Shown here: piece after piece, positions 1-64,000 of the stretch
How the letters are laid out: each line of letters begins with the position of its first letter
Position numbering within the stretch: the stretch's first letter is position 1
Origin: Deferrisomatales bacterium
GTDB lineage: Bacteria > Desulfobacterota > Deferrisomatia > Deferrisomatales > JACRMM01
DNA length: 64,000 nt
Assembly: GCA_033551855.1 (NCBI GenBank)
Contig: JAWSUI010000006.1
Location: 11,189 to 75,188 of the forward strand
Direction of reading: 5' to 3'
Made by a program: the position numbers and the translations under genes
The notes under the pieces: model-generated
What the model was told of the DNA's origin: nothing
What the model saw: only the letters and a program-made list of their open reading frames with translations
Databases searched by the model: none

Positions 1-65
1 CGCCCCCCCGGAGGGGCGCCCCGGGGGCGGGGCGCGGTCTCGAGCAAACAGGTTCGGGGGGGCTC

Positions 66-425
66 TCAGTCCTCCGCCTCGAAGGCGTCGCGGTACACCT
101 CGACCCGCGGCGTCCCCCCCTCGAACCAGACCGCGACAACGTCGAAGCGTTGGGCCACGTCCCCCAGGTCGTGTTGCAGGGCGTAGTACCGGGCCAGCCG
201 GGTCAAGCGCCGCCGCTTGCGCCGGTCCACCGCCTCCAGGGGGCCTCCGAAATCGTCCGAGGTGCGCGCCTTGACCTCGAGGAAGACGAGGGTCCCCCCT
301 TCCACGGCCACGCAATCCAACTCGCCCAGGCGGCACCGGTAATTGCGCGAAACCACGCGGTAGCCGAGGGCACGAAGGTGGCGCACCGCCACCTCCTCAC
401 CCAGGTCGCCCAGCTGCTTTTTCAC
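66..425 (-). CDS. yraN: YraN family (UPF0102) putative endonuclease
   Basis: C-terminal part of ORF 66..1088 (VKKQLGDLGEEVA...RNYRCRLGELDCVA...VFLEVKAR...RFDVVAV); GTG start overlaps rnhB stop (GTGA). Confidence 0.9.
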   Translation of the reverse strand: MKKQLGDLGEEVAVRHLRALGYRVVSRNYRCRLGELDCVAVEGGTLVFLEVKARTSDDFGGPLEAVDRRKRRRLTRLARYYALQHDLGDVAQRFDVVAVWFEGGTPRVEVYRDAFEAED

Positions 426-1081
426 AGGTTTCCGGGGGGGAAGAGGTCGAGCTGGGAGAGGGGCGGCGACGGGGTACACACGCCGCGAAAGGAGCGGCGG
501 TGAAGAGGGCAGGGGCCCAAGCGCCGCAGGGCTTCCCGGTGCTCGGGCGTGGGATAGCCCCGGTGTATCTCGAAGCCGTACCCCGGGTGCACGCGCCCGT
601 ATTCCTCCATCAATGCGTCTCGGTACTGCTTGGCGAGGACCGAGGCGGCGGCAATGGCGGTGGAGAGTCCGTCCCCCCCCACCACGGTCCGCTGGGGAAG
701 GGGGGAAGGGACCGGACGGTTCCCGTCCACGAGCAGGAAGTCCGGAGGCTCGGAGAGCCCGGCGACCGCCCGGCCCATGGCCAGGAGGCTGGCTTGCAGG
801 ATGTTGAGGGCATCGATCTCCGCCGGGCTCGCGACAGCGAGGGCGAAATCCACCGCAGCCGAGCGGATGGCCGGTTCCAGCCGGGCCCGGGCAGCGGGCC
901 CGAGGCGCTTGGAGTCGTCCAGGCCCGGGATCTCGGTCCCCGGGGAGAGCACCACGGCCGCCGCCACCACGGGTCCGGCCAGGGGGCCTCGGCCCACCTC
1001 GTCGAGCCCGCACACCCGGAGGTACCCCCTGGCGTGTGCCTCCTGATCCGGCCGCCCCAGGCGGCGGGACGCGCAGCCCAT
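422..1081 (-). CDS. rnhB: Ribonuclease HII
   Basis: GLDEVGRGPLAGPV, DDSKRL, IAAASVLAK, GYPT motifs; start uncertain (1081 or 1093). Confidence 0.95.
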   Translation of the reverse strand: MGCASRRLGRPDQEAHARGYLRVCGLDEVGRGPLAGPVVAAAVVLSPGTEIPGLDDSKRLGPAARARLEPAIRSAAVDFALAVASPAEIDALNILQASLLAMGRAVAGLSEPPDFLLVDGNRPVPSPLPQRTVVGGDGLSTAIAAASVLAKQYRDALMEEYGRVHPGYGFEIHRGYPTPEHREALRRLGPCPLHRRSFRGVCTPSPPLSQLDLFPPGNL

Positions 1082-1092
1082 CAAGCAACTCA

Positions 1093-1199
1093 CCTTCCTT
1101 GAAACCCCTCTCCCCCCGGGAGAGGGGCCTGGGGTGAGGGCGCCCGGCCCGCGACCGATCGGGGGTTCATCCCCCGGGGTGAGCCGAAGGGCATGGGCA
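1093..1199. repeat. ~105-bp dispersed intergenic repeat, family B copy 1 (CCCTCTCCC...GGGAGAGGG...GGGGTGAGGG REP-like hairpin)
   Basis: Closely similar copy at 7899-8005. Confidence 0.75.
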
Positions 1200-1201
1200 A
1201 C

Positions 1202-1549
1202 TCAGTCGATACGCAGTTCCTTCAGGCGGGCCGCCCGGCCCCTGAGATTGCGCAGGTAGTAGAGCTTCGCCCGGCGCACCCGGCTGTGGGCAACGATCTC
1301 GATCTTCTCGATCCGAGGGCTGTGAAGGGGAAACACCCGTTCCACCCCGACACCGAAGCTCACCTTGCGGACCGTGATCGAAGCCCGGGCCCCCCCGCGG
1401 TGCTGGGCGATGAGGACTCCCTCGAAGACCTGGGTCCGCACCTTCTCGCCCTCTTTGATCTTGTAGTGGACACGCAGCTTGTCCCCCGAGCGCAGATAGG
1501 GGATGTCCATGCGCATGTTTTCCCGTTCGATCAGATCCAGCGTATTCAT
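1202..1549 (-). CDS. rplS: 50S ribosomal protein L19
   Basis: [10 protein letters not shown]...QVFEGVLIA...[16 protein letters not shown]...[10 protein letters not shown]. Confidence 0.97.
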
Positions 1550-1667
1550 CGGAAACTCCTCGGTTCTTGGAACGTGTCCCCGTGGCATCTGTGGGCCCGG
1601 CAACCCAGGCCGAGAAAACTGTCCAGTGGCGTCGCGACTCCCACGGCTGCCCGGCCCTGGGGCCGGC

Positions 1668-2231
1668 CTAGTCCGGCCCCAGGAGACGGTCCACCACGAT
1701 GGACGCGGCGGAGCGCACCGAGAGATGGTTGTACCCGCCCGCGCCCCGCACGGGTTCGAGAACCCACCGGCAGGCGGCCACCGCCTCGGGCGCCAGCCCC
1801 CACCCGGTGCCGAAGACCAGGAGAGCCGGCTGCCCGCCGTCCCGCAGGAGCGCCCGTGCCTGCCGGAAGCCCAGGCGATCCGGCCCCTCCCGGGCGCTGG
1901 TTCCCAGCAGCACCGGCGGCTCTCCCCAGCGCATTTCCAGGTCCCGGGCGGCCTCCGGAAGGCTTCCCACCACCCGGAGGCTCTCGAGGGCCTCTCGGCG
2001 CCCCGGGTTGAGCTCCCCCCCCCTCCCGCCGACCCAGTGCCCCAGGAGCCTTGCCACCAAGCTTCTCTGTCCGTCCAGGGGCGTAGCCGCGTAGACCGGC
2101 CCCAGCCCATAGGTGCGCCCCAGGCGCGCGAAGTCGTGCAGGTCCAGGGTCGTAACCGCGGTGGCCACCACGGCTCCTCGCCGGTCCAAGGTCGGGTGGT
2201 GGACCAGCGCCAGGGAGACCCGCTCCCTCAC
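1668..2231 (-). CDS. SPOUT-type SAM-dependent RNA methyltransferase (trmD-associated family)
   Basis: LVHHP..DRRG...LDLHDFAR...LVFGTGWGL...YNHLSVRSA; usual position between trmD and rplS. Confidence 0.85.
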
Positions 2232-2962
2232 TCGGCCCCCGGGGCGCGGACCCTCGCCGCCAAGGCCCGCTCCTCGGCACTCAGATCCGCCGCTTCGAGG
2301 AGATCGGGCCGGGAACGGGCGGTGCGCACCACTGCCTCCCGACGGCGCCACGCCGCGATCTCCCCGTGGTGGCCGCCCAAGAGCACCTCCGGCACCGCCA
2401 ACCCCCGAAAGGCTCGGGGCCTGGTGTACTGGGGGTACTCGAGCAACCCCTCGGCCAGGCTCTCCTCCACGTGCGACTCCGCCGCCCCGAGCACCCCGGG
2501 CAGGAGCCGCGCCGTGGCCTCGATCACCGCCAAGGCCGCGGCCTCGCCCCCCATGAGCACGAAGTCCCCCACCGAGATCTGATCGTCGCAGAACCCTCGG
2601 ATCCGCTCGTCGAATCCCTCGTAGCGCCCGCAGATCAGCGCCACACACGTCAAGCGGGAGAGCTCCCGGGCGGTCTGCTGTCGGAAGGGCCGGCCCTGGG
2701 GGGTGAGGAGCACGATCCGGCACCCCGGCCGCGCCGCCCGAACCGCCTCGATCGCGGCCACCACCGGGCCGGGCTTCATCACCATCCCGGCGCCGCCGCC
2801 GAAGGGGTAGTCGTCTACGATCCGGTGGCGACCCTCGCCGAACTCCCGGAGGTCCACGGGGTCCACGGCAACCGCTCCCCCGTCCCGCGCCCGACCGAGG
2901 ATCCCCGCATCCAAAGGTCCCCGGAAGTACTCGGGAAACAGGGTGATCACGATGAACCTCAC
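2228..2962 (-). CDS. trmD: tRNA (guanine37-N1)-methyltransferase
   Basis: ITLFPE, VDDYPFGGGAGMVMK, CGRYEGFDER, EYPQYTRP. Confidence 0.96.
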   Translation of the reverse strand: MRFIVITLFPEYFRGPLDAGILGRARDGGAVAVDPVDLREFGEGRHRIVDDYPFGGGAGMVMKPGPVVAAIEAVRAARPGCRIVLLTPQGRPFRQQTARELSRLTCVALICGRYEGFDERIRGFCDDQISVGDFVLMGGEAAALAVIEATARLLPGVLGAAESHVEESLAEGLLEYPQYTRPRAFRGLAVPEVLLGGHHGEIAAWRRREAVVRTARSRPDLLEAADLSAEERALAARVRAPGAE

Positions 2963-3477
2963 CCCGGCAGCCCCTCCGGCACCCGCACGCGAATCAGCCC
3001 CGCTTCGAGATCCATCTCGAGCACGGTGGAGGCCAGCACGGGCAACATCCACTCCCTGCCCTGAAGGCCCGCCACTACGAGCAGATCGTGCTCCCCCGAG
3101 GAGAACACGTCGACGGCCCGACCCAACTCGGCGCCGCCCTCGTCCACGACACGGCATCCGAGCACGTCGGCGTGGTAGTACTCCCCCTCCTCCAGGGGAG
3201 GCATCTCACCCCGCTCCACGTAGACCACGGAGTGAACCAGCGCCCGGGCCCCGTCGGCGTCGCCGACACCGGCGAACCTCACCAGGAGGAAACGCCCGTG
3301 GGGGCGAGCCGATTCCACGCCCACAGGGCGCGGCTCGCCCCCACCGCGCCCCAAATACACGCGGGAATAGCCCCGAAGCCCTTCCGGGAGCCCGCTCCCC
3401 ACGTCCACCCGGACCTCCCCCCGCACGCCGTGGGGCCTTCCGACCCTGCCTACGGCAACATACGGGCTGCGAGGCAT
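2959..3477 (-). CDS. rimM: 16S rRNA processing protein RimM
   Basis: VGRVGRPHGVRGEV, EGEYYHADVLG; operon context. Confidence 0.93.
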   Translation of the reverse strand: MPRSPYVAVGRVGRPHGVRGEVRVDVGSGLPEGLRGYSRVYLGRGGGEPRPVGVESARPHGRFLLVRFAGVGDADGARALVHSVVYVERGEMPPLEEGEYYHADVLGCRVVDEGGAELGRAVDVFSSGEHDLLVVAGLQGREWMLPVLASTVLEMDLEAGLIRVRVPEGLPG

Positions 3478-3497
3478 CGAGCGTCAGACTGAGCGTC

Positions 3498-3761
3498 TCA
3501 GTCCTTGGCCTGCGCCTTCGCCCAGACGCCCGACTTCCGCAACAGGCTGCGCACCGTGTCGGAGGGCTGTGCCCCCTTGCCGAGCCAATCGAGCACCCGG
3601 TCCTCCTTCACGGTGATGGTCGCCGGCTCGGTCAGCGGGTTGTAGGTGCCCAGAACCTCCAGGAACCGCCCGTCCCGAGGCGCCTCCGAAGCGGCGGCTA
3701 CGATCCGGTAAAAGGGTTGCTTCTTGGCCCCGTGGCGAGCCAGCCTGATCCTCACAGCCAT
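3498..3761 (-). CDS. rpsP: 30S ribosomal protein S16
   Basis: [23 protein letters not shown]...[14 protein letters not shown]. Confidence 0.97.
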
Positions 3762-3828
3762 GTACGTGCCTCCGAACAGGTGGTAGCGATCCTCTCGTGT
3801 CGGGCCCCGGAGAGCCCGTGCCTCCCGG

Positions 3829-5202
3829 TCAGCGGGAGAACGGCAGCTGGCCGAGGCCCCTGCCCATAAGTCTTGTCATCTTGCCCATCGCACCGCCCCG
3901 GCGCCCACCCCCGAGCTGGTTCATCCGTGCGAGCATCTTGCGCGCCTCCTGATAGCGCTTCATCAGGCGGTTGATGTCCTCGACCCGCGTGCCGCTGCCG
4001 GTGGCAATGCGGCGCCGGCGGCTCGCGTTGAGGACCTCGGGCTTGCGTCGTTCCAGAGGCGTCATGCTGTCGATGATCGCGATCACCCGGGTCAACTCCC
4101 CCTCGTCCGGCTTGGCCCCCTTGAGGGCTCCGCCCACGCCCGGCACCATTTTCAGCAGGTCCTCCATGCCGCCCAACTTGCGGACCATCCGGAGTTGGTC
4201 CCGGAAGTCCTCCAGTGTGAACGCGTTCTTCCGGAGCTTCTTCTCCAGGTCCTGCGCAGTCTCCTGGTCGAAGGCCGCCTCGGCCTTCTCGATCAGGCTC
4301 ATGACGTCGCCCATGCCGAGGATCCGCGACGCCATTCGCTCGGGGTGAAAGACCTCCAGGGCCTGGAGCTTCTCCCCCACACCCACGAGCTTGACCGGTT
4401 TGCGGATGACCGACTGGATCGAGAGCGCCGCCCCGCCGCGGGCGTCGCCGTCCAGCTTGGTGAGCACGACCCCCGTGATCCCCAAGGCGGCGTCGAACTC
4501 CCGGGCCACGTTGACCGCATCCTGGCCGGTCATGGCGTCGGCAACCAGGAGGGTCTCCCGGGGTTCCAGGAGGGCCGAGAGGCGACGGAGCTCCTCCATC
4601 AGGACCGCGTCCACGTGGAGCCGTCCGGCGGTGTCGAAGACGACCACGTCGCAGCCGGACCGGCGGGCCTCTTCCCGTGCGTCCCGGCAGATGTCCACGG
4701 GGTCCCGGTACGGATCGGAGTCGAAGACCGGCAGATCCAGCTCGCCGGCCAGCTTCTTCAGCTGCGCGACCGCAGCCGGGCGGTACACGTCGGCCGGCAC
4801 GAGGTACGGGCGGCGCTTCAGGTCCCGCTTGAGGTGCAGGGCGAGCTTGCCGGCCGTGGTGGTCTTGCCCGAGCCTTGGAGCCCCACCAGGAGCACCGAC
4901 ACCGGCGGGGTGCCCTTCAGGTCCAGCGGTGAAAAGTGCTCGCCCATCATCCGGACGAGCTCCTCGTGGACGATTTTCACCACCATCTGCCCCGGGGTGA
5001 GGCTCTTCATGACCTCCTGCCCCAGGGACCGAACCTTCACCGCCTCGACGAAGCCCTTGACGACCTTGTAGTGGACGTCGGCCTCCAGCAGGGCGAGGCG
5101 CACCTCCCGCATGGCCGCCTCGACGTCCCGCTCGCCCAGGCGGCCCTTGGACCGCAGGGCGCCGAAGACGCCAGCCAGCTTTTCGGTAAGGCTTTCGAAC
5201 AT
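3829..5202 (-). CDS. ffh: Signal recognition particle protein
   Basis: [24 protein letters not shown], Met-rich M domain. Confidence 0.97.
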
Positions 5203-5300
5203 GTACGAGACCCCCGCCCGGGCGCTGCGCGCAGGGCGTCCCCGAGAAATTCGGAAACGCAGACTATAAGGAAGGGGTCTTCAAGGTGTCAAGGGGAAAG

Positions 5301-5509
5301 CCCAGAATCCACTGGCTGCCACGTCCTCGGAGCCGGGGAGTCCCTCCGCTCCGCCCCGCAATCCGCAGCCATTCGAAGAGGTGTCCCCGTAGGTTCCGGT
5401 GCGCCGGCCTTCACCCGTTCCCGACGGGCTCGGCGGCCCGGTCGAGGCAGTGCGGGGCTGCGCTCCAAGGCTCCCCGGCCCCGTTCGGATATCTGGTGGT
5501 GGATTTGGG
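5301..5509. mobile_element. ~205-bp MITE-like dispersed element, family A (diverged copy)
   Basis: Reverse-complement similarity to 8036-8241; terminal inverted ATCCAC...GTGGAT. Confidence 0.7.
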
Positions 5510-5544
5510 CCGCCCCGTGCGGGAACAGATAGACGATCCGGGGT

Positions 5545-5700
5545 TGTAGCACATGATCGGTCCGGTTCATGAAGGCTCTGCGGAGGAGCCGACAGGAGAC
5601 GGACGGAATGGCTGCAGGAGACGCGCCAGATGGGATTCGAGGAAGCGTGCCAAGGGTGGCAAGCACGCCGGCTGACGCAGGAGGGGGCGGGACGGCGGGT
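5545..5700 (+). pseudogene. Remnant of the 5' end of an ISNCY-type transposase
   Basis: Frame reads RRRTEWLQETRQMGFEEACQGWQARRLTQEGA after a GGAGGAG RBS, matching from memory the N-terminus of ISNCY transposases; the start codon appears mutated and the rest is missing. Confidence 0.6.
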
Positions 5701-5902
5701 GCGACGTCGGATGCCTCGAAGCGGTGCGGCCGTTGTGTCTCTTGCGCCTCACCTCACTGGCTTCCCCCACGCTCAGCGGCCCGGCCGAGGGGCCGCGGAG
5801 CAGCGCTCCGGGTCCTTCGGACCCTGCCCCACGACCCGTCGGGTGTGGGCGCCCCGCCGCAGCAATACGGAACAGCGTTCCAGGTCCCGGTCGCCCTCAC
5901 CC

Positions 5903-6955
5903 TCAGCGGCCCGCCACCGCGGCGGGGGTGGCGGCCACGAAGCGGTCTCCGGCCTCCAGAGCCGCGCGGCTGTCGAGGATCAGACTCGTGGCCGTGGCAT
6001 CCTCCACGGCGACCACCAGCAGCCGCGCGAGAGGCGTGCGAAGGTCCACCAACCCCTGGGCTTCGCGTCTCCCCTTGCGGACCGGGATCTCCAGCGTCGC
6101 ACCGGGTTCGAGCCCGTGGCTCGCCCCGCGGTCCAGAAAGACCACGTCGTCGGAGGCGAAGTTGATCTGGCCGGGTGCCCCCCGGAGGATCAGCCCCTCC
6201 AGACCCGGTCGGGCTGCGTGGGGTCGGAGCTCTCCCACCGGGCCCCTGTAGGCCACGACCCCGTCGCCGTCCTCCACGGCGTCGTAGGCCTCCCAAAGCC
6301 AGCCGATCGCTCGCCCCTCCTCGACGCTCACCACCTCCAACTGGCCGAGAACCCGGACGAAATACCCGTCGGGTCTTCCCGTGACGGGGTGCAGCACCCG
6401 CTCGGAGTCATCGACGAGGGTGAGGCGCTCACCGGGCTGCAGCGAGACGCCGGGGGCAAGGGCGAGCTCCACGTCCTCACCGGTCGCGTAGGCCACCTTG
6501 ATCTGATAATGGTTGTCCACCGTGCCCAGCCTCTCCAGCGGGCGCGGGGAAATGAAGTCCAGCCCCCTGCCCCGGGCAACGGAGACCGCGAAACCGTCCC
6601 CACTCCCGTCCCCGTCCTCGCCCGTGGGGCGACCTCGGGCTTCGGCGGCCGGGGCGCCAGGCTCCAGGCGCTGCCAGGGCAGGTACACGAGCCGGTCCTC
6701 GGCCGGGACCCCGGCCTCCACACCACCTCGCCCCAGGAAGATCGGGTCGCCGGGGAAGATGATGTGGGGGTTTCGAAAGTGGGGGTTGAGAGCCCACAGC
6801 TCGGGCCAGGTCCAAGGGTCCTCCCAATAATGGCCGGACAGGTCCCAAAGGGTATCCCCTCGAACCACCCGGTGGTCCGCCTCCTGCCCAGCCGGGGCAG
6901 GGATTGCCGTCCACAGGGCCACGACTCCCACCAGCACCGCGCTCGCTCTTCGCAC
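5903..6955 (-). CDS. LysM peptidoglycan-binding domain protein
   Basis: Signal peptide then HRVVRGDTLWDLSGHYWEDPWTWPELWALNPHFRNPHIIFPGD. Confidence 0.88.
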   Translation of the reverse strand: MRRASAVLVGVVALWTAIPAPAGQEADHRVVRGDTLWDLSGHYWEDPWTWPELWALNPHFRNPHIIFPGDPIFLGRGGVEAGVPAEDRLVYLPWQRLEPGAPAAEARGRPTGEDGDGSGDGFAVSVARGRGLDFISPRPLERLGTVDNHYQIKVAYATGEDVELALAPGVSLQPGERLTLVDDSERVLHPVTGRPDGYFVRVLGQLEVVSVEEGRAIGWLWEAYDAVEDGDGVVAYRGPVGELRPHAARPGLEGLILRGAPGQINFASDDVVFLDRGASHGLEPGATLEIPVRKGRREAQGLVDLRTPLARLLVVAVEDATATSLILDSRAALEAGDRFVAATPAAVAGR

Positions 6956-6975
6956 GCCAACCTCCCGTGCCCTGC

Positions 6976-7674
6976 TCAGGGCTGACTTTCCAGGAGCCGC
7001 CGGGCCTGGGCGGCTGCTTCGCTCCGGGAGTGCTCCGTGACGAGCCGCCGCAGAAACACGGCTCCCAGCTCCGCCTCCCCCAATTCCCGATAGGCCAATC
7101 CGATCTTGTACAGGGCATCCGGGACCCGGCCCCGCCGGGGATAGTCCTCTACCACCCTGTGGAACTCCACGACCGAGCGCTCGTAGTCCCCCTCGGCGAA
7201 ATACGCCTCTCCTACCCAGTACTGGGCGCTGTCGGCATACTCGTGCCCCGGGTTTCGGGCCAGGAACTCACGGAAGTCGGCGATTGCCTGCCCGTAGCTC
7301 CCCTCGCGGAAGGCGTTGAAGGCGCGCCGGTACAGATCTGCCTCCGGGGACGCCGTGCGCAGGGCCTCTCGGGGGCCCTCGTCCGGCGCCAACGGGGGCA
7401 ACGGCAGGGGGACCACCCGCAGGGGCTCGGGAGGCGGCAGCTCCTCCCGGGCAGGTCCAGGCGCCGCCCGCGCAGCCTCCTGCGCCTCCACCCGCTCTCG
7501 CAGGGCAAGGAGCTGCAACGTCACCTCGTCGAGGCGAAGCTCCAGCCGGCTGACCGCTTGGTGAAGCTCTGCCGGAACGGGACCGGGCTCCGTCGGCCTC
7601 ACCTGGGACGCGGGCCCTGCGCAACCTGCGAGAAAGAGCGACCCAGCGGCCCCGAACAGCACGTGCCGACGCAT
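6976..7674 (-). CDS. cpoB: Tol-Pal system protein YbgF/CpoB-like TPR lipoprotein
   Basis: Lipobox LAGC, coiled coil, C-terminal TPRs (AQYWVGEAY...DALYKIG). Confidence 0.8.
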   Translation of the reverse strand: MRRHVLFGAAGSLFLAGCAGPASQVRPTEPGPVPAELHQAVSRLELRLDEVTLQLLALRERVEAQEAARAAPGPAREELPPPEPLRVVPLPLPPLAPDEGPREALRTASPEADLYRRAFNAFREGSYGQAIADFREFLARNPGHEYADSAQYWVGEAYFAEGDYERSVVEFHRVVEDYPRRGRVPDALYKIGLAYRELGEAELGAVFLRRLVTEHSRSEAAAQARRLLESQP

Positions 7675-7898
7675 CTCTGACTCCTGGCATGTACGGTCAA
7701 AAGCGCACCGTACCTTACCATTTGGGCGTCTCTCGTCAAGAGGCACCGCAGTTCGGCTGGCGTATCGGCACGAAGGGCCGCCGAGTTTAACGCCGTCACC
7801 GTCATCCGACCGGGGTGCCGGTGCACCGCACGGCCACCGGAGTCACGGACCGGCCCAGGAAAGCCCGGGACGTGTCGGGGTACCGATAAAGAAACCCT

Positions 7899-8005
7899 CC
7901 TTCCTTGAATCACCTCTCCCCCCGGGAGGGGGGCCTGGGGTGAGGGCGACACTCCCGCGACCGGTCGGCGTTTCATCCCTCGGGGTGACCCGAAGGTCAT
8001 GGGCA
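7899..8005. repeat. ~105-bp dispersed repeat, family B copy 2
   Basis: Similar to 1093-1199. Confidence 0.75.
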
Positions 8006-8028
8006 GGCAAATCTGTCGGTTGGACCCT

Positions 8029-8452
8029 GGCGGACCAGAATCCACCACCACATTGCGGGGCGGAGTCCGGGAGCCCAGGAGTGCAGCCCCGCACCGCCTC
8101 CACCGAGTCGATGAGGCCGGCGCAAGCGGGTGAAGCCCGACGCACCGCGGACTGCTGCGACACCTCTTCGAATGGCCGCGGATTGCGGGGCGAAACGCAG
8201 GGGGTCGCGGACTCCGCTCGCCGACCAGCCGGTGGATCCCCGGCGGACCAGAATCCACCACCACATTGCGGGGCGGAGTCCGGGAGCCCAGGAGTGCAGC
8301 CCCGCACCGCCTCCACCGAGTCGATGAGGCCGGCGCAAGCGGGTGAAGCCCGACGCACCGCGGACTGCTGCGACACCTCTTCGAATGGCCGCGGATTGCG
8401 GGGCGAAACGCAGGGGGTCGCGGACTCCGCTCGCCGACCAGCCGGTGGATCC
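8029..8452. repeat. Tandem duplication (213-bp period, two apparently identical units) of the family A MITE-like element
   Basis: GAATCCACCACC begins at 8038 and 8251; overlapping ORF translations repeat a 71-aa block. Confidence 0.9.
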
Positions 8453-8563
8453 AGGCGGAGGGGACCCTTGATCCCCCCGGGACGCTGTGCTAGCGTCCGA
8501 TCCCTTCCCCGCAAAGCAGAGGTTGCAGGCCTTGTGTTCCCGAGGCGGCCCGAGGAGGCTCCG

Positions 8564-8854
8564 ATGAAGATCGGCAAGGACGAGGTGCTGCGCGTGGCCT
8601 CCCTGGCCCGGCTCACCTTCGCCGACGAAGAGGTCGGCGCGCTGGCAGAGCAACTCTCGTGCGTCCTGGACTACGTGGACAAGCTCGGCGAGCTCGATCT
8701 CGAGGGCGTCGAGCCCATGGCCCACGTCCTGGAGCGGGAAACCCCCCTGCGGGAGGACTGCGTCCGGCCCTCCCTGCCCCAGCGGGCGGCCCTCGCCAAC
8801 GCCCCGGCGGTGGAGCAGGGCTGCTTCCGGGTGCCCAAGGTCATCGAGGCATGA
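8564..8854 (+). CDS. gatC: Asp/Glu-tRNA amidotransferase subunit C
   Basis: EVLRVASLARL...NAP...FRVPKVIE. Confidence 0.93.
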   Translation: MKIGKDEVLRVASLARLTFADEEVGALAEQLSCVLDYVDKLGELDLEGVEPMAHVLERETPLREDCVRPSLPQRAALANAPAVEQGCFRVPKVIEA

Positions 8855-8940
8855 GGAAGCACGGGGAGGAGACCGCGGCGCTCCGCCCGCGCGGCGGGGC
8901 GACGCCCGGACCCTGAGCAGGAAGGCAGCAGGAGCGCGCC

Positions 8941-10398
8941 ATGGAACTCGTCTCGAAGACCGCCCGAGAGCTGCGCCTTCTGCTGGACCGGCGGGAGGTC
9001 AGCAGCGAAGAGCTCACGCGGGAGTACCTGGAGCGCGTCGAGGTTCTCAATCCCCGGATCGGCGCGTATCTCACCCCGACGCCCGAACTGGCGCTGGACC
9101 AAGCCCGGGCAGCGGATGAGGCGATCCGTGGACGCCGGGCGGGCCCCCTGACGGGCATCCCCGTCGCGCTGAAAGACCTCCTGTGTACCCACGGCGTTCG
9201 CACCACCTGCGGATCGAGGATCCTGGAGGGTTTTGTGCCGCCCTACGATGCCACCGCGGTGGACCGGCTCAAGACGGCCGGCGCAGTGGTCCTGGGGAAG
9301 CTCAACATGGACGAGTTCGCCATGGGCTCCTCCAACGAGAATTCGGCTTACGGACCGGTTCGCAACCCCTGGGATTTCGACCGGGTCCCGGGCGGCTCCA
9401 GCGGCGGCAGCGCCGCCGCTGTGGCGGCGCGCCTCGCGGTGGCAACCCTGGGCTCCGACACGGGGGGCTCCATCCGCCAGCCCGCCGCGTGCTGCGGGGT
9501 GGTCGGCCTCAAGCCCACCTACGGGAGGGTGAGCCGATACGGTCTCGTGGCGTTCGCCTCGAGCCTCGACCAGATCGGCCCCTTCACCCGGGACGTGGCG
9601 GACGCGGCCCTGGTCCTGGGGGTCATCGCGGGCTATGACCCCCGGGATTCCACCAGCGCCGACGAGCCGGTGCCCGACTACGTGGGGGCGCTTGCAGCCG
9701 GAGCCAACGGGCTGCGGATCGGCGTCCCCAGGGAATACTTCGTGGAGGGAACCGATCCCGAGGTGGAGGCTGCGGTCCGGCGGGCCATCGAGGTCTACCG
9801 GGACCTCGGGGCCGAGGTCAGGGAAGTGAGACTGCCCCACACCGAGTACGCGACCTCCGCGTACTACCTGATTGCCACGGCCGAGGCGAGCTCGAACCTT
9901 GCACGCTACGACGGGGTGAAGTACGGCCTCCGGGTCGAGGCGGGGGACCTGTTGGATACCTACCGAGCCACCCGGGCGGCCGGCTTCGGACCCGAGGTGA
10001 AACGCCGCATCATGCTGGGCACCTACGCCCTCTCGGCCGGGTACTACGACGCCTACTACCGCCGGGCGCAGAAGGTCCGGTCTCTCATCGCCCGGGACTT
10101 CCGCGAGGCCTTCTCGCAAGTGGACGTCATCGCCTGTCCCACCACGCCCACCCCCGCCTTCCGCCTCGGGGAAAAGATCGAAGACCCTCTGCAGATGTAC
10201 CTCTCCGACATCTTCACGAACCCTTGCAACCTGGCCGGGATCCCCGGGATCTCCCTGCCCTGCGGGTTCTCCCGGGGTGGGCTTCCGATCGGTCTGCAAC
10301 TCCTGGCGGCACCCTTCGCCGAGCAGACCCTGCTCGCCGCCGCCTGGGCCTACGAACAGGCCGCCGGCCACCCCAACCGCTCGCCCGAGCTGACCTGA
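8941..10398 (+). CDS. gatA: Asp/Glu-tRNA amidotransferase subunit A
   Basis: Amidase signature [35 protein letters not shown]. Confidence 0.97.
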
Positions 10399-10408
10399 GG
10401 AGAGCTCC

Positions 10409-11860
10409 ATGGACTGGGAAATGGTAGTGGGCCTGGAGGTCCACGCCCAGCTCCTCACCTCGACCAAGATCTTCTGCGGCTGCTCCACGGCCTTCGGCGC
10501 AGCGCCCAACACCCAGGTCTGCCCCGTCTGCATGGGGCTGCCCGGGGCGCTCCCGGTGCTGAACCGCAAGGTGGTAGAGCTGGCCCTCCGGGTCGCCCTG
10601 GCGACCCACTGCACGGTGGAGCCCAGGAGCCGCTTCGCCCGGAAGAACTACTTCTACCCGGACCTGCCCAAGGGATACCAGATCAGCCAGTTCGAGCTGC
10701 CCATCCTCAGCGGGGGGTACCTGACGGTCGACGGCGAGGGCGACACCCCCAAGCGCATCGGGATCACCCGCATCCACATGGAGGAGGACGCGGGCAAGCT
10801 GCTCCACCCCGAGGCCCTGGGGGCAGGCGGGCGGGATGTGAGCCTGGTGGACCTGAACCGAGCCTGCGTGCCCTTGCTCGAGATCGTCAGCGAGCCCGAC
10901 ATCCGCAGTGTCAAGGAAGCCTCCCAGTACGCCCGCAAGCTCCGGGAGATCCTGGTCTACCTCGGTGTGTGCGACGGCAATATGAACGAGGGAAGCCTGC
11001 GCGTGGACGCCAACATCTCGGTACGGCCGCGCGGTCGGGAGGCCTTCGGCACCCGCACCGAGATCAAGAACATCAACTCCTTTCGGTTCCTCGAGCAGGC
11101 GATCGCCTACGAGCGGGAGCGCCAGATCGAGGTCCTCGAGGACGGGGGCTCGGTAATCCAGGAGACGCGCCTGTTCGACAGCGAACGCGGGGTGACCCTG
11201 TCCATGCGCTCCAAGGAGGAGGCCCACGACTACCGGTACTTCCCGGACCCGGACCTGCTGCCGGTGGTCGTCGATCCGGCCTGGATGGGCGAGGTGGCCC
11301 GCGACCTCCCCGAGCTCCCGGATGACAAGCGGCGGCGGTTCCGAGAACAGTACGCCCTGCCCCGATACGACGCGGACCTGCTGTGCCAGAGCCGGGATGT
11401 TGCCGCCTACTTCGAGGAAGCGGTGGCGCTCCACGGGGACCCGAAGGCCGTGTCCAACTGGATCATGGGGCCCCTGCTCCGGGAGCTCAACCGGGAAGGC
11501 GCACCCCCGATCCTCGAGGCACCGGTCACCCCGAGGCACCTCGCCGCCATGCTCGACCTGGTCCGCGACGGCACCATCTCCTCCAACGCCGCGAAGGAGG
11601 TGTTCGAGGGGATGTGGGCCACGGGCCGGGGACCCGAGGCCGTGGTGCGGGAGAAGGGTCTCACGCAGCTCACCGACACCGGCGCCGTCGAGGCCGCCGT
11701 GGACGCCGTGCTCGCCGCCCACCCGTCGGAAGTGGAAGCGTACCGGGGGGGTAAGACCAAGCTGCTGGGGTTCTTCGTGGGCCAGGTGATGAGGGCCACC
11801 AAGGGCAAGGGGAATCCCCAGGTGGTGAACGAGGTCCTGGACAGGAAGCTTCGGGGCTGA
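10409..11860 (+). CDS. gatB: Asp/Glu-tRNA amidotransferase subunit B
   Basis: [32 protein letters not shown]. Confidence 0.97.
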
Positions 11861-12125
11861 CCGCCGGCCCCTCCTCCGGGACCGGCGCCCGCGCTCGCCC
11901 GCCCGTTTCCTCCCCCTCCCCCTGGCGTCTCCCGGGGAATGGCTCGGCCTCGAGCCGGTTCCCTACCCGCCCACCGGCTGCCGTGGGGATGGCCCGTCTT
12001 CCCGGGCCGGCCGAAGGGGCCTGCGGGGCTAAAGGCCGGACCCCGAGATGCCGTTCCGTCTCCCGAAGACCTAGCCATCCCCGAGAAGACCGCGCGCCCC
12101 CGGCCCGGTGCCAGGAGGAGCTGCC

Positions 12126-12836
12126 GTGACCCCCGAGACGGAACGCCTGCTGGAGCAGCTCGCCGAGTTTCGCGCCAACCCGCAGTCGGTGAGCGTGCAG
12201 CAGCCCAAGTTCACCGGGTGGGTGAACGCCGTGCGGCACTGGCTGCGGTTCCGGGAGGACCGGGAGGCCTTGGGCCGCTTCGAAGCTCTCCGGCTCTCAC
12301 GGGCGACCGGAGCCATGTGGAAACGGGACGAGAGCTCCCCCGCGGAGGTCCGAGAGTTGCTCTCCGATCTCGGGGAGGTGGAGAAGCTCCTCCGGCGGGA
12401 CAACGGGAAGGCAGCCCCGGCACCCGTCGCGCGGAAGCCGGAACGGCCGGCCGGAGGCGAGCGGGTGGGCCGGGGGCCCGCCCCGGGGGGGCATGACGAG
12501 GAGGAGGCACCGTTGAAGGACAAGAACGGCACCCCGGGCGCGCCGGGCCAGCCTCAGCCGCCGGCCTCTCCGACGCGGCTGCGGGCCATGGAGGCCCTGC
12601 TCTCGGAGCTCGAGCAGGAGATCAAACGGCCGGACGGGGACGTCGGGAAGATTCAGAAGGTGATGGCGGAGCTCCTCGAGCTGAAAAAGCTCGGAGACCT
12701 GATCGATCGGGTCCTCGCGAGCGCCTCCGAGCCGGAGTGCCGCTGGGAGACCTTGCGCGGGCCCCTCGCCCAGCTCTGGTCCGCCAACCGGGACGCCGTC
12801 GTCGATCTGCTTCCGGCACTGCTCAAGAGAGGCTGA
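12126..12836 (+). CDS. Hypothetical protein (two helical regions joined by a Pro/Gly-rich linker)
   Basis: AGGAGGAG RBS before GTG; host-like codon usage. Confidence 0.65.
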   Translation: MTPETERLLEQLAEFRANPQSVSVQQPKFTGWVNAVRHWLRFREDREALGRFEALRLSRATGAMWKRDESSPAEVRELLSDLGEVEKLLRRDNGKAAPAPVARKPERPAGGERVGRGPAPGGHDEEEAPLKDKNGTPGAPGQPQPPASPTRLRAMEALLSELEQEIKRPDGDVGKIQKVMAELLELKKLGDLIDRVLASASEPECRWETLRGPLAQLWSANRDAVVDLLPALLKRG

Positions 12837-12978
12837 GGCGAGGGCAGACCGGCGAGGGTCGACGCACCCGTTCCGCAGGTGATGGGAGCTCGCGTCCCGG
12901 CGGCAGGGGCGGTTCTTCCCGCGACCTTGCCCACCGTGTAGGGGCCGGTTATCTTGCGGGCGTCCGGAAGGAGGCCCC

Positions 12979-15249
12979 GTGGACCGGCTACCCTACGAGA
13001 ATCCCGCCCTCTTCGGCTCCGACTCGAAGGAGGCCATCGTCGCCGTCGAGGTGGTGGCCGACGATCGAGTCCGGGTCTTCGTCCGAGAAGAGTCCCGGGT
13101 GGCGACGGAGGACGACCGCTTCACCCCCTTCCTCCTCCTCGAGTCCCCGGACCTCCTGGGAGGCGGGGCAGCCGCCGCTCGGGTGCTGGAGCTCGCCGGT
13201 CCCTGGGAGTACCGGTTTGCCGCTTTCTTCCCCGGGTGGAAGGCGCTGCAGGGGGCGCTCCGACACCTCCGGGAGACCACCGGCCGCACCCCCGGGGCCG
13301 CCGACGCACCCTTCTACTTCCTCTCCGACCCTGTCCAACAGTACCTGACCGCCACCGGCCGGACCCTGTACAAGGGGCTTCGCTTCGAGGATCTCCGCCG
13401 ACTGCAGCTCGACATCGAGACCACGGTGGCGGAGGGGTTCGAGTTCCCGAACCCCCTCCGGGACGAGGACCGCATCACGCTGGTGAGCCTCTCGGACTCC
13501 ACGGGCTGGGAGGAGAGCGTGCGGGGCGACCGCCTCTCGGAGCCCGACATGCTGGTCGAGCTCGCGCGGCGCATCCGCGAGAGGGACCCGGACGTGGTGG
13601 AGGGGCACAATCTATTCAACTTCGACCTCTCCTACCTCGAGGCACGGGCTGCCCGACACGGTCAGCGCCTAAAGTGGGGCCGCGACGGAAGCCCCGCTCG
13701 AAGCCGCCCCAGCCGATTCAGCGCGGCCGAGCGCACGATCCAGTACCAGCGCTACGAAGTCCACGGCCGGCAACTGCTGGACACCCTCTTCCTCGTGCAG
13801 CTCTACGACGTGGGGACCCGGGAGCTGGAGAGCTTCGGCCTGAAGGCCGTCGCCCGACACCTGGGGGTGGCACAAGACGACCGGACCTACGTGGATCCCT
13901 CGGAGATCCCACGGCTCTTCCGGACCGACATGGAGCGGCTCGTCGCCTACGGCTTGGGGGACGTCCGCGAGACCCGCGAGGTCTCCCGGGTGCTGGGACA
14001 GAGCTACTTCCATCAGACCCGGATGTTCCCCCTCAGTCACCAGAGCACCGTCGTCCGGGGCAACGCCACGAAGATCGACGCCCTGTTCTTGCGGGAGTAC
14101 CTGCGCCAACGCCGCTCCGTCCCGCGCCCTCCCCCGCCGGAGCCCTTCGCCGGCGGTTACACCGACTGCCTCGTCGAGGGAGTGGTGGCCCCGGTGGTCA
14201 ACTGCGACGTGCAGAGCCTGTACCCCTCGGTCATGCTCACCTTCGGCGTCCGACCGGCCAAGGACGACCAGGAGGTCTTCCCCTCCCTGCTCACCGAACT
14301 GACCCGGCTGCGGCTGGAGGCGAAGGCGGCCAGACAGCGGGCCCGGGAGCCGGCGGAACGGGCCCTCTACGAGGCGCTCCAGGGCACCTTCAAGGTGCTC
14401 ATCAACTCCTTCTACGGGTACCTGGGGTTCTCCCAGGGCCACTTCGCCGACTTCGCCGCGGCCGCCCGGGTCGCCGCCGAGGGGCGCACTCTGATTCAGT
14501 CCATCCTGCAGGAGCTGGAGGAGCGCGGGGCGCGCCCCGTCGAGGTGGACACCGACGGCGTCTATTTCGTCCCTCCCGAGGGCAGCCGGGGGCCGGAGGC
14601 GGAAGAGGCCCTGGTCGCGCAAGTCAGCGACACCCTGCCCCCCGGCATCCGCCTGGAGCTCGGCGGCCGCTACCGGGCGATGCTCTCCTACAAAGCGAAG
14701 AACTACGTGCTGCTGGGCTACGACGGGGAGCTCTCGATCCGGGGCTCCGGGCTGCGCTCCCGAGGAATCGAGAAGTTCCAGCGGGCGTTCCTCGAGGAGA
14801 TGTTTCGTGCCGTGCTCGAGGGGCGGCCGGAGGCGGTCCCCGGCCTCAAGGAGCGCTATCTCGACGACCTGCGCCGGCACCGTTGGACGCCCGAGTGGTT
14901 TGCCAAGACGGAGACGCTTCACGACAGCCTCGACGTCTACCGGCAGAAGCGCCGAAAGAGCACCCGCAACGCCTCGGCGGCCTACGAACTGGCCCTGGCC
15001 ACGGGGCGGCCGTTCCAGCCCGGGGATCAGGTCACCTATTACGTGGCCGGCGACGGCAAGAACGTGCGGGTCTTCGAGAGCGCCCGGTTGGCCTCCCAGT
15101 GGGATCCGGAGGCTCCCGACGAGAATGTGGCCTACTACGCGAAGAAGCTAGAGGATCTCTACCGGAAGTTCGAGCCCTTCGTCCGCCCGGGCTCGGGCCA
15201 GCTCGCGCTGGGCCTTGCCCCTCCGGCTGCACAGGACGACTCCCCGTGA
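12979..15249 (+). CDS. polB: Family B DNA polymerase with 3'-5' exonuclease
   Basis: ExoI DIET, ExoII GHNLFNFDL, motif A DVQSLYPS, motif B KVLINSFYG, motif C DTDG. Confidence 0.92.
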   Translation: MDRLPYENPALFGSDSKEAIVAVEVVADDRVRVFVREESRVATEDDRFTPFLLLESPDLLGGGAAAARVLELAGPWEYRFAAFFPGWKALQGALRHLRETTGRTPGAADAPFYFLSDPVQQYLTATGRTLYKGLRFEDLRRLQLDIETTVAEGFEFPNPLRDEDRITLVSLSDSTGWEESVRGDRLSEPDMLVELARRIRERDPDVVEGHNLFNFDLSYLEARAARHGQRLKWGRDGSPARSRPSRFSAAERTIQYQRYEVHGRQLLDTLFLVQLYDVGTRELESFGLKAVARHLGVAQDDRTYVDPSEIPRLFRTDMERLVAYGLGDVRETREVSRVLGQSYFHQTRMFPLSHQSTVVRGNATKIDALFLREYLRQRRSVPRPPPPEPFAGGYTDCLVEGVVAPVVNCDVQSLYPSVMLTFGVRPAKDDQEVFPSLLTELTRLRLEAKAARQRAREPAERALYEALQGTFKVLINSFYGYLGFSQGHFADFAAAARVAAEGRTLIQSILQELEERGARPVEVDTDGVYFVPPEGSRGPEAEEALVAQVSDTLPPGIRLELGGRYRAMLSYKAKNYVLLGYDGELSIRGSGLRSRGIEKFQRAFLEEMFRAVLEGRPEAVPGLKERYLDDLRRHRWTPEWFAKTETLHDSLDVYRQKRRKSTRNASAAYELALATGRPFQPGDQVTYYVAGDGKNVRVFESARLASQWDPEAPDENVAYYAKKLEDLYRKFEPFVRPGSGQLALGLAPPAAQDDSP

Positions 15250-15277
15250 CCGACGTCCTCCCGCCCGGGCCAAGGTC

Positions 15278-15676
15278 ATGAGCCCTTCGCGCGAAACCCG
15301 CCGCCCCCCCGAGCCCAACCTCCGGGAGTACCGCCTGCCCGGGGATTGGACCGTGCTGGTGGGCAGGACCGACGCCGACAACGACCGCCTGAGCCTGCAG
15401 GCGGCCCGACCCAACGACTGGTGGTTCCACGTGCGGGGCATGCCCGGCAGCCACGTGCTCCTCCGGTCAGAGGAGGGTCGGGAGCCCGACCGCGAGACTC
15501 TCAAACGGGCCGCGGCCGTGGCCGCCTACCACAGCAGGGCCCGGGAGGGAGGGGTGGTGGCCGTGAGCGCTACCCTGGCCCGGCACGTGACCAAGCCCCG
15601 CGGCGCGAAGCCGGGCACGGTGGAGATCCGCCGGGAGATCGTCCTGAAGGTCCGGCCTGGTCTGCCGGAGGACTGA
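15278..15676 (+). CDS. Stand-alone NFACT RNA-binding domain protein (DUF814)
   Basis: VGRTDADNDRL...WWFHVRGMPGSHV...AAAVAAYHS...VTKPRGAKPG. Confidence 0.85.
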   Translation: MSPSRETRRPPEPNLREYRLPGDWTVLVGRTDADNDRLSLQAARPNDWWFHVRGMPGSHVLLRSEEGREPDRETLKRAAAVAAYHSRAREGGVVAVSATLARHVTKPRGAKPGTVEIRREIVLKVRPGLPED

Positions 15677-15725
15677 GCCCGACGATCCCGCGTGCGATCC
15701 CGCGGCGTCCCGGGGCCGACGCGTC

Positions 15726-15933
15726 CCTAAATCCACCGCAACATTGCGGGGCGGAGGCCGGGAGCCCCGGAGTGCAGCCCCGTTCCGCCTCCACCAAGTC
15801 GATGAGGCCGGCGCAAGCGAGGGAAGCCCGACGCACCGGGGACTGCTGGGACACTTCTTCGAATGACCGCGGATGGCGGGGCGAAACGCAGGGGCTCCCG
15901 GACCCCGCTCACCGACCAGCCGGTGGAGCCAAG
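15726..15933. mobile_element. Family A MITE-like element copy
   Basis: Same orientation as, and high similarity to, 8036-8241. Confidence 0.8.
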
Positions 15934-16020
15934 GTGCCCCTTCCCCTTCGCCGGAAGATCAGGGTACCCTCCCTTGTCCCGAGTGCCGCCAATCCAGTCC
16001 CCCCACCCCAGGAGGTGCCG

Positions 16021-16317
16021 ATGTCCGCCGAAGTGGAAGACCTCACCGTCAACTACGAGGAGGAAGGCGTCCAAGTCGTCCAGGAGCTGGACAAGGAGGT
16101 ACTCTCCCGAGGGGCGTGGGCCACCGTGATCTTCCGTTACCGCCAGTGGGAACCCAAGAAGGACGACTACGGCCCGGATCGGTTCACCATCCGCCGGTAC
16201 AAGAAGATCCGCGGGGAATACCGCCAGCAGGCCAAGTTCAACATCTCCAGCCGCGACCAGGCCGAGAAGATCGTCTCCGCGCTCCAGCGCTGGCTCGCCC
16301 AACCCGAGTCCCCCTAG
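16021..16317 (+). CDS. Small hypothetical protein (98 aa)
   Basis: AGGAGG RBS; globular-looking sequence rich in aromatic and basic residues. Confidence 0.75.
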   Translation: MSAEVEDLTVNYEEEGVQVVQELDKEVLSRGAWATVIFRYRQWEPKKDDYGPDRFTIRRYKKIRGEYRQQAKFNISSRDQAEKIVSALQRWLAQPESP

Positions 16318-16342
16318 CCTCCGCTGCGGAGGGGCCGCGGAT

Positions 16343-17587
16343 ATGCCCATGGCATGGCGCAGTGCGCTCGGCCTGCTCGTGTTCGCGGGGCTGGCGTGGG
16401 CCCTGAGCGAGGAACGCCGCGCGGTCCGCCCCCGGCTCGTGGCGGCGGGCCTGGCCCTGCAGGTGGGCATTGCTGCCCTGCTCCTCCGGTTCCCCCCCTC
16501 GAAGGACCTGTTCCTCGCCCTCAATGGGGCGGTCCTCGCGCTGGAGGCCGCAACCGCCGCGGGCACATCCTTCGTCTTCGGGTACCTCGGGGGAGGGCCG
16601 TTCCCGGCCGACGTGAGCAACCCAGCGGCATCCTTCGTCCTCGCCTTTCGCGCCCTTCCGCTGGTGCTCGTCGTGAGCGCCCTTTCCGCCCTGCTCTTCC
16701 ACTGGAGGGTCCTCCCCCTGATCGTCCGGGCCTTCTCCCGCGTGCTGGAGCGGTCCCTCGGGGTGGGGGGCGCCCTGGGCCTGGCCACCGCAGCCAATGT
16801 GTTCGTCGGCATGGTGGAGGCGCCGCTACTGGTGCGGCCCTACCTGCGGGACATGAGCCGCGGCGAGCTCTTCGCGGTGATGACTTGCGGGATGGCCACC
16901 ATCGCAGGCACCGTGCTGGCGCTCTACGCCGCCATCCTCCGAGAGGCGATCCCGGATGTTCTGGGGCACATCCTGACGGCCTCGCTCATCAGCGCGCCGG
17001 CCGCCCTCACCGTGGCGCACCTCATGGTCCCGGCCCCTGACGAGCCCACCCGCGGGGAACTGCGCCACCCCGACCGGTACGGCAGCTCCATGGAAGCCAT
17101 CACCCGGGGAACGGCGGACGGCCTGGCCCTGCTCTTGAACATCGTGGCGATGCTGGTTGTGCTCGTGGCGCTGGTGAGCCTCGTCAACCAGGCCCTGGGT
17201 CTCCTGCCGGAGGCGGCGGGCGCGCCGGTGAGCCTCCAGCGCCTGCTGGGACTCGCCATGGCGCCCCTGGCGTGGGTGATGGGCATCCCGTGGGCCGAGG
17301 CCCCCACGGCGGGTTCCCTGTTGGGGACCAAGACCATCCTCAACGAGCTTCTGGCCTATCTGGACCTGGCGGCCCTCGACCCCGGCGCCCTGAGCCCGCG
17401 GAGCCGGCTCGTGATGACCTACGCCCTGTGCGGCTTCGCAAACCTCGGGAGCTTGGGGATCATGATCGGCGGGCTGGGCGCCATGGTGCCGGAACGCAAG
17501 GCCGAGGTGGTCCGGCTCGGCCTGCGCTCCCTGGTCGCCGGGACCCTGGCCACCTGCATGACCGGCGCTGTGGTGGGGATGCTCTGA
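16343..17587 (+). CDS. Concentrative nucleoside transporter (CNT/NupC family)
   Basis: GTSFVFG, NVFVGMVEAP, GMATIAG, YALCGFAN motifs; multiple TM segments. Confidence 0.93.
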   Translation: MPMAWRSALGLLVFAGLAWALSEERRAVRPRLVAAGLALQVGIAALLLRFPPSKDLFLALNGAVLALEAATAAGTSFVFGYLGGGPFPADVSNPAASFVLAFRALPLVLVVSALSALLFHWRVLPLIVRAFSRVLERSLGVGGALGLATAANVFVGMVEAPLLVRPYLRDMSRGELFAVMTCGMATIAGTVLALYAAILREAIPDVLGHILTASLISAPAALTVAHLMVPAPDEPTRGELRHPDRYGSSMEAITRGTADGLALLLNIVAMLVVLVALVSLVNQALGLLPEAAGAPVSLQRLLGLAMAPLAWVMGIPWAEAPTAGSLLGTKTILNELLAYLDLAALDPGALSPRSRLVMTYALCGFANLGSLGIMIGGLGAMVPERKAEVVRLGLRSLVAGTLATCMTGAVVGML

Positions 17588-17803
17588 GTTTCCGGAATCC
17601 CCCGGGGTGCCCGTCCCCGGATCCGGGAAGCGCAGCGGCCGGCGCCCTCGGTTCCCCCGGAAGGCCGTCGGCGGCGCCCCCTTGCCCAGGCCCGGGCAAA
17701 GGCGCGGAGGCCGGCCCCTTGAACCGCTGGGTTTTCGTGCTAGAAGTTCCCTCGTGCCACACCGGCGCGACCCGTCTCTCCAAGCGGCCGAAGAGGGCCC
17801 AGC

Positions 17804-19243
17804 GTGCCCGTCTACGACGAAGCGGACATCGAGCAGGCGTTTCGCGACCTGGACCTGCACCAGGCCGTCAACTGCATCGTCTACGGCCACTCCAGCAACC
17901 GCCGGGACATCCGCGACTTCGCCCTGGAATCGGTTGACTTCTCCCGGGTGCGCAACATCCTGGACCTCGGCTGCGGGTTCGGCTTCTCGACCCTCGGGTT
18001 CCGGGGCAAGCTCCGGCCCGGCACCCACATCGTCGGCCTCGACATCCAGGAGGGCTACCAGAAGCCGTTCCTGCAGGCCTGCGACTCGGTGGGGGCGGTG
18101 GGCGAGTTTCACGCCTCCGACGTGGCGGAGCTCTCCACGCACCCTCCCCACTCCTTCGACCTGGTGTTCTCGTGCTTCTCCCTCTACTTCTTCCCGGAGG
18201 CCGTGCCCGAAATCGCCCGCGTGCTGACCGAGCACGGAACCTTCGTCGCCGTGACTCACAGCCAGCAGAGCTGGCAGGAGCTGATCCGGCACATCCCCCC
18301 CACCCTGGAATCCCTGGGCCTCGGAGTGCCGGAGCTTCTGAGCATCCAGAAGCTGCTGCGCACCTTCTCGGCGGAAAACGGGGAGCTCCTGCTTCGCCCC
18401 TCCTTCCAAGAGGTCGAGAAGGCGGTCTTCGCCAACCGCCTGCGGTTCGAGCCCAATCAGATGGAGCACCTGGAGGTCTACCTGTGGATGAAGAAGAGCC
18501 TCCTCCTCAAAGAGGTCTACGAGGCGAGCCCGGACAGCATCGGAGCCGCCCTGCTCCAGCTCATCACCGCGATGACGGCCGAGGCGATCGAGCGGGGGGC
18601 CGTGGAGTTCAACAAGGACGACGCGGTGTTCCGGTGCCGCCGGCCGGTCGTGGAACACGGCACTCGGGCGCGACCGGCCGCCCCACGCTACTGCACTACG
18701 TGCGGGACTCTCCTGGAAACCAAGAAGATCGACGGGAAGCGCCGGGCGATCTGCACGGCCTGCGGTTTCATCGCCTACGAAAACCCCCTCCCGGTTGCGG
18801 CCGCGCTGGTGACCAACGCGGCGGGGGAGGTGCTCCTCGTGCGCCGGGGGCGTCACCCCATGAAGGGGATGTGGTGCCTGCCGTGCGGCTTCGCCGAGGC
18901 CGACGAGCAGATCGAGGAAGCGGTCCTGCGGGAGTTGGCCGAGGAGACCGGTCTGGCCGGGTCCGTCGGGCCGCTACTGGACGCGGTGACCACCAGGAAC
19001 TACTTCTACGGCAACATGGTGATGATCACCTTCGCAATCGAGGACCCGCGGGGCACGCCGAGAGCGGGGGACGACGCCGTCGAGGTGCGCTACTTTCCGC
19101 TGGATCGGATGCCTGCCCTCGCCTTCCCCTCCCAGGAGCGGGCCGTGCGGCGCCACCGCGAGGCGCTCGGCCCGGGGGGACCGCGAGCGGCAGGGACCAG
19201 GCAGGGGCTCGACCGCCGGGGCGCAGCCGGCCCCGGGAGCTGA
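17804..19243 (+). CDS. Class I SAM methyltransferase / Zn-ribbon / Nudix hydrolase fusion
   Basis: ILDLGCGFG (motif I); CTTC...CTAC; Nudix box GFAEADEQIEEAVLRELAEETGL. Confidence 0.85.
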   Translation: MPVYDEADIEQAFRDLDLHQAVNCIVYGHSSNRRDIRDFALESVDFSRVRNILDLGCGFGFSTLGFRGKLRPGTHIVGLDIQEGYQKPFLQACDSVGAVGEFHASDVAELSTHPPHSFDLVFSCFSLYFFPEAVPEIARVLTEHGTFVAVTHSQQSWQELIRHIPPTLESLGLGVPELLSIQKLLRTFSAENGELLLRPSFQEVEKAVFANRLRFEPNQMEHLEVYLWMKKSLLLKEVYEASPDSIGAALLQLITAMTAEAIERGAVEFNKDDAVFRCRRPVVEHGTRARPAAPRYCTTCGTLLETKKIDGKRRAICTACGFIAYENPLPVAAALVTNAAGEVLLVRRGRHPMKGMWCLPCGFAEADEQIEEAVLRELAEETGLAGSVGPLLDAVTTRNYFYGNMVMITFAIEDPRGTPRAGDDAVEVRYFPLDRMPALAFPSQERAVRRHREALGPGGPRAAGTRQGLDRRGAAGPGS

Positions 19244-19382
19244 CGACCCAACGAAGCCCACCGGCGGCAGGGGAAACCAATGGGGGAGACCCCCCGGCTC
19301 CGCGCGGCCGGGCACGGGGGGCGGACCTACGGGAGGGCCGTTTCCAATCCGGGCACACGTGGCCGCACAGCAGGAGAGACAC

Positions 19383-19802
19383 ATGGAGGACTGCGTCTTC
19401 TGCCGCATCATTCGGGGCGAGTTGCCGGCGGCGAGGGTCTGCGAGGACGACGCCACGGTGGCCTTTCTGGACCTCCAGTCGGTCAACCCCGGGCACCTCC
19501 TCGTCGTCGTCAAGCCGCACCGGGCCAACATCTACGAGCTGGACGACGAGCTGGCGGGGGCGGCGTTCCGCACGGCAGCGCGGATGGCGAGACTCGTCAA
19601 GAAGACCTTGGGCTGCCAGGGAGTCACACTGCTCCAGGCCAACGAGCAGGCCGGCGCCCAGACCCTCTTTCACTTCCACATCCACGTCGTGCCGCGCTGG
19701 GAAGGCGACGGAATGGACTTCGCCTGGCCCGTCAAGAACCCTCCCCGGGAGGCCCTGGAAGAGATGGCGACCAAGCTCCGGGCGGCCCTGCCCGCCGTCT
19801 GA
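19383..19802 (+). CDS. HIT family nucleotide hydrolase
   Basis: DCVFCRII, NPGHLLV, HFHIHVVPR histidine triad. Confidence 0.93.
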   Translation: MEDCVFCRIIRGELPAARVCEDDATVAFLDLQSVNPGHLLVVVKPHRANIYELDDELAGAAFRTAARMARLVKKTLGCQGVTLLQANEQAGAQTLFHFHIHVVPRWEGDGMDFAWPVKNPPREALEEMATKLRAALPAV

Positions 19803-19829
19803 ATCCCACGCGGCCGGCAGCCCCGCGTT

Positions 19830-20114
19830 TCAGGACGACCGCGCTCCTCCCCCCTGGCCCGGGCCGCGGACCCGGGCCAGGGTTTCGAGGAGGATCTCGA
19901 GGCGGGATGGCGGGGGGCGGCTCATGCGCTCGAGCTCCTCGGGGGTGTAACCCTCGCGCAGGAAGGAGACGATGTCGAGCCGGTCCGCCCAGCAGATCAC
20001 GATCCGGTGGCAGGGCAGGCCGCCGTTCACCTGGCGGCAGTGGTAGAAGGGAACCTCGCCGCCCAGGGGCGGGCAGCGTGGGTGCATCTGCGCATCGTGG
20101 CCATCGCGGCTCAC
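19830..20114 (-). CDS. Small Cys-rich hypothetical protein
   Basis: RCPPLGGEVPFYHCR...PCHRIVICW; GTG start overlaps upstream stop. Confidence 0.65.
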   Translation of the reverse strand: MSRDGHDAQMHPRCPPLGGEVPFYHCRQVNGGLPCHRIVICWADRLDIVSFLREGYTPEELERMSRPPPSRLEILLETLARVRGPGQGGGARSS

Positions 20115-20374
20115 GGCCCGCCCTGCCGGGGAGAGACTCTCTCCACCGCCCATGCCTCCCGGTGGCGGGCCACCGGGAGGTGGGCGTCCCAGCACGACAC
20201 CGAGCAGAATACGAGCCCCGTGCGCTTGCGGTTGCAGGTCGATACGTTGCAGACCCAGTGGGACGTGCCGAAATCGATTCCCGTCTTGCACACGCTGCAG
20301 CGCCGCCAGCAATCGGAGGCCGGGGTGCCCTCCGCACGCCGGGAGCGGGGCAACGCCCCGCTGCCGGCCGTCAA
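20111..20374 (-). CDS. Small Cys-rich (putative Zn-binding) hypothetical protein
   Basis: CSVC...CNVSTC...FCSVSCWDAH; overlaps both neighbours by 4 nt; start uncertain. Confidence 0.6.
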   Translation of the reverse strand: MTAGSGALPRSRRAEGTPASDCWRRCSVCKTGIDFGTSHWVCNVSTCNRKRTGLVFCSVSCWDAHLPVARHREAWAVERVSPRQGGP

Positions 20375-20820
20375 CCCCGCATCTCCGAGAAGACCGCGCG
20401 CTCCATGTTCTCCATGGCGCCGCGCTGGTCCGCGGGCCACTCGTAGGTGAACGGCTTGGCGGTCACCCCGGGAAAGGACTGATCCCGGGCGCCGACCACC
20501 TCCAGCTCCCAGAGCAGCATCTCGGAGGGCGCCACGGCGGCGATGCGGTCCTTGAGCTTGCGGGCCTTCCCCTTGACGAGGTAGGCGAGGTTACCCGGGC
20601 CGATGATGTGCAGGCCCGCCAGGCCCGCCCGCTGCAAGTTGGCCAAGGCCGTGCCCCCCGCGTCCACGGCGAAGCGCACCCGCCGGGCATCCAGCCCTAC
20701 GGCCCACGTGTACGCCGAGCTCGGGTAGCCGTCGGCACCGGCAGTGAGCAGCAGCGCCGGGGCACCCGGGCGGAGGTGGGACAACAATCTCTCGGGCATT
20801 TCGGGCGTCACGTCGCTCAT
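20371..20820 (-). CDS. Pyridoxamine 5'-phosphate oxidase-like (split-barrel) protein
   Basis: LLTAGADGYPSSA...TALANL pattern; size. Confidence 0.6.
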   Translation of the reverse strand: MSDVTPEMPERLLSHLRPGAPALLLTAGADGYPSSAYTWAVGLDARRVRFAVDAGGTALANLQRAGLAGLHIIGPGNLAYLVKGKARKLKDRIAAVAPSEMLLWELEVVGARDQSFPGVTAKPFTYEWPADQRGAMENMERAVFSEMRG

Positions 20821-20917
20821 CGTCTTCTCCTCTCGGGGACAAGCCCCCGTTCTTCGGCCCTTCCGGCGCCGCCGGCACCCCGGAAGACCGGGCTGGGCAC
20901 CCCCCTGTCCGTTTCGG

Positions 20918-21484
20918 TCACAGGTACGCGGTCACCTCCTGCGCGGGTCTGCGGGGCGGCTGTCTGCTTGCGGCACCGGGAATCCCGATCGGCAGCAGCC
21001 CCACGATCTCCAACTCCTCGCCGACCCCCAACATCCGGGCCAGTTCTTGCCGGTCGTACATCGTGAACCAGAGGGAGCCGAGACCCCGGTCCGCCACAGC
21101 CAGGAGCATGTTCTGAATACAGGCCGAGGCGGCCTTGAGGTGCGCCGCCGTGTCTCCCAGAAACGCCCCGAGACCGATCTTCCGGGGATCGGCGGCCACG
21201 GCGACGAGCACGGGGGCCCGACCGATGAAGGACGTGTCGTACTTCGCCACCCACTCCTTGCCCGAGTCCCTCGCCAGGCGATCCCGCACGGTGCCGCAAT
21301 GGGTGGCGACCGCGGCAATCCGCATGGGGTCGGTGACCACGGTGAAGGCCCAGGGCTGCTGGTTCAGGGGGCTGGGGGCGGCGCAGCCGGCCTCCAGGAT
21401 GGCGGTCACCGCGTCCGCCGCCACCGGCCCTTCGGCGAAGGAGCGGCAGCTGGTGCGGGCACGCAGAACGTCCGAGAGCTCCAT
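20918..21484 (-). CDS. Nitroreductase family protein
   Basis: RTSCRSF, AAPSPLNQQPWAF, IQNMLLA...GLGSLW. Confidence 0.9.
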   Translation of the reverse strand: MELSDVLRARTSCRSFAEGPVAADAVTAILEAGCAAPSPLNQQPWAFTVVTDPMRIAAVATHCGTVRDRLARDSGKEWVAKYDTSFIGRAPVLVAVAADPRKIGLGAFLGDTAAHLKAASACIQNMLLAVADRGLGSLWFTMYDRQELARMLGVGEELEIVGLLPIGIPGAASRQPPRRPAQEVTAYL

Positions 21485-21588
21485 GGTCGCCTCCTTTGCA
21501 GACTCGGGTCCGGGCGCGGGACGCGGGGCACGGCGCCGCGTCCGGCCTCAGGGGCGGGGCGGGGTCTCCGAACCCGCCCCCGCCGGCA

Positions 21589-22719
21589 TCAGCCCAACGT
21601 CCAGGCGGCCGGCGTCTTGCCGCCGAAAGTCTTCGGCATGCGGAAGTCGCCCGCCCCCACCGCGACCTGGACCAGGCGGGCCGCCTCCTCCATGCCCAGC
21701 TCGTTCATCAGGGCGAAGGGCCCCTTGGGCCAGGCCAGGGCCGTGCAGATCCCGAGCTCCAGGTCCTTGAGCGAAACCACGTCCTTCTCGATCAGGTGGG
21801 TCGCGATCGTGAAGATGGCGCCCAGAAGCCTGTCCTGCACGGCGGCCCGGGCACCGGTGTCCTCGAGCACGGGCCCGTCCTCCAGGTTCCAGGGCTTGCC
21901 GCTGGCGAACTGTTCCCTCAGGGAAGCCGGCACAGGCGGGTAGCCCACGTCCGTGCCCCCCAGGTACTCGTGCATGGACTCGGCGGCGTGGAACGAGGTG
22001 CCCAATCCGGAGCCGTTCTGCACCCACATGATCCCGAAGCGGACACCCAGGGCCTTCCGGGAGATGTCGTCCAGGGTTGCGACATTGTACCGCCCGCCGT
22101 CGTAGAAGGAGTCGAGCACCATGTAGCTGGCGATGAAGACGGGGTTGATGGCGAACCCGGGGAAGTCCCGCACCGTGATGGCGATCTTGCGGTTCTTCTC
22201 GGCGAATGCCATGAGGGTCCGGTAGGTGTCGTCGCTCGTCCCCTTCTGGCGGATCACCTCCACGAGCCGGTTCACGTTGGCCGGGAAGAAGTAGTGCAGG
22301 CCCGCCGTCCGCTCGGGGTTCGACGCGCGCTCCATCAGCTTCTCGATCAGGAAGGTCGATGTGTTGCTCGCCAGGATGGCGTCCGGCCGGCAGTGCTTCG
22401 AGAGGTCCTCGAAGATCTGGATCTTCAGGTCCATCTTCTCGACGGCCGCCTCGATGACGAGGTCGCACTCCGCAAGACCCTCGTACCGGCTGGTTCCCGT
22501 GATCTTGGAGGTCACTCCGTCCATCTGCTCCTGGGTCATCTTTCCCTGCTCCACACGCTTCTTCAGGGCGGAGACGACCCAGCGGTCGTACAGCTGCTTC
22601 ACCAGGTCGTCGTTGAGCTCCTTGAAGACGACCCGATAGCCCGCCGTGGCGGCGTTGAGCCCGATGGCGGCTCCCATCACCCCGAACCCGACGACGCCCA
22701 CCGTAGAGATCTCTTTCAT
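21589..22719 (-). CDS. 3-hydroxyacyl-CoA dehydrogenase
   Basis: GFGVMGAAI Rossmann motif, VIEAAVE, ASNTST, GLHYFFPA, DFPGFAIN. Confidence 0.9.
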   Translation of the reverse strand: MKEISTVGVVGFGVMGAAIGLNAATAGYRVVFKELNDDLVKQLYDRWVVSALKKRVEQGKMTQEQMDGVTSKITGTSRYEGLAECDLVIEAAVEKMDLKIQIFEDLSKHCRPDAILASNTSTFLIEKLMERASNPERTAGLHYFFPANVNRLVEVIRQKGTSDDTYRTLMAFAEKNRKIAITVRDFPGFAINPVFIASYMVLDSFYDGGRYNVATLDDISRKALGVRFGIMWVQNGSGLGTSFHAAESMHEYLGGTDVGYPPVPASLREQFASGKPWNLEDGPVLEDTGARAAVQDRLLGAIFTIATHLIEKDVVSLKDLELGICTALAWPKGPFALMNELGMEEAARLVQVAVGAGDFRMPKTFGGKTPAAWTLG

Positions 22720-22978
22720 CTGGAAGCCTCCTCCTGTAAGACGTGGCAAGATGGACCGCGGCCGGCATAAGGGCCGCCCGCGCGAAGACCACACCTTAGG
22801 GGCGCCGGGCGGCCTCGTCAAGGTGCTCGTTGGCCGGCAATCGGGAGCCCCCCGCCGCGCTGGGGCCACGGGCCGCAAGAACCGGCAGACCGTGACCTTT
22901 GCGCACCTCGCCGCATCCATGGGTGAGGTAAGGGGCGGGGGACTCGACCCTGGCGGTCACAAGATCGGAGGAAGAGGC

Positions 22979-23347
22979 ATGAAGTGCGAGCGCTGCGGCA
23001 CCGAGATGGGAGCGGGCGAGGCCTTGGCCCACGGGGACCGGAAACTGTGCGAGGACTGCCTCATGGACGTGCTGAGCCCCGCCATGGCGTGTGACCCCTG
23101 GGCCGTCAAGCTGGCCAAGGGCGCCATCGAGTCCGGCCCGCCCCCTGAGCTCCAGGGGCTGGAAAAAGCCCTCTTCGACGCGGTCCGGGAAAGAGGCCGG
23201 GTGCCGAAGGAGCAGGCGGCCCCCCTCCTGGGCGTACGTCCCACCGAGCTGGAGCGGGCCTTTGCGGTGCTGCGCCACATGGAGCTCCTGCGCGGCCAGC
23301 GCCGGGAGGACGGGGGGGTGGACTACGTGCCCTTCGAGGGGGCCTGA
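22979..23347 (+). CDS. Hypothetical protein (N-terminal CxxC...CxxC, C-terminal wHTH-like)
   Basis: MKCERCG...LCEDC...CDPWAV. Confidence 0.7.
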   Translation: MKCERCGTEMGAGEALAHGDRKLCEDCLMDVLSPAMACDPWAVKLAKGAIESGPPPELQGLEKALFDAVRERGRVPKEQAAPLLGVRPTELERAFAVLRHMELLRGQRREDGGVDYVPFEGA

Positions 23348-23408
23348 CAGTGAAGGGCCGGATCCCGAGCCGGGTAGTCCGGCGGCGGCAGCGCCGAGGC
23401 AGGTGAGG

Positions 23409-24182
23409 GTGCGCCGCGCCGCCCTTCGGCTGGCCGCCGCCGCGGTCCTCGCGATACTCCTCAGTTTCGTGCTGGCCCTGGCCCGGCACGACGTCAGCCT
23501 GGGAACCGATTGGCGCACCGCCGACCGCACCAGCCGGGGCATCGCCCCGGCCCCGGAGACGACGCCGGAAGCGGTGGTCCAGGTGTACGCGGCCCGGGCG
23601 GTCCGCTGGCGCGGCCTGTTCGCCGTGCACACTTGGCTCGCCGTCAAGCCCGAGAACGCCGAGGCCTACACGGTCCACCACGTGGTGGGGTGGAACGTGC
23701 GCAGGGGGCGCCCGGTGGTGGTCTCCCTCTCGGACGTCCCCGACCGCTCGTGGTACGGGAACGCCCCCGAGCTCCTGAACGATCTGCGCGGCCCGGAAGC
23801 CGAAGGCCTCATCCCCCGCATCCAGCGCGCGGTGGAGAGCTACCCTTACCCCCACACCTATCGCGCCTGGCCCGGCCCCAACAGCAACACCTTCGTCGCC
23901 TGGGTCGGCCGCGAAGTCCCTGAGCTGCGTCTGAACCTTCCGCCGACCGCCATCGGCAAGGACTACCTCCCCCGCGCCTGGGTCCACCGGGCCCCCAGCG
24001 GCAGGGGCGTGCAGGTATCCCTCTTCGGCCTGCTGGGCGCCACCGTGGCCCCCATGGAGGGCCTCGAGCTCAACCTGCTCGGCCTGAATCTGGGGATCGA
24101 CGCGCTGGTCCCGGCCCTGAAGCTGCCCGCCGTCGGACGCCTGGGCTTCTCCCGGTCGCCCGCGGGACCGGGCGGAGGGTAG
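23409..24182 (+). CDS. DUF3750-like protein
   Basis: WRTADRTSRGIAP...AVVQVYAAR..RWRG.FAVHTW...WPGPNSNTF; start approximate. Confidence 0.75.
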   Translation: MRRAALRLAAAAVLAILLSFVLALARHDVSLGTDWRTADRTSRGIAPAPETTPEAVVQVYAARAVRWRGLFAVHTWLAVKPENAEAYTVHHVVGWNVRRGRPVVVSLSDVPDRSWYGNAPELLNDLRGPEAEGLIPRIQRAVESYPYPHTYRAWPGPNSNTFVAWVGREVPELRLNLPPTAIGKDYLPRAWVHRAPSGRGVQVSLFGLLGATVAPMEGLELNLLGLNLGIDALVPALKLPAVGRLGFSRSPAGPGGG

Positions 24183-24649
24183 CCTGCCATCCTCGCAGCG
24201 CCCCACACGCAATGGATCACCTGCGTCCTCCCCGCCGATACGACGTCCCTGAGGGAAGACCCGTCAACGCTCTTCTGCCTGTACGCCCCCTTGCCTTCCC
24301 CAGAGCCCCCTCGGAGAGAGCTGGACTCAGCCCCGGCGAAGACGCCCGATTCGGCCACGAGGGCCCGGTGTCTCAGTAACTGAGCACCCTGGGCAGCTTC
24401 TTTGCCTGCTCGATCCTTCGAGGATGGCGGGATCGCCCCTCCCTCGTCCGGTCGAGGGGGCTGAGGTGACCCGCCGGAGAGAGCTCTGGGGCGCGAAAGA
24501 TCATTGGCTCACCGGCTCCACCCCTGGGTCCGGGAGCCGAGTGTGCGGGAGCCGAGTGCGGGGCGCCCCGGTGCTCGTTGACGCGACGCGGGTTCCCGGG
24601 AAGACTGGGAATCGACAGACTGGGAATCTGGGAGGTACAGGGAGCGTCC

Positions 24650-26062
24650 ATGAAGCGTTGGCTGTTCGGAGCGCTTGCCGCCCTGTGCGGAACACTTCTG
24701 GTTGCCGGTTTCGTCGCGCTCGTACTCCCCGCCGTCGTCAAGAGCCAGACGGTGAAGCGGGTGGAGGCGGCGACCGGCAGATCGCTCGCCATCGGCGGGC
24801 TCTCCTTCAACCCCTTCACGTGGCTGGTCGAGGTCCGGGACTTCCGCTTCTCGGAGCGGGGGGCGGACGAGACGTTTGCCGCCTTTGCCGGCGTCCGGAC
24901 GACCCTGAGCCCCACCTCCCTCTTCCGGAGGGAGCCGGTCATTGCCGAGGCGCGCATCGCCTCGCCGTATCTGCGCATCGTCAGGACCGGGGAGAGTGCC
25001 TATAACTTCTCCGATCTCCTCAAGTGGTTGCCGCGGATTCCTCGCTTGTCCGTCGACGACCTCACGGTCACGGGAGCCACCCTCGAGTTCACCGACCGCC
25101 ACGTGGCGGGGGGATACGCCGCGAGCCTTCGCACCTTGGAGGGCGAGATCCGCGGCCTGTCATCCGAGGCAGGCCGGCTTGCCGACGTGGACCTGCGCGG
25201 TAGGCTGGAGGACCAAGCCACCCTGCAGGTCACCGGGCGGGTGCATCCCTATCGGGGCCATGTTTTTGCGGATCTCGCCGTCAAGCTCACGGGGGTCTCG
25301 CTCCCCCCGCTCTCCCCCTACTCGGGGACCTATCTCGGCTACGCGGTGGACGGGGGGCAACTGTCCCTCGACGCCAGGTACCGGATCGAGCACGGGAAAC
25401 TCGACGGGGAAAACAGGATCTTCATCGACCAACTCGCCCTGGGCAGGCGCATCGAGAGCGATCGGGCCGCCGGCCTTCCCGTGCGCCTGGCCGTCGCTCT
25501 CCTCAAGGACCGGAAGGGGGAGGTCCGCCTCGAACTGCCGGTGACGGGGAGGATCGGCGACCTCGAGTTCCGCCTCGGGAGCGTGGCGGGCCAGGCCCTC
25601 AGGACCCTTTTCATCACCGCCGAGGCCTCGCCCTTTGCCCTGCTCCAGTCCCGGTTCGGTTGGGCGGAGGACATGGGGAGCATCGGCTTCGCCCCCGGCT
25701 CTGCCGAGCTCTCCCCCGCCGAGCAGGAGAAGCTCCGGAAGCTGGCGGCCGCGCTGGACGACCGGCCGGCCCTTCGGGTCGCCCTTCTCGGTTTCGTGGA
25801 CCCAGAACGCGACCCCGACGCGTACCGCGAAGCTCTCTCCCGAGAGGAGAGGATGAAGTGGGTGCCGGTGCGAACCGTCGTGGGCGATCCGGAGCTGCGG
25901 AGCCTGGCGGAAGCCCGGGCCGCCGCCGTCCGGGCGTTTCTGGTCGGCCAGGAACAGGTCGACCCCGCACGGGTCGTCCTGAAGAGCGGGGACATCTACA
26001 TGGCTCCGTCCCAGGCGGGAACGGCCGGGAGCCGGGTCGCGTTCGAGGTTGAGGCAGAGTAG
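24650..26062 (+). CDS. DUF748 domain protein with OmpA-like C-terminal region
   Basis: N-terminal TM, FNPFTW, PYSGTYLGY, LAVALLKDRKG.V.LELPV.G, FAPGSAEL. Confidence 0.8.
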   Translation: MKRWLFGALAALCGTLLVAGFVALVLPAVVKSQTVKRVEAATGRSLAIGGLSFNPFTWLVEVRDFRFSERGADETFAAFAGVRTTLSPTSLFRREPVIAEARIASPYLRIVRTGESAYNFSDLLKWLPRIPRLSVDDLTVTGATLEFTDRHVAGGYAASLRTLEGEIRGLSSEAGRLADVDLRGRLEDQATLQVTGRVHPYRGHVFADLAVKLTGVSLPPLSPYSGTYLGYAVDGGQLSLDARYRIEHGKLDGENRIFIDQLALGRRIESDRAAGLPVRLAVALLKDRKGEVRLELPVTGRIGDLEFRLGSVAGQALRTLFITAEASPFALLQSRFGWAEDMGSIGFAPGSAELSPAEQEKLRKLAAALDDRPALRVALLGFVDPERDPDAYREALSREERMKWVPVRTVVGDPELRSLAEARAAAVRAFLVGQEQVDPARVVLKSGDIYMAPSQAGTAGSRVAFEVEAE

Positions 26063-26233
26063 TCTGGTTCGAGAGACGTCGCCCCTCTGCGCAGACGGGC
26101 GGCGAGAGCGCCGAGGCTGCGAGCATGCGGCCGCCATTCCCTGGGAAGGTCGCGTTGCGGGGCGCCCGCGCGCCGCGCCGGGGCAGGCGGGGGGGAATCT
26201 TTCAGGACCGCCATTCGATTCCATGGGGGCGTC

Positions 26234-27982
26234 ATGAAGACCGGAAAAGAGAACCCCTCAGGGGTCACGGCTGCCGCCAAGCTGCGGCGCCAGGCCGAAG
26301 TGCGGTTGCATGGGGATGCACCGGGCGCGCACCGGCCCCGAACCGCGCTGGAGACCCAGAAGCTCGTCCACGAGCTCGAGGTCCACCAGATCGAGCTCGA
26401 GATGCAGAACGCGGAATTGCGCCGCACGCAGGAAGATCTGGAGCTGTCGCGGAACACCTACGCGAAGCTGTACGACCTTTCGCCCATCGCTTATTTCACA
26501 TGGGATACGCGCGGGATGATCCTCGATGTGAACCTCGCCGGGGAGCGGCTCGTTGGAGCCGACAAGCGGGTATTGATCGGCAAGAGTTTCGCAAACTTTG
26601 TTTCGGATGACGAATCGAGAGAGGTCTTCTCGAGGAACCTTCAAGCCGTTGCGGGTGATTCCGATGCAGAAGGCGGCGAAATACGGATCGCCGGAAGCAA
26701 AGGTTCCGTCTGGGTTGGATGGCTGCAGAGCGCCCGCGTTCAAATTGCAGATAGCAGGGCCCCCTTCATTCTTGCATCAATTGTGGACAATACCGCGCGC
26801 CAGCGCATGGAAGACGAACTGCAAGAGAGCCACCATACACTGGAGATGATGGTAAGCGAGCGCACAAGAGAGTTGACCGAAGCGAATGCTCAGCTCACAC
26901 AGCTGCTGGACGAACGCAAGAAGGCAGAAGAGGAGCTCCAGGCAGCGCTTGTGCAAATAGAGGAGCTGAAAGATCGGCTCCAGGCGGAAAACATCTATTT
27001 GCAGAAAGAGATTGCGCGAGAGTACAACTTCGACGAGATCATCGGGCACAGCGACGCCCTCGCCTACGTCTTCTTCCAGATCGAGCAGGTGGCGCCCCAG
27101 GATACGACGGTTCTCCTGCTCGGGGAGACGGGCACCGGCAAGGGAGTGATCGCCCGGGCCATCCACCGGCGCAGCACCCGCAAGGATCGGCCGCTGGTAA
27201 CCGTCAACTGCTCGGCGCTGCCGGCAAACCTCATCGAGAGCGAGCTCTTCGGGCGCGAAAAGGGTGCGTTCACCGGGGCGAACGCCCGGCAGATGGGCCG
27301 CTTCGAGGTGGCCGACGGCGGCACCCTCTTTCTCGACGAGATCGGCGAGATGCCGCTGGAGTTGCAGGTCAAGCTGCTCCGGGTCCTTCAGGAAGGGGAG
27401 TTCGAACGCCTGGGAAGTCCCCGCACCATCAAGACGAACGTGCGGATCATCGCGGCCAGCAATCGAATCCTGGAGGCAGAGGTCCGCGCCGGCCGATTTC
27501 GGGAAGACCTGTTCTATCGGCTGAGCGTCTTTCCGATCACGATCCCGCCGCTGCGGCAGCGCACCGAGGACATCCCGCTTCTCGTCAACCACTTCCTCGC
27601 CCGGTTCAACAAGAAGCTGAACAAGAGGATCGAGACGGTCTCGAAAGAGACCCTGGGCGCCCTGCAAGATTACGGCTGGCCCGGGAACGTCCGGGAGTTG
27701 GAGAGTGTGATCGAGCGGGCGGCCATCACCACGCAGGGAACGGCGCTGCGCGTTCTGGACCGCTTCGAGCCGTTTCGGCGGACCGGGGAACCCCCGGCCC
27801 CCCACGAGGTCCACCCGCTCGCGGAGGTGGAATACCGGCACATCCTGCAAGCGCTCGAGAAGACGGGGGGGCGCATCGAGGGAGCAAAGGGCGCGGCCAC
27901 TCTGCTGGGCCTCAACCCCAGCACCCTCCGGGCCCGGATGCGGAAGCACGGCATCTCCGCGCGGCAACGAAGAAGCCCGTGA
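26234..27982 (+). CDS. PAS-domain sigma-54-dependent transcriptional activator (Fis-type HTH)
   Basis: [36 protein letters not shown]-terminal HTH. Confidence 0.95.
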
Positions 27983-27985
27983 GCC

Positions 27986-30900
27986 CTATATGGGGGGGCA
28001 CGGTTCCTCCCGGATCGGCGGCCCGTTCCCCGCTCGCTGCACTTTGGCCAGTTCGTCCGCCGTGGCGCGGACCGTGGCGCGGATCTGTTCCTCGTCGTGA
28101 TGGGCCGTGATGAAAAACCGAAGGCGCGCCGAGCGGTCGGGCACTGCCGGGTGCAGAATCGGTTGGGCGTTGATGCCGCGGTCGAACAAGGCGCGTGACA
28201 GCCGCAAAGCCTTGACCGAGCTTCCCACGATGACGGGGACCACGGGCGTGCCGGCCGCCGAGCCGGTGTTGAGGCCGCGGTGGCGCGCCAGCGTGAGAAA
28301 AAGCGCAGAGAGCTCGCGCAGCCGAGCCACTCGCCACGGTTCGCGCTGGAGCACCGTGAGGGCGGCCAGGGCTGCAGCGGCGCCGGGCGGCGAGAGGCCC
28401 ACGCTGTAGACGAACCCGGGGGCGGTGTACTTGAGGTACTCGACGAGCTCCGCCGAACCCGCGATGTACCCGCCGCAGCTCGCCAGGGATTTGGAGAGCG
28501 TGCCCATCCACAGGTCCACGTCGGACCGGGCCACCCCCCAGTGCTCGCCCAGGCCCCGGCCGGTGGCGCCCATGGTGCCCAGCGAGTGCGCTTCGTCGAC
28601 GAGCAGCAGCGTCTTGTGTTTCTTCCGGAGCTCCGCGAAGCGCGGCAGCTCGGGGAAGTCGCCGTCCATGCTGTACACTCCCTCGATGGCGATCAGCACC
28701 CGGCGATAGCGGTGGCGCACTTCGGACAACAGGCTGTCGAGGGCCTGCCAATCGTTGTGGGCAAAGGCTCGGCGCGCGGCTCCGGAGAGCATGGCACCCT
28801 GGACGATGGAGTTGTGGGCCAGGATGTCGTGGAGGATCAGATCGTCGGGCCCGAACAGGTGGCCGATGGTGGTGACGTTGGTGGCGTGGCCCGAGACGAA
28901 GGCGATGGCGGCCTCGGTGCTCAGGAAGGCGGCCAGGGCCTGCTCCAGATCTCGGTGTACCTGCTTCTCGCCCGCGACCAGCCGACTGGCGCCGGCGCTG
29001 GTGCCGTAGCGGTCGATCGCGGCCTTGGCGGCGGCGGCGACCTCCGGATCGTGGGCCAGCCCGACGTAGTCGTAGATGCTGAAGTTGACGGGCGCCCGCC
29101 CCCCGAGGCCGCGTGGGCTTTGGGGCTTGCCGGGGTCGACGCGGAAGTACGGGTTGTCACCCACCGCGAGCAGCCGGCGCTCCTGGCGCTTCAACTCGCC
29201 AACCTCGGGGAACCAGGCCAGTTCGTAGTGTTCGGGGGGGATCTGGCCGACGGGACGGTCGGCCCTCGGGCCGTCGATTCGTTCCGATTGGACGGCCCGG
29301 ACCAGATCCTCCAGCGTCCGGGCCTCGCTGATCACCGAGTCGGGCAGACGGCAGGCGAAGGTCTCCTCCATCCTGGCCACGAGATCCAGCCGCTGCAGCG
29401 AGTCCAGACCCAGGGCGGCCAGGGGCGTTTCCAGCGTCAGGTCGGGCAACGCCGCGCCGGTCAAGGCGCCGGCGTGCTGGCGGACGGCGGCCAAGGCCGC
29501 TTGCAGAGAGCGGGGTCCGAGATGGGCCGCACAGGCCCCCGCGCCTTGCGCGGCATAACGGATGGCGGCGCTCGGGTCGGCACCCCCGATCGGCCGGCAG
29601 CAGTGCTCGGCCAGGACGTTGAGCTGCCCGTCCCGGAAGGCCGCGCGACACGCGTGGCGCTGGATCTTGCCGCTGGAGGTCCTGGGGATCGTGCCGCTTC
29701 GCACCAGCACCACCGTGTCCAGGGCCAGACCGCATTCCTCGAGCACCGCGCAGCGAAGCGCATCAAGCACGGGCCGGAAATCGTCCTGCCCCCGGCGCGC
29801 GACCTCGTGCACCAGGACCAGGCGCCGGCGGTCGGGGTCGTCTGCGAGGAAAGCGGCCCCGTAACCGGGTTCGAGCAGCGGGTGGCTGCCGCGGGCGATG
29901 GCCTCGATGTCTTGCGGGTAGCGGTTCATCCCACGCACGATGAGCAGGTCGTCCAACCGGCCGGCGACGTAGAGTTGCCCGTCCCGGAGGAAGCCCAGGT
30001 CGCCGGTCTTCAGGAACGGGCCTTCGCCCGTGCCGCTCAGGTGGGCGCCGAAGCTGCGCAGGGTCTGCTCGGGCTTGCCCCAGTAGCCCTGGCCCACCGA
30101 CGCGCCGGCAACCCAGATCTCGCCCATTCGGCCGGGGCCGACTTCCTCGCGGCACTGCGGGTCGACGATCGCCACGCGAAGACCTCCGACGGGCGCGCCG
30201 CAGGCCACCAGCCGCCGAGCTCGCGGCGCATCGCCGGGCAGGGGCTCCACGCGGCTTTCGGTCAAGGCCGTGTCGTCGAAGGTCTCGACCGCGGCGCCGC
30301 TCCCGCGCCTGGGGCCGCTCACCATGAGCGTGGCTTCCGCCAGTCCGTAGCAGGGATAGAAGGCGCTGGGATGGAAGCCGCAGGGGGCGAACGCGGCGGC
30401 GAAGTGTTCGAGCGTGCCGGGGTCGATGGGCTCGGCGCCGGCGAAGGCCAGGCTCCAGGAGGAAAGGTCGAGGGCGGCGCGCTGCTCGTCGGTGATCTTG
30501 CGGACACACAGGTCGTAGGCGAAGTTGGGGCCGCCGGCGATGGTGGCCCGGTACCTGCTGATCGCGGCCAGCCAGGTGATGGGGTTCTGGAGGAACGTGG
30601 CCGGCGAGAGGAAGACGTTGGTGACCCCGGTGAACACCGGTACCAGCACGCCGCCCACCAGGCCCATGTCGTGGTACATGGGCAGCCAGAACGCGCTGCG
30701 GTCCGTGTCCTGTATGTCGAAGGCCTGCTGGATGGCTCGGATGTTGGCCATGAGGTTCGCGTGGCTGAGCATGACGCCCTTGGGCTGGCTGGTGGAGCCC
30801 GAGGTGTACTGGAGCAGGGCCAGGGCGTCGGGGCGGAAGGTCGGCTCCTGCCAGTGCTCGGCCAGGGCATCGGGAATCTCATCGGTGGCGATCCACGAGA

Positions 30901-31357
30901 GCTGGGAGGAGGCAGCGGTCGGGCTGTGCTCTCCCGCCGCGCTCCACGTCTGGAACGTAGCCGCGCCCGAGGCGTTGGTGAGGGCAATGCGGGTCTGGGA
31001 GTCGGCGGCGACGGCCTGGAAGCGTTCGAGCATGCGGTGGCGACGGGGTGGGTATGTCGGCACCGCGACGCAGCCGGCGTACAGGCACCCGAAGAAGGCC
31101 GAGACGAAGTCGAAGCCGGGCGGATAGACCAGGAGCACGCCCTGGCCCGCGCAGCCCCTCTCCTGCAACCGGGCCGCGATGGCCCGGGCTCGCCGGTCGA
31201 GCTGGGCGAACGTCAGCCGGGCCTCATCGGCCTGACCGTCGAGCAGATGGACGCAGGCGGCCTGCTGGGGGCGGTCTTCGGCATGGCGCCGCAGCACGCG
31301 GATGAGATGTCCGCGAAGCGGATCCGGACGGCGGTTGTTTCGGCTACGCACCGGCAT
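27986..31357 (-). CDS. Fatty acyl-AMP ligase - ACP - alpha-oxoamine synthase (PLP; SPT/BioF superfamily) fusion
   Basis: QYTSGSTSQPKGV, CYGLAEATL, KTGDLG; ACP LGLDSL; AOS motifs LAHNS, DEAHS, GTLSKS. Confidence 0.9.
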   Translation of the reverse strand: MPVRSRNNRRPDPLRGHLIRVLRRHAEDRPQQAACVHLLDGQADEARLTFAQLDRRARAIAARLQERGCAGQGVLLVYPPGFDFVSAFFGCLYAGCVAVPTYPPRRHRMLERFQAVAADSQTRIALTNASGAATFQTWSAAGEHSPTAASSQLSWIATDEIPDALAEHWQEPTFRPDALALLQYTSGSTSQPKGVMLSHANLMANIRAIQQAFDIQDTDRSAFWLPMYHDMGLVGGVLVPVFTGVTNVFLSPATFLQNPITWLAAISRYRATIAGGPNFAYDLCVRKITDEQRAALDLSSWSLAFAGAEPIDPGTLEHFAAAFAPCGFHPSAFYPCYGLAEATLMVSGPRRGSGAAVETFDDTALTESRVEPLPGDAPRARRLVACGAPVGGLRVAIVDPQCREEVGPGRMGEIWVAGASVGQGYWGKPEQTLRSFGAHLSGTGEGPFLKTGDLGFLRDGQLYVAGRLDDLLIVRGMNRYPQDIEAIARGSHPLLEPGYGAAFLADDPDRRRLVLVHEVARRGQDDFRPVLDALRCAVLEECGLALDTVVLVRSGTIPRTSSGKIQRHACRAAFRDGQLNVLAEHCCRPIGGADPSAAIRYAAQGAGACAAHLGPRSLQAALAAVRQHAGALTGAALPDLTLETPLAALGLDSLQRLDLVARMEETFACRLPDSVISEARTLEDLVRAVQSERIDGPRADRPVGQIPPEHYELAWFPEVGELKRQERRLLAVGDNPYFRVDPGKPQSPRGLGGRAPVNFSIYDYVGLAHDPEVAAAAKAAIDRYGTSAGASRLVAGEKQVHRDLEQALAAFLSTEAAIAFVSGHATNVTTIGHLFGPDDLILHDILAHNSIVQGAMLSGAARRAFAHNDWQALDSLLSEVRHRYRRVLIAIEGVYSMDGDFPELPRFAELRKKHKTLLLVDEAHSLGTMGATGRGLGEHWGVARSDVDLWMGTLSKSLASCGGYIAGSAELVEYLKYTAPGFVYSVGLSPPGAAAALAALTVLQREPWRVARLRELSALFLTLARHRGLNTGSAAGTPVVPVIVGSSVKALRLSRALFDRGINAQPILHPAVPDRSARLRFFITAHHDEEQIRATVRATADELAKVQRAGNGPPIREEPCPPI

Positions 31358-31585
31358 GGTCAACGGGTTCCCTTGTCATTGTGCCCCGCCCGATGAGCGG
31401 AGGCTCTGGGGCAGGTCGGTTCCCCACGCCGGGGGAGCTCGCGCCGGCCCCCCCTCGGGGCGGCTCGGCATCGATCGGGTGGCCCGCCACTGTTCCCGGG
31501 ACCGCCGGTTCGACGACGGCGCCGCCGGCTCGCTGCATACCGAGAGCATCGTACCGGAACCGAAACTGTCAAGTTTGGCAGGGGC

Positions 31586-31803
31586 CCTCGATCCGCCACC
31601 TGGGTGGCGAGCGGGTTCCGGGAGCCCCTGCGCTGCGCCCCGCAATCCGCGCCAATTGGAGGAGGGGCCCCTCGCGGAACCGGTGCGCCTGGCTTCACCG
31701 GATTCCACGGGCTGTGGCGGATCGGTCGATGCGGCACGGGGCCCCGGTTTGACAGGGCCGGGGCTCCCGGAACCCGCCCCATGATGAGGTGGTGGATTCT
31801 GGG
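31586..31803. mobile_element. Degenerate family A MITE-like element inside the lipid cluster
   Basis: Shares GCCCCGCAATCCGC, GGCTTCACC and terminal GGTGGATTCT with the other copies. Confidence 0.65.
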
Positions 31804-31855
31804 GGCCCCGGAAGGAGGCGCCCGAACCTTCCGAGCCTTCCGAAGCCGCACGGCG

Positions 31856-32704
31856 CTACCCGTGCCACGAGAGGGCCCGCGAGCAATTCATGAGGACCAG
31901 CATCCCTGCCCCCAGCAGGACTCCCGCGATGATGTCGACGCCGTAGTGGAAGGAGCAGTACACGGCCGACGTGGAGAGGAGGACGAGCTGCACCAGGAGG
32001 AGCAGCTTGAGCCGCGGGAAGTGCGTCCCGCCCCAGAGCGCCACCAGCAGCGCGACCGCCACGTGGGAGCTCGGGAAGGCGGCGCCCGGGTTCTCTCCCT
32101 TCTCATAGATGAAATCCACGATCCTTTCGAACAGACCGCTCCCATGAAAAACCAATCCCCTCTCCGCAAGCGGCCCCTCCACGGGGAGAAAGACGTACAC
32201 GGCATAGCAGAGGTAGAAGAGCGCCGAGAGCTGGAAGACGAAGCGCTGGAAGAGCCCCGGGCCCTTGCGAAAGAGCAGGAGCGAGACGAAAACGATCGCG
32301 GGGTAGTAGCTCAAGTAGGCGAAGTGAAAGAGCTCGTCGGCAAAGGGTCCGCGGAGCGCTTGTTGGAGATAGACCGCGGGGAAGGCGCCGAACACGGCGA
32401 CGTCGGCCCGGAGGAAGATGGGGTCCAGGAACTCCGGGACGAGGATACGGTTGAGAAGCCCGGTCTGATAGTAGAGGAAGGTGTACAGCATCAGGGGATG
32501 CCACAGGGAAAGGAGGCGGTAGAACCGCTCCGTCGGCCGGGATCGGCGCATCCAGCCGGACCAGAGGACGATCGCGATCACACCGGCGTTGAACGCGGCG
32601 TGCGCGGGCGCAGCGGCCACTCGCCCCCAGGATGCGAGCACGAAGGCGAGCACGAACAGGTTGTAGCCGACGGTGAGGGCGTCGGTCGCGACGGCTAGAT
32701 CCAC
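31856..32704 (-). CDS. PAP2/Aur1-like integral membrane phosphatase or phosphotransferase
   Basis: Multiple TMs; FLPVEGP, AFPSSH, HYGVD motifs. Confidence 0.85.
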   Translation of the reverse strand: MDLAVATDALTVGYNLFVLAFVLASWGRVAAAPAHAAFNAGVIAIVLWSGWMRRSRPTERFYRLLSLWHPLMLYTFLYYQTGLLNRILVPEFLDPIFLRADVAVFGAFPAVYLQQALRGPFADELFHFAYLSYYPAIVFVSLLLFRKGPGLFQRFVFQLSALFYLCYAVYVFLPVEGPLAERGLVFHGSGLFERIVDFIYEKGENPGAAFPSSHVAVALLVALWGGTHFPRLKLLLLVQLVLLSTSAVYCSFHYGVDIIAGVLLGAGMLVLMNCSRALSWHG

Positions 32705-33675
32705 CCGTTCTCCCGGTACCAGCCGAAGGTGGCCCGAAAGCCGCTCTCCAGGTCGACACGAGGCGCGAAGCCGAGCTCCTCCCGGATCCTCTCGTTCGAG
32801 CAAACCCATCCCTCCTGAAGCGCCTCCCGCGCCTTTTGACTGTTCAGAAGAACCCCCTTTCGGGTGACGGCCGCGGCCAGATCGCCCACGAGCCCGGCGA
32901 GCCGCAGCGCCGCAGCAGGGATGGGCACGACGCGTGCGCGACCCGCGAGGTCCCGCAGAATGGCAACCACCTCGCCGCTCGTATGGCTCTCGCCGTCCGA
33001 AACGAAGTACACCCGACCATCGGAGCGCTCGGAGAAGGCTGCCAGGGTCAGCGCCTCCACCAGGTCGGCGACGTGGAGGAGGGAGAGCTCGAGGGTCCCG
33101 CCCCCGAGCAGCGGCACGAACCCCCGCGCCGCCGCGCGGAAGTAGGCATACACGTCTCGGTCGAAAGGCCCGTAGACCACCGCCGGACGCACGACGGCCC
33201 AGGCCACGGCGCCGCAGTGACGGCGCAGGAGTTCCTCGCCGAGGAGCTTGCTCTCGCCGTAGTGCGTGATGGGTCGCGCCGCCTCCTCCTCCCGGGCAGG
33301 GCGGGCCGCGCGGTGGGGTCCCGCTACCGCCAGGGAGCTCACGTAGACGATCTTCCTCACTCTCGAGCCCCGCGCCGCGGCCACCTCGGCGAGCCTGCCC
33401 GTCCCCTCCCCGTTGGTCTCCAGAAATGCGGCGCGCGTCCTTGCTTTCGTGAGGCCCGCGAGGTGGAATACGAGCTCCGACTTCCCGAGCACGGCGCGGT
33501 AGGAACCGGGGACGAGCAGATCCCCGGCCACGGGGGCGAGCCCGGGCCAATCCGCCATCCACCGCGCCTGCCCCGGCTCCCGGACGAGGCAGGAGACCCG
33601 GTGGCCGAGCTGCGACAGCCGCGAGACCAGGTTCCGGCCGATGAACCCGGCGCCGCCGGTGACGAAGATGTCCAT
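32695..33675 (-). CDS. NAD(P)-dependent extended SDR (epimerase/dehydratase family; candidate 3-keto reductase)
   Basis: TGGAGFIG, VSSLAV, YGESK catalytic YxxxK. Confidence 0.88.
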   Translation of the reverse strand: MDIFVTGGAGFIGRNLVSRLSQLGHRVSCLVREPGQARWMADWPGLAPVAGDLLVPGSYRAVLGKSELVFHLAGLTKARTRAAFLETNGEGTGRLAEVAAARGSRVRKIVYVSSLAVAGPHRAARPAREEEAARPITHYGESKLLGEELLRRHCGAVAWAVVRPAVVYGPFDRDVYAYFRAAARGFVPLLGGGTLELSLLHVADLVEALTLAAFSERSDGRVYFVSDGESHTSGEVVAILRDLAGRARVVPIPAAALRLAGLVGDLAAAVTRKGVLLNSQKAREALQEGWVCSNERIREELGFAPRVDLESGFRATFGWYRENGWI

Positions 33676-33684
33676 GGGTGACGT

Positions 33685-35037
33685 CTAGGTCTTCTCTGCT
33701 TCGTGGAACGCCCTGGAAAAGGGTTGCGGGTTCCGCAGGCCTTTGAAATAACGGCTGCGGGTCGACAGATTGACCCCGGCGTAGGCCTTGCAACCCAGCA
33801 AGGTCCGCCTCCACGGGGTCATGCCCAGGAACCGCTTGGCCATGGCACCCCAGGAATAGGTCTGTTTGTTCAAGTCGATGAATCCGGAAACCAGATCGTC
33901 CACGGTCATGCCCCTCGGACGAAAGAGAACGGTGTCCGGGGGGTATCCGTGGAGCCACCAGTCTTTGGAAAACAATCTGTCTTCCTCCAAGAGACGACGG
34001 TAGAGCCGGGTTCCAGGATAGGGGGTCAGAATTCGAAGCTGGACCACGTCCATGTGCGACTTCATGATGAACTCGAAGGTCCTGTCAAATACATCCTTGT
34101 TCTCGTAGTCGAACCCGAACACGAACGAGCCGAGTATGCCGAAGCCCTCCCCGTGAAATCGGCGCATCGCCTCGTAGAAGTCGATCTTCAAGTTGCGTAT
34201 CTTCCGCACCTCATCCTGGGTCGTCTTCTGTACCGACTCGAAGCCGACCAGGAGTCCCAGGCACCCGGAACGCTTCATCAAGCCGAGCAGTTCGAGATCC
34301 TCGGCCAACGACGCGGTTCCCTGCGCCAGCCACCGCCGCCGCAGCGGGATCATCTCCGTAAAGAGCTCCTTCGCGGCATTCCGGTTCAATCCAAGAGCAT
34401 CGTCCACGAAGAAGAGGTGGGGGGATTCCATGGACTGAATTTCCGCAATCGCCTCTTGTGTCGATCGGAGTCGATACTGGCTTCCCAGGGTCTGCCCGAT
34501 GCAGCAAAACTCGCAGTCATTCGGGCACCCCCTCGATGTTTCGACTCCCACCGGTACGGGAACACCTCCCTGACGTCTTGGCTTTGGCAGTAGGTCCCTC
34601 CGCGGTGTCGGCAGGCTCTGCAAACTGGTCATTTCGCCGGACCGATAGAGCTTCCGCATGCGGCCGGCCGCCGCATCCGCCACGAGATGTGCCCAGACAC
34701 CCTCCGCCTCACCGACGACGACAGCGTCTGCATGCGCCAAGGCCTCATCAGGCAGAACCGTGGGGTGTATGCCTCCCATCACCACCTTCACGCCCTTCGC
34801 GCGATAGTCGTCCCCGATCCGGTAGGCTCTGAGGGCGAGCTCGGTCAGGACGGTGATGCCGACCAAGTCCACCTCTTGATCCATGTCGTCGGGTGAAAAC
34901 GCTTCTTCCACGATCGTTATCGTGTGACCGGGCGGCGTAAGGGCCGCCAGGAGAGGAAGATTCACCCTCTGTAGCTGGAAGGGGCTGGAAATGGCGTCCT
35001 CACGGTGTTCATGTGGGGCGATCAGTTTGATCTTCAA
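33685..35037 (-). CDS. B12-binding domain radical SAM enzyme
   Basis: VMGGIHPT B12-binding region; SRGCPNDCEFC CxxxCxxC; TTG start after GGAGGAG. Confidence 0.9.
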   Translation of the reverse strand: MKIKLIAPHEHREDAISSPFQLQRVNLPLLAALTPPGHTITIVEEAFSPDDMDQEVDLVGITVLTELALRAYRIGDDYRAKGVKVVMGGIHPTVLPDEALAHADAVVVGEAEGVWAHLVADAAAGRMRKLYRSGEMTSLQSLPTPRRDLLPKPRRQGGVPVPVGVETSRGCPNDCEFCCIGQTLGSQYRLRSTQEAIAEIQSMESPHLFFVDDALGLNRNAAKELFTEMIPLRRRWLAQGTASLAEDLELLGLMKRSGCLGLLVGFESVQKTTQDEVRKIRNLKIDFYEAMRRFHGEGFGILGSFVFGFDYENKDVFDRTFEFIMKSHMDVVQLRILTPYPGTRLYRRLLEEDRLFSKDWWLHGYPPDTVLFRPRGMTVDDLVSGFIDLNKQTYSWGAMAKRFLGMTPWRRTLLGCKAYAGVNLSTRSRYFKGLRNPQPFSRAFHEAEKT

Positions 35038-35041
35038 AGAC

Positions 35042-36151
35042 TCACTCCTCCCATCGGGTGGCGATGATGCCCAGGATGAAGATTGCGCCCGCAAAGGCTC
35101 CGATGACCGCGGCGTCACGCAGCGCCGCCATGTTGTCCTCATATACCATCGATGCTCGCAGTCCCTCGTTCACGTAATACAGGGGCAGGAATTTCGCGAG
35201 CGTCGGGAGGAAGCCCGGCATCAGGTCGATGGGGAAGAAGCTCCCCGAGAGGAACATCATGGGAAAACTGATGGCGTTCGCCGCGGCAGCGGCGCTCTGC
35301 GCCTCCTTGACGAAACGGGTGAGGATCATGCCGATCCCGACGAACGCGAAGACGTTGAGCAAGACGAACCCAGGAAGCCAGGCGTTGATCCGCAGGTGGA
35401 CAGGAAACACGGCGTAGCTCACCAGCAGCATCGCCGTCGTGGAGAGGAGGGCGAGGAAGAAGTGGTAGAGGATGTCCGAAAGCAGCCACTCGCTGCGGGT
35501 GATGGGCGTCGTGCAGAGCTTGCGGATGATGCCCTTCTGTCGCAGTTCCGTGTTCAGATACACCGTGCCGAACAGGCTCAGGGTCATCACCGTCATCGCA
35601 ATGATGCCGGGAATGAAGAACTCCATGAACTGGTACTTCTTGGTGAGGATCGACTGCTCCACCGACTGGATGAAAGGCGGAGTCCCGGAGATTTCCAGGT
35701 TTGCTGCGGCCAGCAACCCGTTCAGTATCTTCATCTTCGTGGATACGGAGGGGGAGCCGGGATCGTATATGTAAGTGATCGCGACGGGTGCTTCAAAGTC
35801 TTTACTTTCCATCCTCTGCGTGAGGAGCACTTCGAAACCCTTCGGAATCACGAGGACGAGGTCGATCTTGTGGTCCGTGAGGTACTGCGCCGCGTCGACG
35901 GCCGGGTCGATCGTCGTGGTCTGGAACGTCCCCTTCTTGCCCAGGACCTCGATGGACTCTGCGGACGCCTTCGACTGGTCGAGGTCCTGCACGTAGAGGC
36001 GGAAGCTCACGTCGTCCTGGCCCGCGAAGATGGTGCCGAACACGAGGATCAGGATGATCGGGAACGCCGCCGTGTAGAGCAGGGTGGTCTTCTCGCGGTA
36101 GACGCTCATCAGTTTCACGTAGAGCGTTGCGCCGACGGCGCCCGGGTTCAT
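35042..36151 (-). CDS. ABC-2 type transporter permease
   Basis: N-terminal TM, periplasmic loop, FFIPGIIAM, FLSGSFFPI...LPLYY. Confidence 0.9.
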   Translation of the reverse strand: MNPGAVGATLYVKLMSVYREKTTLLYTAAFPIILILVFGTIFAGQDDVSFRLYVQDLDQSKASAESIEVLGKKGTFQTTTIDPAVDAAQYLTDHKIDLVLVIPKGFEVLLTQRMESKDFEAPVAITYIYDPGSPSVSTKMKILNGLLAAANLEISGTPPFIQSVEQSILTKKYQFMEFFIPGIIAMTVMTLSLFGTVYLNTELRQKGIIRKLCTTPITRSEWLLSDILYHFFLALLSTTAMLLVSYAVFPVHLRINAWLPGFVLLNVFAFVGIGMILTRFVKEAQSAAAAANAISFPMMFLSGSFFPIDLMPGFLPTLAKFLPLYYVNEGLRASMVYEDNMAALRDAAVIGAFAGAIFILGIIATRWEE

Positions 36152-37110
36152 GCCGACCCCTCTTCCCCGACGCGGCGGTTGTGGAGCGTCTCTCCCGTGA
36201 GCTTCAGGAAGACCTCCTCGAGGTTTGGCTTTCGAACGTCCAAGCCAAGATACGACGCGCCGGCACCCTTCAGTGCTGCCAGAATCTGCTGCACGTCTTC
36301 CATGTGTTGGACCCTGACCTTGAGCCTATGGGTGTTGTCTGGAATCGGCTCGAAGCTGAGATCTCGCACGACGGCGCCGGCCCTCTCGTCCGTCGCTTGC
36401 AGGGTGAGGATCAGGTAGTTCGCATTAGCTTCGATGAGCTCCGCTGGAGAGCCCCTGGCAATGATCGTGCCGTTCGAGAGGATCGCCACCGTGTCCGCCA
36501 GGCTCTCCGCTTCCTCCATATAGTGCGTGGTGAGAAATACCGTTTTCCCCTTCTTCTTCAGGCCGAGCAGGACCTCCCACACGTCGCGCCTGGAGCGGGG
36601 GTCGAGCCCCGCGGTCGGCTCGTCGAGAAACACGACCTCGGGATCGTTCACGAGCGCGATGGCGATGCCGAGGCGCTGCTGCAAGCCGCCGGAGAGGTTC
36701 TTGTACTGTTCCTTGCTCTTGTGTCCGAGGTTCACCAGCGCGATCAGCCCGTCCACGTCGCCGTCGCCGCGCCGGAAGAGCCGCGAGTAGTACTGGACGG
36801 TCTCCCGGACCGTGAGCAGGTCGAACGACGTGAACCCCTGGGGGAGGACGCCGATGCGGGGGACGATGTCGTGCTTCCTCGAGACGTCCAGGCCCAGAAC
36901 GCGCACGCTCCCCGACGTGGGCCTGCGGATCGTGTCGAGGATCTCGACGGTCGTGGTCTTTCCTGCGCCATTCGGGCCCAGCAGGGCGAATACCTCGCCC
37001 TTCCTGACGGCGAACGAGACGTCGTTGACCGCTCGCAAGGCGCCGTAACGCTTCGTCAGTCTTTCGACTTCGATGGCGTTTTCCGTTTCTCGCACCCGGA
37101 ACGAGCTCAT
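36148..37110 (-). CDS. ABC transporter ATP-binding protein (ABC-2 exporter)
   Basis: GPNGAGKTT, LSGG, FLDEPTAGLD, TTHYMEE. Confidence 0.95.
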   Translation of the reverse strand: MSSFRVRETENAIEVERLTKRYGALRAVNDVSFAVRKGEVFALLGPNGAGKTTTVEILDTIRRPTSGSVRVLGLDVSRKHDIVPRIGVLPQGFTSFDLLTVRETVQYYSRLFRRGDGDVDGLIALVNLGHKSKEQYKNLSGGLQQRLGIAIALVNDPEVVFLDEPTAGLDPRSRRDVWEVLLGLKKKGKTVFLTTHYMEEAESLADTVAILSNGTIIARGSPAELIEANANYLILTLQATDERAGAVVRDLSFEPIPDNTHRLKVRVQHMEDVQQILAALKGAGASYLGLDVRKPNLEEVFLKLTGETLHNRRVGEEGSA

Positions 37111-38243
37111 TTCGAGGCTGCGTCGGGGGAGACGGGGGGACCGAGCCCGAGGGTTCGGAACATCTTCTCGACGACCGCCGGCTGTTCGAAGAGAAAACGG
37201 TCGAGCCCCGGCCGGCGGTGCTTGAGCAGGAGAAAGCTGGGGACGGGCTTGGCGCCCAGGTGCGCTTTGGTGTTCTGGGCGCCCTGGCCTGCATGGTAGA
37301 GGGGAATCTTGTGCTCTACGCAGTAGCGGATGTTCTCGAGCCAGGACAGGAAGTAGAGGTTGTGCTGCCGGCCGGCCGCATAGTCCATGCAGAAGTACTT
37401 ATCCACAAGCATTTCTTCCCTTGCAACGAGCAGATTGAAGGCGGCAAGCTCTTCCTGTACGAAATAGAGAGCGTACTCGGCCCCCGGAACCCTTTCACAG
37501 ATCTTCTCGAAGAACAGGCGGTTGAGCAGACCCGCTGCCATCGGGACGCGCTCCACCGTTGCCAGATAGAGTCCGTAGATTCTGTCGAGATATGGAGAAA
37601 TATCGCGGTTTCGCGTTACCGTGACCTCGGAAGAGGCGCGCATTTTGCGGCGAAGGTCTTTTCTGGCAGCGCTCGAAAGGAGTCCAAAGTAGTCCTCCAT
37701 GCTGTCGAAAGGAATCGGCAATTTGCCGCCGGGCACCCAGGGTAGTCGGTGGAACCCGCGCAACCCTTCCCCTGAGAGCTCGACCGTATGATTGAAGTTG
37801 TAGAACGTCACGAGGTCGCTCTTTCGTTCAGTGGCGAGCATTTGCAGCGAATCGAGCGCCAGTCTCCATGCCGCTGCGAGGGTTGTTGCATCCAAGGGAC
37901 GGGCAATTCCGATTTCGCTCCATCCCCCTTCCAGCAACCCAACGCCCAACACTCGCGGATGGAAGACCGAGGGAAAGAGTCGGACCGCCCCTCGGAGCGA
38001 CCTGCGCAGCCACCCCCCCGCGAGGGTGGATACATCGAGGCGGCACTCGAACAAGGGCAACAAGAGGATCGGGGCATCCCCCTGGAACACCACGATGCTC
38101 CGCAGGTGAAAACCGGGGACACCCGATTCTTGCAGGAGGGACAGGAGGGGGGCCGTGCTGGAAGGCGGCGGGAAGAGGCGCTCCAGCTCCTGCGCCGACA
38201 CCCCGTCCAACCGGGGCACGCACGTGCACGTGAGGTCGTTCAT
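37107..38243 (-). CDS. GNAT protein, BioF2-like/FemAB-like acetyltransferase type
   Basis: C-terminal 378 aa of ORF 37107..39416; SMEDYFGLLSSAARKDLRRK...NLYFLSW...YHAGQGAQNTKAHLGA. Confidence 0.75.
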   Translation of the reverse strand: MNDLTCTCVPRLDGVSAQELERLFPPPSSTAPLLSLLQESGVPGFHLRSIVVFQGDAPILLLPLFECRLDVSTLAGGWLRRSLRGAVRLFPSVFHPRVLGVGLLEGGWSEIGIARPLDATTLAAAWRLALDSLQMLATERKSDLVTFYNFNHTVELSGEGLRGFHRLPWVPGGKLPIPFDSMEDYFGLLSSAARKDLRRKMRASSEVTVTRNRDISPYLDRIYGLYLATVERVPMAAGLLNRLFFEKICERVPGAEYALYFVQEELAAFNLLVAREEMLVDKYFCMDYAAGRQHNLYFLSWLENIRYCVEHKIPLYHAGQGAQNTKAHLGAKPVPSFLLLKHRRPGLDRFLFEQPAVVEKMFRTLGLGPPVSPDAASK

Positions 38244-38995
38244 GCTTGCCGCAGCAAGAGGGCGAGGGAGAGCCACGTATTCCCCTTCGGGAACGCCCGT
38301 ACCGTTAGGGGCCGCTCGGCGGCCCGCGGGAGCCGACGGAGGGCCTTGCCGGACAGGTCGACGGGAAAAGCGTGCCCGGCGTCGTCTCCCACCCCCGGGG
38401 CAATGGTGATGTGCAGGGGATCCGCACCATGGAATCCGCACCCCAAGGCCTTGACGACGGCTTCCTTGATCGACCAGAGGAGCGCTGCGGCCCTTCCCAG
38501 GTCCCCACCCGCCGACCGCAAGGCATGGTGCAGCTCTTCGTCGTGGAAGACCCGGCGAAAGGGGTAGGTTCCGGGGAACTCGTCGCTTCCCGCGACGTCG
38601 ATGCCGACCTCGGCCCCTTCTGCGCAGAGAGCGGCCCAGAGCGAACCTGCGCCCTCGCTGAAGGAGATGCTCGAACCGTGCCCCTCTCCCGCCAGGAGAT
38701 GGGGCCTGCCCAGCGCGTCGTGCACGAGCTGAATCCCGGAAGGGTCGTCCCGGGAGGACCGGGCGCGCGGCTCCGGAGGATTCTCCCGCCCCCAAAGATG
38801 GGCCCAGAGGATGGTGGCGAGGCGGCGCTGGGCTTCCGCACGGCGGGTGGGTGGGGCGGTGGAACCGGGAGAGCCGGAGGAGTCCCCTGGCGCCGAGGCA
38901 AAGAAGACGGCGCCCGCCCCGGGAGCGAGCCGCACGGATCGAACCACGATCTCCTGGCGGACTGGTGCCGCGGCCTCCCGTTCGAACGGCGTCAA
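38240..38995 (-). CDS. 4'-phosphopantetheinyl transferase (Sfp-type)
   Basis: HDALGRP, SISFS, VGIDV, LWSIKEAVVKALG; TTG start overlaps PKS stop. Confidence 0.88.
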   Translation of the reverse strand: MTPFEREAAAPVRQEIVVRSVRLAPGAGAVFFASAPGDSSGSPGSTAPPTRRAEAQRRLATILWAHLWGRENPPEPRARSSRDDPSGIQLVHDALGRPHLLAGEGHGSSISFSEGAGSLWAALCAEGAEVGIDVAGSDEFPGTYPFRRVFHDEELHHALRSAGGDLGRAAALLWSIKEAVVKALGCGFHGADPLHITIAPGVGDDAGHAFPVDLSGKALRRLPRAAERPLTVRAFPKGNTWLSLALLLRQA

Positions 38996-41900
38996 GGCGA
39001 AGCCCGTTGCAGGCGCAGGGTTCGAACCTGCATGAGCGTGTGCCCCTGGGCATCGACCCCCCGGGCATCCCAGGTGAGGGAGTCCTCGGCCGGCGCCCGC
39101 AGACGTGCCTCCAGGGTGATCGGCTCGCCCGGCCGGCACAGGCGCGGGAAGCGCATCTCTCCGATCCCCACGGGCAGCATCGAGCGCCGATCCTGTGGGT
39201 CCATGGCCGGCCCGTGGAAGCCGGCCAACTGCATGAGGGCCTCGAGCAGGTACGGAGAGTATTGGTAGCAGGCGGCTGGCAGTTGCGCGAAATCGCCGGT
39301 CTCCCGGTAGACGGTTCGGCCCCGCACCGTCCTTGGACCGGCGCCGTCCAGCACCTCCAGCACACGATACCTGCCTTGGAGCCCGGTGCGGCGCTCGTAC
39401 CACTGGAGCAGCTCACCGTGGGGGACGGGCGGAGTCCGCAGCTCTTCCGGGCGGACGGGAAAATCCTGGAGCCACTCGGCGAGCTCCGCAGGCCCGCCGC
39501 CGAGGACCACCTGGCCCGTGCAGTACGGGGTGAAGCGCTCGTCCAACCGCCGCGTGGGCAACCGCCCCGTGGGGGAGAGCTCTTGTGCGGACAGGGAGAC
39601 CTCGCACACGACCGCTCCAGGTTCGGCGCCCACGCGGCGGCAGGAGATGCGGGCCGGCCGGGACACCCCGGCGGGGCAGGAGATCGTGTCCAGGAAGCGC
39701 ACCTGGCGCACGCCCCGCACCGGGAGGTGGGGATAGAGGATGCGGGCGGCTTCCAGGAAGGTCTCGACCATCATGGCGGCGGAAACCAGGGGATGCGCGA
39801 GAGACTTCAGCGGCCGGTGATCCGCGAGCCAGAGGTCGTGCGCGTCGAAAAAGGTTCTGGTGGCCTCCAGGTGTCCCCGGCGGAGGTCCAGGCGGGAGAT
39901 GCCGTCGATCAGGGGGAAGTCCCGGTCGCTCAAGGCCACGGGTCCGCCGTCGAGCCGCCCGCGCAGGGGAGGCCGGCCGAAATCGCCCAGCGGCGCCGCC
40001 TTCACGGCCGGCAGGGCCCGCAAGAACAGGACCCGAACGTCCTCGGCCGGGGCGACGAAGAGCTCCCGGCAGAACAGGGCGACGAGCTCCTGGACGTGGA
40101 TGTACGCGACGCCTCGGCGCCGGAGCGCGTGCCGGACCTCCGGGTCCTCGGCCATGCCCGTTCCCTCGATCGGGGGCAGCATCAACGCCTTGAAGTGGAT
40201 GGCGGGGTTCTTGGCGCGCAGGTAGGGGAGCAGTGCCGACATCATGCGGTTGGCGGCAGCGTAGTTTGTCTGGCCGGGGTTTCCCTGGATCGCCGCCACG
40301 GAGGAGAGGCCCACGAAGAACCGCAAGCCCGCCCCCGCCGCCGCCGTGAACAGATTCCAGGCGCCCAGGAACTTGACGTCTGCGACGAGGGAGAGCTCCT
40401 CCGGGGTCAGGTCGGCGAGGAGGCCGTCCCGGAGGACGCCGGCGCCGTGGATGATGCCGTCGATCCGGCCGAAGCGTTCCACCACCTCGCCCAGGGCAGC
40501 GCGAACCGCCTCGGGATCGGTGACGTCGCAGGTCAGGTAGGTGGCCTCGATCCCGGAGGCCCGCAAGTCTGCCAGGGTCTGGGCGATCTCCCGGGCGTGG
40601 GAACCCTCGGGGGCCGATGGAGGAGACGAAGACCCGGGGCGACTCTCCAGGGGACGGGGGCCCGGCCCCGGCCCCGGGGGTGTCCTGCCCAGAAGGACCA
40701 GGCGGGGCGCGAAGGGCGCCAGCCCGCGTGCCAGGCGAGCGCCGATCCCCGAGGCGCCGCCGGACAGGATGACCACGTCGCCCGGGCTCAACTCCAGACT
40801 CGGCGCACCGCCGAAGACCGCGGGGACCGCCTGGGCCCGCGAGGTGAGGAGCCCGCCCTCCCGATGGACCAGCTCCACCGCCGGGCAGCCCCGGTCCAGG
40901 GCGGCGCGCAGCGCCGGGGGCAGATCGGTGTCCCGATCGACTTCCAGCGTGCGAAACTGGGTCGAGGGCTGTTCCTGGGCGGCGCTCAGAAACAGTCCGA
41001 GCAAGCCCTCCGCCAGCAGCCGACCCGGCGTGTCGGGCTCCTCTCGGGTATCATGGATCAGCACGACGAACTTGCGGGCCGGCGGCTGGAGGAAGGCCTG
41101 GACGAGCTGGAAGAGCCCCGCGAGCAGCCGCGCAACCTCGGCCATGTCGGCCAACCCTTGCGGCCGGCCTCGAGGCAGGGTGATGACCAGGCCCGCGCGG
41201 GAGGCGAGGCCCGCGATGCGCTCCGAGAGCCGGGCGACGCCCGCGGCGGTCCGCAGGTCGGGCCCCTCTTCGCCCGGCCCCCCGTGCTCCGGCAGGTAGG
41301 GCAGGGGAACCGTCTCGACGCCGGTGCCCTTGCGGAGGAGCTCGTCCGCGCTCCTGGCCAGCGCGTCCTCCCGATCCGGCGAGAGGAGTACGACGGCATC
41401 GCCGGGGCTCAGGGCCAGGGGTGCCGAAGCGGCCGGCTCCACGGGGGCGAGAGTGAAGACGCAGCGCTTCAAACAGGCGTCCTCCACCCCGTTTGCCCGA
41501 TCCCCCTCTTCCGGCCCCGGCTCCGGCACCGCGCCCGGAGCCGCACCGGGGTCGGCCGCCCGGGCTGCGGGCCCCTCCCCGGGGCCACCTTGGCGGCCGA
41601 TGATCTCGGAGATCCTGTCGGCAATGTCCTGCACCGTGCGGACCTCGATGAAGTCCTCCAACTCGATGGTGATCCCGAACAGGCGTTCCGCGGCATCCAT
41701 GATGATGGGCAGACGGCTGGAGCGGATGGAGAGGTCCCTGCGGAGATCCATCTCGGGCTGGATTTCCTCCCGGGTGTATCCCGTCGCATCCATGATGATG
41801 CGAATGAGCCTCTCCATGAGGCCCTGCGCCTCCGGTGCCTCGGCGGGGAGAGGGGCCGCCGGCTCCGGAATCGCCGGCGCCACGTCGAGAGGCGGGGCTG

Positions 41901-44900
41901 CCGGTCTCTCGGGAGAGACGTGCTGCCGGGCTTCGAACACACCGGGCCCCCCGGGGGGGGGTCCGATCGTGGGGCCCTGTCTGCCTGCAGAGTGGGAAAC
42001 GAGCCTCGGTTCCCGTGGAACCTCCAGGTGCCCTCGAGCGAAGAGCCGGGCAAGGGCGGTCCGGTAGGTCGGGGCCTCTGCGGCGGGAAGGCACGTCTGG
42101 ATGCATTCCGGTTCCGCAAGCGTGTCGGTGATGAGGTCGCTCAGGGTATCGCCGGGGCCCACTTCCACGAAGAGCCGGACTCCGTAATCGTTCCAGAGGG
42201 CCCGGACGTTGCTCATCCAGTGGACGGTGGACTCCAGGTGGGCCATGAGAATGCGCCGGATCTCGGTGGGATCGGATGGATAGGGCGCCATGGTCGTGTT
42301 GGAGAGGACGGGAATCTGCGGGGCATGAAAGGGGATGGAGGAAACGTAGGCCTCGAGCTCCTCGTGGATGACCCGCATGATGGGGGAGTGGAAGGCCATG
42401 CTGACCCGCAGGAGGGTAAAACGGTATCCCCCCTCCTTCAGTTCCACGCCCAGAGCCCGGATGGCGTCGGTCTTGCCGCTCAGGACGACCTGTCGGGGTG
42501 CGTTGATATTGCCGATGTGGACGTCGCTCCGGCCCCGGAGCATCTCCTGCAGCAGCTCCAGGGGGGCGTCCGTGGCCGCCATGACCCCGGGGTCCCCGTG
42601 CAGGGCACCGGCCTTGTCCATGCAGATGGCCCGCTTGTTCACGATCCGAAAGCCGTCCTCCACGCAATAGACGCCGGCCAGGCACAGGGCGGTCAGCTCG
42701 CCCAGGCTGTGGCCGGCCATGGCCACGGGGCGAACGCCGAGGGCGAGGAGGTGTCGCGCCAGGGCGTGCTCCACGGCGAAGAGGGCGGGTTGTTGCCACC
42801 GGGTCTCTTGCAGGTCCCCCTCGCGATCGCGGAACAGGAGGTCGAGGAGGTCGAAGTCCGCGGCCGCTGCCGCCCGATCCATCCACTCCCGGATGACGGA
42901 AGAGGACTCGTAGAGGTCCCGCCCCATTCCCGCGTACTGTGACCCCTGCCCCGGAAACACCAGGGCGAGCGGCAAGGCCGGAGCGTCGTCGCGGCCTAGG
43001 AAGATCCCCTGCCGGGCCAGGGACCGCGCCGCCTTGGGTGAAGCGACGGCGGCTTCGGCAAGGGCGGCGGGGCTCCCGATGGCGGAGAGCGCGTCCTCTT
43101 CGGATGGCGCCACGACCCCAATCCGGAAGTTGCGACCGCCCAGCTGGTCCCGCAAGAAGGAAACACCCGGGAGCACGGAACGGCCGCCCGTCCCCTCCGT
43201 GAGATTCGGGCTGCTGCCGGGTGAGACCAGGATCGTCCCCGCCGGATCCAGGTCCTCTTCCACCTGCACGACGTAGTTGGAACCCCCGAACCCGAAGGCG
43301 TTGACCTGAAGCCTCCGGGGCCGGCCGTCCCTGCGCTTCCAGTCGAGCGGCTCCCGGGGGAGGAGGAGCCCGGAGCCTTCCAGGGCGATGTCCGGGTCCG
43401 GGTGCTCGTAGTTGAGGGTGGGCGGAAAGACCCCCGCGTTCATCGCGCTGACGCCCCGAATGAGGCTGTTGAGGCCCGAGGCGCCCAGGGTGTGTCCGAT
43501 CTGGGATTTGAACGAGGAGATCACGGTGCGCCGGGAGGAGGGGAAGAAGGTCTTGAGGGCGCGGATCTCCTCCACGTCCCCCTGCCGGGTGCTCGTCCCG
43601 TGGCATTCCACCAGGTCCACGGCGTCGGGCCCATAGGGCGTGTCGCGAAACGAGGTGCGCATGGCGAGGGCCTGGGTGGCGCTGGAGGACTCCACCATCC
43701 CGCGGTGGTTGTTGCTCGCTCCCAGGCCGGTAATCACCACGTGGACCGGCGCCCCTCGCGCGCGCGCCACGCTTTCCCGCTCGATGACGATCATGCCCCC
43801 GCCCTCGCCGAGGACCATCCCGTCTCTCTCGGCATCGAACGGCCGGGAGGCCTCCCGGGGGGGTCTCTCCCGCCCCGACAGCCCGTACAGCGCACCCAGG
43901 GCGGAAAACTCCAGGAAATGCAGGTGGGTGAGGGGTTCCTCGCCGCCCCCGACGATCGCCGCGTCGATGATGCCGTTTCGGATCATCTGGACGGCGCTGT
44001 GGAGTGCGACCAGCGAGGTGGCGCAGGCGGCGGAGACGGAGTAGCTGGGCCCCATGAACCCGTACCGGTTGCAGACGAAGCCGCCCGCTGCGCAGTTGAG
44101 TCTGCCCAGCAGGGTGGTGTCGTCCGGAGCCATGCGCCCGGACTTCACCTGCCGTTCGATGGCCCTCAACTGCTCCGGCGTGAGGGGAACGGCCTTCCGG
44201 ATGTCGGCGAGGATGTCGTGAACGTACGCCCGGATGTGCAGGTCGGTGAGGGGACCCGCCGCCTCTCCCGAGTTCTGGGAGATGAGGACTCCGATGCGCT
44301 CGCGGGGGATGCCCGACTCCAGGATGCCCGACGCCCGGATGGCCCCGTCCGCCAGCCACAGGGTGAGCCTGGTGGCTTCGGTCATGGTCCGGAAGTCGTG
44401 GGGAGGGATGCCGAGCCCGTTGCGGGAGACCCGGAAGTCCACGAAGGCCCCCACCTTGCAGTAGGTCTTGTCCGGGGCGTAAGGCTGGGGATCGTAGAAG
44501 CGTTCGTGATCCCACCGCGAAGGCGGAACCGGCGTGATCCCGCTTTGCAGAGCGAGGCTTGCCGCCCACACCTCTTCGGGGCTCTTCCCCAGGGCATTGA
44601 CGAGGCTCATCCCGGTGACGACGACCCGTTCGCGATCGCCCCGGGTGGGGGCGCCCCCCCCTTGCGATGTCCAGTGGCCGACCGCGGGGGATGGAACGCC
44701 TCTCGATCGCGAGGCGTCGGGGGGAGGTTCCGAGAGGCCCGCGTTGGACCCCAGGAACGGCTGGTGCAGCACGAGCGGGCTTTCGGCCAGCTCGCGGTGA
44801 AACGACTCCAGATCCCGGGCCTCTCGGAGGAGGCCGGCGCAGGCCCCGCTCAGGAAGCGCCCGCGCTCCAGGCAGGCCTCCTCATCCAGGGGTGTCCCCC

Positions 44901-46797
44901 CCGGCCGGTCCAGGCCCCGGGCCGCGGTGAAGAGGCTCCCCGCCGTCATCTCCTCGGTCTGGGTCCGGAAGGAACGCTCGTCTTGGCGGCCTGCTGCAAA
45001 CTCCCTCTCCAGGGACAAAATGGCAGCGACGCGCGGAGTCCCCAAAGATCGCACCCGAAGCCCGGTGGCCTGGCCCGAGACGACGGTTCCCCCGAGGGGC
45101 GACTCCAGGATCAGTCGCTGATAGAGCGCGGTCAACGCGCCGGTCTCGATCATCTCCCGGCTGGTGAGATAGGCGGTGCCCATCTGGACGGCGTCGGCGC
45201 CGAGCATGGCGGCGATGAAGGCGGTCTCCCGGTTGAAGATCCCTCCTGCGAGGATCACGCGGCAGCCTTGGAACAGGGATGGCTTGCGCCGCTTCAGCTC
45301 CAGCACCATCTGAGCGAGGGTGAGGGTGCTGTGTGGCCCCACGTGGCCGCCCGCCTCGTAGCCCTCGCAGACCACCCACCGGACGCCCGCCTCGAGGGCC
45401 AGCGTCAACAGCGCCTCGTCGGGAGCGATGTACACGACCGCCAGACCGAGCTCGAGCAGCTCCTTGACGGGGGAGAGGTCACCGCCCGCGACCCAGACGA
45501 GACGGGGCCTGTGTTTCTTGATCCAGGCCAGGTGCGTCTCCCGGCAACGGTTCTCTGCCAGGGCGATGACATTCACGGCGTAAGGGCGCCCTTCCATGGC
45601 CTCCTGCAGCCGTCCGAGCCTCCGGTCCAGGGCCTCCTCGTCCATCAGGCCCAGGGCGATGGTGGGCAGTCCACCGGCAGCGGCAACCCTTGCGGCCAGC
45701 TCGGGGACATCGGTGATGGACGCCATGGCGCCCTGGATGAAGGGGTACCTGGTTCCCAGCTCCCTGGCGACGGGGCTGCGCAAGAAACCATCCCTCTTGG
45801 CGTCAGCCAAGCGGCAGCAAGACCGAATCTCTTCGATGAAGGCCCCTACGGCCCCCTCGGTTCCAGACCCGAAACGCTCCACGAACGACGCCGCAAAGGC
45901 AGCCTCCACCGCCAGTGGGATGACCTCGTCCGGGGCGAAACGGCTCTCCAGGGGGTGAACGGCCCTGCCGTGTACCTGACTCGAGAACGACCGCCGGCTT
46001 TCCTCCGTGACCCCTGCCCTGCACAGCGAGCTCTCGAGCGCCCTGAGCTCCTGGAACGCCAAGGAGTTCCCCTTGTTGAACAGGCGCCAGGGCGTTCGCA
46101 GCTCCAGCCCCACCAGCTCCGTGGAGTCCAACCGGAGGTTGGCGAGCTGCCGGCGCTGGTGCGAATCCACCGCAACCAGGTCCGTCAGCCAGTGGACGCT
46201 CTCGAAGACGATTCCGGCAGCCCCCGTGGACAGGAAGGCCGCGGCCGCCTCAGGAGTGGAGACGCCTCCCCACACAAGGATGTCCGGCACGTTCGAGGAG
46301 CTGCCCCGCATCTCCTTGGCCGCGGAATAGAGCGTCAAGGTCGTCTCGGCACCGACCAACCCAGAGGCCTCGCAACCCTTCAGGACGACGCGCTCGATGC
46401 TTGGGTGATCGTTGATGATGTCCGCCAGGAGAGCCGCGTCACCGATAATCGGGAAGCAATGGCGGCTCGCCGACAACTCCTCCCATCTCCGAAAAACGCT
46501 GGAAGGGTCTCCGGCAAACAGGGATGGGTGAAGCTCCACCCAAATGTTCTTGACCCCGGTTCCCTCGAGGGCCTGGTGCAACGATGGGTCAAGAAACGTA
46601 GTGGCAGAAATCTTGACGTCGAGAACCTTGTCGGAGGAGTCCGATGTTCGAAACAAAGAACATAGCGCGTCGACAGCCATCGTAGAGCAGTCAAATACTG
46701 CCCTGCTTCCTGTTCTTCGGGCCATTTCGATCACCTCTTGCGTGATCTCTTTTGGCCTCCAGACGAAACTGATGAAAGAATCAAAGTGCTGGGCCAC
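38992..46797 (-). CDS. Type I polyketide/fatty acid synthase: degenerate ER-like + FabK/PfaD-like ER, KS, AT, ACP, KR, DH; no thioesterase
   Basis: EGYEAGGHVG/GADAVQMGT; KS AACATS, ECHGTST, KSQIGHT; AT GHSLG, AFHS; ACP DLSIRS; KR GGASGIG, YAAAN; DH WLADHRP. Confidence 0.92.
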   Translation of the reverse strand: MAQHFDSFISFVWRPKEITQEVIEMARRTGSRAVFDCSTMAVDALCSLFRTSDSSDKVLDVKISATTFLDPSLHQALEGTGVKNIWVELHPSLFAGDPSSVFRRWEELSASRHCFPIIGDAALLADIINDHPSIERVVLKGCEASGLVGAETTLTLYSAAKEMRGSSSNVPDILVWGGVSTPEAAAAFLSTGAAGIVFESVHWLTDLVAVDSHQRRQLANLRLDSTELVGLELRTPWRLFNKGNSLAFQELRALESSLCRAGVTEESRRSFSSQVHGRAVHPLESRFAPDEVIPLAVEAAFAASFVERFGSGTEGAVGAFIEEIRSCCRLADAKRDGFLRSPVARELGTRYPFIQGAMASITDVPELAARVAAAGGLPTIALGLMDEEALDRRLGRLQEAMEGRPYAVNVIALAENRCRETHLAWIKKHRPRLVWVAGGDLSPVKELLELGLAVVYIAPDEALLTLALEAGVRWVVCEGYEAGGHVGPHSTLTLAQMVLELKRRKPSLFQGCRVILAGGIFNRETAFIAAMLGADAVQMGTAYLTSREMIETGALTALYQRLILESPLGGTVVSGQATGLRVRSLGTPRVAAILSLEREFAAGRQDERSFRTQTEEMTAGSLFTAARGLDRPGGTPLDEEACLERGRFLSGACAGLLREARDLESFHRELAESPLVLHQPFLGSNAGLSEPPPDASRSRGVPSPAVGHWTSQGGGAPTRGDRERVVVTGMSLVNALGKSPEEVWAASLALQSGITPVPPSRWDHERFYDPQPYAPDKTYCKVGAFVDFRVSRNGLGIPPHDFRTMTEATRLTLWLADGAIRASGILESGIPRERIGVLISQNSGEAAGPLTDLHIRAYVHDILADIRKAVPLTPEQLRAIERQVKSGRMAPDDTTLLGRLNCAAGGFVCNRYGFMGPSYSVSAACATSLVALHSAVQMIRNGIIDAAIVGGGEEPLTHLHFLEFSALGALYGLSGRERPPREASRPFDAERDGMVLGEGGGMIVIERESVARARGAPVHVVITGLGASNNHRGMVESSSATQALAMRTSFRDTPYGPDAVDLVECHGTSTRQGDVEEIRALKTFFPSSRRTVISSFKSQIGHTLGASGLNSLIRGVSAMNAGVFPPTLNYEHPDPDIALEGSGLLLPREPLDWKRRDGRPRRLQVNAFGFGGSNYVVQVEEDLDPAGTILVSPGSSPNLTEGTGGRSVLPGVSFLRDQLGGRNFRIGVVAPSEEDALSAIGSPAALAEAAVASPKAARSLARQGIFLGRDDAPALPLALVFPGQGSQYAGMGRDLYESSSVIREWMDRAAAAADFDLLDLLFRDREGDLQETRWQQPALFAVEHALARHLLALGVRPVAMAGHSLGELTALCLAGVYCVEDGFRIVNKRAICMDKAGALHGDPGVMAATDAPLELLQEMLRGRSDVHIGNINAPRQVVLSGKTDAIRALGVELKEGGYRFTLLRVSMAFHSPIMRVIHEELEAYVSSIPFHAPQIPVLSNTTMAPYPSDPTEIRRILMAHLESTVHWMSNVRALWNDYGVRLFVEVGPGDTLSDLITDTLAEPECIQTCLPAAEAPTYRTALARLFARGHLEVPREPRLVSHSAGRQGPTIGPPPGGPGVFEARQHVSPERPAAPPLDVAPAIPEPAAPLPAEAPEAQGLMERLIRIIMDATGYTREEIQPEMDLRRDLSIRSSRLPIIMDAAERLFGITIELEDFIEVRTVQDIADRISEIIGRQGGPGEGPAARAADPGAAPGAVPEPGPEEGDRANGVEDACLKRCVFTLAPVEPAASAPLALSPGDAVVLLSPDREDALARSADELLRKGTGVETVPLPYLPEHGGPGEEGPDLRTAAGVARLSERIAGLASRAGLVITLPRGRPQGLADMAEVARLLAGLFQLVQAFLQPPARKFVVLIHDTREEPDTPGRLLAEGLLGLFLSAAQEQPSTQFRTLEVDRDTDLPPALRAALDRGCPAVELVHREGGLLTSRAQAVPAVFGGAPSLELSPGDVVILSGGASGIGARLARGLAPFAPRLVLLGRTPPGPGPGPRPLESRPGSSSPPSAPEGSHAREIAQTLADLRASGIEATYLTCDVTDPEAVRAALGEVVERFGRIDGIIHGAGVLRDGLLADLTPEELSLVADVKFLGAWNLFTAAAGAGLRFFVGLSSVAAIQGNPGQTNYAAANRMMSALLPYLRAKNPAIHFKALMLPPIEGTGMAEDPEVRHALRRRGVAYIHVQELVALFCRELFVAPAEDVRVLFLRALPAVKAAPLGDFGRPPLRGRLDGGPVALSDRDFPLIDGISRLDLRRGHLEATRTFFDAHDLWLADHRPLKSLAHPLVSAAMMVETFLEAARILYPHLPVRGVRQVRFLDTISCPAGVSRPARISCRRVGAEPGAVVCEVSLSAQELSPTGRLPTRRLDERFTPYCTGQVVLGGGPAELAEWLQDFPVRPEELRTPPVPHGELLQWYERRTGLQGRYRVLEVLDGAGPRTVRGRTVYRETGDFAQLPAACYQYSPYLLEALMQLAGFHGPAMDPQDRRSMLPVGIGEMRFPRLCRPGEPITLEARLRAPAEDSLTWDARGVDAQGHTLMQVRTLRLQRASP

Positions 46798-46896
46798 TAG
46801 GTCACAACTCCAATGAGAAAGCGGTCATTGTCCAGTTGACGACGATGCGCCAGTTGGTTCCGTGCCACCCGATTCGGCGGGCCAACATTACGCGGG

Positions 46897-47742
46897 TCAC
46901 TTCTTCAAAGCAAGATACCATTCGGTCGCATCGCTCCCGATGCCAAGCTCGACAAGGTGGCGCAGGTCCGTTTCCAGAACCTCGGGAGTGCTGTACTCCA
47001 GAATGCGGTATTTCGGATCCGTCCAGACGCGCCGCCTCTGACCCCAGATGCTCACTTCCCGCGGCCCGGTGAGGCGAATGCGGTGGATCAGGTGGATTCC
47101 GGCCAGCGCCGCAACTTCGATCACCATATCGGTGCAGTTGTTGGCCGTCACGCCGAACTGGTCGTACTTCCTTTGCATCACGTATTCATGGATCCGTTGA
47201 TGCCGCCGTCGGGTGATCGGCATGCGCCAGACGAACGTGGGGGGACGATTGGGCCTGCCGGTCTGGAACGTGCCGTCGGACCTCGTCTGCCACAGGTACG
47301 CGATCGCATCGGGATGGCCCTCGCGGGTTCGCTGGAACACACCATCATGGTACCGCGGCCCAACGAGCCCCAGGTCGCCGGTGTGGCCGAACTCCCAGCG
47401 ATTCTCGGGACTCTCCAAGATGAGCCAGCTATGCCCCCAGGGACGCTGCCAGATGGAGAAGAGCAGCGACCGCGTCGTGCTGTAGTCCCAACGGGCAGCT
47501 TCGTTCAGGACATGCAGGAAATACCCCTCGTCTCCGACCGGTGTGTATGTGGCGGGGTCCAGGTCGGCATCGGCGGTGAAACGGCGCACGATTCCGATCG
47601 GCTGGGCACTGTAGCCATCGGGTTGCATCGGAGCGAAGAGCCTGGGGGTTCCGCCGGCACATCGGAGGGCAACCCCCGCCAGCCATCTCATCGCTGCTTG
47701 GACAGGCCCTCGATACCCTTCTTTGCTCGCCGTTTTCGTCAT
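46897..47742 (-). CDS. Hypothetical protein with permuted papain-like His...NC motif pattern
   Basis: WGHSW...ANNCTD; translationally coupled (ATGA) to upstream gene. Confidence 0.65.
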   Translation of the reverse strand: MTKTASKEGYRGPVQAAMRWLAGVALRCAGGTPRLFAPMQPDGYSAQPIGIVRRFTADADLDPATYTPVGDEGYFLHVLNEAARWDYSTTRSLLFSIWQRPWGHSWLILESPENRWEFGHTGDLGLVGPRYHDGVFQRTREGHPDAIAYLWQTRSDGTFQTGRPNRPPTFVWRMPITRRRHQRIHEYVMQRKYDQFGVTANNCTDMVIEVAALAGIHLIHRIRLTGPREVSIWGQRRRVWTDPKYRILEYSTPEVLETDLRHLVELGIGSDATEWYLALKK

Positions 47743-48860
47743 AGGGTTTTTCTGAAGATTCTATACTTCTTGTGTGGTCTTGCACCCGTTTCCTCGATCA
47801 AGGAGTTGATCGACTCGTTGTCCTCCAGGGTCCAGCCCATCTCCAGCTTTTCAAACTTCTTCTTTTCCCTGGCAATTTCATAGATGTGCCGGAAAGCCAA
47901 TATGGGAAACCCCAGTTGACGGTACTTCTCCTTGACCCCAAACATCAGCAACCTCAACCCGTTGATTTCCCGCCGGTAGAGGAGTGCCTTTGCAATGCCC
48001 AGCAGGCCGATCCGGCCGTTGAGGCGTTTGAGCAAGGGGTTGATGTCGGGAAAGATCACGCAGACCGCCGCTGGTTCCTCTTCATGGTGGATGAAGAACA
48101 CGAGATCCGGGTCCGCGAAGGGCTTCACGCTCTTCTGGATGTCCTTCATTTCGCGATCGCTCAAAGGGACAAAACCCCAATTCCCGGACCAGGACTCATT
48201 GTATATTTCCCGGATCAGGCCGAATTCTGCATCCCGATTCTCCGGGTCTACCTGCCGGATACGGACACCCTTCTTGTTGGCGACCTTTTCAGCAAGACGC
48301 TCCATCCAATCCGGCAGCCGGTACTCTCCTTCTATTTTGAAGGCCAACAGATCCTTTTCTTTGGTGAAACCGTAGGATTCGGCCAGCCGTTGGTAATACG
48401 GCGGGTTGTACGCCATCATCACGGCAGGCGGAACTTCGAAACCTTCGATGAGCAAGCCCGCTTCGTAATTCAACGAAGGGCTGAGCGGACCCCTCAGGAA
48501 CGTCATCCCCTTCTGCCGCGCCCAGGTCTCCACGGAAGAGTAGAGGGCCGCCGCGACCTCCGGGTCGTCCGTGCACTCGAAGAAACCCCAGATGGCCATC
48601 TTCTCGTCGTGGCACTCGTTCGAGCGACGGTCGATGATGCCGGCGATCCTTCCCACCGTCTTCGATCCGCGCCGGGCCAGAAAGAGGATGCGCTCGGAAA
48701 ACTCCCAGAAAGGGTGTGCATCGGGGGTCAACAGGCGGCGAACCTCTTTCCTTAGGGGGGGGACCCAATGGGGGAAGTCGGCATAGATCTTCCAAGGAAG
48801 GTCGATGAAGGCCTGCCAGTCCGATCGGGAGTCGACAGGAAGAATCTCTACGCCGGCCAT
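47739..48860 (-). CDS. GNAT N-acyltransferase resembling bacterial ceramide synthase (YghO/bCerS-like)
   Basis: FIDLPWKIY..PHWVPPL...GRIAG...WGFFEC...GLLIEGF...YNPPYY...WSGNWGFVP...WTLEDN. Confidence 0.8.
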   Translation of the reverse strand: MAGVEILPVDSRSDWQAFIDLPWKIYADFPHWVPPLRKEVRRLLTPDAHPFWEFSERILFLARRGSKTVGRIAGIIDRRSNECHDEKMAIWGFFECTDDPEVAAALYSSVETWARQKGMTFLRGPLSPSLNYEAGLLIEGFEVPPAVMMAYNPPYYQRLAESYGFTKEKDLLAFKIEGEYRLPDWMERLAEKVANKKGVRIRQVDPENRDAEFGLIREIYNESWSGNWGFVPLSDREMKDIQKSVKPFADPDLVFFIHHEEEPAAVCVIFPDINPLLKRLNGRIGLLGIAKALLYRREINGLRLLMFGVKEKYRQLGFPILAFRHIYEIAREKKKFEKLEMGWTLEDNESINSLIEETGARPHKKYRIFRKTL

Positions 48861-49570
48861 GGTCGCTTCCCTCGATTTGCGGCAGCCCGGGGGCCCCGCG
48901 TTCGTCCGTGTGCCGTGTAGCTGCCAATCCCTGTAGGGGCGAAGTGCGGTTCTTCCGGAAAGGGCCCCCGTCCGCCTACGTGGTCGGGCCCACCCGATCG
49001 TCCCTGGGCACGAGCACCCAGTCATTTCCGGGATGATCCGAAATTCGTTTCTCTTCCAGACCGCCTGGGTAGTCCCGTTGTAGCGGCCTGGCCGCGACGC
49101 GGGACGAGGCCGGTAGAGTGGGCACGGCCCACCGGTTTCCGGTCGTGGCGGTGGTTGCTGAAATTCTTGAGCGCTGCATGCAGGAACGATACCGCCCAAT
49201 GGTGGTCCGTCAAATTTCGAAACCCGGAAGCCCACCGCCCCGCTGGCCCGTCACATGGTGCAGTTCCGTCACATGTGGCGACCGTGGCCGGGGCGGATTT
49301 CCTTGAAAGGCTTTCCGTTTTCCTTGCATTGGCGGTGCGTTACGTGTGCGGCGCGACTCAGGGCGCTGACGGTCCATCGCTTGCACACTCTCCCTAGCAG
49401 GGCAAGCCGGCGGTGGTGAGCCCTCCACGGGGCGCGCGGGGCGGAGAAAGGGTGGTGACCAGGGGATGGTTCGATGGAGAGCTTCACGATGGAGTGGAAC
49501 CGTGGATATCCGGAGAGGGTGGTTTTCTGGGCGGCTTCCGACGGAACGGCAGACGCGAAGGGAGGACACT

Positions 49571-49750
49571 ATGAAGTCGAGCATTCGCGACAAGACCGAG
49601 GGTACGTTTCACGAGGCGAAGGGGAAGGTGAAGGAGAAGACCGGGGAGCTCATTGACAACCCCGAGCTCGAGGCCGAAGGCACTGCGGAGAAGGTCGCAG
49701 GGAAGATCCAAAAGAAGGTCGGTGACGTCAAGGAGGATCTTGGGAAATAG
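49571..49750 (+). CDS. CsbD family general stress protein
   Basis: DKTEGTFHEAKGKVKEKTG...LEAEG..EK..GKIQKKVG. Confidence 0.88.
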   Translation: MKSSIRDKTEGTFHEAKGKVKEKTGELIDNPELEAEGTAEKVAGKIQKKVGDVKEDLGK

Positions 49751-49892
49751 GTGAAGCGCTACTTCTGCAAGTTGCCATTTTGTGTGGGCCGGCATTGCAG
49801 GCAACTGGGGGTGGCGAAGCTGGTAGCAGAGTGAGTTTCCGTGCACGCAGGGCGGAACAAGACAAGAAACCACAGAATTGAGGAATCGAGCC

Positions 49893-50648
49893 ATGAAGAC
49901 AGTTTATGCAGCATCTATCGTTGTGGCAGCGGTCGCGCTGCTGGTACTGGGCGGTCTCGCCCGCGCGTCGCAAATGGACACCGACATCGAGACCAGTGCG
50001 AAACAGTCGTATGTCTTCAAAACCTACCTAGAGGGGGATGACGTGAAGGTGCAGTCCAAGGACGGAGTCGTCACGTTGACCGGAACCGTCTCCGAGGAAT
50101 CCAGGAAGTCCTTGGCCGGGGAGACCGTGGCGGCGTTGCCGAATGTGAAGAAGGTGGAAAACAAGATTGAGGTCAAGGGAGAGAGCCCTGCCGAGCGGTC
50201 GGACGCATGGCTCAAGATGAAGGTGAAGACGTCCCTCTTCTTCCATCGCAGCGTGAGCGCCTCGACCGAGGTTGACGTCAACGACGGCGTCGTGACCCTG
50301 CGAGGCGAAGCCGACAGCCAGGCGGAAAAGGACCTTACTGCCGAGTACGCCAAGGATGTGGAAGGGGTCAAGAGCGTAAAGAATGAAATGACCGTGGCAA
50401 AGAAGACCCCCAAAGAGAAGCGGACGGTAGGGGACAAGATCGACGACGCGTCCATCACTGCCCTGGTCAAGACGGCGTTGCTCACGCACAAGTCGACCAG
50501 TGGCCTCAAGACGTCCGTCCAGACCAAGGATGGTGTGGTGACCCTGAGCGGAGAGGCCGCCAACGCAGCCGAGGTGGCCTTGGCCACCAAGCGGGCAAGC
50601 GACGTCAAGGGGGTGAAGTCCGTAGACAACCGGATGACCGTCAAGTAG
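49893..50648 (+). CDS. OsmY-like protein with three BON domains
   Basis: Signal peptide; three DGVVTLxG repeats with D/S-x-W/I-x-x-x-VK motifs. Confidence 0.9.
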   Translation: MKTVYAASIVVAAVALLVLGGLARASQMDTDIETSAKQSYVFKTYLEGDDVKVQSKDGVVTLTGTVSEESRKSLAGETVAALPNVKKVENKIEVKGESPAERSDAWLKMKVKTSLFFHRSVSASTEVDVNDGVVTLRGEADSQAEKDLTAEYAKDVEGVKSVKNEMTVAKKTPKEKRTVGDKIDDASITALVKTALLTHKSTSGLKTSVQTKDGVVTLSGEAANAAEVALATKRASDVKGVKSVDNRMTVK

Positions 50649-50669
50649 TTCGGTCCCGGGCCGAGAATG

Positions 50670-50709
50670 CCAATGCCGGCTATTACGCGGCCCGAATAGC
50701 CGGCATTGG
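50670..50709. terminator. 15-bp perfect stem-loop after the BON gene
   Basis: CCAATGCCGGCTATT / AATAGCCGGCATTGG; no clear U-tract. Confidence 0.45.
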
Positions 50710-50781
50710 GCGGGGCAAACACACATGTTTTGCTACTGGGCCAAAAAATGCGGTGGTTTTCCAAGCCGGAAAGGCAACCTC

Positions 50782-51426
50782 ATGCAAATTCGATTTCAAG
50801 GCGTTCCCGCTCTTGCCACAGCACTACTCGGATTGCTCATCATCCTGCCCGCTTGCGCAACCACCGGGCGGGATCGGGCCACAAAGACAACTGCGTCGAT
50901 AACGGCTGTGGAATCAGACTACAAGGAAGCTTCGAATCAAATTGATGCAACCAATTCATCGTTGCTGGAGCTTATCCAACCTATCCAGCAAAACGTAAAA
51001 AAAGCCTACAGTGATTACGCTGCCAACGTGAATAAGACCGAGAAGCTGGCCACGCAGCTGCACCGCCACACAGAACAGATGACCCTACGACGCGATGCCT
51101 ACTTCACCGAGTGGGAAGGTGAGTACACGAGCCCCGCGATCCGGGAGCTCGGGGAACGGCGCCGTATGGAGCTGAAGGCGGTGTACGCGCAAATCCCCGA
51201 GGCCAGCATTGGACTCAGGGGCGACCTCGCGTCCTATGTCACGGATATCCGGGAGATCGAGATGTATCTCTCGAACGACCTCACGCCCCAGGGAATCCAA
51301 GCCATCCGGCCGATCGCCCAGAGGGCGGTGAAGGACGGCGAGAGCGTGAAGGAGGGGATTCACCGCGTTCTGCTCGCCATCGGCCGCGTCCAAACCGAGA
51401 TGGGTCAAGGCGGAATGAAGCAGTGA
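50782..51426 (+). CDS. Helical lipoprotein (DUF2959-like)
   Basis: Lipobox LPAC; YFTEWE...YLSNDLTPQGI. Confidence 0.65.
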   Translation: MQIRFQGVPALATALLGLLIILPACATTGRDRATKTTASITAVESDYKEASNQIDATNSSLLELIQPIQQNVKKAYSDYAANVNKTEKLATQLHRHTEQMTLRRDAYFTEWEGEYTSPAIRELGERRRMELKAVYAQIPEASIGLRGDLASYVTDIREIEMYLSNDLTPQGIQAIRPIAQRAVKDGESVKEGIHRVLLAIGRVQTEMGQGGMKQ

Positions 51427-51709
51427 CCCCGGTGACGGCGGGGCGGATTCCGCCCGGCGCCCCGCCTGCGGGGTCGACAAGGATTCGAATCTTGCCCCCG
51501 TGGAGAAAGTGCAGACAGGTGTCAATCGGATAGAATTTGTAGCCACTTGGATATATCGATGCAATCCGTCGTTGACCGGGGGCCGATTTGCTGAAGAATC
51601 AAGAGTATCGACTGGTTTTCTCAACAAATCGACGGATGGATCTTTTCTTTGTATGTTTCTTTGATACTCAAGCGCTCCAATGGGTAACGCCACTTGGAAG
51701 GAGAAAACC

Positions 51710-51859
51710 ATGCTGTGGACAATTGTTGTAGTTCTGATCGTTCTGTGGCTTTTGGGCTTGGTGAGCAGCTACACCATGGGAGGCTTAATCCATGTTTTGC
51801 TGGTGATCGCCGTTATTGTGGTGCTGCTCAATCTGATTCAAGGCCGCAGGGTCCGGTAG
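51710..51859 (+). CDS. lmo0937-family small membrane protein
   Basis: MLWTIVVVLIVLWLLGLVSSYTMGGLIHVLLVIAV...; AAGGAG RBS; not in the ORF track. Confidence 0.85.
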   Translation: MLWTIVVVLIVLWLLGLVSSYTMGGLIHVLLVIAVIVVLLNLIQGRRVR

Positions 51860-51879
51860 GAGCCAGGAGGAGGGGCAAG

Positions 51880-52026
51880 ATGCTCACGACCATTGCGGTC
51901 GCCTTGGTTGTTCTCTGGTTTCTCGGTCTCGTCACCTCGTACACCATGGGCGGTCTGGTTCACATCTTACTCGTCATAGCAGTCGTCGTGCTCCTGATTC
52001 GTGTCCTTCAAGGACGGCGCCTGTAA
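51880..52026 (+). CDS. lmo0937-family small membrane protein (second copy)
   Basis: MLTTIAVALVVLWFLGLVTSYTMGGLVHILLVIAV. Confidence 0.85.
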   Translation: MLTTIAVALVVLWFLGLVTSYTMGGLVHILLVIAVVVLLIRVLQGRRL

Positions 52027-52160
52027 CCGCTCTTGGCGCATTGCACACAGAGAGCGAGGGGCAGAGTATCGATTTGATTGTTGGTCGCATTGTTGCGGTC
52101 CCTTCTTTGTGTGCCACCCGTTGCGCAGATGAGCACCCTCCTTGAATTGGAGACCGCGAA

Positions 52161-52382
52161 ATGAGCGCAGTCAAGATTGCCGCAATCGCGCTGATCGTGG
52201 CCGGAATCCTTGGATTGGTCTACGGCGGGTTCAGCTATACGAAGGGAACGCACGAGGCGAAGCTGGGACCGATCGAGCTGTCGGTGAAGGACCGCCAGCG
52301 GGTGAACGTCCCGGTTTGGGCCGGGGTCGGGGCCATCGTGGCCGGCGGTGCACTCCTGGTCTTTGGGGGCAGGAAAGGATAG
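52161..52382 (+). CDS. Small two-TM membrane protein
   Basis: TM-GGFSYTK..HEAKLGPIELSV-TM. Confidence 0.75.
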   Translation: MSAVKIAAIALIVAGILGLVYGGFSYTKGTHEAKLGPIELSVKDRQRVNVPVWAGVGAIVAGGALLVFGGRKG

Positions 52383-52517
52383 GCACCCCGTGGTTCGCCG
52401 AGTGGTTCGCCCGGCAGAGAGCTCCGGGTTCCCAGTAGCGGGGCAGAGGGCGCCTCGTGGGGCACGTGTGGACCGGAGTTCCGGGTCTGGACCCCCGCGA
52501 AAGCGGGGAGCTGAAAG

Positions 52518-52779
52518 GGGTTCGTCCGCACAACTTGTGCGCCACGGAGGGCTTCCGTATCCACGCAACACGCCGACATGCCCCGTGTTTTCGCGGCTAA
52601 AGCCGCGTCCGCGCAGCCGGACGTGGTCTTGGATCCGGTAGGGACGCCTCGCCGAGGCGTCCGTCGGGGTCCGTCGGGGTCACCATCCAAGAGCACGGCG
52701 CGTTCGGCGACCGCGCCCTACCCTCCGACGTCATCCGTGAAGGGAAGAGGGACAACCCACAGATTCCGCGGACGAACCC
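52518..52779. mobile_element. 262-bp MITE with 12-bp terminal inverted repeats and 6-bp target-site duplication
   Basis: TIR GGGTTCGTCCGC / GCGGACGAACCC; TGAAAG on both flanks (52512-52517, 52780-52785). Confidence 0.75.
52637..52722. repeat. Inverted GTAG-type REP doublet
   Basis: GGTAGGGACGCCTCGCCGAGGCGTCC ... GGCGCGTTCGGCGACCGCGCCCTACC. Confidence 0.65.
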
Positions 52780-52799
52780 TGAAAGGCGACGTGGGTAGC

Positions 52800-53795
52800 A
52801 TGCGGGAAGGAAAGCTTCTGGCATGGGCACTCCTGGTGGTGGCACTTGGTTTCGGGTGCCTTCGCAGCCCCCAGGAGCTCTCCCGAGAGCACAAGGACCG
52901 GGCGCAGGCCTTGGCCGGCAAGTTCCGGGAAGCCTCCGTGGAATACCAGGCCGCGCTCCAGAGGGACCCGGGTGACGTGGAAGCCCTGTTCGGGCTCTCC
53001 CACGTCCTGGACCTCCTGGGACGCCAGGCGGAGAGCGCCCGAGTTCTCCGCAGGGCGATTGCCGCCGAACCCGACAACACCGCGGCCCGTTTGCGTCTCG
53101 CGGAAATCTCGCTGCGCGCCTGCAACTACGCCGAGGCCCTGGGGCTCGCGAGACAGGTTTCGGCCGTCAACCCCGACGACGCCGTGGCCGTTCGGCTGGA
53201 AGCCAGGGCACTGACTGCCTTGGGAGAGCGAGATCCGGCGCGGCTTCGCTGGGAGGCATTGCTCGCTTCGTCCCGGGCGGACACGGCCGCCTACCTCGAT
53301 GCGGCAGCGATGGAAGTCTCGGCCGGAGAGGCCCATCGGGCCGCGGAGCTCTTGCGGGAGGGGCTGGAGAAGTTCCCCGGTTCGGGGCCCTTGCACGTTG
53401 CGCTCGGGGGCATTCTCGCCGAAACAGAGCCCCAGGAGGCGAGGGCCCTGTTCGCGCGTGCCGAGGCTCTTGCCCCCGACGAGGCTCGGGTCTGGGTGAG
53501 CCACGCTCGGGCCCTGGTGCGCCAAGGTGTTCCAGACGAGGGCGTGGCCCTGCTCGCCCAGGCGCAGCGGGCACAGACCGAGCCGCTCCGGGAGGCGGAG
53601 CTGGCCCGGGAACGGGCCCGACTGCTGCTGGAGTTGGGCGAGGGGAGACAGGCCCAGGCCGTGCTCGACGAGGCCCGGGCGCGGCATCCCGAGCACCCCG
53701 GCCTCGCGGTGACCCTGGCCGACGCCCTCATCCTGCAAGGCCGGACCGCCGAGGCCCGCGAGCTCGTAAGACCCGAGTTTGACAGCCGATGCTGA
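52800..53795 (+). pseudogene. TPR-repeat lipoprotein, probably 3'-truncated by IS insertion
   Basis: Lipobox-like FGC; serial TPRs; frame runs into the IS end (CCCGAGTTTGACAG at 53772) and stops. Confidence 0.65.
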
Positions 53796-54505
53796 CATGT
53801 GGTCGAAATCCCGAGGCATACCGGTGCCTTGCACGCAGGGGCGTTTCCGGTCGTGTATGTAGGCGGTCAGCCGACCCGGAGGATCTCGGGGGGATTGTGG
53901 ATCGCGAGGGATTTCAGGCGGTTGCGTGCTTCGGAGCGGGCCTCGGTGATCTGCCAGACGCTGCCGTGGGGGCTCGACAATTGAGCAAGCTTGATCTGCT
54001 TGAGGTCGTCGCGGATGTTGCGCCAGGTGTCCTGACAGGCGTGCTCCGCGGCCCGCTCCAGGAGCAGCGACAGAACCGTCAGCGCCACGTGGGCGTGGAT
54101 CCGGTGGGGAGCCCAGTGGAAGACGGGCCGGAGCTTGAGGCCGCTCTTGAGAGTGCGCCAGGCCTCCTCCACCCGCATGAGCTGCTTGTAGCCCAGGGCG
54201 AGATCTTCGGCGTGGAGAGTATCGTCGTTGGAGTGGACGACGAACTTCCCGTCGAGGCGCTCGGCGGCGCGCACCTTGGCCCAGGCGATGGAGAGCTGGC
54301 CCGTCTTGCTCTGCCGGAGGTACTTGCCGTAGCGCCCACTGGCTCGCAGCTCGCAGGCCCGCTTGCTGTGCGGCTGCCCCGCGAGGTGTCGCAGAGAGGA
54401 GAGCTCCGCCTCGAGCGCGCCGAGCACCTTGTCCCGGTGGGCCCGCTGGCGCGCCTCTTCCCGGGGGTTGTGGCACACGACGCAGCGGCGCCGGCGCTCG
54501 CAGCT
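53772..54505 (-). mobile_element. IS1634-family element fragment (C-terminal transposase, 53867-~54500, plus right end)
   Basis: DGKFVVHSN...YKQLMRVEEAWRTLKSGLKLRPVFHW...RIHAHV; N-terminal part absent. Confidence 0.8.
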
Positions 54506-54702
54506 GGGCGCCCCTACGGGTGAAGCGGCCGTATTCCCGAGCTCTCAGCCGCTACGCGAACCCACACGGATCGGAACAGAGCCCGGAAACCTCGTGACTG
54601 CCGCCGAACGGGGGGGCGGAGCCCTTGCCCCCCCGGCATGGCCGACCCCGATGGTCTGACGCGGATGGACTCCGAGATGCTGAGTCACAGAGGGAGGGCA
54701 CC

Positions 54703-56118
54703 ATGGGTCAGAGCAAAGATGTCATCATCATAGGTGCGGGGACCGCGGGGCTTTCCGCGTTGCGCGAGGTGCGCAAACGCACCGATAGTTTTCTCCTGAT
54801 CAATGACGGACCTTACGGAACCACCTGTGCGCGAGTAGGCTGCATGCCGTCCAAGGCGCTCATTGAAGCGGCCAACGCTTTTCATCGGCGCCACGCGTTT
54901 GAGGCCTTCGCCATTCGCGGCAGCGAGCATTTGCAGATGGATGTGCCGGGTGTGTTGCGGCGTGTTCGCGCCTTGCGCGACGAATTCGTGGCCGGGGTAC
55001 TCAAGGGCACGCAAGATCTGGGAGAGAAGAATCTGGCGGGACGTGCGCGTCTGCTTGGACCCAATCGTGTCGAGGTCAACGATCGGCAATTCGACGCCCG
55101 AAGCATCATTGTCGCAACGGGAAGCCGCCCCATCATACCAAAGCCATGGAAAGCGTTCGCAGAAAGAATCCTCACATCGGACAGTCTGTTTGAACAGAGG
55201 GATCTTCCGCGACGAATTGCGGTTATCGGTCTGGGTGTGATCGGTGTTGAAATCGCCCAGGCATTGTCGCGCCTCGGGATAGAGGTCACAGCCTTTGAAG
55301 CCGGCAGGCAGCTTGCCGGTCTGAGCGACCCGCAGGTCAATGCCGCTTTTTCCAAGCATCTCCAGCAGGAGTTTCCCTGCCACCTTGGCTCTGAGGCCCA
55401 GGTCACGGCAACCGCCGATGGTCTCCTGGTCAGAAATCAGGAGCATGAGATCGAGGTGGACAAAATACTGGTGGCGATCGGTCGCCAATCCAACATCGAT
55501 GATCTCGGCCTTGAAAACCTTGGGGTCGCCCTGGATCAGCGAGGGATGCCGCCCTTCGATCCGACGACCATGCGGATCGCAGAGCTGCCGGTCTTTCTTG
55601 CCGGCGACGTCAACGGACAGGTTCCCCTGTTGCACGAAGCTGCGGACGAAGGTCACATCGCCGGACTCAACGCAACCCGAGAGACCTGTCACTGTTTCAC
55701 GCGCCGAACGCCACTGGCCATCGTTTTTTGCGATCCCAATGTGGGGATGGTGGGTCAACGTTTCGAGAAGGTGGATGCGAGCTCCGCAATCACCGGGGAA
55801 GCCGACTTCACAAGGCAGGGCCGGGCACGAACGGCTGAAAGCAATAAAGGGCTGATGCACATCTATGCGGAAAAATCGAGCGGACGTCTGCTGGGTGCCG
55901 AAATGTGCGTGCCGGCCGCTGAGCACATGGTGCACCTGCTGGCCCTGGCGATTGAGCGCAACCTGACCGTATGGGAGCTGCTGCGTCTGCCGTTCTACCA
56001 TCCGGTTCTGGAGGAAGGCCTGCGCGGCGCGCTGCGCCAGCTGGCGCAACAACTGCCGGCGGGCGATGAATCGGACCTGGCAACATGCGGCTCATTTCGT
56101 TGTGAGGCCCTTGACTGA
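54703..56118 (+). CDS. Dihydrolipoyl dehydrogenase family flavoprotein
   Basis: GAGTAG, GTTCARVGCMPSK redox disulfide, GLGVIG, YHPVLEE. Confidence 0.9.
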   Translation: MGQSKDVIIIGAGTAGLSALREVRKRTDSFLLINDGPYGTTCARVGCMPSKALIEAANAFHRRHAFEAFAIRGSEHLQMDVPGVLRRVRALRDEFVAGVLKGTQDLGEKNLAGRARLLGPNRVEVNDRQFDARSIIVATGSRPIIPKPWKAFAERILTSDSLFEQRDLPRRIAVIGLGVIGVEIAQALSRLGIEVTAFEAGRQLAGLSDPQVNAAFSKHLQQEFPCHLGSEAQVTATADGLLVRNQEHEIEVDKILVAIGRQSNIDDLGLENLGVALDQRGMPPFDPTTMRIAELPVFLAGDVNGQVPLLHEAADEGHIAGLNATRETCHCFTRRTPLAIVFCDPNVGMVGQRFEKVDASSAITGEADFTRQGRARTAESNKGLMHIYAEKSSGRLLGAEMCVPAAEHMVHLLALAIERNLTVWELLRLPFYHPVLEEGLRGALRQLAQQLPAGDESDLATCGSFRCEALD

Positions 56119-56278
56119 GCCAAGAAACACCCGGCTATTCAAGAAGACAAGAGCCTCACAAATCTCCAGTCAGCTGATGGGAAGTTGCGTTCGAGCGGTC
56201 TGGTGCGCGAGGGGCCCGGAGAGCCTCACGGGGGCGGGGTGCCCCCCCTTCCCCCTCTTGGGGGCTTCGCTGCCCTTT

Positions 56279-56833
56279 TTACAGACCGGCAATTTCGAGC
56301 GCAATCAACAACAACACCAGTCCAACGGCCGCCGGAACGACCACCACCCAATCGTTGACCTTGAAGAGGCGCGGCAGGGTTAGATCCCCAAAGTCACCTT
56401 TGGTCAGAATGCCTGACTTGAGCCTCGGGTAGCGCGCTGCAAACAGGCCGCTGCCGATGGTGATACCGGCCAAGCCCCCCACAAGGGCATCGAGATAGCC
56501 GTTGCCGACCGCACCGGCAATGGTGCCCGGGCAATAGCCAAGCACGGCAAACCCCACCCCGAAAATCAGACCGCCGACAACGTTTATGCCGAGTGACCCC
56601 GACTTGATGGACAGCTCGATCCAGCCGAGGTTCTTCATGGCATAAACGCCGAGCATGCCTGTCACCACCGCCGACAGCATGATTTTCAGCACGGTAAAAT
56701 CCGTTAGAAGCAATTGGCCCAGAATTACATCGTATTTCGTGGCCCCCCCCTTGTGCAGCAGAAAGCCGAAAACGATGCCGAACAGCAATCCAAACGCCAG
56801 TGGGGCCTTGGCCGATTGTTTTTGTTTCCGCAT
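56279..56833 (-). CDS. YeeE/YedE family sulfur transporter, second half
   Basis: GLLFGIVFG...GGLIFGVGFAVLGYCPGT. Confidence 0.85.
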   Translation of the reverse strand: MRKQKQSAKAPLAFGLLFGIVFGFLLHKGGATKYDVILGQLLLTDFTVLKIMLSAVVTGMLGVYAMKNLGWIELSIKSGSLGINVVGGLIFGVGFAVLGYCPGTIAGAVGNGYLDALVGGLAGITIGSGLFAARYPRLKSGILTKGDFGDLTLPRLFKVNDWVVVVPAAVGLVLLLIALEIAGL

Positions 56834-56844
56834 CACTCTCACCC

Positions 56845-57363
56845 TCAGCCGATGACGTGAAAGATGAATGTGGCCGTCAGAGTCCCGCCGATAAAGAAGC
56901 AGACAGTGGAAATCCAACTCGACACCGCCAACTGCAAGGTGCCGCTGATGCCGTGGCCGCTGGTGCAGCCGTTGGACCAGCGTGCGCCAAAACCAAGGAC
57001 GATGCCGCCCAGCAACGCCACCATCAGGCGCAGCAGGGCGTTGTCGCCAAAGGTCGCCGCCCACCGATCAGGCACCCATTGCCCCTGAAAATCCCCGGAA
57101 AGCAGCGCCGACAGCAGCGCTCCGAGCACAATGCCGCTCACCAGCATGCCCTGCCAGCCCCAGGAGAGCTTGATTTCCCGATAGTAGAGCTTGTCCTCGA
57201 CCTGCGCGCCCCGCACCAGCCGTTCCAGCAGGCCGCTGGCGCGGGCAAAGGTGGTGGAGCAGGCAATGGGTTGCTTCGAGATCAGAAAAGTAAACCAGCT
57301 CAACACGCCGATACCGATCCCCACGACGTAGGGCGACCAGCGCAGCCCGGTTAGAAATTCCAT
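56845..57363 (-). CDS. YeeE/YedE family sulfur transporter, first half
   Basis: WSPYVVG...GFGARWSNGCTSGHGISG. Confidence 0.88.
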   Translation of the reverse strand: MEFLTGLRWSPYVVGIGIGVLSWFTFLISKQPIACSTTFARASGLLERLVRGAQVEDKLYYREIKLSWGWQGMLVSGIVLGALLSALLSGDFQGQWVPDRWAATFGDNALLRLMVALLGGIVLGFGARWSNGCTSGHGISGTLQLAVSSWISTVCFFIGGTLTATFIFHVIG

Positions 57364-57375
57364 GACACCCCCTTC

Positions 57376-58824
57376 TCAGATCCAATGCGTTTCTTGGTCC
57401 ATCACCCCGGAGTAGAATCGCGATCCGTGCGGATTCTCGCAGGCGCGGCACTGTTTGGCATAACCGGCGGCACTGTAGCCCGTCATGCCGCCGGCGACGT
57501 TGGCGACAGCCTTGAACCCATGCTGCAGCAGGATGCTCACCCCGAGACTCGAACGATTGCCGGAACTGCAGATCAACAAGGTCGGCAGGCTCTTGTCCAG
57601 CTCCCCGGAGCGGGTGCGCAGATCGGCCACCGGGATATTGCGCGCCCCTTCGATATGGCTGTCGTCAAACTCGCTCGGGGCGCGAACGTCCACCAACTGA
57701 AACGCCGCCGCCTCGCTCATTCTTGCATGAAGATCTTCCACGGAAAGCTGCGGCACGGCGCGCGACGGCAGCCCCGCCACGGCCCAGCCCGGAATGCCGC
57801 CGTCGAGATAGCCGACGATGCGGTCGACCCCCACGCGCCGCACCCGGCGATTGGCCTCCAGGGCCTTCTGGTAATCCTCGGCCACGAGCAGGATGTCCTT
57901 GTCGGTGGGCAGCACCCACCCGGCAAAGGTGGGGAAGTTGCCGTTGAGATCGAGGTGCCAGGCATCCGGGATGTGCTGGCTGCCGAAGGCATGATAGCTG
58001 CGCGCATCGAGCACGAGCACATCGGATTGCGCCAGGCGCGCCTTGAACGACTTGGCGTCGAGCTCCTCGAGTACGGGAAGTTCGGCGATCAGACGGGGTC
58101 CCTTGCGGTTGATGTCGCTGCAGCGGCTGAAATGATCTGGCGCGGGCGGCATGTCTTCCGTCAGGGACTTGATGAAAGCGGCCTTGTCCTGAATCTGCAG
58201 GGCCGCATTGAAGTTTCGTTCGTAGCCGATGGTGCTCATCTGCTTGGCGCCCATGGCGCGGCCACACAGGGACCCAGCGCCATGGGCCGGATAGACCTCG
58301 CAGCAATCGGGCAGCTTGAGCAGCTTGTCGCGGAGGCTGTGATAGAGCCTTGCGGCCAGCTCCTGGGCCCTGTCCGGAAACAGGTCGGGCCGCCCGACGT
58401 CACCGACGAACAGCGTATCGCCGACAAACACGCCGACGGGGCTTTCGGAGCGCGAGGTGTCCACCACCACATAGCTCAGATGCTCGGGCGTATGGCCCGG
58501 CGTCTCCAGAACCTGCAGGCGCATATCTTCCAGTTCGATTACGTCTCCTTCCACCAGAGGCACGTGCTCGAAGGTGCATTGCGCCGATTTCGCCACATAG
58601 ATTGTGGCTCCGGTCTTTGCCGCCAGCTCCATGTGCCCTGAGACGAAGTCGGCGTGCAGATGGGTTTGCAGGATGTGGGTTACTTTGACGCCCTGGGCAC
58701 GCGCGGCCTTAGTGTAGACTTCCACGTCGCGTTGCGGATCGATGACCGCGCAGTTCTTGCTGCCGGACAGGATGTAAGAGCTATGGGCGATCTTCTCCAC
58801 GAAAATATGTTTTAACAGCATCAT
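57376..58824 (-). CDS. MBL-fold persulfide dioxygenase-like protein with two rhodanese domains
   Basis: THLHADFVSG, TPGHTPE, GDVGRPDL, PAHGAGSLCG; C-terminal rhodanese CSSGNRS. Confidence 0.9.
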   Translation of the reverse strand: MMLLKHIFVEKIAHSSYILSGSKNCAVIDPQRDVEVYTKAARAQGVKVTHILQTHLHADFVSGHMELAAKTGATIYVAKSAQCTFEHVPLVEGDVIELEDMRLQVLETPGHTPEHLSYVVVDTSRSESPVGVFVGDTLFVGDVGRPDLFPDRAQELAARLYHSLRDKLLKLPDCCEVYPAHGAGSLCGRAMGAKQMSTIGYERNFNAALQIQDKAAFIKSLTEDMPPAPDHFSRCSDINRKGPRLIAELPVLEELDAKSFKARLAQSDVLVLDARSYHAFGSQHIPDAWHLDLNGNFPTFAGWVLPTDKDILLVAEDYQKALEANRRVRRVGVDRIVGYLDGGIPGWAVAGLPSRAVPQLSVEDLHARMSEAAAFQLVDVRAPSEFDDSHIEGARNIPVADLRTRSGELDKSLPTLLICSSGNRSSLGVSILLQHGFKAVANVAGGMTGYSAAGYAKQCRACENPHGSRFYSGVMDQETHWI

Positions 58825-58851
58825 GTCCTCCCTTGATGTGTACCTGGCGGC

Positions 58852-60642
58852 TTACAGATAAAAGACATAAAAGACGGTGACGACCACAAGAATAAATAGC
58901 AATGTCATGCCGCTGCCGGCCTTGAGATAGTCGCTGTTGCGATACCCTCCCGCCGAAATGAGCATGGCATTGACTTGATGGGTCGGCAGGATGAACGAAT
59001 TGGCGGTGCACACCGCCGCCATCAGCGCCAGGGCCCGCGGATCGAGCCCGCCCTGGTTCGCCATGCTCATGACCAGCGGCGCCAGCACGACGATGGCACC
59101 CACGTTGGAGATGAGCAGGGAGAAGGCGGTGGAGAGCGTCGCCACGCTCAGCACGAGAAAAACCGGATGGGCGCCCTGTACCAGAGCCATGAGCTGCTCT
59201 GCCAGCAGATCGGCCGTGCCCGTCTTCTGCATGGCCAGGCCCAACGGGATGAGCCCGGCGAGCAGGAAAACCACCTTCCAGTCGATGGCCTGATAGGCCT
59301 CCTGCATGCTGAGCACGCGCAGCAGCACCATGGCCAGGGCCCCGGTCAGAAACGCCACGGAGATGGGGGCGCCAGAAAACGCCAGCGCAATCGCCGCCAC
59401 AAAGCAGGCCGCCGCCGGCAGCGCTTTGGCGGGAGCCTTCTTCTCCGTGGTCAGGGGGGTGACGACCACGAAATCCGGAGTCTCCTTGAGCTCGACGATC
59501 TTTTCCCACAAGCCGTACACAAGGAAGGTATCGCCGGTGAGCACCTGATGATCGGAAAAGTCTCCGCGCAGGCCCTCGCCCTTGCTGAACACCATGACGG
59601 GTTCCACGGCATAGCGTTTGCGCAGGGAGAAAGTGCGGATGGACTGACCGACCATGGCGGACCGCGGGGGAATGACGACCTCGGCAAAGCCCGCCTGGCC
59701 GGGATCGCCGAGCCTGGCAAAACGCGCCGGATGCTCCTGGCGCAGCAACTCGAAATCGGCGGCAAAGCGCTCGACATCGGGGGGATCGCCCAGCAACGCC
59801 AGCAGTTGCCCCCCGGCAAAACGGGTCTCACGCCAAGGGGCGTACTCAACATGTTTGTCGTCGGAAAGCCCAAGGATGTTGAGGCGGTAGTCCCCCCACA
59901 CCCCTGCCTGCTCGGGCGTCTTGCCCTGCAACGGGCTACTGGCCGGAATGCGGTAATGGCAAATGTGATGCGGCAGGCGCAGGGCTTCGATGAGTTTTTC
60001 CTGTTCGGAGAGGCCTTGCCCCTCAGGGTGCGCCGCGGGCAGCACGAAGCGCCCGAACAGCACAAAATAGCCGATGCCCGCCGTCAGCAGGGCCAGCCCC
60101 ACGGGGGTCACGCTCAATAAGCCGAAGGGCTCCAGATCGGCGCCGCGCAGCAGATCGTTCATGAGGATCAGCGGACCCGAGCCCACCATGCTCAAGGTGC
60201 CGCCGAGGATGGCGGCAAAGCCGATGGGCATGATCAGGCCGGAGGCCGCCAGCTTGCGGCGCCGTGCGATATCGAGAACCCCGGGCAGAAAAAGCGCCAC
60301 CGCGCCGATATTCTGGATCAACCCCGACATGAGGCCGACCGGTACGGACACCAGGGCGACGATCTTCGAGCGCCTTTCACCGGCCACTCTGAGGATGGCC
60401 CGCGAAAAGCCGTCCATCAGACCGGTGCGCGCCACCCCTCGCCCCATGATCATGACCGCCATCATGGACACCACGGCATTGCTGGAAAAACCCAACAGGG
60501 CTTCCTGCGGCGCCAGAACCCCCGTCCAGGCGAGCGCCAGCAGACACAGGACGGCCACCACGTCGATGCGCAGCAGATCCAGCACCAGCAACACAACCGT
60601 TGCGGCCAGAATGCTCAACACGATCAGGATGGATGAATCCAT
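58852..60642 (-). CDS. SLC13/CitMHS-like permease with two TrkA-C domains
   Basis: GFSSNAV, LGGTLSMVGS, central RCK_C regions, ISNVGA, PTHQVN..GGY. Confidence 0.88.
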   Translation of the reverse strand: MDSSILIVLSILAATVVLLVLDLLRIDVVAVLCLLALAWTGVLAPQEALLGFSSNAVVSMMAVMIMGRGVARTGLMDGFSRAILRVAGERRSKIVALVSVPVGLMSGLIQNIGAVALFLPGVLDIARRRKLAASGLIMPIGFAAILGGTLSMVGSGPLILMNDLLRGADLEPFGLLSVTPVGLALLTAGIGYFVLFGRFVLPAAHPEGQGLSEQEKLIEALRLPHHICHYRIPASSPLQGKTPEQAGVWGDYRLNILGLSDDKHVEYAPWRETRFAGGQLLALLGDPPDVERFAADFELLRQEHPARFARLGDPGQAGFAEVVIPPRSAMVGQSIRTFSLRKRYAVEPVMVFSKGEGLRGDFSDHQVLTGDTFLVYGLWEKIVELKETPDFVVVTPLTTEKKAPAKALPAAACFVAAIALAFSGAPISVAFLTGALAMVLLRVLSMQEAYQAIDWKVVFLLAGLIPLGLAMQKTGTADLLAEQLMALVQGAHPVFLVLSVATLSTAFSLLISNVGAIVVLAPLVMSMANQGGLDPRALALMAAVCTANSFILPTHQVNAMLISAGGYRNSDYLKAGSGMTLLFILVVVTVFYVFYL

Positions 60643-60750
60643 GAGAAACCACGTTCTTCCACCTGGTGAGCACACAAGAGCGGCGGCCGCCTGGGGGTTG
60701 GAAGCCCTACTGCGAACCCGAGCTAGCCACCGTGTGATGTGACCCGCCTG

Positions 60751-61077
60751 CTACCCGAATTGGCGCGCGGCGGCGATCGCCTCCACCCCTTCCGTCGAGC
60801 TGATGGTGGCGAACCGGATGAGCGGCTTGCTGTCGAGCAGCTTCATGGCTCCGATCAGAACGCTGAAGTGCACGGACCGCAGATGGTCCTCCAGGGCTGC
60901 CCTGGTCGTCCACTCGTTCTTGAAGAAGAGCGTGTTGTCCGCTTCAGCGTCCACGTAACAGTTGCAGCAGATGCAGCCCTGCTCGCTCCGAATGGGCCCC
61001 ATGAGCGCTTTGAGCGTTTGCAGGATCTCCTTCCACTTCTCCGGCGGCACCGTCATATGGATCGTGGCGTCCATCAT
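60751..61077 (-). CDS. Antibiotic biosynthesis monooxygenase (ABM) family protein
   Basis: IRSEQGC...EWTTRAALEDHLRS.HF. Confidence 0.8.
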   Translation of the reverse strand: MMDATIHMTVPPEKWKEILQTLKALMGPIRSEQGCICCNCYVDAEADNTLFFKNEWTTRAALEDHLRSVHFSVLIGAMKLLDSKPLIRFATISSTEGVEAIAAARQFG

Positions 61078-61186
61078 CGGAGTGTTCCTTCCTGCGCGGG
61101 CTGCGGGCGTTCCACGGGAAGCGGCGCTGCCGGTGCCCATGGTCGGCATGTCAGCGGCAATACCCTGTCGCACAGTGGCCTGGAGA

Positions 61187-61747
61187 TCAACGAGCCGCCA
61201 GGTCTCTTTCCAGGGAATCCATCCGACGAACGATCTCTGCTCTCTCCTCGCTGGTGGGGTATCTGCCTCCTTCGATCATCCGGGAGTGGTCCACCCGAAT
61301 GGAGTCCAGCCTGGCTTGGAATTCCTTTCCTTCCTTGGGACGCAGGCGCCCGCTGGCTCTTCCATCGTCAATTTTTCGTTGCAGTCCGAGCATCCTGTCC
61401 CCCGTCCTTTGCTCATCGCCCTTGGGCGCCCTGGCAGCCTCCCTGTCGATCTCCGCCCCGAGCGCATCGAGGCGCCCATGCACGCCCTTCCACTTTTCCT
61501 CGTAGAGCGTCTTGCCCCTGAGCGCCTCGGCGTCGGTTCGGATGCCCTTGAGTGTGGTCAGATACATCTGGGACTGGTCCGGAGTGAGGCTGCCGGTCTT
61601 CAGCCCGTCGCCGATCTTCTCCTGGATGAGAACCATCTTGTCATCCACCCTTCTTTCGTGATCGGGCCATACGCGCATTGTCGCACAACCTGATAGCAGG
61701 GCCAGCGAGAGAATGAGTGACGTAGTGATGCCCATGGAAGCTCTCAT
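61187..61747 (-). CDS. Hypothetical helical lipoprotein with internal duplication
   Basis: Lipobox LSGC; repeated IQEKIGDG..TGSLT / LQRKIDDG..SGRLR. Confidence 0.7.
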   Translation of the reverse strand: MRASMGITTSLILSLALLSGCATMRVWPDHERRVDDKMVLIQEKIGDGLKTGSLTPDQSQMYLTTLKGIRTDAEALRGKTLYEEKWKGVHGRLDALGAEIDREAARAPKGDEQRTGDRMLGLQRKIDDGRASGRLRPKEGKEFQARLDSIRVDHSRMIEGGRYPTSEERAEIVRRMDSLERDLAAR

Positions 61748-62017
61748 CTCTTTTATCCTTTTCTTCGAGGTCTACCTCATTTGTACAGTCTCTGCCTTCA
61801 CAGTTGGCACGACGCTGCTCGTATTCCCGCAGAAAAACTTGAGAAGGAGCGATCTTCAACAATTCGTCACGTTCTCCTCTAGAGAAAAGGGGGCCCGCTT
61901 CGCTTGACCCATCCTACGGCTCGCCATCGCCTCAAGCGGAACGCTGACGGCTGACCGCTGACAGCCGCGAGGCGGCGCCTCGGCGGTCTGAGGCGGGGCT
62001 TAGCTAGTCCGTCCAAA

Positions 62018-62033
62018 AGCAATCACCGTGCCG
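62018..62033 (-). promoter_or_regulatory. Sigma-54 (-24/-12) promoter
   Basis: Minus strand CGGCAC-GGTGA-TTGCT. Confidence 0.65.
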
Positions 62034-62118
62034 GACGGGATTCGGGGGATGCCGAGGTGCCAGGCTTTGACCGGCCGGGACAAGATGGGCGGAGCGCCCG
62101 CTGTGCCGGCATTCCTTC

Positions 62119-62152
62119 CCGTCGCATTTGGCGGGCCTGCTAAATGCGACGG
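62119..62152. promoter_or_regulatory. Palindrome, candidate enhancer-binding protein site
   Basis: CCGTCGCATTT-N12-AAATGCGACGG between two divergent sigma-54 promoters. Confidence 0.5.
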
Positions 62153-62226
62153 CAAAGCTTGAAGACTTTCCCGCTCTGTTCCCATCCGGTAAGGCATTGT
62201 CATCCAAATCGCCGGCACGTTGTCCC

Positions 62227-62241
62227 CGGCACGGTAGTTGC
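62227..62241 (+). promoter_or_regulatory. Sigma-54 (-24/-12) promoter
   Basis: CGGCAC-GGTAG-TTGC upstream of the gene at 62363. Confidence 0.65.
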
Positions 62242-62362
62242 GTCTAGCTCCGGCTGGCACTGAATCTGTCTAGAGCGCTGATGCTTCGAATCACTTCCAC
62301 CTCGAGCCGGAGGCGGCAGTGCCGAGAGGCGGATCGCAAACGGGAATCGAAAGGGTGACCCC

Positions 62363-64000
62363 ATGAGAAGCGTCCGGCGGCTCTGCATCGTCCTGCTCGG
62401 CAGCGGCAGCCTTTTCGCCACTGCGTGCGGGCAGCAGGGCTCGAACGGCGACGGCGAGCCGACCCACTTCGCCGCCCGTGATTTTCGCGCGGTGGCCGGG
62501 ATCAGCATGGGCGCGTACGGGGCCATGAACCTCGGGACGAAGCGGCCGGACCTCTTCGGGACGATCGGGTCTCTCGGAGGCCCGGTCGACATGCAGGAGC
62601 TCCTGGCCCAACTGATCGGTGAGAACCTCGAGGTGAAGCCCCAGGCGGGCGTTCCCGGGCAGGAGGGGGACGACTTCACGTTCGATCACATGAAGCCGTA
62701 CCCAAGCCGCAACACGCGCATCCGCATGATCCAGGACCTGGTGTTGGCTTTCGGGAACCCGTTCCTGCACCACCCGGACCCCTCCAGGCGCTACCTCGCC
62801 TCCGACTCCGAGCCCGCTGCCGTCGGAAGGGACGATCGGTATGGATCGTTTTCGCCTCTCGTCGATCCCCGGGGGTTTCTCGACGGGGGTGACGCGAATG
62901 CCGACGGGCTCCGCCAGGTGGGGGAGGTGCCCGATCGGCCCACCGACGTGCTCCTGCTCGCGCCGGGGTCGCTGGCGTCGGTGTTCGGGCTGGCGGGTAC
63001 CATGGTGGGCGGGCGTGAGCTCGTCGACCTCGACGCCGACGGGATCTATGACGTGGGCGACGGCATCGTGGTGAACTACTCGGAGCCCTTTGTGGACCTG
63101 AACGGCAACTTCGTCTTCGAGCCCGAGCTGGGAGAGACCTTCGAAGACCTGGGACTCGACGGGGTGGCGGGGACTGGCGACTTCGGCGAGGGCAACGGCG
63201 TCTTCGACTACGACCCGGACCGCAGCGCATGGCTGGCGGAGGATCCCCTCTCGCGGTTGGCCGCGCGGCCGGCCGCCGAGATCGCCTCCCAGAGGATCTA
63301 CATGGACGTGGGCACCGGGGACGAGTTCGGGTTTGCGCGCCACTACGACAACGTCGTGGCGATGCTTGACCGCAAGGGGCTCTCGCCGGTGGTGCGAAAC
63401 GGCTTCTCCGGCAACTGCTTCGCCGTGCCGAGACCTTCGGAGCCCTTCCTCCTGATCCGGTACGACGGCGGACACGTGGGAATCCCAGGAGACGACGCGA
63501 TTCGAGACGACCTGCTCAGCGGAGACTTCTGCGGCGCCGTTCCCATCTGGCAGCGCCTGCTGACGCTCATCGGCTACCTGGACCGGAGCTTCCCCGACGG
63601 CTTCTTCGGGGCGGGGGGGCTCCACCTGACCGGGGACGTGATCACGCGGGCGATCCCTTCCCCGGCCCTGGCGACCGGCGGTCAGCCCGCGCCCGGGCGC
63701 GAGGTCGTGGTGTACCGGCCGCCCGCGTTTGCCAACACGAACCGGAGCTTTCCCGTCGTCTACTTCCTGGGAGGGTACGGTCAGGACCCCGAGGACTATC
63801 GGCGGATGGGCAATTTCCTGGACGTGCTGATCGGAGCCGGAGCCGTACAGAACATGTGCTTCGCGTTCCTACCGGGCTCGGGGGGGCACCGGGGCTCCTT
63901 CTTCGTGAACCACCGCGTTCCCGAGTCCCAAGTGCCCGGGCTGGCCACGGTCACGAGCGGCCGCTACGAGGACTCGATCCTCCAGGATCTCATCCCGGAG
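62363..64000 (+). CDS. Esterase-family alpha/beta hydrolase lipoprotein (runs off the window; absent from the ORF track)
   Basis: My translation: signal peptide ..FATAC, GISMG nucleophile, YMDVGTGDE, YDGGH, later VYRPPAF...FPVVYFLGG; DxDxDG acidic inserts. Confidence 0.75.
   Translation, partial: MRSVRRLCIVLLGSGSLFATACGQQGSNGDGEPTHFAARDFRAVAGISMGAYGAMNLGTKRPDLFGTIGSLGGPVDMQELLAQLIGENLEVKPQAGVPGQEGDDFTFDHMKPYPSRNTRIRMIQDLVLAFGNPFLHHPDPSRRYLASDSEPAAVGRDDRYGSFSPLVDPRGFLDGGDANADGLRQVGEVPDRPTDVLLLAPGSLASVFGLAGTMVGGRELVDLDADGIYDVGDGIVVNYSEPFVDLNGNFVFEPELGETFEDLGLDGVAGTGDFGEGNGVFDYDPDRSAWLAEDPLSRLAARPAAEIASQRIYMDVGTGDEFGFARHYDNVVAMLDRKGLSPVVRNGFSGNCFAVPRPSEPFLLIRYDGGHVGIPGDDAIRDDLLSGDFCGAVPIWQRLLTLIGYLDRSFPDGFFGAGGLHLTGDVITRAIPSPALATGGQPAPGREVVVYRPPAFANTNRSFPVVYFLGGYGQDPEDYRRMGNFLDVLIGAGAVQNMCFAFLPGSGGHRGSFFVNHRVPESQVPGLATVTSGRYEDSILQDLIPE

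Follow-up and report, generated by a model that had tools for sequence, protein, structure and literature searches.

An eleven-gene operon of a Deferrisomatales bacterium: a putative pathway for an exported ceramide-like lipid and a variant of a widespread gene cassette

What lipid, if any, is made by an operon that combines counterparts of the bacterial ceramide enzymes with a type I polyketide synthase (PKS) and an exporter? The window, that is, the 64,000 nucleotides of contig JAWSUI010000006.1 from a Deferrisomatales bacterium analysed here, carries such an operon on the minus strand at 27986-48860, with 11 co-oriented genes from GNAT1 (first) to one for a tri-domain FAAL-ACP-AOS protein (last; AOS, alpha-oxoamine synthase). 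A preliminary description of this DNA had reported the genes as mostly tightly packed in a given order, and both points are confirmed: eight of the ten junctions are tight (five 4-nt overlaps, one overlap of ~10 nt, and single gaps of 4 nt and 9 nt), the two loose ones being the 99-nt spacing between P281 and the PKS (171 nt if the PKS starts at the ATG at 46725) and the 492-nt spacing between the PAP2 and FAAL genes. This arrangement is not a matter of chance, because the same genes in the same order are found again in other genomes. The operon is bounded at its 3' edge by a convergent sigma-54 activator gene ending at 27982 and at its 5' edge by a divergent BON-domain gene starting at 49827. 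A sigma-70-like promoter match ~330 nt upstream of GNAT1 (49186..49213, minus strand; a single site with 9/12 positions, 0.3 expected in shuffles) is weak evidence, and no sigma-54 motif above chance was found. Judged from its sequence, the operon, we think, probably encodes a self-contained route to an exported amide lipid resembling ceramide (a sphingoid lipid).

As reference we used the sphingolipid locus of E. coli BL21(DE3), in the order yghO and then FAAL(AasR)-epimerase-ACP-spt, compared by BLASTP. In the sections of PMC9386255 drawn on here, this locus corresponds gene for gene to Caulobacter CC_1154 / 1165 / 1164 / 1163 / 1162, and yghO (ECD_02850) and CC_1154 are the 'aca' genes needed for dihydroceramide; Caulobacter bCerS and CerR were compared via the E. 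coli orthologues named in that one paper. GNAT1 (47739..48860, minus strand), a predicted 373-aa acyl-CoA N-acyltransferase, is 33% identical to E. coli YghO over the full length (383 aa, E about 3e-71), and by this similarity its earlier label as a bCerS/YghO-like GNAT holds, despite the lack of any Pfam or NCBIfam match. It has 2492 homologues at E<=1e-3, the best 120 of which share 73-97% identity, and in a tree it lies in a PKS-linked clade (100/100 support) that is sister to Spt-linked paralogues. The extended SDR (32695..33675, minus strand; Pfam Epimerase, E 1e-31), a CerR/'epi'-like candidate 3-keto reductase, has the spt-locus epimerase as its top match on the whole BL21 chromosome (only 29% identity, E 3e-32; 92.7 bits, with the runner-up at 66.5 bits); no signal peptide is visible at its N-terminus, where the Rossmann motif lies right at the start. 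In the 1125-aa FAAL-ACP-AOS protein (27986..31363, minus strand, with a start at 31363 or 31357; Pfam AMP-binding, PP-binding and Aminotran_1_2), the FAAL domain matches E. coli AasR (36% identity, E 2e-82), the AOS domain E. coli Spt (34% identity, E 7e-55), and a PP-binding domain (E 5.6e-13) sits between them. Hence all five components of the Caulobacter/E. coli B ceramide pathway (Spt, AcpR, AasR, CerR and bCerS) have counterparts in the operon, and the sphingolipid reading, made from sequence, is supported.

By homology, then, the FAAL domain would adenylate a free fatty acid and load it onto its own ACP, a role that falls to two separate proteins, AasR and AcpR, in Caulobacter and E. coli B; the PLP-dependent AOS would join the acyl-ACP to a small amino acid, yielding a 2-amino-3-keto long-chain base; GNAT1 would N-acylate the amine; and the SDR would reduce the 3-keto group. 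A phospho head group may be added by the PAP2_3 protein (31856..32704, minus strand, with its start uncertain between 32704 and 32809), a putative membrane phosphotransferase and candidate head-group enzyme (Aur1/sphingomyelin-synthase-like) that matches PF14378 at 75.3 bits against a cut-off of 27 (E 7e-21) and PAP2 at E 1e-7. We take PF14378 to comprise Aur1 / IPC-synthase-type phosphotransferases. With the Bacteroides model for phosphoinositol dihydroceramide synthase the window protein gave no match at E<=1e-3; its counterparts at other loci match PAP2_C as well and, weakly, NF052609 (phosphoinositol dihydroceramide synthase), that of L070 scoring 33.7 bits where the cut-off is 480. The operon differs from the ceramide pathway in fusing AasR, AcpR and AOS, which are separate there, in an AOS that forms a clade apart from Spt, in a GNAT1 from a distinct subclade of the bCerS/YghO family, and in the additional presence of the megasynthase, a PPTase, a FemAB-like GNAT, a papain-like protein, an ABC exporter, a B12 radical SAM enzyme and PAP2_3.

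The leading NCBIfam matches of the whole FAAL-ACP-AOS protein are FAAL models, and its AOS part scores 346 bits with bioF, 294 with SPT-CFB and 286 with Kbl, all below cut-off; SPT models range from 195 to 294 bits against cut-offs of 500-670. In the tree it forms its own clade (100/100 support) on a long branch, joined weakly to the Spt clade (84/94, branch length 0.027), and its membership of the Spt clade is rejected. Among E. coli proteins it scores higher with Kbl, its best match (196.8 bits), than with Spt (185.9 bits), and its catalytic residues (His, Asp-x-x-His, Lys, Arg) are retained; the FAAL-ACP-AOS fusion is widespread in metagenomes. Of the analogues of all three ceramide steps seen in the preliminary description, those of the acyltransferase and the reductase stand on their similarity to YghO and the epimerase, and the synthase falls outside the Spt clade. 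Being equidistant from BioF, Kbl and Spt, the fused AOS speaks for a product other than a sphingolipid, either some different amide or amino lipid that is exported or a small signal of lipid nature. The two GNATs might, for instance, use the PKS chain to form an N-acyl amino acid or an aminoacyl lipid, with the AOS making an amino-ketone of a different class by CqsA-, BioF- or Kbl-like chemistry. We hold this to be quite unlikely, in view of the complete set of counterparts of the five ceramide-route components, and a role in biotin synthesis is unlikely because no BioA above cut-off was found in the window's genome.

The distribution of these genes bears on the same question. A core of GNAT1, a permuted-papain lipoprotein, the ER-KS-AT-ACP-KR-DH synthase, PPTase, FemAB-like GNAT, ABC exporter and B12 radical SAM enzyme was found again in 58 loci at 55-90% identity, in records that carry nine phylum labels (contig ends truncate many of these loci); synteny elsewhere, proposed earlier as a check, thus proved extensive. 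The PKS is present in 45 of these loci. A canonical Spt-CerR-bCerS-PAP2 module often adjoins the core: in G003 and G005 the genes immediately upstream of GNAT1 encode an SDR, an AOS, a YghO-family paralogue and PAP2_3, and in G004 the set is the same except that the paralogue is missing. The stand-alone AOS proteins of these loci reach 556-597 bits on the SPT model NF047600 (next model 415-440) and group with E. coli Spt with 100/98 support. That such Spt-clade genes, together with partners resembling CerR and bCerS, lie beside the core in several phyla, and that the PAP2_3 head-group enzyme recurs among the loci, both argue against a non-sphingolipid product. In 15 PKS-core genomes searched, an Spt-like gene lies within ~11 kb of the locus in eight and elsewhere in three. 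No AOS at E<=1e-40 was found in three of the 15 (G406, G411 and G414), a point in favour of a product outside the sphingolipids, and G412 has an AOS of 35% only; all four are long-read MAGs with fragmented ORFs at their loci. The core may work without any AOS. The fusion occurs in 6/58 loci, none of which contains an Spt-like gene; another 6/58 have an Spt-like gene inside the locus and no fusion. In the window's genome no AOS or YghO-family GNAT was found besides the two of this operon. The window operon is, in short, a variant of a widespread cassette in which the fusion protein takes the place of the canonical, free-standing Spt. Among the papers searched, no described cluster showed this combination of genes, in agreement with the preliminary description, which had not recognised it from described clusters; the cassette, so far uncharacterised and widespread in anaerobic bacteria, may make unusual exported sphingolipid-like lipids.

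What does the megasynthase supply? The 2601-aa type I synthase (38992..46797, minus strand), predicted to be iterative and fully reducing, has the layout weak FabK-like region (N-terminal 349 aa; E 0.012 to FabK 2z6i), then ER(NMO/FabK-type)-KS-AT-ACP-KR-DH, with the Pfam domains NMO 348-595, KS 723-1131, AT 1280-1568, PP-binding 1662-1729, KR 2009-2196 and PS-DH 2471-2600. On reading the sequence, the catalytic motifs are intact (KS Cys/His/His; AT GHSLG and MAFHS; KR YAAAN), and a DH His lies in HRPLKSLAHP. PfaA, at 421 bits, is one of the best-scoring NCBIfam models, as is PKS_plus_SDR, at 552 bits, each below its cut-off. Assignment as a PfaA-type PUFA synthase (TIGR02813) was rejected, given 421 bits against 1010, one PP-binding domain and the fused ER, and the operon encodes no PfaB, no PfaC-type KS-CLF-DH2 and no FabA-type DH. 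The synthase resembles the PfaA/HglE 'secondary lipid' synthases in its KS-AT-ACP-KR-DH order and FabK/PfaD-type ER, but differs from them in its single ACP, in the ER fused at the N-terminus and in the lack of a PfaB/PfaC-type gene. Systems of this kind yield chains of at least C20, and comprise Type I with a pfaBC fusion and Type J with separate ER and KS-MAT-ACP3-KR genes, according to the portions of Shulse & Allen 2011 consulted (PMC3098273). The adjacent PPTase gene (38240..38995, minus strand; Pfam ACPS, E 7e-11) overlaps the PKS stop and the GNAT2 start by 4 nt each and is found at >=40% identity in 47/58 related loci. Primed by this PPTase, the synthase would iteratively build a saturated, probably very long acyl chain. 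In three loci discrete KS, KR, ACP and DH genes take the place of the megasynthase, and its role is therefore acyl-chain supply.

At which end of the lipid would this chain enter? A Pfam domain search found no thioesterase in the PKS or elsewhere in the operon, and the GNAT1 subclade is confined to loci with the megasynthase; both facts fit a GNAT1 that takes the chain directly off the synthase ACP, as we would suppose. There is a precedent for the other end. PKS-derived sphingolipids were published in 2025 for SgaABC of Pseudomonas fluorescens MYb115 (PMC12134224), and SgaAB, the only characterised bacterial PKS-sphingolipid system by the account in that source, brings the PKS chain in via the AOS. 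Applied to the present operon, this scheme would make the PKS chain the long-chain base: released, reactivated by the FAAL, placed on the ACP of the fusion and condensed by the AOS to a very long sphingoid base, with GNAT1 adding an ordinary acyl-CoA. FAAL-ACP-AOS and PKS do share one operon here and in loci L001 and L028, as this would predict. It is nonetheless an unlikely arrangement in our estimate: the chain would have to be released for the FAAL where no thioesterase is encoded, most PKS-bearing loci have a stand-alone Spt without a FAAL/ACP partner nearby, the GNAT1 subclade tracks the megasynthase, and the fusion is also found with discrete FAS-like genes. Like our operon, SgaABC couples a dedicated iterative type I PKS with an AOS and a reductase; the products of SgaABC are sphingoid lipids, some of them with phospho head groups (PMC12134224). 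In its published outline, however, Sga is a two-gene cluster of a PKS and a stand-alone SPT with a classical KDSR-type SDR nearby, and that outline makes no mention of a bCerS-type GNAT, FemAB-like GNAT, papain-like protein, ABC exporter or radical SAM enzyme (PMC12134224). The idea of PKS-derived bacterial sphingolipids is thus already published, and the present architecture is different, as far as that description sets the two apart.

With the sphingoid lipid as the preferred product, the remaining genes would serve its modification and export. GNAT2 (37107..38243, minus strand), a FemAB_like / Acetyltransf_6 ('BioF2-type') double-GNAT transferase, matches PF04339 at 30.7 bits (cut-off 27), as do 10/10 orthologues, of which 8/10 also match PF13480 and 4/10 ATE_C; its Atlas neighbours belong to the same families. 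Some members of this Fem/ATE-type clan use aminoacyl-tRNA as donor, a further argument for an aminoacyl lipid outside the sphingolipids, and MprF couples aminoacyl-tRNA-dependent lipid aminoacylation to a flippase. GNAT2 is present in 58/58 loci at 58-85% identity, and in 57/58 the ABC ATPase gene comes directly next, so that a Fem-type double-GNAT gene followed by lipid-export genes recalls MprF by analogy. In the ceramide-like pathway, GNAT2 may attach one more group, acyl or aminoacyl.

The transporter comprises a DrrA/NodI-like ATPase (36148..37110, minus strand; Pfam ABC_tran, E 1.7e-29; 257 bits to the NCBIfam drrA subfamily, under cut-off), found in 57/58 loci at 68-89% identity, and an ABC-2 type permease (35042..36151, minus strand; Pfam ABC2_membrane_3, E 1.3e-35), found in 50/58. 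It would carry the lipid out of the inner membrane. A PKS/AOS pair beside an ABC-2 type transporter would also suit a pathway for a lipid that anchors a capsule or other surface polysaccharide, a function proposed for RkpA/RkpG and WcbR/WcbT, with the transporter as polysaccharide exporter, and SgaAB homologues are commonest in Burkholderia, to go by the part of PMC12134224 used here. We regard such an anchor as very improbable, there being no glycosyltransferase, sugar-nucleotide or polymerase gene in the operon, its flanks or the annotated related loci.

The B12 radical SAM enzyme (33685..35037, minus strand, from a TTG at 35037 behind GGAGG, with an alternative ATG at 35142; Pfam B12-binding, Radical_SAM and DUF4070) is of class B (B12-binding), with PF02310 at E 1.7e-9 and PF04055 at E 6e-12. 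It stays below the cut-offs of the HpnJ (100/578 bits), BchE (80/481) and ladderane-type lipid radical SAM (67.5/360) equivalogs, and its nearest solved structure is AprD4 (6fd2, E 4.8e-11). Present in 35/58 loci at 69-88% identity, it may tailor the chain.

The 281-aa Cys/His protein P281 (46897..47742, minus strand) has an N-terminal hydrophobic helix and a lipobox-like Cys28, and its residues H104, W106, G119 and C203 do not vary across 102 diverse relatives. Neither Pfam nor NCBIfam gave a match (PF05903, the PPPDE family, is weakly matched by 5/102 relatives), and Foldseek with its AF2 model (pLDDT 94) found none at E<=1e-3. With VIA-align the model matches TseH 6v98 (Z 10.9, rmsd 4.0, 141 residues aligned), YiiX 2if6 (Z 7.9), 3kw0 (7.2) and PPPDE 2wp7 (6.9) and, more weakly, MARTX RID (5.3), CLN5 (4.6) and PLAAT4 (4.6). 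On the strength of this model, P281 is assigned to the permuted papain-like (NlpC/P60-type) superfamily, with the catalytic His before the Cys, and its earlier 'papain-like' label is borne out. The fold relatives include lipid acyltransferases, and membrane-anchored P281 could remodel the lipid in the envelope. P281 shares its fold (Z 10.9 to 4.6) and His-before-Cys order with the LRAT/PLAAT/YiiX/TseH/PPPDE group but, unlike that group, lacks Pfam membership and forms a small family of its own, with 254 clusters (50% identity) among 1.84 billion representatives.

Eleven coding-like ORFs, all on the minus strand, lie between window positions 27986 and 48860, and Pfam and NCBIfam assigned families to nine of them: a 1125-aa AMP-binding/FAAL-PP-binding-Aminotran_1_2 fusion ending in an alpha-oxoamine synthase (AOS), a PAP2_3 protein, an extended SDR with the epimerase fold, a B12-binding radical SAM protein with DUF4070 (rSAM), an ABC-2 permease with its DrrA-like ATPase, a FemAB_like protein (GNAT2), an ACPS-type PPTase and a 2601-aa NMO(ER)-KS-AT-ACP-KR-DH synthase (PKS). 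The two genes at the operon head, encoding GNAT1 and the 281-aa protein P281, matched no family in either database. The gene order, shared orientation and tight packing given in the preliminary description were confirmed by the ORFs and start-codon analysis (five 4-nt overlaps, one of ~10 nt, and gaps of 4 and 9 nt), except for two longer spacers, of 99 nt before the PKS gene and 492 nt before the FAAL-ACP-AOS gene. The longer of these (31364-31855, downstream of the PAP2_3 gene) held no coding-like ORF, Rfam match, or promoter- or terminator-like site, and ~258 nt of it (31591-31847) are without a counterpart in L001, a related locus of 89% identity. The 99-nt spacer also had no terminator-like site, and Rfam detected no RNA family in window 26000-51000 at E ≤ 0.1.

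At its tail the operon meets a convergent PAS/sigma-54 activator gene (26063-27982, plus strand), whose stop codon is 3 nt from that of the AOS gene and which is also present in L001 (86% identity); a divergent BON-domain gene forms the other boundary. Matches to the sigma-54 promoter motif were not enriched (24 versus 21.6 expected) and none lay upstream of GNAT1, so the adjacent activator cannot be tied to the operon. The G+C content of the window is ~70%, with dips to 0.57-0.62 (versus ~0.70 elsewhere) at 34000-38000, spanning the rSAM and ABC genes, and at 46000-52000, spanning the GNAT1 and P281 genes and their upstream spacer, a mosaicism consistent with foreign origin or strong protein constraint.

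The labelling of GNAT1 (373 aa) as bCerS/YghO-like proved sound, as E. coli YghO aligned with it end to end (33% identity, E 4e-71). In PMC9386255, YghO (ECD_02850) and Caulobacter CC_1154 appear together under the acyl-CoA N-acyltransferase that dihydroceramide synthesis requires; the CC_1154 gene was later named bCerS (PMC11087976). GNAT1 has 2492 homologues, the best 120 of which are 73-97% identical and carry Deferrisomatales, Thermodesulfobacteriota, Geobacteraceae and other labels. The GNAT1 proteins linked to a PKS group in a single tight clade (100/100) in the GNAT tree; Spt-linked paralogues are its sister (95/94), and E. coli YghO falls outside. The operon carries the single YghO-family gene of the window's genome, whose completeness is estimated at 100%. 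No relation was detectable between GNAT1 and GNAT2 (BLASTP E 0.98), and searches of PDB sequences with GNAT1, GNAT2 and P281 returned nothing useful.

For the ceramide steps we used the E. coli B orthologues as references in place of Caulobacter bCerS, CerR and Spt. In E. coli BL21(DE3), yghO is followed by divergent genes for a fatty acyl-AMP ligase, an NAD-dependent epimerase-family protein, an ACP and spt, which have been shown to be AasR, 'epi', AcpR and an active SPT (PMC9386255). Besides the YghO match of GNAT1, the window's FAAL domain matched AasR (36%, E 2e-82), its AOS matched Spt (34%, E 7e-55) and its SDR matched 'epi' (29%, E 3e-32), the latter being the best SDR match on the whole BL21 chromosome (92.7 bits versus 66.5 for the next); analogues of the ceramide steps, as proposed at the outset, are thus present in the operon. 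The BL21 locus (L075, 2989282-2997066) is followed by paralogous lptG/lptF-annotated permease genes, which provide a precedent for a transporter beside sphingolipid genes. K-12 MG1655 (L073) has IS5 beside yghO where BL21 has the FAAL-epimerase-ACP-spt genes.

Placement of the fused AOS within the Spt clade, in contrast, did not hold. The fused AOS proteins formed their own clade (100/100) in a tree of 24 sequences, on a long branch weakly attached to the Spt clade, and against E. coli BL21 the domain scored slightly higher with Kbl (196.8 bits) than with Spt (185.9), followed by BioF (165.6). The domain has kept its catalytic residues (His, Asp/His, Lys and Arg). Named relatives of the fusion are automatically annotated as 8-amino-7-oxononanoate synthase or class I/II aminotransferase-fold PLP enzymes. 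A BioF/BioWF-like role in biotin synthesis was rejected, since the window's genome had no BioA above the cut-off (best 278 bits versus 405) and the gene context is one of lipid metabolism. With no BioA above the cut-off and the fusion as the single AOS of this genome (estimated 100% complete), the organism may, from its gene content, lack the usual route to biotin. The fusion is common in metagenomes, with 4482 fused-length matches; in nearly every one of the best 120 the same set of four Pfam domains recurs, with AOS parts that are 78-98% identical.

The synthase retains the KS Cys/His/His, the AT GHSLG with MAFHS, the KR Tyr and a DH His, and has no thioesterase. Weak FabK/PfaD similarity of its residues 1-349 (window 45750-46797), preceding the ER (2z6i, E 0.012), suggests a second ER-like barrel in tandem, which may be degenerate. 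The GNAT2 orthologues examined were FemAB_like/Acetyltransf_6 proteins in ten of ten cases, with ATE_C matches in four, and Atlas agrees. The rSAM protein reached no NCBIfam equivalog, and the closest relative with a solved structure is AprD4.

At the N-terminus of P281 is a hydrophobic helix whose Cys28 is invariant and, in the alignment, forms part of a canonical lipobox in 8 of 12 orthologues. Only 254 clusters were recovered when 1.84 billion representatives were searched with a profile, and in an alignment of 102 of these clusters H104, W106, G119 and C203 were invariant. AlphaFold modelling from the 102-sequence alignment reached a pLDDT of 94 (AF2 with only the 12 close orthologues gave a poor model, pLDDT 54). 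Foldseek with the better model returned nothing at E ≤ 1e-3; a wide VIA-align search matched it to TseH (Z 10.9), YiiX (7.9), a YiiX-like peptidase (7.2), the PPPDE deSUMOylase (6.9), MARTX RID acyltransferase (5.3), Aichivirus 2A (5.2), and CLN5 and PLAAT4 (both 4.6). All are permuted papain-like Cys-His enzymes, several of them acting on lipids, and these fold matches uphold the 'papain-like' label, for which Foldseek alone was not significant.

Synteny elsewhere was borne out by a GNAT2 search, which yielded 58 loci from MAGs under at least nine phylum labels (Thermodesulfobacteriota, Nitrospirota, Verrucomicrobiota, Planctomycetota, Acidobacteriota, Methylomirabilota, Binatia, Chloroflexota and Bacteroidota); the order GNAT1-P281-PKS-PPTase-GNAT2-ABC-ABC-(EptA-like)-rSAM recurs among them at 55-90% identity. 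GNAT2 was found in all 58 loci, the ATPase in 57, the permease in 50, the PPTase in 47, the PKS in 45, rSAM in 35, P281 in 32 and GNAT1, at ≥60% identity, in 20, counts that are lower bounds because many loci end at contig edges. Within the window's own phylum, just 3 of 401 sampled genomes, the window's included, had a GNAT2 match at E ≤ 1e-30 (the other two being a close copy at 63% identity and one at 32%), and none was found at this threshold among three genomes of the same family or ten of the same order. Such identities across phyla together with this sparse occurrence point to horizontal spread of the cassette, under strong purifying selection.

An EptA-like phosphoethanolamine-transferase-family gene occurs in 23 of the 58 loci and is absent from the window. 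In many relatives this Sulfatase-type gene (592 aa; L005:13340-15118, in the complete genome CP113000.1) lies between those for the permease and rSAM, which in the window are 4 nt apart with none between. In L003, L021, L027 and other loci from long-read MAGs, the EptA-like, permease and rSAM genes are split into two or three ORFs, probably through assembly indels, which weakens 'gene absent' calls there. Genes for IorA/IorB-like 2-oxoacid:ferredoxin oxidoreductases adjoin the cassette in 5 of the 58 loci (L005:18774-21090; L013:812-2923) and could supply branched or aryl starter acyl-CoAs.

Three layouts were distinguished: the core without the fusion (layout A); three loci with discrete KS, KR, ACP and FabA-type genes instead of the megasynthase, which keep GNAT2, P281 and the fusion (layout B); and loci of Verrucomicrobiota headed by the fusion (layout C). 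Only the close relative L001 (~89% DNA identity) has the fusion adjoining SDR and PAP2 genes as in the window. Directly upstream of GNAT1, the layout A genomes G003 and G005 carry four genes, which encode an extended SDR, an AOS that stands alone, another YghO-family GNAT with 36-40% identity to GNAT1, and a PAP2_3/PAP2_C protein. All of these but the additional GNAT are also present there in G004. On the SPT model NF047600 (cut-off 640), the stand-alone AOS proteins of these three genomes reached 556-597 bits, versus 415-440 for the next model, and they cluster with E. coli Spt (100/98). Among 15 core-bearing genomes searched, an Spt-like gene was within ~11 kb of the locus in eight and elsewhere in three, one had only a 35% AOS nearby, and three, all long-read MAGs with fragmented ORFs at the locus, had no AOS at E ≤ 1e-40. 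The fusion and an Spt-like gene were each present in six of the 58 loci and never in the same one.

Long considered rare, bacterial sphingolipids have in recent surveys been inferred for dozens of phyla, and those surveys describe ceramides of anoxic environments that lack a known producer or pathway. Homology and gene context support the sphingolipid-type interpretation of the preliminary description: the operon probably directs synthesis and export of a ceramide-like lipid, with one chain from its private synthase and the fusion in place of a canonical Spt. The chain that the PKS supplies, the amino-acid substrate of the AOS and what GNAT2, P281 and rSAM do are all inferences.

A far more speculative possibility, to which we give little weight, is that the cassette is the missing route to the very-long-N-acyl ceramides of anoxic waters. 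The Black Sea study, which found Spt/bCerS/CerR homologues in 38 phyla, reports 1-deoxyceramides with C32-C39 N-acyl chains and amino-acid-bearing 'Lys-Cers', which it states have no known source among cultured organisms (PMC11334938). The private ER-KS-AT-ACP-KR-DH synthase would make a >C30 chain, which GNAT1, as a PKS-linked bCerS paralogue, would accept straight from the ACP of the synthase; the divergent fused AOS would take alanine or another non-serine amino acid, giving a head-less base; and GNAT2 and the ABC-2 transporter, by analogy with MprF, might form a 'modify and flip' pair that aminoacylates the lipid.

The operon is a compact, apparently complete cassette combining a private fatty-acid-type megasynthase, ceramide-enzyme paralogues and export/remodelling proteins. 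If our model is true, it supplies genes, open to testing, for envelope sphingolipids of anaerobes with very long chains or other unusual features, and several new enzyme families: the AasR-AcpR-AOS fusion, the PKS-linked bCerS subclade, a candidate permuted papain-like lipid enzyme and a B12 radical SAM subfamily.

Full-text literature searches for this combination of genes returned no account of the cassette. It holds several uncharacterised enzyme families; PKS-derived bacterial sphingolipids themselves are already known, having been described for SgaAB(C) of Pseudomonas fluorescens MYb115, which differs in being a two-gene iterative PKS and SPT cluster with a KDSR-type reductase (PMC12134224). 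Among the pfa-like cluster types of Shulse & Allen, as far as the consulted part of that source describes them, none has the architecture of the window's operon, and the 'Type I' cluster of Geobacter was ruled out as its identity because of the pfaBC fusion of the former (PMC3098273). A 1778-aa Corallococcus protein (P0341) has KS-type domains fused to an AOS 49% identical to that of the window and is a direct PKS-AOS fusion related to the fused-AOS clade.
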